Shown here piece by piece: positions 1 to 64,000 of a stretch of 64,000 nucleotides of DNA. Position 1 is the first letter of the stretch. Each line of letters starts with the position of its first letter. The DNA lies in contig NC_073391.1 in assembly GCF_028641065.1 (NCBI RefSeq), positions 34,162,001-34,226,000 on the forward strand, read 5' to 3'. The translations under genes were made by a program, and so were the position numbers. Below the pieces are notes generated by a model that was given only the letters and a program-made list of their open reading frames with translations, was not told the origin of the DNA and made no database searches. This stretch comes from Leucoraja erinacea. Taxonomy: Eukaryota.

Positions 1-763
1 GGGGGGGCCCCATGCTAGTTTTCGACTTGCCAACCCTGGGGAAAAGATTGTATCTCATGGTGCTCCTCAGCCACTCTCCAGGGGAAAGAAGTCCCAGCCT
101 CCAGTCACGGTAACTGTCCGCATGTTCTCTCTAACTCCCCAGCTAAACGTTCCCATGCAAAACATTGCCTGTCCATTCCCTCCACAGATGCTGCTTGACC
201 CACTGAGTTCCTCCAGCACTTTCTTTTGCTCAAGATTCCAGCATCTGCAGTTGTCTAACCAATTTGGTTTCTGTTTCCACGGATGCTGCCAGACCGCTGT
301 GTGTTTCAGCATTTGTTATTTCAATTTTTTCCCTGTGGCCATATGCCGTTTCCTCCCTCATCCAAAAGACGTGCAGGTTGGTAGGTAAATTGGCTTCTTT
401 GAATTGTCCCTAGAGTTTAATGTTCGTCGGCTGGGCCAAAGGGCCTGTTTCCACGATGTACATCTAAACAATTAGTCAACAGAACTCTTTAAAAATTTTT
501 TTTTTTAAAAACACATTCCTTCGCTGGTGAAGGGTCCAGACCTGAAACTACATCTGTTCACTTCACAGATGGTGCCCGACCTGCTGAGCTCCTCTAGCAC
601 TATGGGCTTTGCTCAAAGTCCCAGCATCTTGCGATGCCTTGGCAAGTTTAGGTTCTGTCCACAAGGTGGAGACAGAACACCAGTTTGAGATCTGGGACCT
701 GACTCTCGCCAACAACCTGATCTTAATGCAGCTGTTTGTGGAACATGACAAACATTAATGTCA

Positions 764-769
764 TTTATT
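764..769 (-). terminator. Candidate POLL polyadenylation signal (AATAAA)
   Basis: TTTATT on the + strand in non-repeat AT-rich sequence about 1.26 kb past the POLL stop codon. Confidence 0.4.
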
Positions 770-859
770 AAAATGTAAAAGCTTTTACAGAGACAACACA
801 GCAGGATTGGATAACTTCATTAAAATGAGATCAATTAATCCAGATGTTGGTGAACCAGA

Positions 860-1372
860 ATCATACAGTATAGAAACAGGCCCTTTGGGCCATCTCATCC
901 ATGCCAACCAAGATGCTCCATCTTAACTAGTCCCATTAGGGCCCATTATCCCTCTGATCCTTTCAAACCATATACCTGTCTAAGCATAATTTAAATGTTA
1001 TAGTACCTGCGTTAACTACCTTCTCTGGCAGCTCGTTCAATGTATCCGCCACCCTTGGTGTGAAAAGGCTGCCCCTCAGATTACTATTAAATCTTTCCCC
1101 TCTCACCTTCAAGCCATGTCCTCTAATTCTTTATTCATCTACCTTGGGTAACAGCTCTGTGAATTCACCCTTTTCATCTCATGATTTTATACAACTATAA
1201 GATTACCCCTCAGCCTCCTGCACTCCAAGGAAGAGTCCTAGCTTGTTCAAGCTCTTGCTATTGCTCAGGAATTTGAGTCCTAGGAATATCCTCAAATCTT
1301 CTCTGCACTCCTTCCAGCTTAATGGCATCTTTGCTTTAGCAGGGTGACCAAAACAGAACGCAATACTCCCAA
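860..1372 (-). mobile_element. Degenerate CR1 LINE 3' fragment (in presumed POLL 3'UTR)
   Basis: Matches the CR1 ORF2 C-terminus and 3' end seen in many other copies in the window. Confidence 0.65.
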
Positions 1373-2030
1373 GTTAATATTTGACGAGTTTAAAGAAGTT
1401 CCCGACCCGAAATGTCACCTGTCCATTCCCTCCACAGATGCTGCCTGACCCACTGAGTTCCTCCCACACTTTGTGTTTTGATTGTGATTACAACACCTGC
1501 AGTTCCTTGTGTCTCTATTAGATCGTACTTTTTCCCCATTCATCCCCAGAAAGGTGATAGGGTGGAAACAGGCCCTTCAGCCCAACTTGCCCATCCCTTG
1601 CTAGCACAACGCCCACCACTTTGTGAACCTCTGCCTGGGCACGGTACCAGTGAGTAGGGAGGGGTTTCAGGATCTTTGATCATACCCTAGTGTCTGTGAC
1701 AGTGCAGGGATTCACGACAAGAGAAAGGAGCAGAATTTAGGCCATTCAGCACATCGAGTGCTCCGCCATTCAATCATGGCTAATCTATCTTTTCCACAAC
1801 TCCATTCCCTGTGACCTTTGACACCCTTACTAATCAAAAACCTATCAATCTCTGCTTTAAAAACACCTGTTGACTTAGCCTCCACCACCATCTGTAGCAA
1901 CAAATTCCACAGATTCACCACCCTCGGGCCCAAAGGAAGAGGTCCAATGTTCATGTCATAGGAGCAGAAGTAGGCCATTCAACTCGGATTTGGCCTCCAT
2001 CGCTGTCTGTGGCAAAGAATTTGCAGAGAT

Positions 2031-2389
2031 TCACCAGTCCCTCTCCCGCGGCTCTCTGTACACCAGCCCCAGCTTCTCGAAGACTGCCTCCTCGCTGGGG
2101 GTGGGGACGGAGATGCCGGCAGCGACTTTGGTGCCGCCCTTCCTGAGGACCCGGCAGCTGAGCGAGTGCTCCGACAGGCTCATGTCCCTAGTCTTGGCCA
2201 GGGCTCGCATGGAACGGTTAAAGTGGGCCGACCCAGTGAAGTAGAGCAAGGCGCAGGCGAACTCCGCGTACGGCACCACGATGATGTCCAGCCGCCGGTA
2301 GCGCCGCCCGGCTCCCGGGAGCCGGCAGACGCCCAGGTACTTGACTTGGTTCCTGTTCTCCAGACTGACCAGGTCATCCGTGATAAACC
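2031..2389 (-). CDS. POLL: DNA polymerase lambda, last coding exon (palm/thumb: GFITDDLVS...RRLDII...[13 protein letters not shown]...YREPRERDW*)
   Basis: Pol X motifs (RLD catalytic Asp, YFTGS) and the characteristic C-terminus ERDW*; acceptor ctag|GG; 359 nt, phase fits the previous exon. Confidence 0.97.
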
Positions 2390-3211
2390 CTAGCAGCAGA
2401 AAATTCAGCGGTCAATAAACTGTGCAAAACAATCAGGCCCCCATTCACGGAGTGAACCATGTCAAACGAGTGTATCCTGAAATAAAAACAAAATTCTACA
2501 AACCTTCAGCAGGTCAGGCAGCATCTGTGGGAAGGATCCTCAAGCTTGTTTATCTCTCCACTGTCGCTGCCTGACCTAACGAGTGTTTCTGGCATTTCTG
2601 TTTGTTTTTGGTTTACTCCGTTAATGCGGGCCTGATTTAGCACAGGACCAGGCCCTTTGGGCCATAATGCCCGTATTAAACATGATGACAAGTTAAACTG
2701 ACCTCATTTGCCTGTACATGATCCATATCCCTTAACTCCCTGCACTTCCATAGGCCCATGTAAAGCCTCTTAAATGCCACTATCACTCCAGGCAATACAG
2801 TCCAGCACCTAGATGTAAATACTTGAACCGCACGTCTCCGTTAAACTTTCTCCCTCTCACCTTAAAGCTACATTTCCATCCTGGGAAAGAGGTTCTGACT
2901 ATCTATGGGTCTCTTAATTGTATATACTTCTATCAAGTCACCCTCCAACGCTCCAGAGAAAACAATCTAAAAGTTCACCCATCTCCTTTTAGCAGAAACC
3001 CTCTAATGAATAATTCTGGTCAACTTCCGGTGCACCCTCTCCAAAGCCTACACATCTCCCTGTATTCGGGTGACCAGAACAGCACTCAATACTCGCAATA
3101 ACTCCAAAATTTGGTTTTCCTCTGGAGATACCCTGCCTCTGAACCCGGGATGCCTCTGAACCTAAACCTTGTGAGTTGTGAGTATGAGTTGCCGCACCAG
3201 CCCATGCTCAC

Positions 3212-3380
3212 CATCGCTGCGCAGACCGTCGAGGAGTTTGTTGAAGACGCCTCGGTGCGAATGTCCATCGGGGTGGGTGATGAGGATGTCCACGTCCCCG
3301 CAGGTGGGCTTCCCCCGTCGGAACGAACCGCAGGCGAGGCCGACCAGGCCTGGGTTGATGGAATGGGCCATGTCACAAAC
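3212..3380 (-). CDS. POLL: POLL coding exon 6 ([23 protein letters not shown], catalytic DxD)
   Basis: Nucleotidyltransferase signature GS-RRG...GDVD; cag|GTT acceptor and G|gtgagc donor; 169 nt. Confidence 0.97.
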
Positions 3381-3763
3381 CTGGACAGCACAGGGCACAC
3401 AGTCATGCAGCACGGAGACAGGCCCTTTGGCTAAACTCGTCTATGCCGATCAAGATGCCCCACCTGCACTTGTCCCTTCTGCCAGCAATTGGCCCATATC
3501 CCTCTAAACTTTTCTTTAAGCTTAGTTTAGTTTATTAAAAGTCACGTGTACTGAAGTACAGTGTAAAGCTTTTTGTTGCGTGCTATCCAATTAACAAAAG
3601 ACTACAAATGATCACACTCAAGCCGTCCATAGTGTACAAATACAAGATAATGGTAATAACGTTTAGTGCAAGATGAAGTCCAATAAAGTCCATTAAAGAT
3701 AGTTCAATGGCCTCCAATGAGGTAGGTAAAAGGTCAGGACCACACTCTAGCTGGTGAGAAGAC

Positions 3764-4139
3764 CGGTCTGCATTAACCAACCTGATCTCCCAGTGGCTCA
3801 GCACTTCAACTTCACCTCCCATTCCGAATTCGACCTTTCTGTCCTGGGCCTCCTCCAACGCCAGAGTGAGCACCACCAGATATTGGAGGAGCAGCATCTC
3901 ATATTCCGCTTGGGCAATTTGCACCCTAGCGGCATAAACATTGACTTCTCCAATTTCCGGTAGCCCTTGCTGTCTCCTCCCCTTCTCAGCCCTCGGGCTC
4001 CTCCTCTTCCTTTCTTCTCTCCGCCCCCCACCCCAGCCCACATCAGTCTGAAGAAGGGTTTCAGCAAGAAATGTTGCCTCTTTCCTTCGCTCCATAGATG
4101 CTGCTGCACCCGCTGAGTTTCTCCAGCACTTTTGTCTAC
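3764..4139 (+). mobile_element. 5'-truncated Penelope-like element (GIY-YIG C-terminus plus 3' pLTR end) with 13-bp TSD
   Basis: Encodes ...PDLPVAQHFN...LEEQHLIFRLGNLHPSGINIDFSNFR*; CTGGTGAGAAGAC duplicated at 3751-3763 and 4140-4152; degenerate CTGAAGA hammerhead motif near 4048. Confidence 0.85.
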
Positions 4140-4485
4140 CTGGTGAGAAGACTGTTCTGTTGACTGATGAGAAAGTGTCCCTGAATCTCTATGTAACCCT
4201 GCATGCATTTTCAAACTCTTGTACCTTTTGCCTGTCTGACCCACCTCTGACTTTTAAATATTGTTATTGTACCTGCCTCAACTACCTCCCTCTGACAACT
4301 CATTGCCAGAGGAGAAAGTTGTGATAGGTTTGCAAATAAAGTTCTGATTCCCTGTAAAGTGTAGTGAAGACTGTATTTATCAGACAGAACCTGCCTGATA
4401 ATTTGCCGCAGGGCAGATTCAGGAGAAAGCCTTCAGTCTTGAAGCATGGTTTTGACCAAAAAAATGACAGTCCCTTCCGCCCCTT

Positions 4486-4512
4486 CCCCCCCCCCCCCCC
4501 CCCCCCCCCCCC
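4486..4512. repeat. Poly-C tract (27 nt)
   Basis: Direct reading. Confidence 0.9.
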
Positions 4513-4919
4513 AGATGCGGGTCGACCCACCGGACAAACTGCAAGCTAAAAACCGACGAAGGGTCTCGATCGAAATGTCGCCCATTCCTTCTCTCCAAAG
4601 ATACTGCCTGTCCCTGCTTAGTTACTCCAGCTTTTTGTGTTTATCTTCGGTTTAAACCAGCATCTTCAGTTCCTTCCTACACACATTTTTGATTGATTGA
4701 TTGATTGATTTATAGATACAACATGGAAACAGGCCGTTCAGCCCACTGAGTCATCGATCACCCGTTCACACTAGTTCTATGTTATCCCACTTTCACATCC
4801 AGTCCCCACATACTAGGAGCAATTTGCTGGGGGCCAACTAACCTACAAATCCGCAAGCCTTTGGGGTGTGGGGGTAAACCGGAGTAGTGATGGTTCCACA
4901 CTCACACAGAGGCACTTAC

Positions 4920-5048
4920 AGTTTTCTCAATCTCAGCTGCCTCTTCCCTGGGCATGCGATCCAGGAAGTCATGGTAGTGCTTGAGACCTATCGCCTGCTG
5001 TCTGGTGAGACTGGCTTTCGTCTTAATGTCCTCCAACGTTCTGAATCC
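4920..5048 (-). CDS. POLL: POLL coding exon 5 ([43 protein letters not shown])
   Basis: Hand translation matches the Pol lambda fingers region; tgcag|GGA acceptor and ACT|gtaagt donor; 129 nt. Confidence 0.96.
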
Positions 5049-5439
5049 CTGCAAAACACAGCAAAGGCACTGAAGCTTTTCGGTGAATAGTGCAAGGGAA
5101 AGGAAGTGGCAATGCAGAAGGGATCTTAATTTCCAGAAAAAGTTCGGTATTTACGAGCCTGGATGGGCTGTGGAAACCTTAATGGGTTAGTTTCTAACAA
5201 ATACATCAGCATTTATAGAATCATAGTCACATTCTATGCAAGCAGGCGCTTCGGCCCAACTCATTCATGCTGACCACGTTGTCTAATGGAGCTGGTCCTA
5301 TTTTCCTGTGTTGGTCAATATCCCTCAGCAGCAGCTTCTTCCCAAACTACCAACTCCAACTATACTCTGAACGACACTTTCTTGATTACGCAAGGGACTT
5401 GGGGCATTATCTTTGTCGTTGCACCATATTGGGTTTTTT

Positions 5440-5584
5440 TTGGCATTTGGGAGGAAACTGGAGCACCCGAGAAAACCCACGCAGGTCATGGGGTGACCGT
5501 ACAAACAGCACCCATAGAGAGGATCAAACCCGGGTCTCTGGCGCTGTGAGGCAGCAACTCGACTGCTGCGCCACTGTGCCACCC
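5440..5584 (-). mobile_element. tRNA-derived V-SINE (HE1-like), 5' part
   Basis: A box TGGCGCAGC, B box GGTTTGATCC and V-domain on the minus strand. Confidence 0.8.
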
Positions 5585-5640
5585 TACCAGGTTGAAAGTA
5601 CTGTCGGCACTCAGGACTCTGCACACCACAAGCTCCTCAC

Positions 5641-5814
5641 CTGCTGGTACCACATCTGGGCTGTCTTCACGCCAGCTCCCCAGATGTTGGAAAAGGTCCC
5701 CAGCACAGAGACACTGTCGCCCAGGTGATCTAACTTGCGCAGATGGCCAGTTTGCAGGATCTCCCAAATCTTCTCGGCCAGCCTCTTGCCGATCCCGGGG
5801 ATCTCACAGGCTTC
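5641..5814 (-). CDS. POLL: POLL coding exon 4 ([16 protein letters not shown]...[15 protein letters not shown]; HhH motifs, dRP-lyase Lys)
   Basis: Two helix-hairpin-helix motifs; ccgcag|GAA acceptor and CAG|gtgagg donor; 174 nt. Confidence 0.97.
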
Positions 5815-6528
5815 CTGCGGAGAGTGAACGGGAGCGATGATGATTCCGAAATGCACAAAACCCTGAGAGGGGCAGACTTTCAAAACAAAAAAACATGCAA
5901 AAAAAGATGTTGGAAATGCAAAATAAAACATACAATGTCAGAAATTCTTATCTGGTCAGGCAGCATCTGTGGGGACAGGCGGGCTGAACGTTTCAGGCCC
6001 ATGGAACTTCTGCTGAGGAATTCCAGATCTGAAACCTCAACGGGTTCTCTTTTTTTGTTCATTGATTCTCATTCATGGCATTTAAAAGACTTTTGTAAAG
6101 GCACATGGACATGCAGAGAAAGGTGGGGCATGGGCTACGTGCAAGTAGATAATAGGTATAGTGCGGCACATTGGCGTAGCTGTAGAGTGCTACAGATGCT
6201 GCTTGAGTCCATGGTGGGGAGAGTGGTCTGTGTGATGGGCCGGGCGCTCCATCCACAACTCTGTAATTTCTTGCGGCCTTGGGCAGAGCTGTTCCCAAAC
6301 CCAGCTGTGATACTAACATGTGTAGGAAGGAACTGCAGATACTGGTTTAAATGAAAGAATGACACAAAAAGCTGGAGTAACTCAGCGGGACAGGCAGCAT
6401 CTCTGGAGAAAAGGAATAGGTGGCGTTTCGGTTTGAGACCCTTCCTTAGGCTGAGTTTTTTGTGCTTTTTGTGTCTATCTGTGAGATGGAAGCTTCATTC
6501 CTTCGGGGAGGCGGTGAGAATGTTTTAC

Positions 6529-6837
6529 CTGATAGGTGGAGATTGGTTTGTGATGGCTCTTCAGGGCGTTGATGGCCTTGCTGTATCCCAGCGCTCGCCA
6601 CTTGTCGCCCTGGTGTGTGTACGCTGTCTCCAACGCCTTCAGCTTGTCCGTGATGGCCTGGTTGTGGTTGAGCTGCTTGCTTTCCGACGAGCGGGAACAC
6701 ACCCATTTGCCTCTGCCAGCGGCTCCGCTGGAGTCGGGGTCCACAGCACCACGCTCGCCCCCAGAGATCAGAGCTCGCAGGTCACGTTGGGACACACCTT
6801 CATCCTCAGACTCGCTGCTACTGTCAGTGTTGGGGAG
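6529..6837 (-). CDS. POLL: POLL coding exon 3 (end of Ser/Pro linker plus start of 8-kDa domain: KWVC...[27 protein letters not shown])
   Basis: Pol lambda GDKWRALGY motif; ccgcag|CTC acceptor (an in-frame stop lies upstream) and CAG|gtaaaa donor; 309 nt. Confidence 0.93.
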
Positions 6838-6934
6838 CTGCGGAGAGATCATAAATGGTGCTCAGTGGCAGGGTCCCTGGCATGACTGGGTTGAATGACA
6901 TACAAGGCGCGTTTGACAGCTCAGGGTGTGTACT

Positions 6935-7290
6935 CACTGGATGAGGAGGGATCTTATTGAAATCTACCAAATAATGAAAGGCCTGGATAGAGTGGACGTG
7001 GAGAGGATGATTCCACTAGTGGGAGAGTCTAGGATCAGTGGGCACAGCCTCAGAATAAAAGGACACACCTTAGAAAGGAGATGAGGAAGAATTTCTTTAG
7101 TCGGAGGGTGGTAAATCTGTGGAATTCATTGCCACAGACAGCTATGGAGGCCAAGTAATTCGGAATTTTTAAAGCAGAGATCGACAGGTTCTTAAGGGAG
7201 TCAAACGTTACGGGGAGAAGGCAGGAGCATAGCGTTGAGAAGGAAAAATAGATCAGCCATGATTGAATGGCGGAGCATAATGTTGGGCAG
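6935..7290 (+). mobile_element. CR1 LINE 3' fragment
   Basis: Contains the CR1 ORF2 end (..FFSRRVVNLWNSLP..) and the gatcagccatgattgaatggcgg 3' motif. Confidence 0.75.
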
Positions 7291-7355
7291 GATTACATTT
7301 CATTGTTCCGTTTCGGGACACATGACAATAAAACACTTGACTCGTGTTTACTTAC

Positions 7356-7855
7356 CTGGGCTGTAGAGGCATGAAGTTTTTCGCTGCTCTCTGTGATGGC
7401 TTGGGGGTGCTGGGCTGCGACTCCCTCTGCCTTTGGGCACTGCGAGCTGGCGTTTGGCGACGGGGTAGGCCGCCCACTGAGTTCAGGGTGCACGTTCCCG
7501 CATTGGCCCTCGTCTCCTGCCGTGGGCGCAGGGAGCGGCGGCTCGGTCGGGAGGAGGTGTCCCGGGGTGCAGAGGGCGTGGGCTGCAGTGCTCAGCAACC
7601 TCCGCTGAGAGATGCAGGAGCTGAGCCAGGCGGAGCGCAGCAGGCAGACGCTGGCTGGCAGCACCTCCAGCCGCAGCAGGCGAAGGGCACGCTCGGCATC
7701 CATCCCATCGTCCACCACCACGTGGGTAACCGCTGGGCCGAAGACCAGGCTGACCTCTCCCCCATTCTGTGATATCTGCTTCTGGAAGATCTCCGTCCGA
7801 GCCTTTCCAATCCCGGCTGGTACAATGTACACCGTCACTCCACTCAACCACTGCT
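7356..7855 (-). CDS. POLL: POLL coding exon 2 (BRCT domain plus Pro-rich linker)
   Basis: EQWLSGVTVYIVPAGIGKARTEIFQKQI...VTHVVVD...LRSAWLSSCI matches the Pol lambda BRCT; tgtag|AG acceptor and CAG|gtaagt donor; 500 nt. Confidence 0.92.
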
Positions 7856-8478
7856 CTACAATGGAATGGATGCGGGGATAATAGTGTTACAACCACAATG
7901 TACAACACAGAACAGTACAGGAAGAGGCCACACTGTCTGTGCCCAATATAAGGCCAAGACCAACTCTTTTTTGCCTGCACATATTCTAGACAGTATGATT
8001 TGAATGGATAGCATGCAGGTTTTGTGTTTATCCCACATTCTCATCCACTTCCTACACACTAGGGGGGAATTTACAGAGGCCTATTAACCTACAAACCTGC
8101 CGCCTTTGGGATGTGGGAGGAAACAGGAGCACCCGGAGGAAACTCTCACGGTCACAGGGCAAACTCCACATACAGACATCACTCGGGGTCAGGATTGAAC
8201 CCGGGTCTCTGGCGATGTGAGGTAGCAACTCTTTAATCGGAATTTCGTGGACTTGCACTAAACGTTATTCCCTTTATCCTGTATCTGTACACTGTGAATG
8301 GCTTGGTTGTAATCATGTAGAGGCTTTCCACTGACTGGTTGGCACGCAACAAAAAGCTTTTGCCTGTACCTTGGTACAGGTGACAATAAACAAAACTAAA
8401 CCCACTGCGGAGAGCAAACAAACAAAGCTATTCATTATACTTTCAGTACAGGTTACAATAATATATCAATAGTTCTAC

Positions 8479-8587
8479 CTTTGGCTTCCTCCGGCTTCTT
8501 CTTCAGGGGCTCCCCGTCTGTGGTGGACTGGACACCCTGGGATCGCTTCACCTTTCGAAAAGCCTTCACGATCCCCTGAGGATCCAT
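8479..8587 (-). CDS. POLL: POLL first coding exon (MDPQGIVKAFRKVKRSQ...KKKPEEAK; basic NLS-like); the exon extends as 5'UTR to an acceptor at 8630
   Basis: Resembles the human N-terminus MDPRGILKAFPKRQK; G|gtagaa donor; 109 nt, phase 1 joins the BRCT exon. Confidence 0.92.
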
Positions 8588-9429
8588 GCACAGCCCGCCA
8601 GCCGCTGGTGAGGGTTAGCGTTTATCCCACCTGTACAACGATTGGTGAGAAAGATACGTGTCAGCACCCATGCTCCTGCGTTTACTACCCAAAGTGGCCA
8701 AACCTCGCCAGAGTTTCTGCTGGAAGCTGTGTCTGCACTCACTAAGGACTTTGCACTAAAACACCTGCACAAAGTACTTTGATTTTTACTCGATCATGGT
8801 CTAATTTACTGAGAATAACTAATCGTTTAATGTATATTTATTTTTGTTGCCTCTAATGTGCCAATAAAATTGCAGCAGGAATTATATTGTTCCGTTTCCT
8901 ATCCAGTGCCTATGACACATCAATACTTGGTCACCCACACAGCTACCACCCCTGCTCGCAAGAGTTAGAGTTAGTGAGTGATGCAAGTGAGCAAAGGATA
9001 CAGAAGTACCCTGGGCGGCAGAACCTTCAGTTCATTGGCTATATTTAAGAGGGAGTTAGGTGTGGCCTTTGTGGCTAAGGGGATCAGAGGGTATGGAGAG
9101 AAGGCAGGTACGGGATACTGAGTTGGATGATCAGCCATGATCATATTGAATGTGAATAGTGCAGGCTCGAAGGGCCGAATGGCCTACTCCTGCACCTAAT
9201 TTCTATGTTCCTATGTTTCAACATGCACCAGCACTGACTGCTGGCCGGGTGTTGAAGGACAACGTTGGTGCAATGTGACTTCTCGAAACAGAGCTGTAGA
9301 CTGGATCAGTGGCCAGTGATGAGTGAACTAACGCAAGAGACAGGAGTTTATGATTTACTGCAGGAAGCGAAGCGATACACCTTCCCCGGTATACATTGAT
9401 GGCGACAAAGTAGAGATGCTTCAAGTTTA

Positions 9430-9835
9430 AAGTTTCAAGTTCTTAGGAATAAATATTACTAGCAATTTGTCCTGGACCAGCCATATCAAAGCAATGACTA
9501 AGAAAACGCACCAACGCCTCCACTTCCTTAGAAGCCCAGGAAGTTTGGCATGTCCCCAACAACCCTCATCAACTTCTACAAAATAGCTGTAGAAAACATT
9601 TTATCAGGATGCTTCACAGAATGGTTTGGGAACAGCTCCAACCAAGCAAGAAATTGCAGAGAATTATGGACACAGCCCAGACCATCACACAAACCAACCT
9701 CCCTTCTCATGATTCCAACTACACCCCGCTGCCTCGGCAAGGCCACCAGCATAATCAAGGACGCATCTCAACTCACTTTTCTCCCCTCTCCCATCAGGCA
9801 AGAGGTACAGAAGTTTGAAAACGCGTATCTCCAGA
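9430..9835 (+). mobile_element. Rex1/Babar-like LINE fragment (RT C-terminal region)
   Basis: FKFLGINI..LSWT.HI...QRLHFLR...FGMS..TL.NFY...E.ILSGC.T.WFGN; same family recurs several times in the window. Confidence 0.7.
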
Positions 9836-10546
9836 TGCCCTCTAGTTTTTGAATCCTCTACCCTGAGAAAAAGACTATGAGTGTACGCTTTATCCATGCT
9901 CCTCATGATCTTGTTCACCTTTATAAGGTCACCCCTTAGCCTCCTACACTCTAAATAAATGGTCCCAGCCTATCCAACCTCCCTCTATAACTCAAGCCAG
10001 GGTAACCTGGTGTGAAACTATGTTTGTGATGATTCAAATGTTATGACTATTACTTTAATTGCTGTTATAGGAAAGATGCTAATAAGCTGAAAAAAGTACA
10101 GGGAAGATTTACGAGGATGTTGCCAGAATGCCAGGGCCCAAGCTTTAGGGAGAGATTGGGCAGGGTAGTTTTTTTTTCCTTGTAGCGTAGGAGAGTGAGA
10201 GGTGATCTTACAGCGGTGTACAAAATCATGAGAGGAATAGATCGGGTGAATTCTGAGTCTTTTATCCAGAGTTCGGGAATCAAGTATCACAGGTCATAAG
10301 TTTAAGGTTAGGGGGGAAAGATTTTTTCACACAGGGTATATGGAATGAGCTGTCAGGGGACGTAGTTGCGGCAGGTACTATGTCGTGTTTTATTGTCATA
10401 TGTCCCAGACAGAACATTGAAATTCTTACTTGCAGCAGCACAACCAAATATGAATATGTACTTTGTAAACAATATTATAAATGAAAAAAATGTTGTGTGC
10501 ATATGGGTGTGGGCAAAAAGACAAAACTAATGCTCCCAAGTCTATG

Positions 10547-10634
10547 GTACACGGAAATACTGGAGAAACTCAGCGGGTGCAGCAGCATCTATGGAGCGAA
10601 GGAAATAGGCAACGTTTCGGGCCGAAACCCTTCT
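10547..10634 (-). mobile_element. 88-bp Penelope-derived short insertion with perfect 13-bp TSD
   Basis: TCCCAAGTCTATG at 10534-10546 and 10635-10647; the insert is the pLTR 3' end, truncated inside the hammerhead motif. Confidence 0.8.
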
Positions 10635-11001
10635 TCCCAAGTCTATGTAGTTTGGAGCTTATGAAGTTTAATAGCCTAATTATAGGGAAGAGGTTAACAA
10701 TATTTAATAGACACTTGCACAGGTACATGGATGGGACAGGTTTGGAGGGAGAGGGGCCAAGAACAGGCAGGTGGGACATCTGGGCTAGATAATTTGGGCC
10801 GAAGGGCCTATGTCTGGTTTAAAGTGACCAACGGGCGAGGCCGGTGCGACAGGAAGCGGCCAATCAGAGCCCCGCTCCCGGCTGTGTGGCCCCGGGGCCT
10901 CTGCACCGGCGGGTTGATGATTAAATCACCGGAGCGGCGGGAGGGGAGCGCCGGCCGATCGCTGAGGTGACCCGGGCGGAGATGGCCGCGGCCTCACTCA
11001 C

Positions 11002-11080
11002 CGAGCCGGAAGTACCCAGCGGACAGCGAGCGGCCGGCGTGGATCAAACCGCGTCCATTCATAAAGCAGCAGCGGCGGGA
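11002..11080 (-). other. POLL: Probable POLL non-coding exon 1 (5' boundary unknown)
   Basis: Strong donor CG|gtgagt at 11001 on the minus strand inside the CpG island; the first coding exon has an acceptor upstream of its ATG, so a leader exon is needed. Confidence 0.6.
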
Positions 11081-11232
11081 AACGGCGGCGGGTGAAATCA
11101 GTGCACGCGGGCGGGGGCGGGGTCCGGGGTCCGGGGGGGCAGAGGGCAGGGGCCGGGGTCAGAGGGCGCGCCGCCAGAGAGGGGCGGGGCCAAGGGCGGC
11201 CGTTGCCGTGGAGACGGGCAGCCCGATGCAAG

Positions 11233-11296
11233 ATGGCGGCGCGGGTCTGGCTGGAGAGTCTGCGGGGAGCGAAGAAAACAGCGGTGGTGCAGGAAG
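11233..11296 (+). CDS. DPCD: DPCD exon 1 (MAARVWLESLRGAKKTAVVQEG)
   Basis: Resembles human [22 protein letters not shown]; good Kozak context; G|gtgagt donor; 64 nt. Confidence 0.95.
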
Positions 11297-11539
11297 GTGA
11301 GTGGAGGATGGGGAGAGGGGTGGTTGAAGGAAGGGAGGGAGAGAATGAAGAGAAAGAAGGAAGGGAGTAAAGGAATCGAGAGAAAAAGGGGACGGATTTA
11401 GAGGGAGAGCGTGGATGGATGGATGGAGGAGGGGTGTTAAGAAGAGGGAAAGGGGAGCGATAAAAGTTTATTGTCACGTGTACCGCGATACAGTGAAAAG
11501 TTTGAAAAGGAATAACTTTTAGTGGGAGATAAGGTCCAG

Positions 11540-12365
11540 TAAAGGATCTGGATGTAGTCCGCTGAAGAACTCTAAGCAGAGCATCACTCAGCACTATGAT
11601 GGTAGTGGACGTGCTAGTCGAGATGCTTTTAGAGTCAGTGCATCTTTGTATGTGTTGATGTTTTGGAGATCTCTGATGCTGGCTGGTTACGGTGTCCCTT
11701 GCTGTCTTGAAGAAAAACGAGTTAGAAAGTGCTAATGAAATGCCGTGCGGAATGAAATAATTTCCTTGTTGGTAGCTTCTGGTTGACATGCCTGTGGGTG
11801 CTTGGGTTAACTGGATGTGGTCCTCCATCATTAAATCAATAGTTGTATTCTTGATCTTGTGGAATTTTGTCAGTCTGATGAACCTGCGACGAGTAGTAGG
11901 TGGATGAAGTTTAAGGTCCTTTATCATGCTGGAGACTGGGCTCTGCCACTTGTAGTTGTTAGATATGAACCTTGCTGCTCTGATTTGTACTGCCTGGATC
12001 TTATTGATGTTCCCTTGAATGAAAGGATCCAACACAGAGCAGCAATATTCAACATGTGGACATACAAGGCTTTTATATGCTTGGATCTTGACTTAACTTC
12101 TTTGGGTGCATTTTGCAGATTGCAACCTAGAAAGCCGATGACACTGCTGGCTTTGGCTGATGCCCCTTCCACATGCTTGTTCCATTAAATGTTTTCAGAC
12201 AAAGTAACTCCTAAGTATTTATGACTAGAAACTGCCTGTAGCTGATGTCCAGAGAGTGTATAGGAATGATGGATTGATTTAGGTTTCGTAGTAAAAAGCA
12301 TGACATTACATTTTTCCGGTTTGAACATCATTTGCCATTTCTTCTCCCATTGCTCCAATGAGCGC
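11540..12365 (-). mobile_element. Degenerate CR1/L2-group LINE 3' fragment of a family distinct from the common CR1
   Basis: ..W.M.FNP.KC...HKYLGVT...L.WNKHV..; DPF..NI.KI.AVQ.RAARF..N.Y....VSSM..DL. Confidence 0.7.
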
Positions 12366-12688
12366 AGATCTTTTATTCCTCCAGATATTCTTCCACTCTT
12401 CTTCCCGGTTCCTGGTCTATGGGGTCTAGCAAGAGATGAGCCTTGGACAACTCCAGTCGGGTTCCTGGTTACATGGTGGGCGTGTAGGGCCTGCTGTCAA
12501 GGCATGGCCGTGGCTCGCAGGGCGCCTCTGCGGCTGGCTGGGAACTTCCAACCGGGAATCCCTCCAACACTTTGTGTGTTTTGCTCAAGATTCCAGCATC
12601 TGTAGTCTCTTGTACGTCATCTCTGCCACTTGTGTTGATTGTTACAATGGTTACTAACTCTGTTCCTGACTCCCCTGCAAACCCATAG

Positions 12689-12769
12689 GTAAGAGGAAAG
12701 TCCATTATGTATTTACCGATGGTGCAGAAATGGTGGAAGAATATGAAATTTCCAGCGATCAACTAAAGG
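12689..12769 (+). CDS. DPCD: DPCD exon 2 (KRKVHYVFTDGAEMVEEYEISSDQLK)
   Basis: Resembles human RRKVHYLFPDGKEMAEEY; catag|GT acceptor and G|gtaag donor; 81 nt. Confidence 0.95.
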
Positions 12770-12904
12770 GTAAGAATTACATGCGTCCACTGGCAACTTG
12801 TTCGTTTGGTATCATTATTTAGTATTTGTTTTTCAATTGTATTAATCGTGCTTATAGAGTAAATAGGGGTAGTATTGGGTGATCAGTTGCAATTAATACC
12901 CAGT

Positions 12905-13445
12905 GATAATGCGTACGTTATGCTTGCCTTCATTGGTCGGGGCACTGAGCATAAGTGGCAGGAATTCATGATATAGCTTTATAGGACTTTGATTAAGCCG
13001 CATTTCGAGTATTGCGTGCAGTTCCGCGTCGCCCCATAGCAGCAAGAATGGAAAGGGTGCAGAGGAGGTTTACGAGAATGATGGCTGAATTAGGGTATTA
13101 GTTAGCTACAGGGAGAGGTTGGACTGACTTGGAATATTTTCTCTGGCATGCCAGAGGTTCCAGGGAGACCTGATTGAAGTATATCAAATTATGAGAGGCA
13201 TAGATAGAGTAGATAGTCGGAACCTTTTTCTCAGAATGGAAAAATCAAATAGCAGACCGTGTAGTTTTAAGGTGAGAAGGGCAAAGTTTAAAGGAGATGA
13301 GCGCAATGTGTGGTGAGTGCCTGGAATGTGCTGCCGGGGGTGATGGTCGAGGCAGAAATGATAGTGGTGTCTAAGAGACCTATGGATGTGCAGGGAATGG
13401 AGGAACATGGATTATATGCAGGCATATATAAATTGGTCTTTGCAT
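12905..13445 (+). mobile_element. Degenerate CR1 LINE 3' fragment
   Basis: RPHFEYCVQF-like and GDLIEVYQIMRGIDRVD segments. Confidence 0.7.
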
Positions 13446-13498
13446 CATGTTTTTTAATGGTTCTCTTCGAATGTTTATTTTGAGACCTTTGCTTGTAG

Positions 13499-13623
13499 TC
13501 AGGAAGTGGAAGCAGAAGACCACACTGGGATCCCCTGGGCAGTGGCAATTCGAGGTGGGGGAAGCGTATTCTCGACCTGCAGGGACCTTGGAGCAGCAGC
13601 TGATACACGAGAGTGGCAGCAGT
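13499..13623 (+). CDS. DPCD: DPCD exon 3 (VRKWKQKTTLGSPGQWQFEVGE...LIHESGSS)
   Basis: Resembles human [21 protein letters not shown]; tgtag|TC acceptor and AGT|gtaagt donor; 125 nt. Confidence 0.95.
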
Positions 13624-13959
13624 GTAAGTATCTGGAGCAAGGGTTGTAAACAACTCTTAAAGTGCTCCGTATTCATCAGAGTGAGTACTGAACATACAGA
13701 AACGACTTGAGTTGGATTGGCTGATCATTTCTAGCCTCCATTGATTAAAAAAGACAAAATAACATAAGAAATAAAGGTGCAGAGGGATGTGGGTTAAATG
13801 CGGGCAAATGGGACTAGCATCTTGGGCATCTTGGTTGGCATGAAAGAATTGGGCCGAATAGCCTGTTCCTGTGCTGAATAACTCTAAAGTTATTCGGTTC
13901 CGTGAGTTTGTTTCACCATCTAAAAGTGTTTATGTCTATTGCCACACGTACTACAATAG

Positions 13960-14379
<420 letters not shown>

Positions 14380-14620
14380 TAATCAATCAAATTACAACAT
14401 TATCATCCCTATCCACGATGCACTGGATGTCCCATTTCCACCACCCCCCATGGCGACCAGCATTCACGGAAGGCCTCAAGTCCTCAGGGACACCGTGTGT
14501 TCCCTCTCCAGCACCATACAGACACGGGCGTGGGCCAATTAGTTTACTTTGCTGCTGTTACAATTCTACAACAACCCCATGCCCATGGTTCCTCTCCTCT
14601 TTCAGACGCCCATTGATGAT

Positions 14621-14934
14621 TAGTTTAGAGATACAGCATGGAAACAGGTCCTTTGGCCCACCTAGTTCATGCTGACCATTGATCAAGTTCACACTAGTTC
14701 TATGTTAACCCACTCCCTTCACATTAGAGACAATTTTCTTTTACAGAGGGCCAATAAACCTACAAATCCGCACGTCTTTGGAACGTGGGAGGAAACTAGA
14801 GCACCCGTAAGAAACCCACGCAGTCATAGGGAGAATGTGCAAACTCCACGCAGACAGCACCTGAGGTTAGGCTCGAACCCGGCTCTCTGGCGTTGTGAGG
14901 CAGCAGCTCTACCCGCTGCGCCACTGTGCCGCCC
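14621..14934 (-). mobile_element. Full-length V-SINE (HE1-like)
   Basis: tRNA-like head with A and B boxes, V-domain, CR1-like tail ...ctgtatctctaaacta. Confidence 0.85.
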
Positions 14935-16103
14935 ACATATGTAGGAAGCATCTGTGGAAGTTTGATCTGGTGGACGTGGACAGGGTAAACGGCAGAGTGT
15001 GAGTAACCTCGATGCTTCTTGTGCTAGACATTTATTTGCCTTCCAAATATATTGAATAAGTTGTTCTCCATAGCCTCCTGTGACAGGGAATTCCACAGGT
15101 TCACTATCACCTGATGAAATTCTGCGTGCCTCCATCCCAAATGTCATACCTTGTATCCTGAGATCAAACAAATCTCTTCTGCCTACATGTGATCTGTATC
15201 CATCCATTCCCTACATATCCATGTGCCTATGTAAATGCCTCTTTAAATGCAACTACCGTATCTTCCTCCTCCACCATCACTTGCAACACGTTCTAGGCAT
15301 CTACCACCCTCTGTGTCAAAAAAACCGTGCCCTGCACATCTTTACATTTTCCCACTTGGACCTTAAATCTATGCCCGGTTGTATTTTCCACCCTGGGAAT
15401 AAGGTTCTGAATGTCTACCCTATCTATGCCATTCATAATTTTATGTGGCATTATTATGTTTTCTCTCGCCCTCTGATGATCCCAGTTGGGTCCCTGGAAG
15501 GGGGGGATAAGGGTACTCCAGTTTCCTCCCACATCCCAAAGACGTGTGGGTTTGTAGGTTAATTACCCCTAATGTGTAGGGAGTGGATGAGAAAGTGGGA
15601 TAACATAGAACAAGTGATCGATGGTTGGCGTGGACTAGTGGGCTAAAGGGGCTGTTTCTGTGCTGTGTCTTTCAATTTAAAAAAAGTGATTAGACCTCAA
15701 AACCACTTGGTGTTTATATCAGAATCCCAGCATTCATTTGTGTTGATAGGGTAGATCTCTGGCTGCGGAGCTGGATAAACCCATGGCTGGTTTAGAGAGG
15801 GAGGCCATTCCCATTTGAGGACCAGGGTCGGGGGTTTGAGGGGATGAGAAGATGCATTGGGATATCCTGGGGGGAGTATCAGTACGTTCAGATTCAAGTT
15901 GTTTCTCTTTGTGTTAACACTGTCAACACGAGGCAGATATTAATAGGTCCTTGATTAGTAAGCATGTCAAAGGTTATGGGGAGAAGGCAGGAGAATGGTT
16001 GAGAATGGTTGAGAGGGAAAAATAGATCAGCCATGATTTGGGCCAAACAGCCTAATTCTGCTCCTAGGTCTTATAAATGCAAGTCTTCTGTTGTTGAGAG
16101 TGA

Positions 16104-16367
<264 letters not shown>

Positions 16368-17135
16368 TGATTTTTAAATCATTCAACGTCTGGATTTACA
16401 GAAGGAGTAGTGGCGAAAATAATCCAGGAGAGAATCTAAGGCCACAAATTCAGAACCGTGTCCAATTGTGGACAATTCAGGCCACGGGAGTGGAGGAAGA
16501 AAAGTGATTCTTTTCCCCCTTCTCCTTCCACCTTTATCCCATACTCTGACTTCAAATGTCATGCCTCTTGTATCCGTCGTATAGAAACCGGGAACAGCCG
16601 ATGGTGGTTAATACACAAAAGGACACCAAGTGCTGAAGTAACTCAGCAGGTCAGGCAGCATCTCTGGAGAAACTGGATAGGTGACGTTTTGGGTTGAGAC
16701 CTACTGAGTTACTTCAACACTCTGTGTTCTTTTGCCTTTTCTCTCCTTATCTCACGACCTTTTGGCTTTTCGTCTCTGGCTTTTGTCCAACCGTCAGCCC
16801 ATCAACCCCCTCAACTATATCCACCTATCACTCACCCGGCTTTGTCCTGCCCCCACCTCTCTTCCAGTATTCTCTCCCTTACTACACTCAGTCTGAAGAA
16901 TGGTCCTGACCCAAAACATCATCTATCCAATGCCTTCAAGAGATGCTCCCCGACCCAGAGTTACTACAGCGCTTTGTGTGTTTTTTGTAAACCAGCATCT
17001 GCATTTCCTTGTATCGACAAAGTGGTGGCGATGCGTGTGGTTGAGAGCGGAATGGTGTTAACACCTGAAGGGACGGGCTGGCTGGGTGGGTGCTGACTGT
17101 AAACGTGTTCACTGGATATTTTTCCCTCCCATCAG

Positions 17136-17240
17136 TATCAAAAGCCGACAGCAATCCTACAGCTGGAGCAGGAGGTGCAGCAGGAACTGAAGAAGATGAA
17201 GGTGGCAGAGGATGGAGATGTGCAGTGTAAAACGCAGTGA
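17136..17240 (+). CDS. DPCD: DPCD exon 6 (YQKPTAILQLEQEVQQELKKMKVAEDGDVQCKTQ*)
   Basis: Conserved C-terminus CKTQ*; atcag|TAT acceptor; total CDS 612 nt = 203 aa. Confidence 0.96.
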   Translation, partial: YQKPTAILQLEQEVQQELKKMKVAEDGDVQCKTQ

Positions 17241-17343
17241 TCCTCAGCACTGGTATCTGCCTCCACAGGCAACGCGTGGGGAGAAGGCACAAACCTGTGG
17301 TCGCACCAACTACTTCAAATCCACCTTGTATATTTAAAATCCC

Positions 17344-17349
17344 ATTAAA
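17344..17349 (+). terminator. Candidate DPCD polyadenylation signal (ATTAAA)
   Basis: Variant signal about 100 nt after the stop codon, followed by T-rich sequence. Confidence 0.5.
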
Positions 17350-17414
17350 GTTCTGCTAGTTTTTGAATATAGAATGTCTTCATTTTATGGTGGTCATAGT
17401 AAATTCTACCAACA

Positions 17415-17905
17415 TTTAGTTTATTGTCACATGTACAAAGGTACAGTGAAAAGCTTTTTGTTGCATGCTATCTGGTCAGAGGAAAGACTACATGATTACA
17501 ATTAAGCTGTCCGCAGTGTGCAGATACATGATAAAGGGAATAACGTTTAGTGCAAGGTAAAGTTTGATTTAAGATAGTCTGAGAAGCTCAGGACCGTTCT
17601 CTAGTTGTTGGTAGGATGGTTCAGTTGCCTGATAACAGCTGGGAAGAAACTGTTCCTGAACCTGGAGGTGTGCGTTTTTACACTTCTGTACCTCTTGCCT
17701 GATGGGAGAGGGGAGAAGAGGGAGTGGTGAGACTAGCCCTTGATTATGTTGGTGGCTTCGTTGAGGCAGCGTGAAATGTAAATGGGAGGGAGGTAGGTTT
17801 ATGTGATTATCCTGGCTGTGTCCACACTTCTCCGCAATTTCTTGCAGTCTTGGATGGAGCTGTTCCCAAACCAAGCTGTGATGCATCCCGATAAAATGCT
17901 TTCTA
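17415..17905 (-). mobile_element. Rex1/Babar-like LINE 3' fragment
   Basis: Same family as 9430-9835, plus the 3'UTR ending ...gtgacaataaacta. Confidence 0.7.
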
Positions 17906-18463
17906 CATTTGATATTGTCGTGACATTTGTTTCCCAAGCCCTCAAATCCCTTCATGGTGTCAAATCAGTCACTTGCTGGGATACCTCACTCCGTGTAGTA
18001 GCTCTCACAAAGAGTCAGTCATAAAATAGGGACACAGGTCCTTCAGCCCTCCGAGTCCATGGAGCAGAATGAGGCCATTAGACCAGCGATCACCTGTACA
18101 CTAGGGTTATCCTACACACTAGGACCTACAAATCTGTAGGTCTTTGGTCTATGGGAGAAAAACAGAGCACACGTAGGAAACCCATGCAGTCACGGGGAGA
18201 ACGTACAAACTCCATACAGACCTCATTGAACCCGGGTCTCTGGTGCTGTGAGACAGCGACTACCACTGCACACAGTTTGCATACTGTGGGCTAGTCCTAT
18301 TTAGCACATAGACCTCTAGACCTTTTCTATCCAAATGTCTTTCAAAAGTCATAATTGTATGTACTTCTGTACAAACCAGCTGTTACTTTAGCTTGCATTA
18401 CAACATGAGATAACTGATAGATAACTGATAGATCAGGCTGTATCGCTTGCAAATGCAAGGTTT

Positions 18464-18469
18464 TTTATT
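18464..18469 (-). terminator. Candidate FBXW4 polyadenylation signal (AATAAA)
   Basis: TTTATT on the + strand about 270 nt past the FBXW4 stop codon. Confidence 0.55.
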
Positions 18470-18736
18470 TTTTTTAAATTGCATTCAAACATCCGAACAC
18501 TGGTGCAGCCTTTAGCACCTTCCAACTACACAAATCCAGTTACAGATGATGCTTTGAGCAAATGGACAACCTCATTCACTAGTCATATAAAAGTTATTGC
18601 AAATAAAGAACACTCTATTTCATATATTAAAAAAAGCCACAGAAGGTGATTTTTAAAGACTGCAGAGCTGGAAGGGTGAAGGAGTGGTGTCTGTTCCAAA
18701 TGCATCATCTGCCAGTGTGCTGGGCGGACCTTGACT

Positions 18737-18919
18737 TCAGGTGCACCGTCCTGGATATGTCTCGGTTGGTGTCTGGGGCTCTTTACCTGGCAAGCCCCAA
18801 GGCTTGGACGATGTGAAGTCCAGTGTGTAAAGTGCATTGGCTAAGGCAGCATAGAGGTGGGAGGTAGTAAACCGGAGGCAGTACACGGGACTGCTGCTGG
18901 GGGAGGAGAGGAAGAACAT
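18737..18919 (-). CDS. FBXW4: FBXW4 (dactylin) last coding exon (MFFLSSPSSSPVYCLRFTTSHLYAALANALYTLDF...)
   Basis: Resembles human SSPVYCLRLTTKHLYAALSYNLHVLDF; ccaccag| acceptor, phase 0. Confidence 0.93.
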   Translation of the reverse strand: MFFLSSPSSSPVYCLRFTTSHLYAALANALYTLDFTSSKPWGLPGKEPQTPTETYPGRCT

Positions 18920-20204
18920 CTGGTGGAAGAGGAAACAACAACAGTTAGCTCGGAAACGTGCCTGCTCCGATTTGTGCCCAGTTTGTCATTTTTGATGGAT
19001 TGAAAGATAGAGCAAGAAGCTGTTCCTGCGTCTGGTGATGCGCACATTTCAAGTTTCTGTTCCTACAGCCGGATGGGAATGGGGAGAAGAAGCTGTGACC
19101 GGGGTGGGATAAGTTTAATTCAATTTAGTTCTGAGATACAGCATGGAAACAAGCTCCTCGGCCCACCAAGCCCACGCCGAACATCGATCAACTATTCACA
19201 CTGGTTTCTATGTTATCCCACTTTCTCATCCACCCCCTAAGGGTCAGGAAACATCACTGGAGAAAAGGAGCTGGTGACATTACGGGTCGTGTCCCTTCTT
19301 CAGACAGTCGGGAGAGAGAAACGAGAGATATGATAATGTCTCAAAGCCAGCAACGATGATCAAGGAATGGTAGAGCCTACAATGGTCCATTGTTGGCTGT
19401 GGGAAAGGTGATATGATTACTAGAGTGGGGGGTGGACGAAGAGAGAGGAGATGTAAGGGTTACTTTAAGTTAGAGATATCAATATTAATACTGATGGGCT
19501 GTAAGGTGTTCAAGCAAAATATGAGGTGCTGTTCCTCCAGTTTGCGTTTGGCAAAGGGAAAGGGAAGTTATGCTTTCAATGGTTCGAAACCCTGTCAGTG
19601 TCCCTTGCCTCAACAACTGATAATGTGAAGACAACCCTCAGAGAAGAGAGTAAGTTGACTCCTTTCCCGAGGATGCCAGTCGCCATTATCCACCCAAAAA
19701 CACATATTGTTGGTGCCAGGGTGGTTTTGTTGGGTATTGCTGCCTGGCCTGCAGCGGGAAGGATATGGGTCCAATTACCAGGTGTCTACAATGGGACTCC
19801 TCTAAGGGTCATCAGTGTGGAGCTGTGCTGGCTGGGAGCACGTGGGGGGGGGGGGGGGGGTTCCTGACCAAGCGCGGTCCTAAAAGATCTCGGCGGAGGA
19901 TGGTGTCTGGTCGGTGGGTGGGGACCACAATGGCTGAGAAGGCGGCAGCAGGGAGAGACTCCCAACCGTGGTGGATTCCATGCTGTTTAACCCAGGCCAG
20001 TCTCTGTCTGGGACCGTGTGATGGTTGTCCGTGCACCAGGCTCCCCACGGTAAAGACATCACCCATGGGCGTGCGCCTGGAGGGACAGAACGCCTGTGGC
20101 TTCAGGATCAGCCATCTCCAAATCCACAGACAGGACCCACCGGGACAATCGCACTCCGGGTGATCATGGATGATTTAGTCAAAACTCTGCCACACCCATC
20201 CTAC

Positions 20205-20346
20205 CTGGAGGCTCTTTGACTGCCTCCTGTCCCAGAGGCGGACCACCCCATAGTGCGAGGAGCCACTGGCGATCATGTAGTTCCCGTCGGTCTGCAGGCA
20301 GTAGAGAGCGCTGTCGTGGGGCTCCTCCCATTCCATCACACAGCGC
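20205..20346 (-). CDS. FBXW4: FBXW4 WD40 exon (RCVMEWEEPHDSALYCLQTDGNYMIASGSSHYGVVRLWDRRQSKSLQ)
   Basis: Near-identical to human KCVMEWEEPHDSTLYCLQTDGNH...GVVRLWDRRQ; 142 nt, GT-AG. Confidence 0.97.
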
Positions 20347-20730
20347 CTGTTACAGAAGGGGCAGGTTAGAACTGAGAATGCATCATTTGGGCAGCACCTT
20401 GGTGCAGCTGGCAGAGGTTTTTCTGGTGCGTGCTATCCAGTCAGTGAAATGACTACATGATTAAAAACAAGTCGTCCACAGTGTGCAAATACAGAATAAA
20501 TTGAATAATATAACCTTTAGTGCAAGATCTAGTCCTGTAAAGTCCCATTCAAAGGTGTCTAATGAGGTAGATGGTAACTCAGGGCTGCTCACTGGTTGAT
20601 GATAGGATGGCTCGGTTACCTGATAACAGCTGGGAAAAACTGTCCCTGAATCTGGGAGCTCCCCTTCTCTGGCGGCTCCTTCCATACACCCACCACCCTC
20701 TGAATGAAAGTTTTTATCTAGTCATTCATA

Positions 20731-20998
20731 TGGGGCGGCACTGCGGCGCAGCGGTAGAATTGCTGCCTCACAGCGCCAGTCCTGTATTCGATCCTGGGTG
20801 TGCAGCCTGTACGCGGTTTGTACGTCCTGTGACCGTGTGGGTTTCCTCCCTCACTCCAAAGACATGCATGCAAGTGTGTAGTCTAATTGGCTTCTGTAAA
20901 TTGTCCCCAGCGTGTAGGATAGTGCTCGTATATGGGGTGATCGCTGGCCGGTGTGAACGGTGGGCTCAAGGGCCTGTTTCAGCGCTGTATCTCTAAAG
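20731..20998 (+). mobile_element. V-SINE (HE1-like), degenerate
   Basis: Head gggcggcactgcggcgcagcggtag and tail ctgtatctctaaa. Confidence 0.75.
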
Positions 20999-21347
20999 TT
21001 GAAAAGTCTAAATCAGCCACCTCAGAGTGGGTGCGTTTGCAAGAGTATGAATCTCCCTGGCTATCCAGTAGATGGCAGCATTATCCCACAGGGAGAGAGG
21101 ATCACAGTGTGTACCACTACACGCTCTCTCATCACACAGGCCTGGGTTCCCTGCAGGTGAATCCCCCTGTCTCCCCAGAGCCTGTTTCTGTGCTGTATGA
21201 ATCCGTGACTGGCTGGGAAATGGCTTGGAGCATCTCATGGCCGTGGAGCAGACAAGCCCAAAGCACGACTCTTGTTTTTTGAAAGCGAGCGTGTGCAGAT
21301 AGAGGGAGCGGGGAGCGGTGCTCGGAGGCTGTAGAAGCTGGGCTTAC

Positions 21348-21488
21348 CTGGTGCCGGCCCGTGTGTCCCATTGCCTGATGTAGGAATCGTACCCGCAACT
21401 CAGCACGACCGAGGGGCTCTCGTACAAGATGTCCAGGACCCCGGCTCCCCTTCGGAAGTCTGACCCCAGGCTGCTCTCCAGATGGCCA
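21348..21488 (-). CDS. FBXW4: FBXW4 WD40 exon (GHLESSLGSDFRRGAGVLDILYESPSVVLSCGYDSYIRQWDTRAGTR)
   Basis: Resembles human LGSDFPPGAGVLDVMYESP..LSCGYDTYVRYWDLR; 141 nt, GT-AG, phases consistent. Confidence 0.96.
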
Positions 21489-21514
21489 CTGGAATGGATC
21501 AGATACACAGCATT

Positions 21515-22075
21515 GATTAAGATGTCATCAAGTTGGAAAGGGTGCAGAGAAGATTTACGAGGATGTTGCCAGTATTCGAGGGCCTAAGCTATAGGGAGAG
21601 GTTAGGCAAGCTAAGACTTTATTCCTTGGAGGATGGGGGGTGATCTTATAGAGGTGTACAAAATCATGAGAGGAATAGATCAGGTAAACACAGGTGTATA
21701 TATAAGGCAAATCAGGTACTCTATTACCCAGAGTATGGGGATTTGCAAACCAGAGGACATAGGTTTAAGGTGACGGGGGAAGATTTAATAGGAACCTGAG
21801 GGACAACGTTTTCACACAAAGGATGCTGGGTGTATGGAGCAAGTTGCAGGAGGAGGTGGGGTCTCGATCCGAAACGTCACCTATTCCTTCTCTCCGTAAA
21901 TGCTGCCTCACCCACTGAGTTTCTCCAGCATTTTTGTCTACTGCCAGAGGAGGTAGTTGAGACAGGTACTATTGTAAAATTTAAGAAACATTTTGACAGG
22001 TACATGGATAGGATAGGCTTAGAGGGATGTGCACCAAATGCAGGCAGATGAGACTAGTGTAGACGTGGCATGTTG
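21515..22075 (+). mobile_element. CR1 3' fragment interrupted by a short Penelope-derived insertion (~21858-21940)
   Basis: KLERVQRRFTRMLP motif; insert flanked by tgcaggaggaggt / tgccagaggaggt. Confidence 0.7.
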
Positions 22076-22609
22076 CTTTCTCTGTACTTTCACCCTATCT
22101 ATCCCCCCATGATTTTATACATCTCTATAAGATCACCCCTCAGCTTCCTGCACTCCAAGTTCTAATTTTCCCAACCTTTTCCTGCAGCTCAGGTCCTTTA
22201 GTTCTGGCAAAATCCTCATAAATCTTTTCTGCACTTTTTTCAGTTTATATCAGTGGCGTCAGACTTTGTTAAACTGCTTTTCGTTATTCCCAATATCACT
22301 GAGAAACAATCATAGAGCAGTACAGGATAGGAATGGGCCCTTCAGCTCACCGTGTCTATGCTGAACATGATGTTAAATTAATCTCCTTGCCTGCATGTAA
22401 TCCATATCCCTTCATGCCTTGTGTATCAGTCTGAAGAAGTGTCTCGACCTGAAACGTTACCCATTCCTTCTTTCTAGAGATGCTGCCTGTCCCGTTGAGA
22501 TACTGCAGCATTTTGTGTCTATCCCTGTGTATTCATGCGCCTGTCTAAAAGCCGCTTAAACACCACTGCCGTATCCTTTAGTCTCACCCGTGGTTGAGGG
22601 AAGACATTG

Positions 22610-23100
22610 TTTCAGTTTAGTTTACCATTTTTACATATACTGAGGTATAGTGAAAAGCTTTTTGTTGTGTGCTATCCAGTCAGCAAAAAGACTATACATG
22701 ATTACAATCAAGTCGCCCACAGTGTACAGATACAAAATAAAGAAAATAATGTTTAGTGCAAGATAAAGTCCAGCAAAGTCTGATTAAAGATAGTCCGAGG
22801 GTCTCCATGAGGTAGATGGTAGCTCAGGACTGTTTTCTAGTTGGTGATACGATGGTTTTGGTTGCCTGATAGCAGCTGGGAAGAAACTGTCCCTTAATTT
22901 GGAGATGTGCATTTGCACACTTCTGTATCTGTTGCCTGATGGGAGAGGGGAGAAGTGGGAGTGACCGGGGTGAGACTCGTTCTTGATTATGCTGGTGGCC
23001 TTGCCGAGGCAACGTGAAGTCAAAGGACGAGAGGTTGGTTTGTGTGATGGTCTGGGCTACGTCCACAGCTCTCTGTAATTTCTTGGATGGAGCTGTTCCA
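22610..23100 (-). mobile_element. Rex1/Babar-like LINE 3' fragment
   Basis: SRCLGKATSIIKNESHPGHSHFSPLPSGNRYRS...RDSFFP motif. Confidence 0.75.
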
Positions 23101-23780
23101 CAGGACAACGCTGACCGAAGTTTGCAAAACATTTTAAAGAGCAAGGCCGCAGCACACAGGCAAAAAAAAAAGAGAGCGGTGACTATTTTATTTGACTGAC
23201 CCGACATATCAGCGGGGTCAGACTTTATTAAGATGGAGACCACACCAAAAGTTGGAGTGGAGCAGAGAGAAAAGGCCAGGCAATGTTAAAATATAAATAA
23301 ACACCTTTGTCCGGGGGAAGGGTTTGCAAAAGGAGCTTATTAGTTGAGGCGAAGTGCTGGAGATCTAACACAGCGCCCCAATGCAGACGGAGCAGAGACT
23401 AACTACGCTGCTCTGATCACAGCTAATCACACACTGGGGGAGACCTGTCCCCACTCGCTTTCCAAAGAGAAGATTATTTAGAGTAACAATTTCTTTGTCA
23501 ATGTTCAATTCTCCCCTTGGCCGTGACTGGGCATGTCTACATTGCACCTCGATACCTTGCCCCTAGCAACCAGCCAAAGTAGCTCAGCCGGCCCTGGCAA
23601 CAGGCTCTTGTAAGCATCCCTTCACAAGCTTTATCGGCAAGTAGTTTGACTAATCCTTGACATTAACCTGCAGTGGAGTGTTATTGTGTTGCAAATTCTC
23701 CACGTTGGAGGTGACCCAAACCCACTGGAGTCAAGATTTTAACCCTTGCTGCACTGCCTCGCTCTCAAGGGCAGGGGAAT

Positions 23781-24077
23781 TTTAGTTTAGTTTAGAGATA
23801 CAGCGCAGAAACAGGCCCTTTGGCCCACCAAGTCCACGTCAACCAGCGATCCCCGCACACGAGCACTATACGGCACACACTAGGGACAATTTACAATTAT
23901 ACCAAGCTAATTAACCTACAAACCTGTAAGTCTTTGGAGTGTGGGAGGAAACCAGAGCTCCCAGAGTAAACTCAAGCAGGTCACGGGGAGAATGTACAAA
24001 CTCAGTCTAGTCAGTATCGAACCCGGGTCTCTGGCGCTGTAAGGCAGCAACTCTACCGCTGCACCACCGTTCCGCCT
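23781..24077 (-). mobile_element. Full-length V-SINE (HE1-like)
   Basis: tRNA-like head, V-domain, (ctaaa)n tail. Confidence 0.85.
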
Positions 24078-25796
24078 TAACTCCCACAAATTAACGGTGA
24101 TGAAAACAAACTGAATGTACGTAGCACAGCAACACTTTACATAAAGTTTGATGGGCAGTCATGTCAGGAACCTGAGAGTCAAGAGTATAAAAAGGTGTGA
24201 GAGGCACAGATTGAGTAGACGGTCAGAACCTTTTTTCAGGGTAGAAATGTTTCAAGGTGAGAGGGGCAACGTTTAAAGATGTGCAGGATGCTTTTTTTAC
24301 ATAGAGTGTAAAGTAATGGTGGTTGCCTGGAACGCTGGTGCTGGTGCGTCAGGCAGATTCGATAGTGGCGTTTAAGAGGCTTTTGGAAAGGCGGGTCATG
24401 CAGGGAATGGAGGGAAACATGTATAAATTATATGCAAGCAAATACGAGTTAGTTTTGGCATCATGTTCGGCTGGGATATTGAGGACTGAAGGGCCTGTTC
24501 TTGTGCTAAGTTCTATGCCCAAGGAGCATTTAATTGTCATGCACTGAAAGAGGAACAATGACATTCTTACTTGCTGCAGCGTAACAGGTTCATTAACGCA
24601 ACAACGCCCAGACAAATATGTAATCATCACCAATACAATACATTAATAATCAGGAACTAATTGATAACCAAGCAAAGACCATAGTCGAACTGAAACAGTA
24701 CAGATAGAAGATCATAGTTGCTGAGGTAGGGTCGTGGTTAGGATTCAAGGTGGGTATTGTATCATTTTATTTACAGAGGACAATTAACCTACACACCTTT
24801 GGGATGTGGGACGAAACCGGAGCACCTGGAGAAAACCCACATGGTCACAGAGAGAACATGCAAACTCTGTGCAGATAGCACCCATAGTTAGGATGGAACC
24901 CAGGTCTCTGGTGCTACAAGGCAATAACTCTACCGCTGCGCCACTTTGCCGACCGGGTCTCGGTCCGTGAGTGCTGGGTTGGTAGGTGGGCACACGGCAG
25001 TATCTGGGCTTGCCGCACCAGGGCACCACCCCGGGGCAACAGAGCGACGCAAAGGACAATCCCTTATCGCAGCACCCGGTGGGTGCACTCAGAGCGCAGG
25101 ACGAGATGGGACATGATACACGAGATTCAAAGGGAAAGAATCCTCAGTCAACACTTTGAACATCAAAAAAAACCCACAACCAGCATCACTTAGAGAAACG
25201 TATTCTGTGATTAAACACACAAACAGACGGGACTGCACAAATGCCTTGGGCCAGTGATACAGGGTCTTCCTCCGTCATCTCATGAAGAGCTGAAAACAGA
25301 AGAACAGAGAGAAAGAAGGGGGGGGGGGGGGGGGGGGAGGGGGAGGGGGAGGGGGAGAGGAGAGAGGATGGGAGAAAAAGAGAGGGGGGGGGAGAGAGAA
25401 GAGAGAGAAAGCTGCCCATGCCAATCAAGATGTTCCATCTATGCTCGCACTAACGCTATCACCAACTAGAGAGCTACCATCTACCCCATTGGAGACCCTC
25501 GGTCTATCTTTAATCGGACTTTACTGGACTTGCACGAAACGTTATTTCCTTTGTCCTGTATCTGTACACTGTGAACAGCTTGATTGTAATCACATCTAGT
25601 CTTGCTGCCGTCTGGATAGCACGCAACAAAAAAGCTTTACAATGTGAGAGGGGCAAAGTTTAAAGGAGTTGTGCAGGGCAGGTTTTTTTTTTTACACGCA
25701 CTGCCGGGGGTGGTGGTGGAGACAGATACCATAGTGGCGTTTAAGAGACGTGGATCAGCACATGGATATGTAGGGAATGGAGGGATATGGATTATT

Positions 25797-26100
25797 GTTT
25801 TAGTTTTAGTTTTAGGGATACAGTGTGATAACAGGCCCTTCGGCCCACCGAGTCCGCACCAACCAGCGATCACTCCATACTCTAGTTCAATCCTACACAT
25901 TAGGGACAATTTACAGAAGCCAATTATCCTACAAACCTGCACGTCTTTGAAGTGTAGGACAAAATCGGAACACCCAGAGAAAATCCACGCGGGCACAGGG
26001 GGTACGTGCAAACTCCGTACAGACAGCACCTGTGTTCAGGATCGAACCCCGGTCTCTGGCGCTGCAAGGCAGCAACTCTACCGCTGCGCCACTGTGCCGC
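25797..26100 (-). mobile_element. Full-length V-SINE (HE1-like)
   Basis: A box TGGCGCAGCGG, B box GGTTCGATCC, V-domain, (ctaaaa)n tail. Confidence 0.85.
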
Positions 26101-26679
26101 TCCGGATAACATGCAGGCAGATAAAAGTTGGCCTTAGAATCAGGTTCGGAACGGATATTGTGGGCCGAAGGCTGCACTGTCCTGTGTTCTATATTGTGAA
26201 ACTGTGAGCATTAATATATATGACAATATATTCTATCGCATGTATCATTCCTGTACATCTATTACATCATAGCATTATGAATTACAATGTTCAAAACAGC
26301 TGAATATGCTAATAACTCAGTACTCTAATTATTGAACACCGATAGAGGAATGTAAAAGTATAAGATGCAGAGATGGGTAGAAAGCCAGAGTGTGTTTCCC
26401 TGAGGGTCCATAACCTGAGGGCACAGATTTAAGATGGGAAGGAGGAGGTTTAACGTTAGTGCGATCAGTTTATAGTCATATACTCCAGGGTGCAAAGAAA
26501 CTTCCAAGTTTGTTTCAAATACAAATCAGCAAAATGGTACAAGATTAAAGACTGATCTGATGTAGTACAAAAATAAAGTGCACCAAAGGAATCACCGAAT
26601 GAGGTAGAGTTGGGAGCATGGGTTTGAGTAGCACCACTGGGAAGTGGGTGTGTAAAAGGCAATTAGTTCAGGAATCTGA

Positions 26680-27360
26680 TAGCAGTGAGGAAGAAGCTGT
26701 TCTTATGTCTGAATGTCTGAGCTTCCGTATCTTCTCCCAGAGGTAGAAGAGAGGAAAGAGAATGGTCAGGACGTCAGCATCCTTGACGATGCTTCCCGCC
26801 TTCCTCATGCAACACACCGTGAGGATGGACTGGAAGTGAGGAGCCTGTGATGGACTGGGCTGTGTTCACCGCTCTCTGCATGTTCAGGTGGTCAAGAGCA
26901 GAGCAGTTGCCAGAACAGGCTGAGATGCATCCCATCAGAATACTCTCTATAGCACATCTGTGGAAGTTCAGGAGAACCCTTGAAGACATGCCGAATTTTC
27001 TAGGATGCTTAAGAAAGTAAATACGCTGATGAGCTTTGTAGATCACTACATCAGTGTGAGGGGACCAGGTTAGATGGATGCCCAGGAACCTGAAGCTGTC
27101 GACCATCTCTACAGCAGCTCCGATGATGCGGATGGGGTTGCGTTCTCTCCCTTGCTTCCCGAGGCCAACAACCAATTCTTTTGTCTTGTTCATGCTAAGG
27201 GTTATGTTATTCTGACACCATGATACAAGGGTCCTGAACTGTTTTTTTGTACTCTGTCTCATCATTGGTGTTGATCTGGCCGATGACACTAACATCATCG
27301 GTGACCTTAAAGCTTGAGCTGTCGCCGTTATCAGTGTACATGGAGCAGACCAAGAGACTG
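26680..27360 (-). mobile_element. Rex1/Babar-like LINE RT fragment
   Basis: LVSWCQNN..L...KTKELVV...VDSFRFLGIH...HQRIYFL...KFGMS. Confidence 0.75.
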
Positions 27361-27394
27361 AGCAAACACCTGAAGAGCATCATTGATGAGGGTT

Positions 27395-27602
27395 CAAAGA
27401 AAGAACCAAAGTGCTGGAGTAACTCAGCAGGTCAGGCAACATCTCTGGAGAACATGGGTAGCTGACATTTTAAATCGGGGAAGGGTTCCGACCCAAACTG
27501 CCGCCTATCCATGTTCTCCGGAGATGCTGCCTGATTTGCTGAGTTACTCCAGCACTTTGGGTCTTTTTTTGGTAAACCAGCATCTGCAGTTCCTCGTTTC
27601 TA
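27395..27602. mobile_element. Fold-back Penelope-derived element (two inverted pLTR ends) with degenerate 14-bp TSD
   Basis: Complementary arms of about 55 bp; CATTGATGAGGGTT 27381-27394 and CATTGTCGAGGGTT 27603-27616. Confidence 0.75.
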
Positions 27603-28239
27603 CATTGTCGAGGGTTAGGTGGAGGAAATGTTTCGACCAATTCTGCAAGTCAGGAAGTTCAGAAGCTGATTGCAGATCTTCTACGCAGAACTCAATTCTT
27701 TCAACCATTAAAGACTTTGAAGAAACCTGAATAGCTTGAACAACAAATAAATGTAATCAAATAGTAGAGGTTTGTCTAACGAGGTGATGCTTAAGCAGGT
27801 GGAGTGAACAAATGTTGATGGCCGTGGCTGGAGAGGGGGTGAGGAGACACTGGTTGGCCAGATGCCCCACACCAGCCTGGCTGGTGAGATGGGTGCCTTG
27901 GAACGTGAAGCTGTTTTGGAAGATACCCCCATGTTGCCCTGGACTCACCCACCGGGAGGACATGAAAAGTTCCAGATGCAAATTAAGTGAGTCCCGTCAT
28001 TTCAGTGATGTTTGATATTTCTTTTAAAAAATAAAAGATGTGAGAGAGAAAGTCCAGGGAGGGAAGGAATTTGATATCTTCACAATTTCAACAAAGCACT
28101 CTCACTGCGAGGCTCCCTTTTTATTCTTGCAAAGCTGTTTTTTGTCCTCAGTAACAACGTTTCAAAGGCTTTGTGCCAAACACGCACCTTTCAAAACAAC
28201 CCGGGGTCCGTCTGACTATATCTGTGCAGTTCCCTCTGG

Positions 28240-28454
28240 CGAAGGAAGGAACTGCAGATGCTGGTTTACACCGGAGATAGGCCACAAAATGCTGGAGTAA
28301 CTCAGCGGGTCAGGCAGCATCTTTGGAGAAAAAGAATAGGTGATGTTTTTCGGGTCAGGACCCTTCTTCACACTGTTTGACGAAGGATTCCAACCAGAAA
28401 CATCTCCTATTATTTTTCTGCCTGACCCGCTGAGTCACTCCAGCATTTTGTGTT
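28240..28454. mobile_element. Fold-back Penelope-derived element with 13-bp TSD
   Basis: Inverted arms around two opposed hammerhead remnants; CAGTTCCCTCTGG 28227-28239 and CAGTTTCCTCTGG 28455-28467. Confidence 0.75.
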
Positions 28455-29972
28455 CAGTTTCCTCTGGTGTCCTGTGTACCTACACGAGTCCTTGCAGGGT
28501 GTCACCATGCTAGCAGGCTGTGGTTCCAGGCGGAGAGTCTCGGCTTTCCCAACGGTTTGCACTGAGGGTCAAGATTAGGCCAAGGGCAATCAAAAACGAT
28601 AATTCAAAGGAGACACAAGGAACTGCAGAGGTTGGTTAACAAAACAAGACAAAGTGCTGGCGTAACTGGCCCTGGTTAGTAGGGCCGGAATTACAAGGAG
28701 AGGTTAAGCAGGCTACGACTCGATTCCTTGGAGCGTAGGAGGATGAGGGGTGATCTTAATGAGGTGTATGAGGAATAGATCGGGTAGACACACAGAGTAT
28801 TTTGCCAGTATAGGGGAGTCGATGAATCAGAGGACACAGGATTTAGATGAAGAGGGAAAGATTTAATAGGAACCCGAGGGGTGACTTTTTTTAATACACA
28901 AAAGTTGGTGGCTATATGGAACAAGCTGCCGAAGGAAGTACTATCATTACGTTTCAGAATCCTTTGGACAGATACAAGGATAGGAAAGATTTAGAAGAAT
29001 ATGGCAGGTGGGATTTGTGTAGATGGGGCATGTTGGTTGGCGTGGGCAAGTTGGGCCGAAGGGCCTGTTTCCACACTGTATGTATGGCTCTATGACTATA
29101 CGACTAATACTGGAACTGGAGCAGACCTTTCCACACCCCTTACCTGCTCCACCGTTCAATCAGTTTATGGCTGATCATTGGCACTTTCTCGCAAATCCTC
29201 CGATTTCCTGCATCTCTAAATGGATATAAAGAGTGGCATCAAAATGGAAGAGGAAGCTCTAATGAATAAAACCGAATGCTAAGCATAAGTATGAGTCAGT
29301 CATTTAAAAGACCCTTGGACCGATACATGGATACGAAACATTTGGAGGGATATGGGCCAGGCACAGGAGCTGGCTGCTCTTGAAAATGATGTCAGTCCTC
29401 TAGCTTTCACTTTGACCATCTTCCCAACCAACTATTCACGCGCTTTTGAGTGCAACATGCACTTTAATTTAGTTCAACAACGAAAATAATGTAACTGAAA
29501 AACCCAAAGGGACGAGCAACTAGCAGTTAGGCAACTTGGTTAGCATGGATGAGTTGGACCTAGGAGCCAGTTTCCATCCTGTATAACGTCTATAACTCCA
29601 AGTGCTGTGTGCTTTCTGGAAGGCAGTACAGAAATGCAACTTGGTCTTGAAAGGCTCTCTGCTGAGTGTGAAATGCCAGAGGAGATTTCTGCGCTCAATT
29701 CTTGGGCTCACCAACGGCTTCCTGCACTCACCACCTAGATGAGCAAACCTCAGCATTGACCTCCCGCCCCCCCACCCCGAGCGGGCCATACGGTTTGAAG
29801 GTTTGTCGCTCAGTCGGCAGTTGAAACCAAGATGCCAGGTCCTGCTGAAGGCTTCAACTCAAGCTGCCCCATGTGTAACCATGACTTCAGCAACATTATA
29901 TTTCACTTGGGTAGCTTACACTTCGATAAAACCAGCATCTGACCTTCTTTCCTACACCTTTCCCATCTCCAG

Positions 29973-30432
29973 GTTTAGTTTAGTTTATCGTCACGTGTAC
30001 CGAGGTACAGTGAAAAGCTATTGTTGTGTGCTAACCAGTCAGCTGAACGAGACTATACATGATTACAATCGAGCCGGTCACAGTGTACCGATTCAGGATA
30101 AAGGGAATAATGTTTAGTGCAAGATAAAGTCCAGTAAAGTTCAATTAAAGATAGTATGAGGGTTTCCAATGAAGTAGATGATAATAGGATAGTTCATTTG
30201 CCTGATAACTGCTGGGAAGAAACTGTCCCTGAATCTGGAGGTCTGCGTTTTCACACTTCTGTACCTCTTGCCCGATGGGAGAAGGGAGAAGAAGGAGTGA
30301 CTGGGGCGAGACTGGTCCTTGATTATGCTGGTGGCCTTGCCAAGGCAGGGTGAAGTGTAGATGGAGTCAATGGAAGGGAGATTGGTTTGTGTGATTATCT
30401 GGGATGCGTCCACAATTCTCTGCAATTTCTTG
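29973..30432 (-). mobile_element. Rex1/Babar-like LINE 3' fragment
   Basis: KKLQRIVD.SQ.IT...LPSIDSIY...CLGKA.SIIKD.S.PSH..F.LLPSGKRYRS. Confidence 0.78.
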
Positions 30433-30855
30433 CGGAATAGTCTCTCTCTCTCTCTCTTTAGTTCCCCAATTTTACCACCTTTATTGCATCCTTTTGAATT
30501 CTGTCCCTGAAGGACATCAAACTGAAACATCATTTGCCCATTACGTCCACAGATGCTGCCTGACCTGCGGAGTTCCTCCAGCTCTTTGTGTGTTGGTGAG
30601 AGGTGTCATGGCATCCGTGTGCAGAGATCCACAAAGTGGACAAACCCCTCGTAAAGGGACATGGATACAAAGGAGACGGGTCTATCTCAAAGTGAACTGG
30701 CGAGCTGGAGGTGATCAGGCAGTTTTGTTACGTACACTGCCTGCTCTCCTCTCAGGAGTTCCCAAAAGAATGTAGTTGAAGAAACGTCTCGGTACCAGCC
30801 CAGTGGGTTTGAAAGAGTATGTTTAAAAAATATACTGGGAATCATAGTTGTTGGT

Positions 30856-30889
<34 letters not shown>
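30856..30889. repeat. Poly-G tract (34 nt)
   Basis: Direct reading. Confidence 0.9.
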
Positions 30890-30890
<1 letters not shown>

Positions 30891-31532
30891 AGCTGCTTGT
30901 CCCAATTGCGAGTGGGAAAATTCACATGCCAACAAAGCGGAGAACAAAGAGGCACATTGTTTAACCCTTTCACCCAGCCAGTGCTGCTCATGCGGAAACC
31001 TCAGAACATCATTAAACCCCGCTTATTTCACAGGTACCTTTGAATGTATATGGGTTTTCCGTTGTTAACTACAATCGATGCTATAATTCAATTTACAAAT
31101 GCTTGGGAATTCTTGCCCCATCAGATCGGCACTGGTGGTGGTCCAGGAAAAGTTGTTTTAAAAATTACAATCTTTCTCCATTCATCACTCTAGTTTCTCG
31201 AACTTGCTGGATTCAGTTCAGTCCAGGTGTGAAGTTACACTGAGACTCTATCCATGGAGAGCTGACTTTTTGGGTTGGGACCCTTCTTCAGTGCTCTATC
31301 TAATCTGTAGGTTCCTCGAGCAGATTATCTGGTCAGGAATCATCCATATTTGCACAATCTTGCTCTGTTGCTTTTTTCTAAATTACATTCATCAGTTTGC
31401 TTTGAAAGGAATATGGTTTAGAACATCCATATATCTGTAATATGGTTTAGAACATCCCGTGAGTTGTGACACTGTAGAAATGCCAATTGATCTATTTTCT
31501 GGAAGCTCTGGGCCAGTAATGGGAATGCCGTA

Positions 31533-31737
31533 GAGAGAAGAGACAAGCAACTGCAGGTGTTGGGGGAAAAAAAGACACAAAGTACTGGAGTTATTTGGGT
31601 TAAGCAGCATTTCCGGAGGACATGGACAGGTGATGTTTCAGTCCAAAGAAGGATCCCGACCCAAAACGTTGCCTGTCCATGTCCTCCAGAGGTGTTGCCT
31701 GACCTGCTGAGCTACATTAACATCTTGTGTTCTATAC
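31533..31737. mobile_element. Degenerate fold-back Penelope-derived element
   Basis: Inverted arms; eroded TSD ATGGGAATGCCGTA / ATGGGAAACCCATA. Confidence 0.6.
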
Positions 31738-32314
31738 ATGGGAAACCCATAATCAGAGGCAGGAACCAGAAACAACAGAATGGTGGGGCTAGGGGATAAG
31801 TTCATAGGTTATAGGAGCAGAATTAGGCTATTCGGCCCATCAAATCTACTCTACAATTCAATCATGGCTGACCTATCTTACCCTCTCAACCCTATTCTCC
31901 TGCTTCTCCCCAGAGCCCCCGACACCATATAGTTGGTGAATACTTGGACTTGGACCTGTGCAGCCAGGATGTTGGTCCATGGTTTAAACTTCATTGTCCG
32001 CATGACTATCTGTATGACCACTTGGCAACTGACATCACAGCAACCTGTACAGACGCTATGTCAAAAACCAATAGTAACAAATAGTTTTTGTTTTATAGAC
32101 TCCTGTGACAAATTCCTAATTTCATTTGATGACATAACTTTATTTTTCTAAAATCCTCCTGCCTTGGGTCAATTTGCTTTTTTAAAGGCCTCATATTTAC
32201 ACACAGAAGGGATAACAAACATGTTCAGCGTGATCAGAAATTAGCAGCCTTGTGATATAAAACAAAGCTCAGAAGTGACTGCAGGGAAGGGAAGAACTCG
32301 GTTAAACATCGATG

Positions 32315-32790
32315 ACACCACAGAGAGCATATTAACGTATGGCATCTCTGTGTGGTATGTCAGCTGCACGGAGGTGGAGAGGAGAGCTCTTCAGCGCGTC
32401 GTCCACAGAGCGCAGAGGATCATTGGGACACAGCTACCAGCCTTGGAGAGCATCTACCACACACGGTGCCTCAGGAAGGCCGTCAGCATCCATAAAGACT
32501 CCTCACACCCTTGTAATGGACTGTTCAAACTACTTCCCTCCAGCAGACGTTACAAGGCCTTCTACGCCCGAACCTCCAGACTCAGAAACAGCTTTATTCC
32601 CAGAACTATAGCGGCTCTGAACCGGCCCCGCTGAGTGCCCCCCATCCCCCCTGGACTGTCTCCCTCGGATGGTCACGTCACACAGCTATTTATTTATTTA
32701 TTTTACTCTTCTTTTACATCGGTTGGAAGCTGCGTACTAAATCTCGTTGCACTGACGTACAATGACAATAAAAGATATTATTATTATTAT
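32315..32790 (+). mobile_element. Young Rex1/Babar-type LINE 3' end with (ATT)n tail
   Basis: Open frame TTESILTYGISVWYVSC...ALQRVVHRAQRIIG...SHPCNGLFKLLPSSRRY...RLRNSFIP; AATAAA then (att)n; CpGs preserved. Confidence 0.8.
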
Positions 32791-35700
32791 GAATAATCTT
32801 GTTCTTATGTAAGCCTCGCAAAGGCTGACATTTGTTGTCAAATTTTAATTAGAATCATACAGCATGGAAACAGGCCCTCCTGCCCAGCCTGTCCATGGCA
32901 ACCAAAGTGCCCCATCTATGCTGGTCCCATTTGCCTGCATTTGACCTTTCTCCCTCTAAATATTTCCTATCCATATACCGTCCAAATGTCTTTCAAAAAT
33001 ATTATTGTTTCTGCCCCAGTAAATCCTCTGGCAGCTTGTTCCATATACCCACCACCATCTGTGTGACAATGATTGCCCTCAAGTTCTTATTAAATCTATA
33101 GAATTCCTAATACATCTAAAACAGAGATTAATAGATATTTACTGGACATGAGAATTTTTAAAAAATGGAGCCTAGATGTGGTTGTTAGAATCACAGATCA
33201 TTGATGAGCTAGCAGGAGCTAGATTAAAGGGCTCAATGGCCTCCTCCAGGACATGCATGACATGAAACTGTACAGAGCTTGTACTTTTCTGTACAAAGTT
33301 TGTACCTTCCTGTACGCAGTTTGCACGTTCTCCCTGTGACCGCGTGGTTTTCTCCTGGTGCTCTGGTTTTCTTCCGCACTCCAAAGACATACAGGTTTGT
33401 AGGTTAATTGGCTTCTGTAAATTGTAAATTGTCCCTTGTGTACAGGATAGTGCTAGTGTGCAGGGTGATCGCTGGCACAGTGGGCCGAAGGGCTTGTTAC
33501 AGTGCTGTATCTCTAAACTAAACTAAACGTGAAAGGACCAGACAGAAATTGGAGACCATCCTTTAATTACAGACCCCTTTGTACAATGCATTTGGGTAGT
33601 TGTCAGACTGTTTCTGTTGTGGGGTATTTGCAGAATTAGGAAACAATTTGACCTGCTGATTGAAAGGTTAACTCCCTGCTCTGTGCCCACTGCAATTTTG
33701 TACATTAACGGATTAACAGGAGTCATGTCGCAGGGTTACGATGTGCTATCCAGAATGATAAAGCAGGCCACCTGAAAGTAAGGAACAATGTTTCAAACAG
33801 ATTCAGATGGGATTACCTGGCATTGCCAATATAGCCAGAGGGTTTTCCACAAATGTCCCCTGTACTTGGGTGGGGGGAGGAAAAGTGAAAGAACATTTCT
33901 CACCTCTATCTTTCTGTCTGAAGAAGGGTTCCGACCCAAAACGTCACCTATTCCTATTTTCCCCCCAGAGATGCTGCCTGACCCACTGAGTTACTCCAGC
34001 ATTTTGTATCTATCTTCGGTATAAACCAACATCTGCAGTTCCTTCCTGCACAACAGATAGTTAATCAATGGGCGAGAGAGTGTTAGACCATCTGTGTGCA
34101 AGATCACACTTGTGCAAGAATACCTTTGAGCAATACAGAGTGTGAGAATGTGCAAAGGAATTTTCAGGGATCCCAGTCAGCTGTCTCCAATATTAATTAT
34201 GTCCAGAGTCATGCATACAGAGTCACAGAGTTTTCACCCAGAGTAGTAGAGGCAAGAGCCAGAAGACATAGGTTTAAGGTGAGGGGGGAAAGATTTCATA
34301 TAGGGACTCGAGGGGTAACTTTTTCCACACTGGAAATGAGCTGTTAGAGGCGGTAGTTGAGGCAGGTACTATAACAACATTTAAAAGACTGTTGGACAGG
34401 TACATGGATAGGAAAGGTTCAGAAGGATATGAGCCAAACACAGGCAGCTGGCACTAGTGTAGATGGGGCATCTTGGTCGGCGTGGACAAGTTGGGCCGAA
34501 GGGCCTGTTTCTATGCTGCGTGATTCTTTGACAGGCATCTGGGAGAAAAGCACGCGTAAATTATCTTTTTACAATATGGGATTATTCCTCCTGAGCAAAA
34601 CATCAAGGAAGAGTAGACCGCATGGAAAGAGGAAAATAGATACTAAAAAAAAAAATACTGAACTTAAAAATGAAGTTTTGAAAACCAAACATTCAATCAA
34701 GTGGAGCAAGCACAATGTGTCTGGGTAGAAATCCTGGAGGAGGGGAATTTTACTCGCTTTTCGCTTTAGAAATATTCACTTGACTGGAGCTGCCTGCAGC
34801 GTATCAGGATTTCTTTTAGCTGCAGAGCCTTCGCATTGAGCAAAGGCAATACCTTCCTTTACAAAGCCCAGATTCCTCCACTCCCCTCCGCACAGCCGCT
34901 GGGTACGGCTGCGCCTTTTCTCTCTTTTATTTTAACCCCTCTTGTAAAGGTTAAGTTTGTGTGTGTAAACGGTCATGTCGCACAGCTATGAGAAACAGCC
35001 ACCCCCTGCAACTGGCGAGCAAAGACAGTGACCTGCAACCCTTGTTACTCCTGCAAAAACAAACAGAGATGGCACTGTACCCTCTCCTTATTAACCATCT
35101 GTTGCTACCAGTGGTTGCACTGTGCCACGACACAATGCAGCCCGCCTTCCACCGGGCCACCCACAACTAACGCAAAAGCCTCCTCCCCCAGCCCCCTTGT
35201 TGCAAGCAAGGGACCCTAAAGCTTCCCTCTGCACCACTCCGACCCTTCAGGAGAACACACAATGCGGCAGGGTTGGAGGACGATGAGGCATGTTGGAAGT
35301 GCAATAAGGCTTTTCAATGCAGCCTGCCTTTCATTGCTGGCTGCGTAGCAACACAGATTTGGTTGACATCATTGTGGGGATCTAAGCCAGGCTGTGCAGC
35401 CTTAAAGAGAAAGGGGAGGGGGTGAAGTTTAACTGATTAAGGTCGAGGTGGGGCGTATTGGTGGGTAGGTATGGCTGCATCGGCTGCGGCACTACAAAGT
35501 CATTGTATCGGCTTTTTTTTAAAAAATCTAAAAGGGAGAACCTTTAAATAACACACAGGGTGCCAAGTAGACTTGAGGATAAGGCACTGGGGTAAAAATG
35601 AGATTCAGGAATTGAGAATATCCAAGAGAGTAGATAAATGTGGAGCATTAAAGGGGAGATCGAAAAAAAATGGAGGGAGATGGAGAGAAATTACAAACGC

Positions 35701-38501
35701 AAGTGAGAGGAGGATGGGTCAAGCAACGTGAGAGATTGGGAGGTTTTCCCAACGATCCCCAGGGACTTTATTGATCCAAACCTTGTTCACATCCTCTGCT
35801 TTTGAAGGCGAGTCAAAGGCAGGGGAGAGGGGTAGATGGGGGGTGGGGTGGCTGGGAGACATTACATTACGATGCGCCTCATACCTCTCCAATGAGGAAA
35901 GAATGCTGACCAAATTGATCATGGGAGACCTCTGCCCTTACTCCAGTAGTGTCTATCTGGACAACTAGCTGAACACCCAGTTTTATACACCCACCGCAAG
36001 TAATGGCATCAGGTGCTACTTCCTCAATGCTGCGCAGGAGAAGTGAGAAGAGAACACAACTAGGATGGAGAACAAAAACTAAGTTTAGTTATATTGTCCC
36101 ATGTACCAGGGTACAATGAAAAGCTTGGTTTTGCATGCTATCTAAATAGATCAGATATGGCATCCATAAATATAACCAAGTCAAACTCAAGTAGAATAGG
36201 TAGAGCAAAGGGAAAGGCACAGAGTGCAGAATATGGCTCTCAGCATTGTAGCGCATCAGTTCCAGGGACAAAGTCCAATGGGCTAGAGGTGAATCAGACA
36301 GTACCCTAGAATATGGAAGGACCGTTCAAAAGCCTGATTACACAGGGGAAGAAGCTGTTCTCTAGTCTAATTGCTGAATTAGAGGAAGCTGAAAAGCTGC
36401 CGACTGCGCGGTTCCTGTGTACAAAGGATGCTCATCACAGGTGGATGGACCAGTACTGGGAACAGTTGGCCACTGACTCCCACAGGGACATTCTCCTCTG
36501 CCGTTTGTACACCTCCCTGGGCCAATATCACTAGAGCACAATGTTTTTTGCTTGTGGGATCTTCCAAGTGAATGATCTGCTGTAATCTCCTACTTTGAAA
36601 CACTGACTGACCGACAGAGGTACCTAATCTGCTGTAAGCCTTTTTGAGACATCTTGAGTCAGAGTGGAAACAGGCCCTTCGGTCCAACTCATCCACGCTG
36701 ACCAAGATCCCCATCCAGGCTATTTGCCTATGCCTGGCTCATATCCCTCTAGATCTTTCCTATCCATTTACCTGTCCAAATGTCTTTTAAATATTGTTAT
36801 AATACCTGCCTCATCTACCTCATCTGGCAGCTCGTTCCATGCACCCACCACCCTCTGTGTGCAAAGTTGCCCTTCAGGTTCATATTACATTTTTCCACTC
36901 ACATTTTAAACCTTTGGCTCTTGATTTCCCCACCCTGGGAAAAAGACTGTACATTCCACTCTATCTACATCCTCATGCGTTTATACAATGCTACAAGATC
37001 ACGTCCAAGAAATAAAGTCCTAACCTCTAGGTGCTAAACAGGGCACATACATCATTAATTTATCTTGTGATTTATTTGATTGCATCTGATTATCACTATT
37101 TATCATTATAATTTCATTTATCTTTCCCTTTATATCGATCTTGAAGATTTCAATCAATACCACAGCACTCGAGTTTTTGTTTTAAACCAGGAGTGGAGGT
37201 AATGTATTGACATCTAGAGAGGATAGTCACATTTTAAATGGCCCTTCTGTTTGAGCTCCGTACACGGCAGACCCCACACTGATGTCGACCCTACCAAAGA
37301 ATCCACGTCGTTAGACAAAGTACAGGGAAATTGAAGCATAATCAGAAACAGAGACTGGGGCGTGAAGCTAAAGGAAGATTCTCACCCTTTTACACTTAAT
37401 CTGAACACATCAACAGTTTCAAAAATAGAACAAAAACACTTCAAAGAATGTTTAGATGTCAAAGTAATACTTTAAACAAATGCACACCTTATTCCTCTTG
37501 AGCCCCAGCTGCCCTTTGAAGCTAAACTTACACAAGCTTCACGTTCTGCCAGACTATTCAGAAGCGATTGTTAGATTTGCTTTTTTTGATATTCTAACTT
37601 GCATCAGCTGTGGGCAGGACTCTCCCATCTGTAAGTTAAGTGGTTGTGGGTTCTGAGCACACGACCTAGCGTGACACAACTAGTACAACACCTATGCTAC
37701 ACGTGGAGATGTTATCTGTATAGGATGCAACATCGCACTTAGTCTGGCCACTTCGATCATATTATCGTGAAGAAAAATCAGGGATGCTCTCTCCGGTATC
37801 CTGGCCTATATCTGTCCCTCAATAATCATAACTTCAACAGATTTGTGCCATTTATTTTGCTGCTTCCTCTTGCTTTCTGTCGCAATTTGAGTGCCTCGAT
37901 GTCTCATGACTAAACTTTACAAAGCGCTTCATTAGCTGTAAGGTACTTTGGAGCATCTGAGATTGTGAAAGACACTACAGAAACACAAGATTTTCTGTCA
38001 TTCCCTCTTCTCCACTCTCCCATCGGACAAGAGGTACACAAGTGTGAAAACGCAAATGTCCAGATTCAGGGACAGTTTCTTCCCAGCTGTTATCAGGTAA
38101 TTGAATCATCCTATCATCAACCAGAGAGCAGTCTTGACTTACCATCCACCTCAATGGAGACCCTCAGACTATCTTTAATCGGACTTTGTCTTCCACTAAA
38201 CGTTATTCCCTTGTCCAGTATCTGTACATTGTAGACAGCTTGATTGTAATCATGCACAGTCTTTTTGCTGACTAAATTGCACGCAACAAATAGATTTTCA
38301 CTGTACCTCGGTATACGTGACAGTTAATAAACTAAACTCAACTAAAGTACTTAGCTGTGAGGAAGTTCCACAAAGAGAAAATCCAGTCTCTGCTCACAAA
38401 TAACCTTAGGGTTTTGATGCTGGACCAGACTGGAGCTCATGTTCAACGCAATGCATGTAAATAGGTCGCCATTCACAATGATATACAAGCATTATACAAG
38501 T

Positions 38502-39740
38502 GCTCAGCAACTGCGGCTCTGAGTCCGATCTCTTCACTGTGGGAACGGGGGTCAAACAGGGATGCATCATCGCACCCACCCTGTTTGTCTTCTTCATTGC
38601 TGCCATACTTCACCTCATTGGTGAAGAGCTGCCACAGGAGATCCCAATCCTCTACAGAACTGACGGTGGGCTCTTCATCCTTAATAGGTTGAAGGCCAAG
38701 AGCAAAGTTAGTAACACTGCTATCATGGAACTTCAGCATTCGGACGACTGTGCCATTGCAGCACACTATGCAGAAGACATTCAGGGCATCCTGAATGCCT
38801 TTGCCAAGGCATACAGAGCCCATGGGCCTAGCCCTAAGTATCAAGAAGACCCAGGTCCTACATCAACCTCCACGCAACCAGCCGTCTACCCAGCCCACTA
38901 TAAAAGTGGAAGACACCACTCTTGAAAACGGTGACCACTCCCCCAACCTTGGCAGGATTTTCGTTCCTCAAAAGCTGACTCTGAAGTTAACCGTCGCCTG
39001 AGTTGTGCCAGCGGAGCCTAAGCCAGACTCAGGAAAAGAGTCTTTGAAGACCGATACCTAAAGGCTCAAACAAAACTGCTGGTCTACAGAGCCGTTGTCC
39101 TCTCCACCCTGTTGTATGGAGCCAGGTCATGGACCACCTACAGCAGGCACCTGAGAGCCCTGGAACAATACGATCAAAGATCCTTACAAAAGATTCTGAG
39201 CATCAGCTGGGAGGACAAACGCACCAACATCAACGTTTTGGAGGAAGCCAACATGACCAGCATCACCACCACAATAATGCAGCACCAACTTCGTTGGACT
39301 GGCCATCGCATGTCCATCACACGTCTCCCTAAACAAATCCTGTACTGTCAATTGAAGGAAGGTCGGCGAGCCCCCGGCGGGCCAAAAAAACGCTTCAAGG
39401 ACAACATCAAGAACAGTCTGAAGAAATTCCACATCACATCAAGCAACTGGGAGCACACTGCACTGGTCAGGCGCTCCTGGAGGAAATCCGTACAGGAAGG
39501 AGCTGCACTTCACAAAATGGAACTACGCTGTGTTGCAGAGACAAAGCAGCAGCACCGTAAGGAGAGAGAGAGAAGGGGGCTCGACGACTACCAACCACCG
39601 CCAGTCTCCAATGCCCACGTTGCACCAAGATGTCTGAATCGCGGATTGGCTTCTACAGACATCTGCAGACTCACAAGTAGACGACCCTATGGAGAGGAGA
39701 GGACAGTCATACTCGTTTCGAGTGACCGCCGATGATAATG
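38502..39740 (+). mobile_element. 5'-truncated RTE-clade (BovB-like) LINE with perfect 17-bp TSD
   Basis: RT motifs GVKQGCIIAPTLF and ELQHSDD (degenerate YADD), LRWTGH, LPKQILY.QL..G.R..GG.KKRFKD; (gat)n-like tail; ACAAGCATTATACAAGT at 38485-38501 and 39741-39757. Confidence 0.88.
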
Positions 39741-40344
39741 ACAAGCATTATACAAGTTGCTAACCATACCTGATTAAATAAAACATTTACATACATTTAG
39801 CATTCCCATTTCTCAATAACAATAACATTTTATTGACCAGATTCATAACTTAATTCCTGTAGCCTCTTGGCATAGGATATTTGAAGAAGTCACCAACTAA
39901 CTTTCCTATTGTAGAAACAAGGAACTGAGGATGCTGGCTTCCAAATAAGGCATAGAGTGCTGGAGTAACTCAGTGCGTCAGGCAGCATCCTGAACATGGA
40001 TAGGTGACGTTTCAGGCTGGGACCCTTCTTCAGGTTTTGGTGGGATGGGAGAAAGCTTGAGGAGAGGAGAAGCAGGACAAAGTAGATGGTTGCGCAAAGG
40101 CTAGAGATAAAAAGACAAATGTGTGAGATAAAGATAGAATAGTTGTGAATTGTGAAGACAGTGGAGGGGAACGTAGGTGTATGGGGAGCAGGAGGGGGGA
40201 AATGGGCGTGGTTGATCTACATCTTATGGTAACCATAGACTCCTTCTTCACTGTCCTGCCTCAATTTTGGTGTCATCTTCAAACTTACCAATCATGCTAC
40301 CTATATTCCCATCCAAATCACTAACATATATGACTGTGGATGAA

Positions 40345-40703
40345 GTCTTCTCACCCACCACTCCACCTCCAGGTCCCTCAGATCGGCCGACTTGGGGCTG
40401 CTGAATATCCCGCGGTCTAGGTATAAGCTTAGGGGCGACCGCGCCTTTGCGGTTGCAGCTCCTAGACTGTGGAACAGCATCCCCCTTCCCATCAGAACTG
40501 CCCCCTCCATCGACTACTTTAAGTCAAGACTAAAATCTTATCTATACTCCCAAGCCTTTCCTGACTTCCACTGAGTGAGGGCTATATGTATATATGTATG
40601 TAGTTTGTTTGTTTATACTATTCATATAACAAATGTAAAGCACTTTGGCCAATGAGAGTTGTTTTTTAAATGTGCTATGTAAATAAATGCGACTTGACTT
40701 GAC
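40345..40703 (+). mobile_element. L2 LINE 3' end
   Basis: LL.IPRSRYK.RGDRAFAVAAPRLWNS.P...R...S...FKSRLK.YL; AATAAA plus (gactt)n tail. Confidence 0.82.
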
Positions 40704-41662
40704 AAATGATGGAAGACCCAGTACTGGTCCTGTGGCACACTACTGGTCGCTGGCCTCCACCTGAAAAACAATCCTTCACTACCACCCTCTGCCTCTTTTT
40801 ACTCAACTATTGTATCCACTTTGCTAACTCACCCTGAATCCCAAGTCTTCTAATCATCCCGATCTGTTCCCGCACAGGACCTTGTTAAAGGCCTTGCTTT
40901 AGTCCAGTTAGGGCTAAGAAGACATTGCCACCGCATTATGTTGGATTGGATTGCACTTCAGTCAGAGGAAGCTTTGAAAGGTCAGTGTTGTCAGAAAGTG
41001 CAATACCAGGCACCATCTGAGCTTTGGTATCTTGCCAGGTGGGTCTGTACACTTCCGAATCATTGCTGTCAGTAACAAGATGTCTTCTTTGATATGGTTC
41101 CCCATCTCATCTCTGCAAAGCTTTCAGTAGATAAAGAGACGGCAAACTTCCAGTTTGGCAAAGAGCAGAGTTTACAAAATTATTCACCAAGGATGAGGGT
41201 GAGATCACATCAAAAGATCCCACGTTGGAGACATGCCACATCAAGGAATCCCAGTCATACCACAAGCTACTGGAGCTGGCAGAGTGTTGCAAACAAGGGG
41301 ATTGAAGTGATCCAGCCCATCACATTTGATGTTTATCCTCGGCCAAACAATATTTAACACTACATTTTGGCACATTCATCAGTCTGAAGAAGGGTCTCGA
41401 CCCAAAACGTCACCCATTCCTTCTCTCCAGAGATTACTCCAGCATTTCATGTCTATCTTCGATTTAAACCAGCATCTGCAGTTCCTTCACACACTACATT
41501 TAGCACTTTCCGAGAACTTTCAACTTTAGAGAAACGGCACGGAAACAGTCCACGCCGACCAGCGATCACCCAGTACACTAGCACTAACCTACGCACTAGG
41601 GACAATTTACAGAAGCCAGTAAACCCACAAACTTGTACATCTCTGGAGTGTGGGAGGAAACT

Positions 41663-42253
41663 CCTTCTGCAGTTGTACAGAGCCCTAATGAGACCACACC
41701 TGGAGTATTGTGTGCAGTTTTGGTCCCCTAATTTGAGGAAGGACATTCTTGCTATTGAGGGAGTGCAGTGTAGGTTTACAAGGTTAATTCCCGGGATGGC
41801 AGGACTGTCATAAGCTGAGAGAATGGAGCAGCTGGGTTTGTACACTCTGGAGTTTAGAAGGATTGGAGGGGATCTCATTGAAACATATAAGATTGTTAAG
41901 GGCTTGGACACGCTAGAGGCAGGAAACACGTTCCCGATGTTGGGGGAGTCATCTGGACCACAGTTTAAGAATAAGGAATAAGCCATTTAGAACGGAGATG
42001 AGGAAACACTTTTTCCCACAGAGAGTGGTGAGTCTGTGGAATTCTCTGCCTCAGAGGGCGGTGGAGGCAGGTTCTCTGGATGCTTTAAAGAGAGAGCTAT
42101 ATAGGGCTCTTAAAAATAGCGGAGTCAGGGGATATGGGGAGAAGGCAGGAACAGCGTACTGATTGGGGATGATCCGCCATGATCACATTGAATGTTGGTG
42201 CAGGCACGAAGGGTGAAATGGCCTACTCCTGCACATGTTGTCTATTGTCTATT
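41663..42253 (+). mobile_element. CR1 3' fragment nested in a minus-strand V-SINE (41521-41662 and 42254-42417)
   Basis: LQLYRALMRPHLEYCVQFWSP...; GAAACT duplicated at 41657-41662 and 42254-42259; the SINE continues seamlessly across the insert. Confidence 0.85.
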
Positions 42254-45200
42254 GAAACTGGAGCACCCGGCGAAAACTCACGTGGTCCCAGTGAGAACGT
42301 ACAAAATCCACACAGACAGCATCCTTAGTCAGGACAAATGGCCTAATTCTGCTCCTAGACTTATGAACTCAGGTCTCTGGCATATTAAGGCAGCAACTCT
42401 ACCGCTGTGCCACTGTGACACATCATTCCTGATATTGTTTATTAATTAATAATTCAAAACCCTCCATCCCACTCACTCCCAGGTATGTGATATTCTAAAT
42501 AAAAAAATGATTTACCCCTAGGTCACAGAAGAACACAATATAACAGTGAGAACAGCCCTAGAGGTCTCAAGCCTGCACTGCTATTCAGTAACACGGCTGA
42601 TCCTACACTTATTTCTATTTTTTTCCAATCCTTTAGTTCCCAAAAATCAGATCTTATATTTAATCTTTCAAAAATGTATTGATTTTATTGGGATGTATAA
42701 AATCATGAGGGGGATAGATAGGCTGAATGCAAGGTCTGGTACCCAGGCTAGGGGAATCAAGAACCAGAGCACATAAGTTTAAGGTGAAGAGGCAACATTT
42801 CATAGAAAAGTGAGGGGCTACTTTAACACACAGAAGGTGGTGGCTATATGAAACGGGCAGCTAGAGGAGATAGTTGAGGCAGGTACTATAACAGTGTTTA
42901 AAAGACAGGTGGACAGGTACATGGAGAGGTACGATTTGGAGGGATATAAACTAAACGCATGCAAATGGGACTAGCTTAGAGGGACACCTTGGACAGCATG
43001 GACAAGTTGGGCTAGAGGGCTTGTTTCTATGCTGTATGACTATGACTATCTATGACTCTCGGTGGATCTTGCACATGCAAAAATGAACCATTCTGAACAT
43101 CTACAATGTTATGCATTGAAGAAATATCCTCACATCTCAAACCTAAATGGCTAATCCCTTACCCCAGGAGAAAATAGCTACCGTGTCACTCCCTTGAGAG
43201 TCTTTAGTTGGATACCCTCTACTTTCTGCATTGCAATGAGTACAGACTCAAGTCTTACTTGATCTTTCCTCATAGCATAAACTATCCCACTGAACTAATT
43301 TCAAGCGTACAGAAGTGTCCAGTCCCAAATCCAATCTGCTTTTCTATGCAGAAACCACCTGAGTCCCTCTATTAGATTCCATCCTGTAATTCACTTCCAG
43401 GTATGTTCTTCAATAATTGAAGCCCCTGAACCCTTCAATTACATTCTACCCTGTAACTCACACTCAGGTATCCACCATTCTACATATAAACTTCCCAAAC
43501 ACCTTGATTAGATTCCAGACTATAACACACTGCCAGGTGTCCATTATTCGAGTTATAAACAGCCCAGCGGGGAAAATGTAAAGGTGTGTTTATTACTTTT
43601 GATGTATTTTTCAAACACCTCACCTAACACAATGTTTATCAATAAAAAGCTGCCTACAGGGGCAACAGCACAATACCACGCCAAGCCGACAGGCAGGTCA
43701 GACGTGACTTCAAGTCTCAGTCTGTGCTTGGATAACAGATCTCAGTTGGACTAGTGAAAGGTGCGATCAGTGAAAGGTTATGCTGACCGCAAGTTATTGC
43801 CTGATAAGGGCAGATTCTGGTTGGGGGGGGGGGGGGGGAGAGAAATATATCACCATTCACAATCTATACTCAGCCAGCATTAACACAATGCTGGACTTTA
43901 CTGGACATTATCTTCCACTAGACGTTATTTCCTTTATCCTGTATCTGTACACTGACGGCGTGATTGCAATCATGCATATAGTCTTTCCACTGACTGGGTA
44001 GCACGCAACTAAAAAGCTTTTCGCTGTACCTCGGTGCACATGACTATAAACTAAATCAAACTAAACTATACAAAACGATGCTGGACATTGGGTCAAACTG
44101 GCAAACGTTGACCTCTAGGGGAAGATGGACAAAAAAAGGAGAAAGAGAAAAAAGATTCTTTTTCTGCTGGACTGTAGTGAGGTTGCAGGCAGGTCCAGCT
44201 GTCGTCCAGTCTGAGGCAGGTTCTGTTGCCTCTCAGTGCAGCTTGTGTTTATTCCTTGATTGGTGCTGACTTCAGCGGTTTACTTCAAAGGGCTCTCCCT
44301 TTCCCCGAACACCTGACGTTCTGTCTTGAATGGTGGGAACCTGCATCGCAAGCCCGGGCACGAGCTTCAATAGCACGACATGCAGAGAAAAAGCTTCAGA
44401 TAATGGAAGATACAAAAAAAAGGGGGAGGCCGAGGTGGCCCCTATATGTGGGAGAAAACACACACAATCACACACAAGACATTTGCCATCACAATGGCTC
44501 ACAAAGGTAAACCTGTACCAGGGCTACTTTGTACTTTGACAAAACATACATGATTACACACACAGAAGATAAAAGGATGAAAGCAAAACATCTGTTTCAC
44601 AGCAGCCCATCTGGCCCCCACAAGGAAAAAAAAAGATAAATCCAAACTTCCAGATCCTTACATTATCTTCACTGACCAAACTATGCACAGCAACAATTTA
44701 TACCTCAGGTATCTATAATAATTCAGTGTATGAACTACCTAAACATTTTGATTAGACCACAAACCTTTGAATTCACTTCCGTATATAAACCACCTGAATC
44801 ACTTGATTTGATTTCAGACTTGAACTAAATCCCAGGGATGTTTTAATACATATACAAAAAGCACTTGATATTCCTATTTAGTCCACAATTATTTATCCAG
44901 ATCAATTGTAGTTTCCACCATATAAAAATTATTGATAATTATTCTATTCTTTCAATACCCAAGTCTGGGGTGTAACCCATATGTTAGCACACAACAAACT
45001 GGGTAGAAAGCAAAAAAAAAGCTTTTCACTGTACCTCGGTACATGTGACAATAAACTAAACTAATATACAAGGGTGGTATATATAGGTTGACAATAATAT
45101 TGGCATGTCACAGTAGGCACTGTGCATACATTTACGATACAGAAATAGCTGGTGACTGACTTGCTCACTTCAAACTCGTTTTGTTATTGATAAGCCACCA

Positions 45201-46027
45201 TGGTCAGACCATATGAATGAACTAAGCACAGCCTTGAATGTTTCCTTAAAGTACTTTCCTGACATTAGAGGAATGAGTGATGTTAATGAAAAGTAAACAA
45301 ATTCTTAGAGGCATAAAAAGGGTATATTTTGACTAGCTATTTCTCTTGATGGCAAGTTTAGAACAAGAGGCATAGTCTCAGGATAGTCAGCCACTTAAGA
45401 CGGAGATGGGGAAATATTTATTCACTCAGAGTGCTGTGAGTGTTTGGCTTTCTCCAATCCAGAGAGGCAGGTAGTCAAATTGGGGAAATCAAAGAATATG
45501 GGGATTAAGTGGGAAAGTGGAATTGAAGTAGTATTATAGTAGTGAAGGATGGGAAAGATTCAAGGGACTGACTGAACTACTATTGTTGATTCTTTGAAAG
45601 AAAAATAGCACCCACCCAGTTATAGCCATATAGCATGGAAACAGGCCCTTCGACCAAACTTGCTCAGCGCAACCGACATGTCCCATCTACACTAGTCCCA
45701 CCTGCCTGCATTTGTCCCATATCCGTCTAAACCTATCCTATCTACCCGTTTAATGTTTCTCACTGACCTGCTGAATACAGTAAAAGAGAGAAGACTTACA
45801 GTTAAGCCTTTATATGGATTTCTGCAGCTCCTTATAGACCCCTTTCAGGATGCCCAATTATAATTTTCAGCTAATAAAATGTTTAGTTTTAAATGCCAGT
45901 CCACCATTGCAAAAAGCACATTAAACAAATTTTACAGAGCAATATCCCACCATCAGCAGGAGCTAAATACCTGACAAAGGAGGTATATATGGTAGATCGA
46001 ACTGTTGTGAAAAATGGCAGATCGAAT

Positions 46028-46120
46028 CTGAAGAAGGGTCTCGACCCGAAATGTCACCCATTCCTTCTCTCCAGAGATGCTGCCTGTCCCGCTGAGTTAC
46101 TCCGGCATTTTGTGTCTATC
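46028..46120 (+). mobile_element. Penelope-derived short element with the best-preserved hammerhead-like core (CTGAAGA A GGGTC TC GACCC GAAA TGTC)
   Basis: CUGANGA at 46028-46034, stem II GGGTC/GACCC at 46036-46047, GAAA at 46048-46051. Confidence 0.7.
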
Positions 46121-47166
46121 TTTCATTTAACAGTTAAATGTGAGGCCAGCAAACAAATAGGAACAGAGAATGCAAGAGAAAGAATGTTCTATGTTGGATG
46201 AACATTTAGTGACTTTGTCGGTGCAAAAACATGACGACTCTTTTGTGTCCTGCCGTGGTGAGGTCTGCTGTATGATTTTACCAGCTTGAATCATTGAAAA
46301 GCCACGAAGAAAGAATGAATGAATAAAGAGCGAAATATAAAGCAAATCAGAAAAAGTGACAAATATAAAGACAAATTGCTAGACTCGGAAACGTGAGAAA
46401 ATAAAAACATTATTCAGACTTAGAACCAAAAAGCATTACAAAAAAAATTAAAGGTGTGAAAAGGAAAGGAAATGCAAGCAATTTAGATAGTGGGAGAACA
46501 CAGAAAGCCAAACCAAAGAAAGAGAAAAAAGGCCACATCATCTGTCAGAGCCTTTGAACAGCCTCACTCAACACCTAAACGTGACACCTGTCTATTACAA
46601 ATAGATCTGTTACTTCTTGCCCTTCTCAGCAGGCTCGACACTAAACCACTTGCACAAGCTGCCAGTCAAATGAAGAGCGATTGCCAGTTAAAAGAGAAAT
46701 TAAACTACTAGACAAGACTAATCTCCTTCAATTGCCTGTGCTTGCCTCTTCACTAGATAAACTCAAACCCTGTCTATCCGTGTTGCTAATCCTGACTAAT
46801 ACAGCTTTGTTACTCGGGCAGATTCGGGCTCCCCAGCTGCACTGAGCTATCACTCCACTGCAATGAAAACAGGCCTATAAATTTCCTTCACATTTAAAAT
46901 CACTGGCATTGTTTACTGACCCCTCAAGTGTACAGCTTCATAATATTACTACCTACACCTGATATAGAGGTGGTTGTCACAGGAATGGTTACAGGTCGCC
47001 AATCCCTCTCCTCACTACAACACCCTGCATGCTCATCTTCCTCATTGTGTTGATGTCCAAGGTTAATCAACACCCTTTCTGCTCATTCTTCCCCATCACC
47101 TTAATACAAAACACTGAATTAGTCTCTTCCTCAGGGTTTTTAAACTGTGGCTAAGTGACTTTACAC

Positions 47167-47450
47167 ATTAGAGAAACTACGTGGCAACAGGCCTTTCAGA
47201 CCACCAAGTCCACGCCGACCAGCGATCATCCCATCCACTAGCATTATCCTACACACTAGGGACAACTCATAGAAGCCAATTAACCTACAAACCTGTACAT
47301 CTTTGAAGGGCGGGAGGCAATGGGAGCACCCGGAGAAAACCCACATGGTCACAAGGAGAATGTACAAACTCTGTACAGACAGCACCCATAGTCAGGATCG
47401 AGACGGGGTCTCTGGCGCTGTAAGGCGGCCACTCAACCACTGTGCCGCCC
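47167..47450 (-). mobile_element. Full-length V-SINE (HE1-like)
   Basis: tRNA-like head, V-domain and tail. Confidence 0.8.
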
Positions 47451-47559
47451 TAAGTGGGTTGCATTCTAGTTTCCGAGTCATAAAGTTGATGGTTCAAATC
47501 CCCTTCCAGGACAAGTTGGCAAGTTGTAGCCAAATTTAATTGCCACGGTAATAGGAGCG

Positions 47560-48545
47560 ATAGTGGATTGGAAGCCTGCGTCCAGTGGTGTAGCATAGGA
47601 TCGGTGTTGTGATGTTTCCTGTTTGTAACATACACTGATGATTTTGATGAAAATTTGGGAGGTATGATTCGCAAGTTTGTAGACAACATGGAAAATCAAT
47701 GGTGTTGTTAGTAAGGAGGGTTGTCTCAGGTGATAACATGCTATTGATCAGTTGATAAGAAGAGCAGATGGAATTTAATCCTGATAAGTGCAAGGGAGGA
47801 CATAATATTTCACACAATGACTGGTAGATCCTGAGGGAGAACTGAGGAACAGAAGGATCTAGGTGTACAAGTCCAAGGACCACGGAAGGCGGCAGCACCG
47901 ACAGATAAGGTGGGGGATACTCAAAATGAGTATTCCCATTACAGAATACTCACCTCCATTAACTGGAGCACAGACTATAGGAGAAGGAAGATATGCTACT
48001 ATTTTATGAAATATTGGCTAGGGTACAGATGGAGAATACTGTGGCTGGAACACTATAGGAAGTATATGATTGCAGTATAAGGATGGGTTTTTCTTTATAG
48101 GAGACATTGGTCAGGCTGGGTTTGTGTTCCGTGGAGTAGAGGAGGCAAGTGGGGGGTTGGTAATCTGATTATAGATTATAGATACTGTGAGCTAAAAAGT
48201 ATATTCTTGCGTTGTATAGTCCATGTTCTATATATACAAATTATGAGGGACATAAAGAGCAGGGGTGCTGGAAATAAAAAGGCACAGGATTAAGGTAAGG
48301 ATAGGAGGTTTAGCGAGAAGGCGAGAAATATTTTCTTTCACCCAGAGGGGTTATGGAATTTGGAATGCACTGCCTAAAGGGGCGGTGGAGGAAGGCACTC
48401 TCACAACTGTTAAGAAGTATTTGTTGAGCACTGGAATCATCAAGGCAAAAAGGATTGAAGGCCGAGTGTTGGACAAAGAGGCTTGGTATAGATGGGTACT
48501 GGATGCTTGGCATCGATGTGTTGGTTCTAAGGGTCTGTTTCTGGG
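47560..48545 (+). mobile_element. Old, highly degenerate CR1 ORF2 remnant
   Basis: Eroded GSVL / KF.D / MEFNP.KC / FTQR..GIWNALP segments. Confidence 0.6.
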
Positions 48546-49108
48546 CAGAATATCTGGCAAAAATGGAGGAATGCTGCACTGTCTGAGTTGCCCTTTCAGA
48601 TGAGGTATTAAACTAAGGGATCCCCTCACCTCCAAGTGAACATTAAAGATCCATGGAGCTTTCTAAAGAGCAGCAACATAGTTCTCCCACGAGTTGCAAG
48701 CAATATTTGTATCTCAAACAACTCTAATAACAGGTGTAGAAATAAGGAACACCAGATGCTGGTTTACAACTAAAGGACACAAGGTGCTGGAGTAACAGCG
48801 GGTCAGGCAGCATCACTGGAGAACATGAATAGGTGACGTTTAGGGTCTGGACCCTAGTAACAGGTAACCTGGCTGTCATCTCATTGCTGTTTGCGGCAGT
48901 TTCCCCTTGTGCGTTAGCTGGCCACTGTGTTTCCTCATCATGCCGATTGTGCATTAAAAGTATCCGACTGGTTGTAGAACACATTAGAACGACTGAAGGT
49001 TGTGAAGGGTGCTGAACAAATGCAGGTTCTTTCCACCCTCTGAAAAAAGAAGGGCTCCAGTAATAACACAAGGACACAGACTGAGATTCATAGGGTCGGT
49101 TCCCTTAC

Positions 49109-49174
49109 CTTTGAAGGTCCCATATCCGTAAGGGAGAGGCATGGCCACAGCAAGCAGTCCCGGTCAAAACAGAG
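49109..49174 (-). CDS. FBXW4: FBXW4 66-nt WD40 exon (SVLTGTACCGHASPLRIWDLQ)
   Basis: Resembles human SFVTGTACCGHFSPLRIWDLN; ttttctag|C acceptor and AG|gtaagg donor; phase 2-2 fits the next exon across a 27.6-kb intron. Confidence 0.95.
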
Positions 49175-49911
49175 CTAGAAAATAGAAAGTACAAGCACTT
49201 ACCAAACAAAAAGGTGCATCAAAATAACTTATATATTTTCCTATTCCTGTATTCTATTAGAGCCCTTGATTTGGAATGGATGCAAGTAATCCTCACTTTA
49301 CCCCAATAACATTTTGTGTCAGGGGCCATTGTGCAAAAGTATATATACGAGACAGAAAAGAGACATGGGGACAACAAATTTGAGTCTCACCACGGTCACT
49401 CCCTCTTCTCCCCTCTCCCATCGAGCAAGAGGTACTGATGTACACCTTCAGGTTCAAGAATCTTACTTCCCAGCTGTTATCAGGCAACTGCACCATCCTA
49501 TCACCAACTCGAGAACGGTCCTGACCTCCCACCCACCACCTCGGACTACTGCTCTAGTAATATAGAAACATAGAAAAATAGGTGCAGAGTACGACATTCA
49601 GCCCTTCGAGCCAGCACCCGCCATTCAATATGATCATGGCTGATCATCTAAAATCAGTACCCCTTTCCTGTTTTTTCCCCATATCCCTTGCTCTGTACAT
49701 CTCAAGATCAATTTTGGACCTTGCAAAGGCACCAGCCAGCTTTATTCATCAGCCTTGCCCTCGGACCCACCAGAGATCGAGGGACAGGGAGAAGGGGTAG
49801 TAGCAGTGGATCATCCATCATTATCCATCATTTCTGTATGAAAAGAGCTCCACTTTGGCAAGTATTGTATTACCCGAGCTCTAATGCAGGAGGTTAAAAA
49901 ACAAACCGAGA

Positions 49912-50063
49912 TAGACACAAAATGTTGGAGTAACTTGGCGGGACAGGCAGCATCTCTGGATAGAAGGAATGGGTATCCAGTGATGCTGCCTGTCCCACTG
50001 AGTTACTCCAGCATTTTGTGTCTATCTTCATTGTAAACCAGCATCTACAGTTCCTTCCGGCTC
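49912..50063. mobile_element. Fold-back Penelope-derived element (~53-bp stem, 11-nt loop) with 14-bp TSD
   Basis: Arms gatagacacaaaatg...ctggata and tatccag...cattttgtgtctatc; AAAACAAACCGAGA 49898-49911 and AAAATAAACCGAGA 50064-50077. Confidence 0.8.
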
Positions 50064-53000
50064 AAAATAAACCGAGAATGGGTCTACACAAATCATGCAT
50101 GTAGGTTCTATCAAGGAATGGGTTAACACTAATCAAGTGCTGGATACATGGTTAAGAGCAGGGGAGGTGTGACGAAGGGGCTCGGAGGGGGGAAGAGATT
50201 GGAATTAGCCTTTCTCCAGTTGGTACACTGCTCTTGAGCAGGCCTGAATCATTTATTACACAACACAATACAGGGGTGGAGCAGTTTGCACAATCCCACA
50301 CAGGCTGTGGATCACCTGAAAGACCCCCTCCCCTGTTCCTGCCACTACCTGCTGTGTTCCCACCACCTAGCCCCTTTCACTACCCCTGGGGGACCATCAC
50401 ACTCACGTACACACTAATAGCTTTTAGTTTCCATTCATACAAAAACTGCCGCACTAAAATTGGCCAGCAGACCACCAACACTGAGCCCTCCCCAACCCAA
50501 CCTTTCATAGCCAGGGTTTTGCTGCAATCCTCACCTCAAGCCCCAGACAAAGGCACTAAGGCATCTCAGAAACTTATTTTAGCACTAAAGGACCAAAATG
50601 TTCAAACTTCTTTACAATTTTTGATCAATGAAAATAAACCTCCCTTTGATAACTGGACAGAGATATCCCTGGCTCATTTTATTAGTTGCCTTTGCTGATT
50701 GGCAAATAGAACAATTCACCACATGGAGGCAGAATTAGTGACTCATGAAACAGCACCTGAAATACGTGAATTGCTTTTAAAATAGACTAGTGAAAAGGGT
50801 GCGATTTGTATATCGTACAACAAAGGTTATGTAGCAGGTTAACAGATTTTCTTTGCAAGTTTACGGATTCTGTGTAGATTTACAGATTTACTCTGTATTC
50901 AGGCGATTCACAGCATCAATGTATGGAGTCTGTTTATTTAAGGTTGCTTTATCGAATTGTATTAGTTTCAAAAGTATTACAGTTCAATGTAACTGCACAC
51001 GTCACTCAGCATTTAAGATACAATACTCATTGTGTTGCTGTTTATTTGTAGGGGGTCACTCTTTGTCTAATTGCATCAAATTAATATTTAGGGCAAGGTT
51101 TATTCGCTACGTAAGTTCAAAAAACAGCACAGAGTCAAAGTTTATTCAACGCACGACTGCTCAGAATGGGGGAGCATTCAGGACGGCGTGGATAACGCCG
51201 GGTCCCTTGGTCTGGAGCAGGTAGCAGCCCCGCACCAGCTCCCACACTACCTACCCGCACCTGCCAAGCAAGTCCCACCTCACTGTGGCATCGTCTGCAG
51301 GTCTCACATCAGCCAACTCAGAATGCACAGAGCCAGTCGTCCTGCAACCCAAGGGATAGCCTAAGATGGTGAAGGTTAGACTTGACTGTTTAGACCACGT
51401 CAAGTAATATCAGACGTCAATCTCCTCTTCCCAACCCATGGCCCGCTTCTCTACCTTAGAATAAGGATATTCTTGGTTTCTTTTATCCATTACTATTTCT
51501 TAAAATCTCTTCCTCTTCTGCCTCTTCCCTTTCTACCCACTACTTCATCAAGTGCAAGGATTTCAGGGACTTGTCTTTTCACCCAGACTTCATTCCCACT
51601 GTTGACCATCTACCTGTCTTATGTCAGCACAACGGGTTCCATTACCCCTTTTCCAAGTCTTTGCAAACTTTGTCACTACCAAAAAACACACCCGTAGCTC
51701 TCTTTTCCCCCATCCACAGTTGCTGAATATGTAGTCATCTCAAGTCAATGGTGATTTTTGCCATTGCCTTATGTTTGAACGTTTAACATCTGACTCCACC
51801 ACTGCCGTGGTATTGAAGCAACATAATCAAACATGCCAACTATGACCGGCAATCATTGTCCTTCTTCATCTTCACAACGATATAGGTAGCTGGCAACATG
51901 ACTGTAACTACCCATGAGAAGTTGTGGCAGTGACCCAGGACCTTCAATTCCTGACCCAGGACAAAATTCCTGGGCACACCTTGGATCCCTTACACACGTC
52001 AGGGCCGTCAGGTTGGCCCATCCAAGAACCAACGTGATGAGTTGTTATAATCCTGATTTTAGAAAACAGCCTGAAGAAGCGCCTCGACCCAAAACGTCAC
52101 ATGTCCATGTTCTCCAGAGATATTGCCTGACCTGCTGGGTCCTCCAGCACGATGTGTCCTTACAATATTAGTGATTGTGCAAAGAGACAGACTGCGCATG
52201 GCTTGAGATCTTGCTGAGGTCAATACGAGCTTCACATGGAGGCAATCAATGGAAAAATGTGTGTATGGACATGGTATGGTAATTACTCTCAAACCTCTCT
52301 AAGATTATGGGAGCTGAGAGAAGGATTAGCCTTCAGGGTGATATAGACATGATAATGAATGGGCACAGACATAGCAAATGTAGTTCGGTAAATGCAAGGT
52401 CATCTATTAGGATAAGATTTAAAAAAAGAAAGCAAGAGTATTTTTCACAGCTCATTTTCAATGATAAGAGATTGAAAGGTGCTACTGTTCAGAGCAACCT
52501 GGTGTCATTGTACGCGAATCATTCACTTACAGTTAACAGCAGGTACAGCAAGCAATTAGGAAGGCAAATGATGCGAGAGCCTTTTTTTTTGCAACAATGA
52601 GGAGATACGTCTTGCTCCAATTATAGAAGCTCCAGGTGAAATTGTACCTAGAATATTTTGAACAGATCTGAGATTATACCATTCCTTGGGTAGAAGCTGG
52701 GGAGTGAGTCAATTTAAGGGGTGGGGGGGGGGCTGAGAAGGGAAGACATTTCTTCACACGAAGGTGGCAAAGCTTTCTCTACTATCTCTACTCACAAGGG
52801 CTATGGATGCCCGACTGTCGAGTACATTCAAAAGAGAGATGATAGATTTTTAAATATTAATGAAATTAAGGAATATGGTGTAGGTGAATGATGCCAAGAT
52901 AAAATATCTTAATAAATGGTGCAAGAGGTAAAGGGCTGAATTCTATCACTTTTTACATTAATCCCTACGATTCCAATCCTCCAACTTCCTCAAACATTAA

Positions 53001-54029
53001 CTCATCCAAGACTCGGGAGAGCTTATTGTACTTTGCATCAATTCCAGCTCATTCATCAGTCTTGTGCCCAAGCACGCAATTGTAAAATACTCACCCTTGC
53101 ATTCTATTAAGAGAATGAATCTCAACATTAAAGTTGCTGTATAAATACAAATTATTATTGCTTCACAAATCATTATTATTATCCCACAAAGCTCCTGCCT
53201 ATTCACAGGGTGATGGCTTCTTGGGCAATTATGAAGCGTTAGACTCAACATTTCTGTTCGACCACAAATAGATAATGCTAGTATTTCACAGAGACTGTCA
53301 GTTGTCCTACTTATCCAGTTTTTGAAATACTTCAGTAACAGTCAGATTCAATTTTACAGTCCAAAGGAAAAAGCACACAAAAAATATCTCGCCCCTGACT
53401 GTATGAATAGTATTTTCCACAATTTACAGTTAAAGATTTTTGTAGCCACCCATTAGAAGTGGTGGGTCGATGGGCTGCCACTCAGGATCTTTCACAAATA
53501 TTGCGAGGCGGGCATTCCATATGCTCAGTGTAAATTAACCACAGCTCACAGTCAGACTTTAAGAGCCAGATCACAAGACGACCAACAGGCAGTTAATGCA
53601 TACAGAATTCATTTCAACACTAGGTGGTTATTGGGGAAAGAAGTGGATCTGGCATAAATCATGCCACTAAGTGGAGATCCTGACCTCAGACGGCGTGGGA
53701 AAGCAGAAATTTGATGCAATGTTCAACGGAATTTCTCCATCTTCAGCCAATTTAACATGGACAGTGGAAACCAGACCATAATATTGCAAGCCAAAGTTAT
53801 GTAGTGCAACCTGTGCAAAGTCCATCGTGGTCCATTTGCATGTGGCTGAAGAGTCTGATGGCTGTTGAGAAGAAGAAACCTGCTGGTCACAGTTTTCAGA
53901 CTCCTGTACCTTCTTTCCAATGGTAGTAGCAAGATGAGAGCATTGTCATCTTGGTTCGATCCTGACTACGGGTGCTGGCTGTATGGAGTTCGAACGTTTT
54001 TTCCGAGATGAGAAAAACATTTTTTTAGG

Positions 54030-54292
54030 ACCAAGATGAGGAAAACATTTTTTCACACAGAGAGTGGTGAATCTCTGGAATTCTCTGCCACAGAAGGTAG
54101 TTGAGGCCAGTTCATTGGATATATTTAAGAGGGAGTCAGATGTGACCCTTGTGGCTAAAGGGATCAGGGGGTATGGAGAGAAGGCAGGTACAGGATACTG
54201 AGTTGGATGATCAGCCATGATCATATTGAATGGCGGTGCAGGCTCAAAGGGCCGAATGGCCTACTCCTGCACCTAATTCCTATGTTTCTATG
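54030..54292 (+). mobile_element. CR1 3' end with tttctatg tail
   Basis: MRKHFFTQRVVNLWNSLPQK motif and the canonical short 3'UTR. Confidence 0.8.
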
Positions 54293-54878
54293 TCAGGGTG
54301 GCGTGGGTCTTTGATGATATTACCTGCCTTTGTGAGGCAATACTTTCGGTGGATGGTGGGGAGGTCAATACTCATGATGGACCTAACATTACCTAACCAT
54401 ATTTCCTCACATCTTGCTTACCCAATTAATTCTATATAATTCAGCAAATATAGCTGCAGTATACTCAGGACTGATTAAGATGGGATGAATGGATAGAACC
54501 ATTAGTAGATGTATCAAAGGCCAGCATGCAGAGATAGAAATAGAACATAAAAAGTACAGTCATTCGGCCCTAAATGTCTGTGCTGAACACGATACTAAGC
54601 TCAACTAATCTCATCTGCTTTGCATCATGTTCGACACAGATTTTAAATGATGGAGAACGTATTGGAAATAGAACCAATCAGGCTTTCAAATGACAATTGC
54701 CCATTAGTTGCAGATCAGAGAGTCTATCGAAGACTCTATCCTCTTCTTAGAGTTAATCCACCCTTTAAATGACGGCGAAATCCCTTAAAAAACCCATTTA
54801 AGGAAGAGAAGGAAATCTCGCTTGTGTCCTCGCTATTAGTTATCTCCTAACCAACAACTGAAACACAGATCATCTGGT

Positions 54879-55214
54879 AATAAAAAAGAACTGCAGATGC
54901 TGGTTTATACCAAAGATAGATGCAAAATGCTGGAGTAACTCAATGGGTCAGACAGTATCTCTGGAGAAAATGGATAGGTGACATTTCAGGCCTGGACCCT
55001 TATTCAGACATCTGCTGAGCCTGATGGTTGTTGAGAAGAAGCTGTTCTTGAACCTGATGGTCAGAGTTTTCAGACTCCTGTACCTTCCTCCTGACGGTAG
55101 ATGAGAGATTTGCCATGGTGGTGTGGGTCTTTGATGATATTACCTGGCATATTGAGTTAGTGCCTCCTGCAGATCCCTTGGATGCTGAGTTACTTCAGCA
55201 TTTTGCGTTTATCT
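54879..55214. mobile_element. Composite insertion: inverted Penelope-derived ends enclosing a Rex1-like fragment, perfect 14-bp TSD
   Basis: ACAGATCATCTGGT at 54865-54878 and 55215-55228. Confidence 0.75.
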
Positions 55215-55371
55215 ACAGATCATCTGGTGATCGTTGCTTTGGAGGTGGTGGGAGCATACTATGAATACATTGATGGCTCAATTTGGCAATAATTGCACTT
55301 CAAAAGTACTTTACTGATTGTGAAACCACACTTCTATGCACAGAGGTTGTGAATGATGCTATCTTTCTACT

Positions 55372-56168
55372 GTATACAAAAATGCTGGAGAAACTCATCG
55401 GGTGAGACTGCATCTACGGAGCGAAGGAATAGGTGACATTTCGGGTCGAGACCTTTCTTCAAACTGATGTGGGGTTGGGGGGTGGGCGGGAAGAAGAAAG
55501 GAAGAGGCGGAGCCGGTAGGCTGTGGGAGAGCTGGGAAGGGGAAGGAGGGAGAACGTAAGGACTACCTGAAATTGGAGAAGTCAATGTTCATACCGCTGG
55601 GGTGTAAACTACCCAAGCGAAATATGAGGTGCTGCTCATTGAGTTTGCAGTGGGACTCACTCTGGCCATGGAGGAGGCCCAGGACAGAAAGGTTGGATTC
55701 GGAATGGAAGGGAATGGAGTTGAGGTATTGAGCCACCGGGAGATCGGGTTGGTTAATGCGAACTGTGCGGAGGTGTTGGGTGAAGCGATCGCCAAGCCTG
55801 CGCTTGGTCTCACCGATGTAGAGCAGTTGACACCTAGAACAGCGGATGCAATAGATGAGGTTGAAGGAGGTGAAGGTGAACCTCTGCCTCACCTGGAAAC
55901 ACTGCTTGGGTCCTTGGATGGAGTCGACGGGGGGGGAGGTAAAGTGACGAGCGTAGCATTTCCTGCCGTTGCAAGGGAAAGTACCAGGGGAGGGGGTGGT
56001 TTGTGTGGGAAAGGACGAATTGACCAGGGAGTTACGGAGGGAGCGGTCTCTGCGGAATGCCTAAAGGGGGAGGAGATGGGAAGATGTGACCAGTGGTGGG
56101 ATCCCGTTGGAGGTGGCGAAAATGTCGGATGATTATCTGTTGTATGTGACGGCTGGTAGGATGGAAGG
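55372..56168 (-). mobile_element. Penelope-like element 3' part (GIY-YIG endonuclease plus pLTR end)
   Basis: RQRFTFTSFNLIYCIRCSRCQLLYIGETKRRLGDRF..HLR (GIY-YIG with CxxC); hammerhead-like motif downstream at ~55433-55465. Confidence 0.88.
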
Positions 56169-56242
56169 TGCTCTATGTTTTATGTGCCAGCCCTACATTC
56201 AGCACCTGTCACTGTGTCTGAACCGTGGTAGAAGGCAAGTGA

Positions 56243-56620
56243 TAGGTTCATAAGTTATAGGAGCAGAATTAGGCCATTCGGCCCATCAAGTCTACTCTGC
56301 CATTCAATCATTGCTGATCTATCTTTCGCTCTCCATCCTATTCTTCTGCCTTCCATAACCCCAGACTAATCAAGAATCTGTCAATCTTTGCCTTAAAAAT
56401 ATCCATTGACTTGGCCTCCACAGCCGCCTGTGGCAATCAATTCCATTGATTCGCTATCTCCTGACTAAAGAAATTCCTCCTCATTTCCTATCTAAAGTTA
56501 CATCCTTTTATTCTGTGGCTGTGGCCTCTGGTCCTAGACATTCCCACTAGTGGAAACATCCTCTCCACATCCACTCTATCCAGGCTTTTCACTATTCGGT
56601 AAGTTTCATCGAGGTCCCCC
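56243..56620 (-). mobile_element. CR1 3' fragment
   Basis: Reverse complement of the CR1 ORF2 end and 3'UTR. Confidence 0.75.
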
Positions 56621-58179
56621 TTCAATGGTGGTAAGTGATAAATTATCGCTCACTATCCCTTGGATTTTTAGAGGTTAAGCTGCTCGTTTCAGGGGAGCGA
56701 CAGGTGCAATCAACATTCAGTGGATGATCAGGTGGGGTTTGTTGCATCAACCGCCTGACAAGATCAACAGATTGCATAATTAGAACATGCATGGAGAACT
56801 GCCGCATTAATGTGTTTCTTGTATCACTGGGGAACATGCAGGTCGCGCAAGTGATCTCAACTCACTCACTTTATTTTATTTTCAAGTATCTTCATAGAGC
56901 GACAGCAATTTGGCGAGGACAGGCTCAGGGGGCTGTCACATCGTTCACCAGAGAGCTCATCAAACACATTCAGCCTTGCCGAACTTCCCTGGCACTTTAA
57001 TCACTGTTGGGTAAACTCATTTGTTCCAATGATTAGGACTCGACCTAATAGAATATGCAAGCCTCCTGACCTTTGACCCTCGCTGACACAGGATACAAAA
57101 GAGGAAAAGTTCAACCTTCCCCCTGCCCCCCCCCTCGCCAAACCTCCCCTCCTCTCCTCCCCCTCAACCCTATTACTCTCGATTACTCAAATTATTTATA
57201 GCCCACTGATCCCCGCACGGAGAGGCGAAAGAAAAAAGTTAAAAAACGCAATTAAGTCAGCTTTTGAAGAAGGGAAAGAGTTTTTTTTGTGTGTAAGTAG
57301 GCACTTTGTTGACCAGCGATATTATAGTGGCAAAGGTTATATCAGCACAGGTAAGGCGGACCTGCCAGTGTGTCCAGCAATCATTAGAACATGTCACGTC
57401 CTATTGCCACTGTTCACATTTTCGGTAACCTAATCATTTGACATCATTATTTGAGGTACCTCAGAGGCATGGAATTATTGCCAGAGGTCACACAAACACA
57501 AAGCCATTCCTAGCGGGACAGCATCTGCCACAGTACCAACATTGTTCGCACCAAACCCTGGCCGCCGTTTCTAAGTTAACGGATTCTCTTCAATCAAAGG
57601 TTCTCCGTTCCTCTGAACCCATCCCCCCCCCCTTATCCCACTCATCCTTTCCCACTCTCCTCTCTCTCTCTCGCATTCTACTTCCTCCCGCATCTACGTA
57701 CCAAACAACTGAGAAGATATAGAGGAGAAATTCCTTTCGCTCACCAAGTCAATTGGGTGCGAGAGTATCAACGTCCTAACACTGGCTTATGTTGACTTTG
57801 ATGAAATCAAATGTCGGCAGGCGAGTGCAACTGGCAGCCAATATCCTCGTTTCTGGCTTGTCATCGTAAAGAAAGTCAATAGATTTTCATGCAGAGCATG
57901 GTGGGTATATGGAACGAGCTGAGAGGAGATAGAGGAGGCAGGTACTATAACTACATCTATGAGACATTTAGACAGGTACATGGATAGGAAAGGTTTAGAA
58001 AGATACAGACCAAACGTGGGCAGGTGGAACATACCTAGATGGCGCATCTTAGTTCGTCATGGGCAAGTTGGGCCGAAGGACCTATTTCCATTCTCCATTA
58101 CTCTATGCGACAAAGGGGCCAAGGGCCAGTGCAACACAACATCTAGATTGTAACAAGTCCATTATGTATATCACTGCGC

Positions 58180-59565
58180 AGCCATACCTTGGGGGAGTTG
58201 TACCGGGCAGGAGCAGCTGAACCAAGATGATAAAGCAGAGTCAAAGCCTTCCTGCTGGAGTGCGTGAAGTTCAAGTCATCTACAGTCTCTTGCCAGTGCT
58301 GACGTCTTGCTGCATCCAGGGAATCTAGCAGTTCTGTGGCAGTATCTGGGTCGCCTGTGGCCTTGTACTGCTTCAAGAGGTCTTCTGATAATACGTACTT
58401 CTTTGCTGCAGCCTCCAGGATCGTGCAGGATTTCTAATTCTTGGGGACAGGTTCAAGACTTATGATCTTTTCCTCAACTTCTTGTGTGAAACCTGTCCAA
58501 CCTGCTTTCCTGAAGTTCCAGCGCGGGAGAGGCTTGGATGAGATCACAGGGATTTGTACACTGATGTGGATCAGAGCAGGTCTATGTTGACTGGGAGGGA
58601 AGTGCGAAAGGATCTTGCATGCGCACGGAGGAGGTGGTCAACATCGGTTTTCAATGTTGTAGTCTCTCTCCCATCTGCTTGAGTGGAATGTGCCTGGTTG
58701 CTTGGCATCATGGAGGAGGTAGCGTTCATTGTTGGATGCCCACATATCCAGTAATTCCCCATTCACATTGTTGGTTGAGTAACCCCAGGATGAGTGATGA
58801 CTGTTAAAGTTCTCTGCCTGTACTTCTGGGAAAGTGGGTAGCATGGAGGCAGGCCACGTGACTCTAGGGGGTATACATTATACTCAACAGCTGAGATTTG
58901 CTCAACAGCTTGGGCTAATAGCTGCCATATCAAACGACTTGACACTATCCTTAACTCTGCAATATGGGTCATTACAGGGAGGCTTAAGTCAACAATTATG
59001 CAGTGGCTCTCTGTCCTCTCTCATATCGCCCCTCCCAGCATACGCAGAACGGAGAGGATGTTGAAATATTGGTGCACCATCGAGGCTAACTAACCGTGAC
59101 CTTTCCATCCATGCTGACTTGAACATTCTGCCCAACATGAGCCTGAAGTCCCGCAAATCCTCTGGTCTTCCGCAAATCCTCAGTCTCCCTGGAAGACTTT
59201 GACTCCAAGACTGAGTGTCGCGGAGCCTGGGAAGATGCCAACACCAACAACGGAGAGGTCATCATAGACCCCACAGTGAAACCACCGAGTTTTGACCTCC
59301 ATCGCAAGCAATGGCTAACCTGAACAGAATCCGCACCCTCCATGCGAGAACAGCCCATCTCCTGCATAAGTGAGGGATGACAAGACAGCCCTGCTTGCGA
59401 CTGCGGACATCCAGACCAGACCATCCCACACATCGTGAATGACTGCCCACTGAGGCTTTTCCCTAGAGGCATCAAAGCCATCCACCCAGTAACTGATGCT
59501 GTCCTGGCCTGGATGTCTATCCTTGATCTACAACTTTAGGCTGTGAACGCCATACGCAAGAAGAC
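58180..59565. mobile_element. Ingi/Vingi-like LINE remnant with internal inversion
   Basis: Minus strand 58180-58900 carries APE motifs (FNSHH..WGY...NGE.L..WA; GTFHS.RW; PRWNFRKA.W; L.FTHSSRKA). Plus strand ~59040-59565 carries the C-terminal LNRIRT...CDCG..DQTI.HIVNDCP zinc knuckle and the end ccatacgcaagaag. Confidence 0.65.
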
Positions 59566-60247
59566 CATCAAGCAGAAATCAAGGAAGAAGAAGTACTCAA
59601 CAATGAACGGCACTTGCGCAAGAAGGGTGAAGTTCACACGTTGACACTGCAATATTTTATTTGCTGATGAGAAATGCAATCGCTCACATTTAGATTAGCT
59701 ACAATTTTCTGGTGACCAATGACCGAGAACAAAACGAGACCAATGAAGGCAGACGAGAACAATTCCAGCAAATTGAGGTGCTGGAAATGGGACTGAGGAA
59801 TACACACTGATGAAATAGTTCCCAATTAGGCTGAAATAATTCTTATAAATATTCTGCAGCCCATTAAACAATTATTGTTCCTGTCAGATCTAACTTGTCA
59901 CCAATTTCGCTCACTTCAAAAGTTTATAATATGTATCCTATGCTTCTAGATATGCATCTTGTGGTCTTTTTGAGTGCTACCAACATTATATGTTGCATGC
60001 ATTATCGTGAATTTAGAACATAGTTTTGTTTAGTGTTATGTGTACCGATGTACAGTAAAAAGCTTTTGTTACATGCTAACCAGTCAGCGGAAGGACTGTA
60101 CGTGATTACAATTGAGTCATCCACAGTGTACAGATACATGATAATGGCGATAATGTTTAGTGCAAGATAAAGTCCACTAAGGTGAGATTAGAGATAGACC
60201 AAGGGTCTTTAATGAGGTAGATAGTAGCTCAGGACCTCCCTCGCATT

Positions 60248-63200
60248 AGAAACATAGAAACATAGAAAGTAGGTGCGAGAGCAGACCACCAGGTCCATCG
60301 AGCCCGCACCGCCATTCGCTCATGGCTGAACACTAAACAGACACACTTACCCACAAACAGTAGACACAAGACACAGAACACAAGACACTACCCTCCCCTT
60401 TATACCGCTATCACCCCTCTCCACCCCAAGAACCTCGTGATCTCCTGGGGGAGGCAAAAAACCGGATAAAAACCCAGGTCCAATTCGGGAAAAAAATCCG
60501 GGAAATTCCTCTCCGACCCCAATCTAGGCGATCGACACTTGTCCAGGAGATCACTCAGGTCTTACTATACTAACCATACCTAGGTCCATATCCCTGCCCT
60601 CTCCCCGTAGCCCCTTATCCCCTTGGCAGCTAAAAAAACATCTATTTTAGTCTTAAATATATTTAACGTTTCTGCTTCCACTGCTCCCTGGGGCAGTGAA
60701 TTCCATAAATTAACCACCCTCTGGGTGAAGAAGTTCTTCCTCATCTCAGTTTTAAAAGAGCCCCCCCTTATTCTGCAACTATGTCCCCTAGTTCTAGTTT
60801 CCCCGATCATTGGGAACATCCTCGGTGCATCCACCCGATCAAGGCCCCTCACGATCTTATATGTTTCAATGAGATCGCCTCTCATTCTTCTAAACTCCAA
60901 AGAGTAGAGTTCCAGCCTACTTAACCTTTCCTCATATGTCAATCCCCTCATTGCAGGAATTAATCTTGTAAACCTTCGCTGCACTGCCTCCAGGGCTAGT
61001 ACATCCTTTCTTAAGTATGGACCCCAGAACTGTACACAGTATTCCAAATGTGGTCTCACTAATACTGTGTACAGCTGCAGCAAGACCTCCGTGTTTTTAT
61101 ACTCAATCCCCCTAGCAATAAAGGCCAAAACTCCATTGGCCTTCCTGATTGCTTGCTGCACCTGCATACTAACTTTCAGTGATTCATGTACTAATACCCC
61201 TAGATCCCTTTGCGTTGCATTACAACGCAGCTCCTCCTCATTTAGAAAATAACTTGCCCTATCATTTTTTTTTCCCAAAGTGAATGACTTCACATTTATT
61301 AGTATTAAATTTCATCTGCCAAGTTGTTGCCCACTCACCTAGCTTATCTATATCCTTTTGCAGACTCTTCCTATCCTCCTCATCCCCTACTTTTCCTCCC
61401 ATTTTTGTATCGTCCGCAAATTTTGATATATTACACTTGGTTCCCTCCTCCAAATCATTTATATAAATTGTGAACAACTGGGGTCCCAGCACCGACCCTT
61501 GCGGAACCCCGCTAGTTACCGGTTGCCATCCCGAGTATGAACCATTTATCCCCACTCTCTGCTTCCTATTTGTTAGCCAATCCTCTACCCATGCTAATAT
61601 ATTACCCCCAATCCCATAATTTTTTATTTTTAGCAATAGTCTCTTTATGTGGCACCTTGTCAAAAGCCTTTTGGAAGTCCAAGTATACCACATCCACCGG
61701 TTCCCCTTTATCCACCCGGGTTGTTACTTCCTCAAAGAATTCGAGCAGATTCGTTAAACAGGACTTCCCCTTCACAAAACCATGTTGGTTCTGTCCGATG
61801 AAGTCATGTTTATCCAAGTGCCCCGTTAGTGTTTCTTTAATAATTGTCTCTAACACTTTACCCACCACCGATGTTAGACTAACCGGTCTATAGTTACCCG
61901 CCTTCTGTTTACTTACTTTTTTAAATATAGGTGTTACATTGGCCATTTTCCAATCCACTGGGACCGTTCCTGCCTCCAGGGAGTTTTGGAAAATTATCAC
62001 CAATGCATCCACAATCCCCACCGCTATCTCCCTCAAGACCCTTGGATGTAATCCATCAGGCCCAGGGGATTTATCCTCCTTCAGTCTCATTAATTTCCCT
62101 AATACCACCTCCTTGGTGATCTTAATAGTATTAAGCTCCTCCATTCCTACCGCCCCCTGTTTATCCAGCGTTGGGATATTTTTTGTGTCTTCTATGGTGA
62201 AGACTGATACAAAATACTCGTTTAATGCCTTTGCCATTTCCATGTTCCCCACCAACAACTCTCCAGTCTCACCCTCCAATGGACCAACGTTCACCTTAGC
62301 CACCCTTTTTCTTTTTATATAGCTATAAAAACTCTTACTATTAGTTTTTATGTTGTTCGCTAAATTCCTTTCATAGTCTATTTTCCCCGTCTTAATTAAT
62401 CTCTTAGTTATTTTTTGCTGACCTTTAAATGCTTCCCAATCCTCTACCCTCCCACTATCTCTGGCTACCTTATATGCCCTTGCCTTCAGCCGAATACTAT
62501 CCTTTATAGTTTTACTGAGCCATGGCTGACTGTTCTTACCCTTACCCCTTTTTTTTTCATAGGAATAAATTTTTCTTGAAGGTTATACAGTATACCCTTA
62601 AACGTACACCACTGCTCATGTACCGTCTTATTCTTGAGTCTGCTATCCCAGTCAACTTTGATCAGCTCAGTCCTCATACCTTCATAATCCCCCTTATTTA
62701 GACTAAGCACCCTAGCCTGAGTTTCAACCTGCTCCCCTTCTATTTGAATATGGAATTCGACCATATTTTGGTCACTTGTTCCCAACGAGTCCCTAACTAT
62801 GACATTTTTAATTAATCCTGCTTCATTACACAGGACCAGATCCAAGATTGCCTCCCCCCTTGTCGGTTCTGTGACATACTGTTCTAGGAACCCGTCTCTA
62901 ATACTTTCTATAAACTCTTCCTCTAGTCTACCCTGCCCAGTTTGGTTTGCCCAATTAATATGAAAATTGAAGTCCCCCATGATTACAGCAGTTCCCTTTT
63001 TACATGCGTCAACTATTTGCAGATTTATGTTCTGACTAACAGCGTCACAGCTATTTGGAGGTCTATAAATTACACCCACTAGTGTTTTTTTCCCCTTATT
63101 ATTCTCTATCTGTACCCAAGCTGTTTCACTATCCTGATCCTTCAACGCAATATCCTTCCTCTCTATTGCCGTTATTCCCTCCCTTATTAAAAGGGCCACC

Positions 63201-63432
63201 CCTCCTCCCTTTCTTTCCTGTCTATCTTTCCTAATTGTCGAGTACCCCTCTATATTTAACTCCCAGTCCTGATCCCCTTGCAGCCATGTCTCCGTAATGG
63301 CCACGATATCATAACTATATATACTTAATTGCACCGTTAATTCATTTATCTTATTACGAATACTCCGTGCATTTAGATAAAGCCCTTTCAGATGATTTTT
63401 ACTACCCTTCCTTTCCGTTTTTGCCCCTTTTA
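60248..63432 (-). mobile_element. Young CR1 LINE, 5'-truncated just upstream of the ORF2 endonuclease; near-complete ORF2 (APE + RT) with three 1-nt frameshifts
   Basis: GLYLNARS, ITETWL, MGDFN, NYRPVSLTS, YLDFQKAFDKVPH, GVPQGSVLGP, FADD; (TTTCTATG)n tail at 60248-60268; splits an older Rex1-like 3'UTR, with CATT at both junctions. Confidence 0.95.
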
Positions 63433-64000
63433 CATTGTTGATAGAATGGTTCAGTTGCCTGAATAGTACAGCACAGAAACAGGCCATTCAGCCCACAATA
63501 CCCGTGCCGAACATGATGCCAAGTTAAAATAATCTCCTCTGCCTGCACGTGATCTATATTCCTCCATCCCTTGCATATCCACGTGCCAATGAAAAGGGTC
63601 TTAAACACCACTATCATATCTATTCCATCACCCCCCGGCAGTGCATTCCAGGCACCCACCACCCTCTGTGTAAATAATCGTTTCCTGCACATCTCCTTTG
63701 TAAAATGCATCCTACACTTCTTATATGAAATAATTTCCTTATGCTCTTTGTTTGTATAGCATATTGCGATTGTATTTCAATTATCCTGTACATGCAATGT
63801 ATCCCAAAGTCCTGCCGACACCAACCAGGAACTGCATGTACCCTGGACCTTGTATGTAACACACTGCTCCTATCTGTATTGTGCTGCATTGTCACACACA
63901 ATCTACGCTGCATTCTGCACCACTCCATACAAAACGTGTTCAAGTTCCACGTGGGTGTGGAATAAATTAGCATAAACCCTGCAGTGCATGGTGCTGGACT

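Follow-up and report, generated by a model that had tools for sequence, protein, structure and literature searches.

Terminal modules in the window

The window, which is the whole 64,000-nt stretch of Leucoraja erinacea DNA that was analysed, contains 32 profile-HMM matches to a short repeat, and this repeat is the terminal module (pLTR) of several Neptune-type Penelope-like elements (PLEs). All 15 copies named in a preliminary description of the locus were recovered, and the 33-mer given there matches five times with at most 3 mismatches (0 in 100 shuffles) and 22 times with at most 11 (0.02 expected). Each module is composed of a minimal hammerhead motif, a core of ~65 nt and an optional tail of ~38 nt. 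Instead of ranging from 90 to 200 bp, as had been proposed, the unit terminates 3′ at one of two discrete positions and measures ~95 or ~133 nt. Six module subfamilies, F0–F5, are distinguished.

Two 5′-truncated Penelope copies retain the end of the open reading frame (ORF). The first, of subfamily F4 (3764–4139, plus strand), comprises the GIY-YIG ORF end, an 86-nt pyrimidine-rich UTR, a decayed hammerhead (4047–4077) and a core without a tail, and is flanked by a 13-bp target-site duplication (left 3751–3763, right 4140–4152). The second, of F5 (55372–56168, minus strand), comprises the Cys linker and the GIY-YIG end, with 165 open codons (about 55566–56060), a 102-nt UTR, a decayed hammerhead and a core, also without a tail. 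The motif does lie downstream of the GIY-YIG ORF, as first described, but not directly 3′ of it: the pyrimidine-rich UTR intervenes in both cases. A third ORF-linked remnant had been overlooked (19241–19545, minus strand); it retains the last ORF codons, a 158-nt UTR and a decayed hammerhead, and its 3′ part is lost.

Solo modules lie on both strands. On the plus strand, F2 is represented at 4555–4684 (tailed), 22430–22524 (no tail), 41383–41495 (tailed, with an internal deletion, a G12-to-A change and an 11-bp flanking repeat) and 46027–46121, where the stem III palindrome of the hammerhead (46027–46057) is UG instead of CG. The same strand carries a tailed F3 copy with G12-to-A (33917–34053), an F5 copy without a tail whose core lacks its 5′ part (21857–21940) and an F0 copy without a tail (52071–52161). 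Solo modules on the minus strand are a tailed F3 copy (6318–6448), an F4 copy without a tail whose 13-bp target-site duplication abuts the hammerhead edge (10547–10636), and tailed F0 copies at 48743–48855 and 54884–55008. Further tailed F0 modules are found at 16591–16702 (minus strand), 16892–17010 (plus strand, with ~147 nt of shared UTR in front) and 39918–40033 (minus strand), the last of which is nearest to intact, yet has G10.1–U11.1. Old F1 modules lie on the plus strand at 158–254, 525–637 and 1392–1509, outside the region first delimited (3751–55465), and at 30509–30592 (no tail). A weak old module (5920–5999, minus strand), a partial module (16242–16299, plus strand) and a weak partial module (55181–55225, plus strand) complete the set of single copies.

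The original list, correct in the copies that it named, omitted four head-to-head inverted pairs, each with one tailed arm. Two are F0/F0 pairs (27392–27594 and 31546–31731), one is an F3/F3 pair with a 7-bp flanking repeat (28241–28457), and one is without a hammerhead, with a 7-bp flanking repeat (49904–50065).

The hammerhead motif and its decay

The very large amplification that had been suspected is borne out by 603 module copies in a 1.4 Mb genome sample, from which all genome-wide figures were extrapolated; they correspond to ~0.94 million copies, or ~4% of the DNA. CUGANGA, GAAA, NUH, the extra nucleotide, G10.1–C11.1 and a palindromic 15.2–16.2 are present in all six subfamily majorities. 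The earlier reading of the motif was correct: it is a hammerhead of the minimal type I, has one nucleotide more (an A) and forms stem III from a palindrome, and it matches the pLTR hammerheads of Xena, Poseidon and Neptune described by Cervera and De la Pena (2014, PMC4209133). A descriptor search found 41 matches in 1.4 Mb and 0 in three controls. In the window, 0 of 32 copies have all six core features, and an Rfam scan (E ≤ 5) did not recover the hammerhead.

Most cores have indeed decayed: of the 253 sampled copies that could be scored, 206 have a broken core. In F4, 26 of 38 scorable copies are intact. CpG decay, to which this loss had largely been ascribed, is contributory and not the whole cause: a CpG transition is present in 133 of the 206 broken cores and the CGAAA-to-CAAAA change in 56, and CpG changes alone break 32. 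By extrapolation, about 64,000–73,000 intact cores exist genome-wide in the skate, whereas the coelacanth has ~4,000 and Xenopus ~9,000 (PMC4209133); neither sharks nor skates nor cartilaginous fish are mentioned in the main text of that paper. Decay is slower at core A sites than at the remaining A sites (38/1245 versus 73/1193, p = 3e-4), and core and other T sites decay equally (p = 0.83). The slower decay of core A sites is unlike a purely neutral expectation; alignment within A runs, together with sequence context, may account for it.

Helix I is only 2 bp in 36 of the 41 descriptor matches, short of a stable helix, and helix II is 4–5 bp, whereas Schistosoma-type hammerheads have 4–5 and 7–8 bp, respectively (PMC4209133). 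The same source reports a 2-bp helix I for the Drosophila virilis hammerhead. When four copies were folded, the helix I pairing probability was ≤0.004, the hammerhead fold was the minimum-energy fold in none, and stem II formed in one, the other three favouring rival hairpins. Stem II covariation, set beforehand as a test, did not appear: among these subfamilies, which are closely related families only, the stem changes are one-sided (U–A to U–G twice, C–G to U–G once, and GUC to GUU), with no double (compensatory) change. The hammerhead is predicted to be a passenger, weak and dependent on a dimer or on protein, and unnecessary for making short copies. Dimer cleavage of hammerheads is attributed to Lunse et al. 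in the review PMC6765202.

The autonomous element, copy ends and inverted pairs

The Penelope origin of the repeats is supported, and the whole unit is PLE sequence. The GIY-YIG assignment only just clears the threshold (Pfam PF01541, 23.0 bits; cut-off 22.6), and a second EN copy gave no Pfam match. The RT motifs share one 746-codon frame with the EN end; the Pfam RVT_1 match is weak (E 0.025, below cut-off). Loci L171 and L172 have a CX4CxxC linker between RT and EN, and by this linker the element is putatively of Neptune type, the CX2-5CxxC linker being a Neptune feature that Nematis shares (PMC8557442). As in EN+ Neptune and Nematis PLEs, RT, a Cys linker and, at the C-terminus, GIY-YIG lie in one ORF, and target-site duplications are present (PMC8557442, PMC3846280). 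The pLTR forms a partial tandem, with a hammerhead before and after the ORF, and overlaps the start of the next unit; the inverted 5′ copy and the optional one-sided tail are likewise standard for PLEs, in which the tail is 30–40 bp (PMC8557442, PMC3846280). Motif, solo copies, inverted pairs and tail have all been described for PLEs already. Unlike described EN+ PLEs, the skate unit is mostly the module alone, has a sharp 5′ boundary and follows a one-tail rule that can be quantified. An ORF end lies within 420 nt in 40 of the 603 sampled copies and is undetectable in 563.

The module flanks the autonomous unit at both ends, just before the predicted ATG and after the stop. Among 25 loci obtained with the ORF 5′ region, 12 carry it immediately 5′ of the ORF start (three of the 12 are duplicates of one locus), and the predicted ATG is ~35 nt past the tail. 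Three of eight tested units with a front module are bounded by 10–14-bp repeats, one of which begins 8 nt before the hammerhead. The front modules of L183, L184, L189, L193 and L194 reach 270–650 nt further upstream into an ORF end, so longer templates or repeated jumps exist.

Among F2–F5 singles, 62 of 138 5′ breakpoints fall inside 11 nt at −10 to 0 of the hammerhead; with 22 of 57 breakpoints inside the 120 nt of a comparison zone (−41 to −160), the heap is ~13-fold per base. F0 and F1, with only 3 long references, were omitted from this pooled figure, and the first set of 30 loci, biased by the flank of the query, was excluded from all end statistics. This heap is smeared over roughly +12 to −20 relative to the hammerhead edge. 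At the predicted cut site no heap is seen (6 and 8 of 354 starts in bins 26–30 and 31–35), and cleaved RNA was rejected as the template on this ground. Duplications of at least 10 bp near the front edge occur in 10 of 77 short singles and in 0 of 77 controls. The 3′ ends of short copies take two fixed positions, with no poly(A) or repeat tail, and past the tail no sequence is shared among 157 tailed copies, save one tandem block. Among the joints listed from four runs of assembled contigs, loose ends coincide with this front edge in runs of three organism codes; such contigs reveal neither start points nor strand nor expression.

Adjacent copies are head-to-head in 105 cases, against 6, 8 and 13 in the remaining orientations (603 copies, 1.4 Mb), and one third of copies belong to such pairs. 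Exactly one tail is present in 80 of the 105 pairs (51.9 expected, p = 2e-8), and in 70 of 78 the two arms belong to one subfamily, where chance would give 21%. A flanking repeat of at least 9 bp bounds 31 of 97 pairs and none of the controls. The 105 pairs have 99 distinct junction types; therefore, pairs are not copied as whole units. A pair was defined by starts within 60 nt, which excludes long arms; in a separate check, 6 of 92 long segments had an inverted partner. A-to-I editing of hairpins before insertion was also rejected: A-to-G changes show no strand bias in 179 paired arms, and no pair is dominated by them (at most 6/20 or 5/16 changes).

Origin of the short copies

We consider it probable that the short repeats are run-off cDNAs, made by the RT of the element from the front module of uncut RNA and inserted with target-site duplications. 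Short copies are likely by-products of the Penelope element's own copying, not a separate family. The element RNA would begin about at the hammerhead front edge; the RT, like that of the anole element in vitro, would start at one of two internal points, where the tail ends or where the core ends, and 95 or 133 nt later it would run off the RNA 5′ end. For a long copy, it would have to jump to the 3′ module or start there. Pairs would form when priming takes place on both of the nicked target strands, one per start site, and the two cDNAs would join at short palindromes. For Anolis Poseidon in vitro, the tail is delimited by two internal sites at which the RT starts; cutting and extension take place on both target strands, and uncut RNA is the main template (PMC11167929). 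The 5′ heap at the front edge, one-tail pairs, matched arms, flanking duplications, and shared variants and age speak for run-off cDNAs. Against them, the smeared heap could also come from a structure-induced stall or microhomology joining, the in vitro data are from a Poseidon element and not Neptune, some front modules extend far upstream, core A sites decay slowly, the pair definition omits long arms, and PMC3846280 accounts for head-to-head pairs in another way, by self-priming on an antisense template.

More tentatively, these ~million copies might be frozen products of the first Penelope retrotransposition step, in which an RT dimer, one subunit per start site, primes both strands and the run-off cDNAs anneal into one-tail pairs; short copies would resemble strong-stop DNA, and a template jump like that of LTR elements would restore the pLTR. 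In literature searches, no listed paper combined 'Penelope' with 'strong-stop' in the sense of strong-stop DNA.

Ordinary 5′ truncation, the customary account (PMC8557442), would have the RT begin at the 3′ module of a long RNA and stall or be released on leaving the structured hammerhead region, and pairs would arise by fold-back of the cDNA at a palindrome. It needs no assumption about the start site and agrees with smeared breakpoints and with pair junctions often lying within stem II or edge palindromes. We nevertheless regard it as unlikely, since the heap sits outside the stem, at −10 to 0. Fold-back further predicts that one arm class is longer, whereas neither class is consistently the longer (24 versus 32); some junction palindromes have a 1-nt centre (L089), too tight for a loop; and an inverted partner is rare on long copies.

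The preliminary description had inferred a SINE-like, non-autonomous family. If self-propagating, such a family would have its short copies themselves transcribed and then copied again in trans. A short copy does contain both putative RT start sites, its edge carries what we take to be an initiator-like motif, and short copies outnumber ORF-linked ones. In rotifers, pLTR sequences suffice in cis for mobilisation (PMC3846280), and vertebrates have pLTR-derived retrozymes (bioRxiv 10.64898/2026.07.22.740005). The SINE reading fails because there is no tRNA head and no sequence of its own, and subfamilies, variants and age are common to long copies; self-propagation is thus improbable. Long members occur in all six subfamilies and ORF-linked copies in five of six, the sole F3 ORF-linked match being a 26-nt deletion junction. 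Tests covering the four subfamilies F2–F5 revealed no shared variant that significantly marks short copies; these have diverged as much as the long ones, and the long-to-short ratio is alike (13/42, 8/20, 26/83 and 15/46), so that no lineage separate from the autonomous partner emerges. In the window, ARAGORN found 0 tRNA genes and Rfam no tRNA-, 5S- or 7SL-derived head; the 3′ ends described above, with neither poly(A) nor repeat tail and nothing shared beyond them but one tandem block, also count against self-propagation.

Finally, production of short copies from spliced RNA, with the front edge as a 3′ splice site, is very improbable: a pyrimidine tract with a mostly YCAG end precedes the motif in all long subfamilies (28/41) and the D. 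virilis Penelope intron ends at helix I (PMC4209133), but short singles have no common upstream exon, duplications abut the front edge, many short copies retain 3–8 nt of the would-be intron, and 0 of 40 ORF-end copies are joined straight to the motif.

Among known systems, the skate elements resemble Anolis carolinensis Poseidon PAc (Frangieh et al. 2024, PMC11167929) in the hammerhead at the pLTR–ORF junction and the two copy ends that define the tail; PAc belongs to another clade, and its ATG lies within stem II, whereas the predicted skate ATG is ~165 nt downstream. They also resemble animal non-LTR retrozymes, which are pLTR-derived, hammerhead-bearing and non-coding. Retrozymes form tandem arrays whose units run head to tail, each with its own hammerhead (bioRxiv 10.64898/2026.07.22.740005), whereas same-strand neighbours make up only 21 of 132 adjacent skate pairs; membership was rejected on this count. 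In literature searches, no listed paper dealt with the module family in cartilaginous fish; the supplementary alignments of PMC4209133 and the tables of bioRxiv 10.64898/2026.07.22.740005 (one chondrichthyan) may name it.

The value of the family lies in its scale and regularity, and little in the ribozyme or in a new element class. About a million sharp-ended copies provide testable rules for how PLEs build terminal repeats, inverted ends and tails, such as the 5′ boundary, one tail per pair and the same template for both arms. Extrapolation from 105 pairs per 1.4 Mb gives about 160,000 near-perfect hairpins genome-wide, which could be sources of double-stranded RNA, or be mis-annotated as miRNAs or MITEs. 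Five weak non-hammerhead Rfam matches were obtained in the window, and the miRNA ones, at 31604 (within the pair at 31546–31731) and 49918–50018, are inverted module pairs.

Repeat family and its abundance

The 33-mer consensus of the preliminary description matches five sites in the window with at most three mismatches, compared with none in 100 shuffles, and 22 sites with at most 11 mismatches, where 0.02 are expected. A profile trained on 12 genomic copies with the tail gives 32 matches within the window, and all 15 copies named earlier are among them. On its 3′ side the unit stops at one of two points, ~95 or ~133 nt. Four head-to-head pairs in the window and a third ORF-linked remnant (19241–19545) had been overlooked. 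In 140 evenly chosen 10-kb stretches (1.4 Mb) of the 2.19-Gb host genome, we found 603 matches to the module (hammerhead, core and optional tail) versus none in a 700-kb control, which extrapolates to ~0.94 million copies (bootstrap 0.82–1.07 million), or 4.0% of the DNA. Six subfamilies (F0–F5) diverge from their own majority sequences by 3.7–14.6%; they share the module and differ in the UTR ahead of it. Other abundant repeats are represented by pieces at 56230–56600, 4730–4800 and elsewhere, which resemble the 3′ ends of CR1-type LINEs and their partner SINE.

Element identity and the hammerhead

The coding part of the fragment at 55372–56168 corresponds to the end of a GIY-YIG endonuclease, which scores 23.0 bits in Pfam against a cut-off of 22.6. 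Its relatives elsewhere in this genome continue upstream into an RT, with a weak match to Pfam RVT_1, and contain a CX4CxxC linker, which marks Neptune and Nematis Penelope-like elements (PLEs) in the available text of PMC8557442; judged by this linker, the relatives appear to bear the Neptune/Nematis mark. The module lies directly upstream of the ORF in 12 of 25 loci retrieved by the ORF 5′ region, three of which are one locus duplicated. In units with this front module an ATG follows the tail by ~35 nt, and 10–14-bp repeats flank three of the eight units tested, one starting 8 nt before the hammerhead. Since the same module stands at the ORF front, with an ATG after its tail and flanking repeats, the repeat is the pLTR module of a PLE. 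At loci L200 and L181, an F0-type module precedes an ORF start common to F4/F5-type units, and these chimeric units suggest template switching between subfamilies. Locus L266 (G000:C5:38418801-38428000) holds a 3.5-kb unit between 10-bp repeats (1266–4802), whose front module begins at about position 28–35, near the predicted cut site, in this one case only. Loci L189, L190 and L195, and likewise L152 and L153, have flanks near-identical over 1.5 kb; they represent either segmental duplication or contig redundancy and do not count as independent insertions.

The majority sequences of all six subfamilies fit the minimal type I hammerhead described in the accessible part of PMC4209133, down to the extra nucleotide pointed out earlier. 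A profile-independent descriptor finds 41 matches in 1.4 Mb, every one from the module family, whereas three controls yield no match; in 36 of the 41, helix I has 2 bp. The Rfam check of the window gave no hammerhead match. Pairing is preserved across subfamilies through one-sided changes, with no double change found in the covariation check of the stems, and in structure prediction the hammerhead shape is not the favoured one. None of the 32 window copies keeps the full core, which is intact in 47 of 253 scorable sampled copies; the youngest subfamily contributes 26 of these 47. Core loss had been ascribed largely to CpG decay; a CpG transition is indeed present in 133 of the 206 broken cores, but CpG changes alone explain 32. 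Decay is slower at core A sites than at other A sites (p = 3e-4) and not slower at core T sites than at other T sites (p = 0.83); for core A, selection cannot be separated from alignment and context effects. Minimal PLE hammerheads are reported, in the text available, to cleave weakly and as dimers (PMC4209133; PMC6765202), and that of anole to cleave only with its own protein and to be dispensable for insertion (PMC11167929).

Copy ends and head-to-head pairs

Of all these results, the statistics of the copy ends most merit follow-up. Among F2–F5 singles reaching the front edge, the 5′ boundary of the hammerhead, 62 of 138 end within 11 nt (−10 to 0), and among those reaching further upstream, 22 of 57 end across 120 nt at −41 to −160. 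No heap of 5′ ends is found at the predicted cut site. Duplications adjoin the front edge in ten of 77 cases (control 0); edge-ended copies are therefore separate insertions with genuine ends there. Head-to-head pairs (105) account for 210 of the 603 copies. One tail is present in 80 pairs (51.9 expected, p = 2e-8), none in 18 and two in seven. Both arms belong to the same subfamily in 70 of 78 pairs, and a repeat of at least 9 bp bounds 31 of 97 (control 0). Nearly every pair has a junction of its own. An inverted partner is rare for long segments (6/92). Two short palindromes, at module −4 to +5 (the edge) and 10–21 (stem II), recur at pair junctions, and the edge motif presumably resembles a Pol II initiator.

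According to the available text of PMC11167929, the RT of anole Poseidon starts in vitro at two internal sites bounding the tail, cuts are made in both target strands, which are then extended, and the main template is uncut RNA. We infer that element RNA would start near the front edge, that priming at either internal site could yield run-off cDNA of 95 or 133 nt, and that a one-tailed pair would result when the two strands are both primed, each at a different site; for long copies, synthesis would have to jump to the 3′ module or begin there. The first rival to this priming scheme is stalling of the RT, with pairs formed by fold-back, against which stands the observation that neither arm is regularly the longer.

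A second rival, a short family propagating itself, corresponds to the SINE-like family proposed earlier. No tRNA gene was found in the window, no poly(A) or repeat tail on module copies and no private sequence in short copies (solo modules). Every subfamily has long members, and an ORF end lies within 420 nt of 40 of the 603 sampled copies. In F2–F5, variants and divergence are common to short and long copies; the smallest p values in ~80 variant tests are 0.008 and 0.046, both for enrichment in long copies. A dedicated short-copy family is thus not supported, and some recopying of short copies is possible in this sample of 603. Splicing at the hammerhead front edge is a third rival, for the ends located there.

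The PLE literature, as far as the accessible text extends, already describes the motif, the solo copies, the inverted pairs and the tail (PMC4209133, PMC8557442, PMC3846280), including solo copies and opposite-strand duals of the minimal hammerhead (PMC4209133). Our literature search, which lay outside Dfam, Repbase and supplements, found no description of this module family. Window positions 16591–17010 hold two tailed modules, minus then plus, facing away ~190 nt apart, the plus-strand one with ~147 nt of UTR; they may represent two insertions or a single pair with long arms. At locus L264 (G000:C22:37078501-37087600, ~4210–4640, element's strand), five or six partial modules of ~66 nt lie head-to-tail, a local tandem expansion resembling the beginning of a retrozyme-type satellite, and L026 holds a similar 50-nt array.
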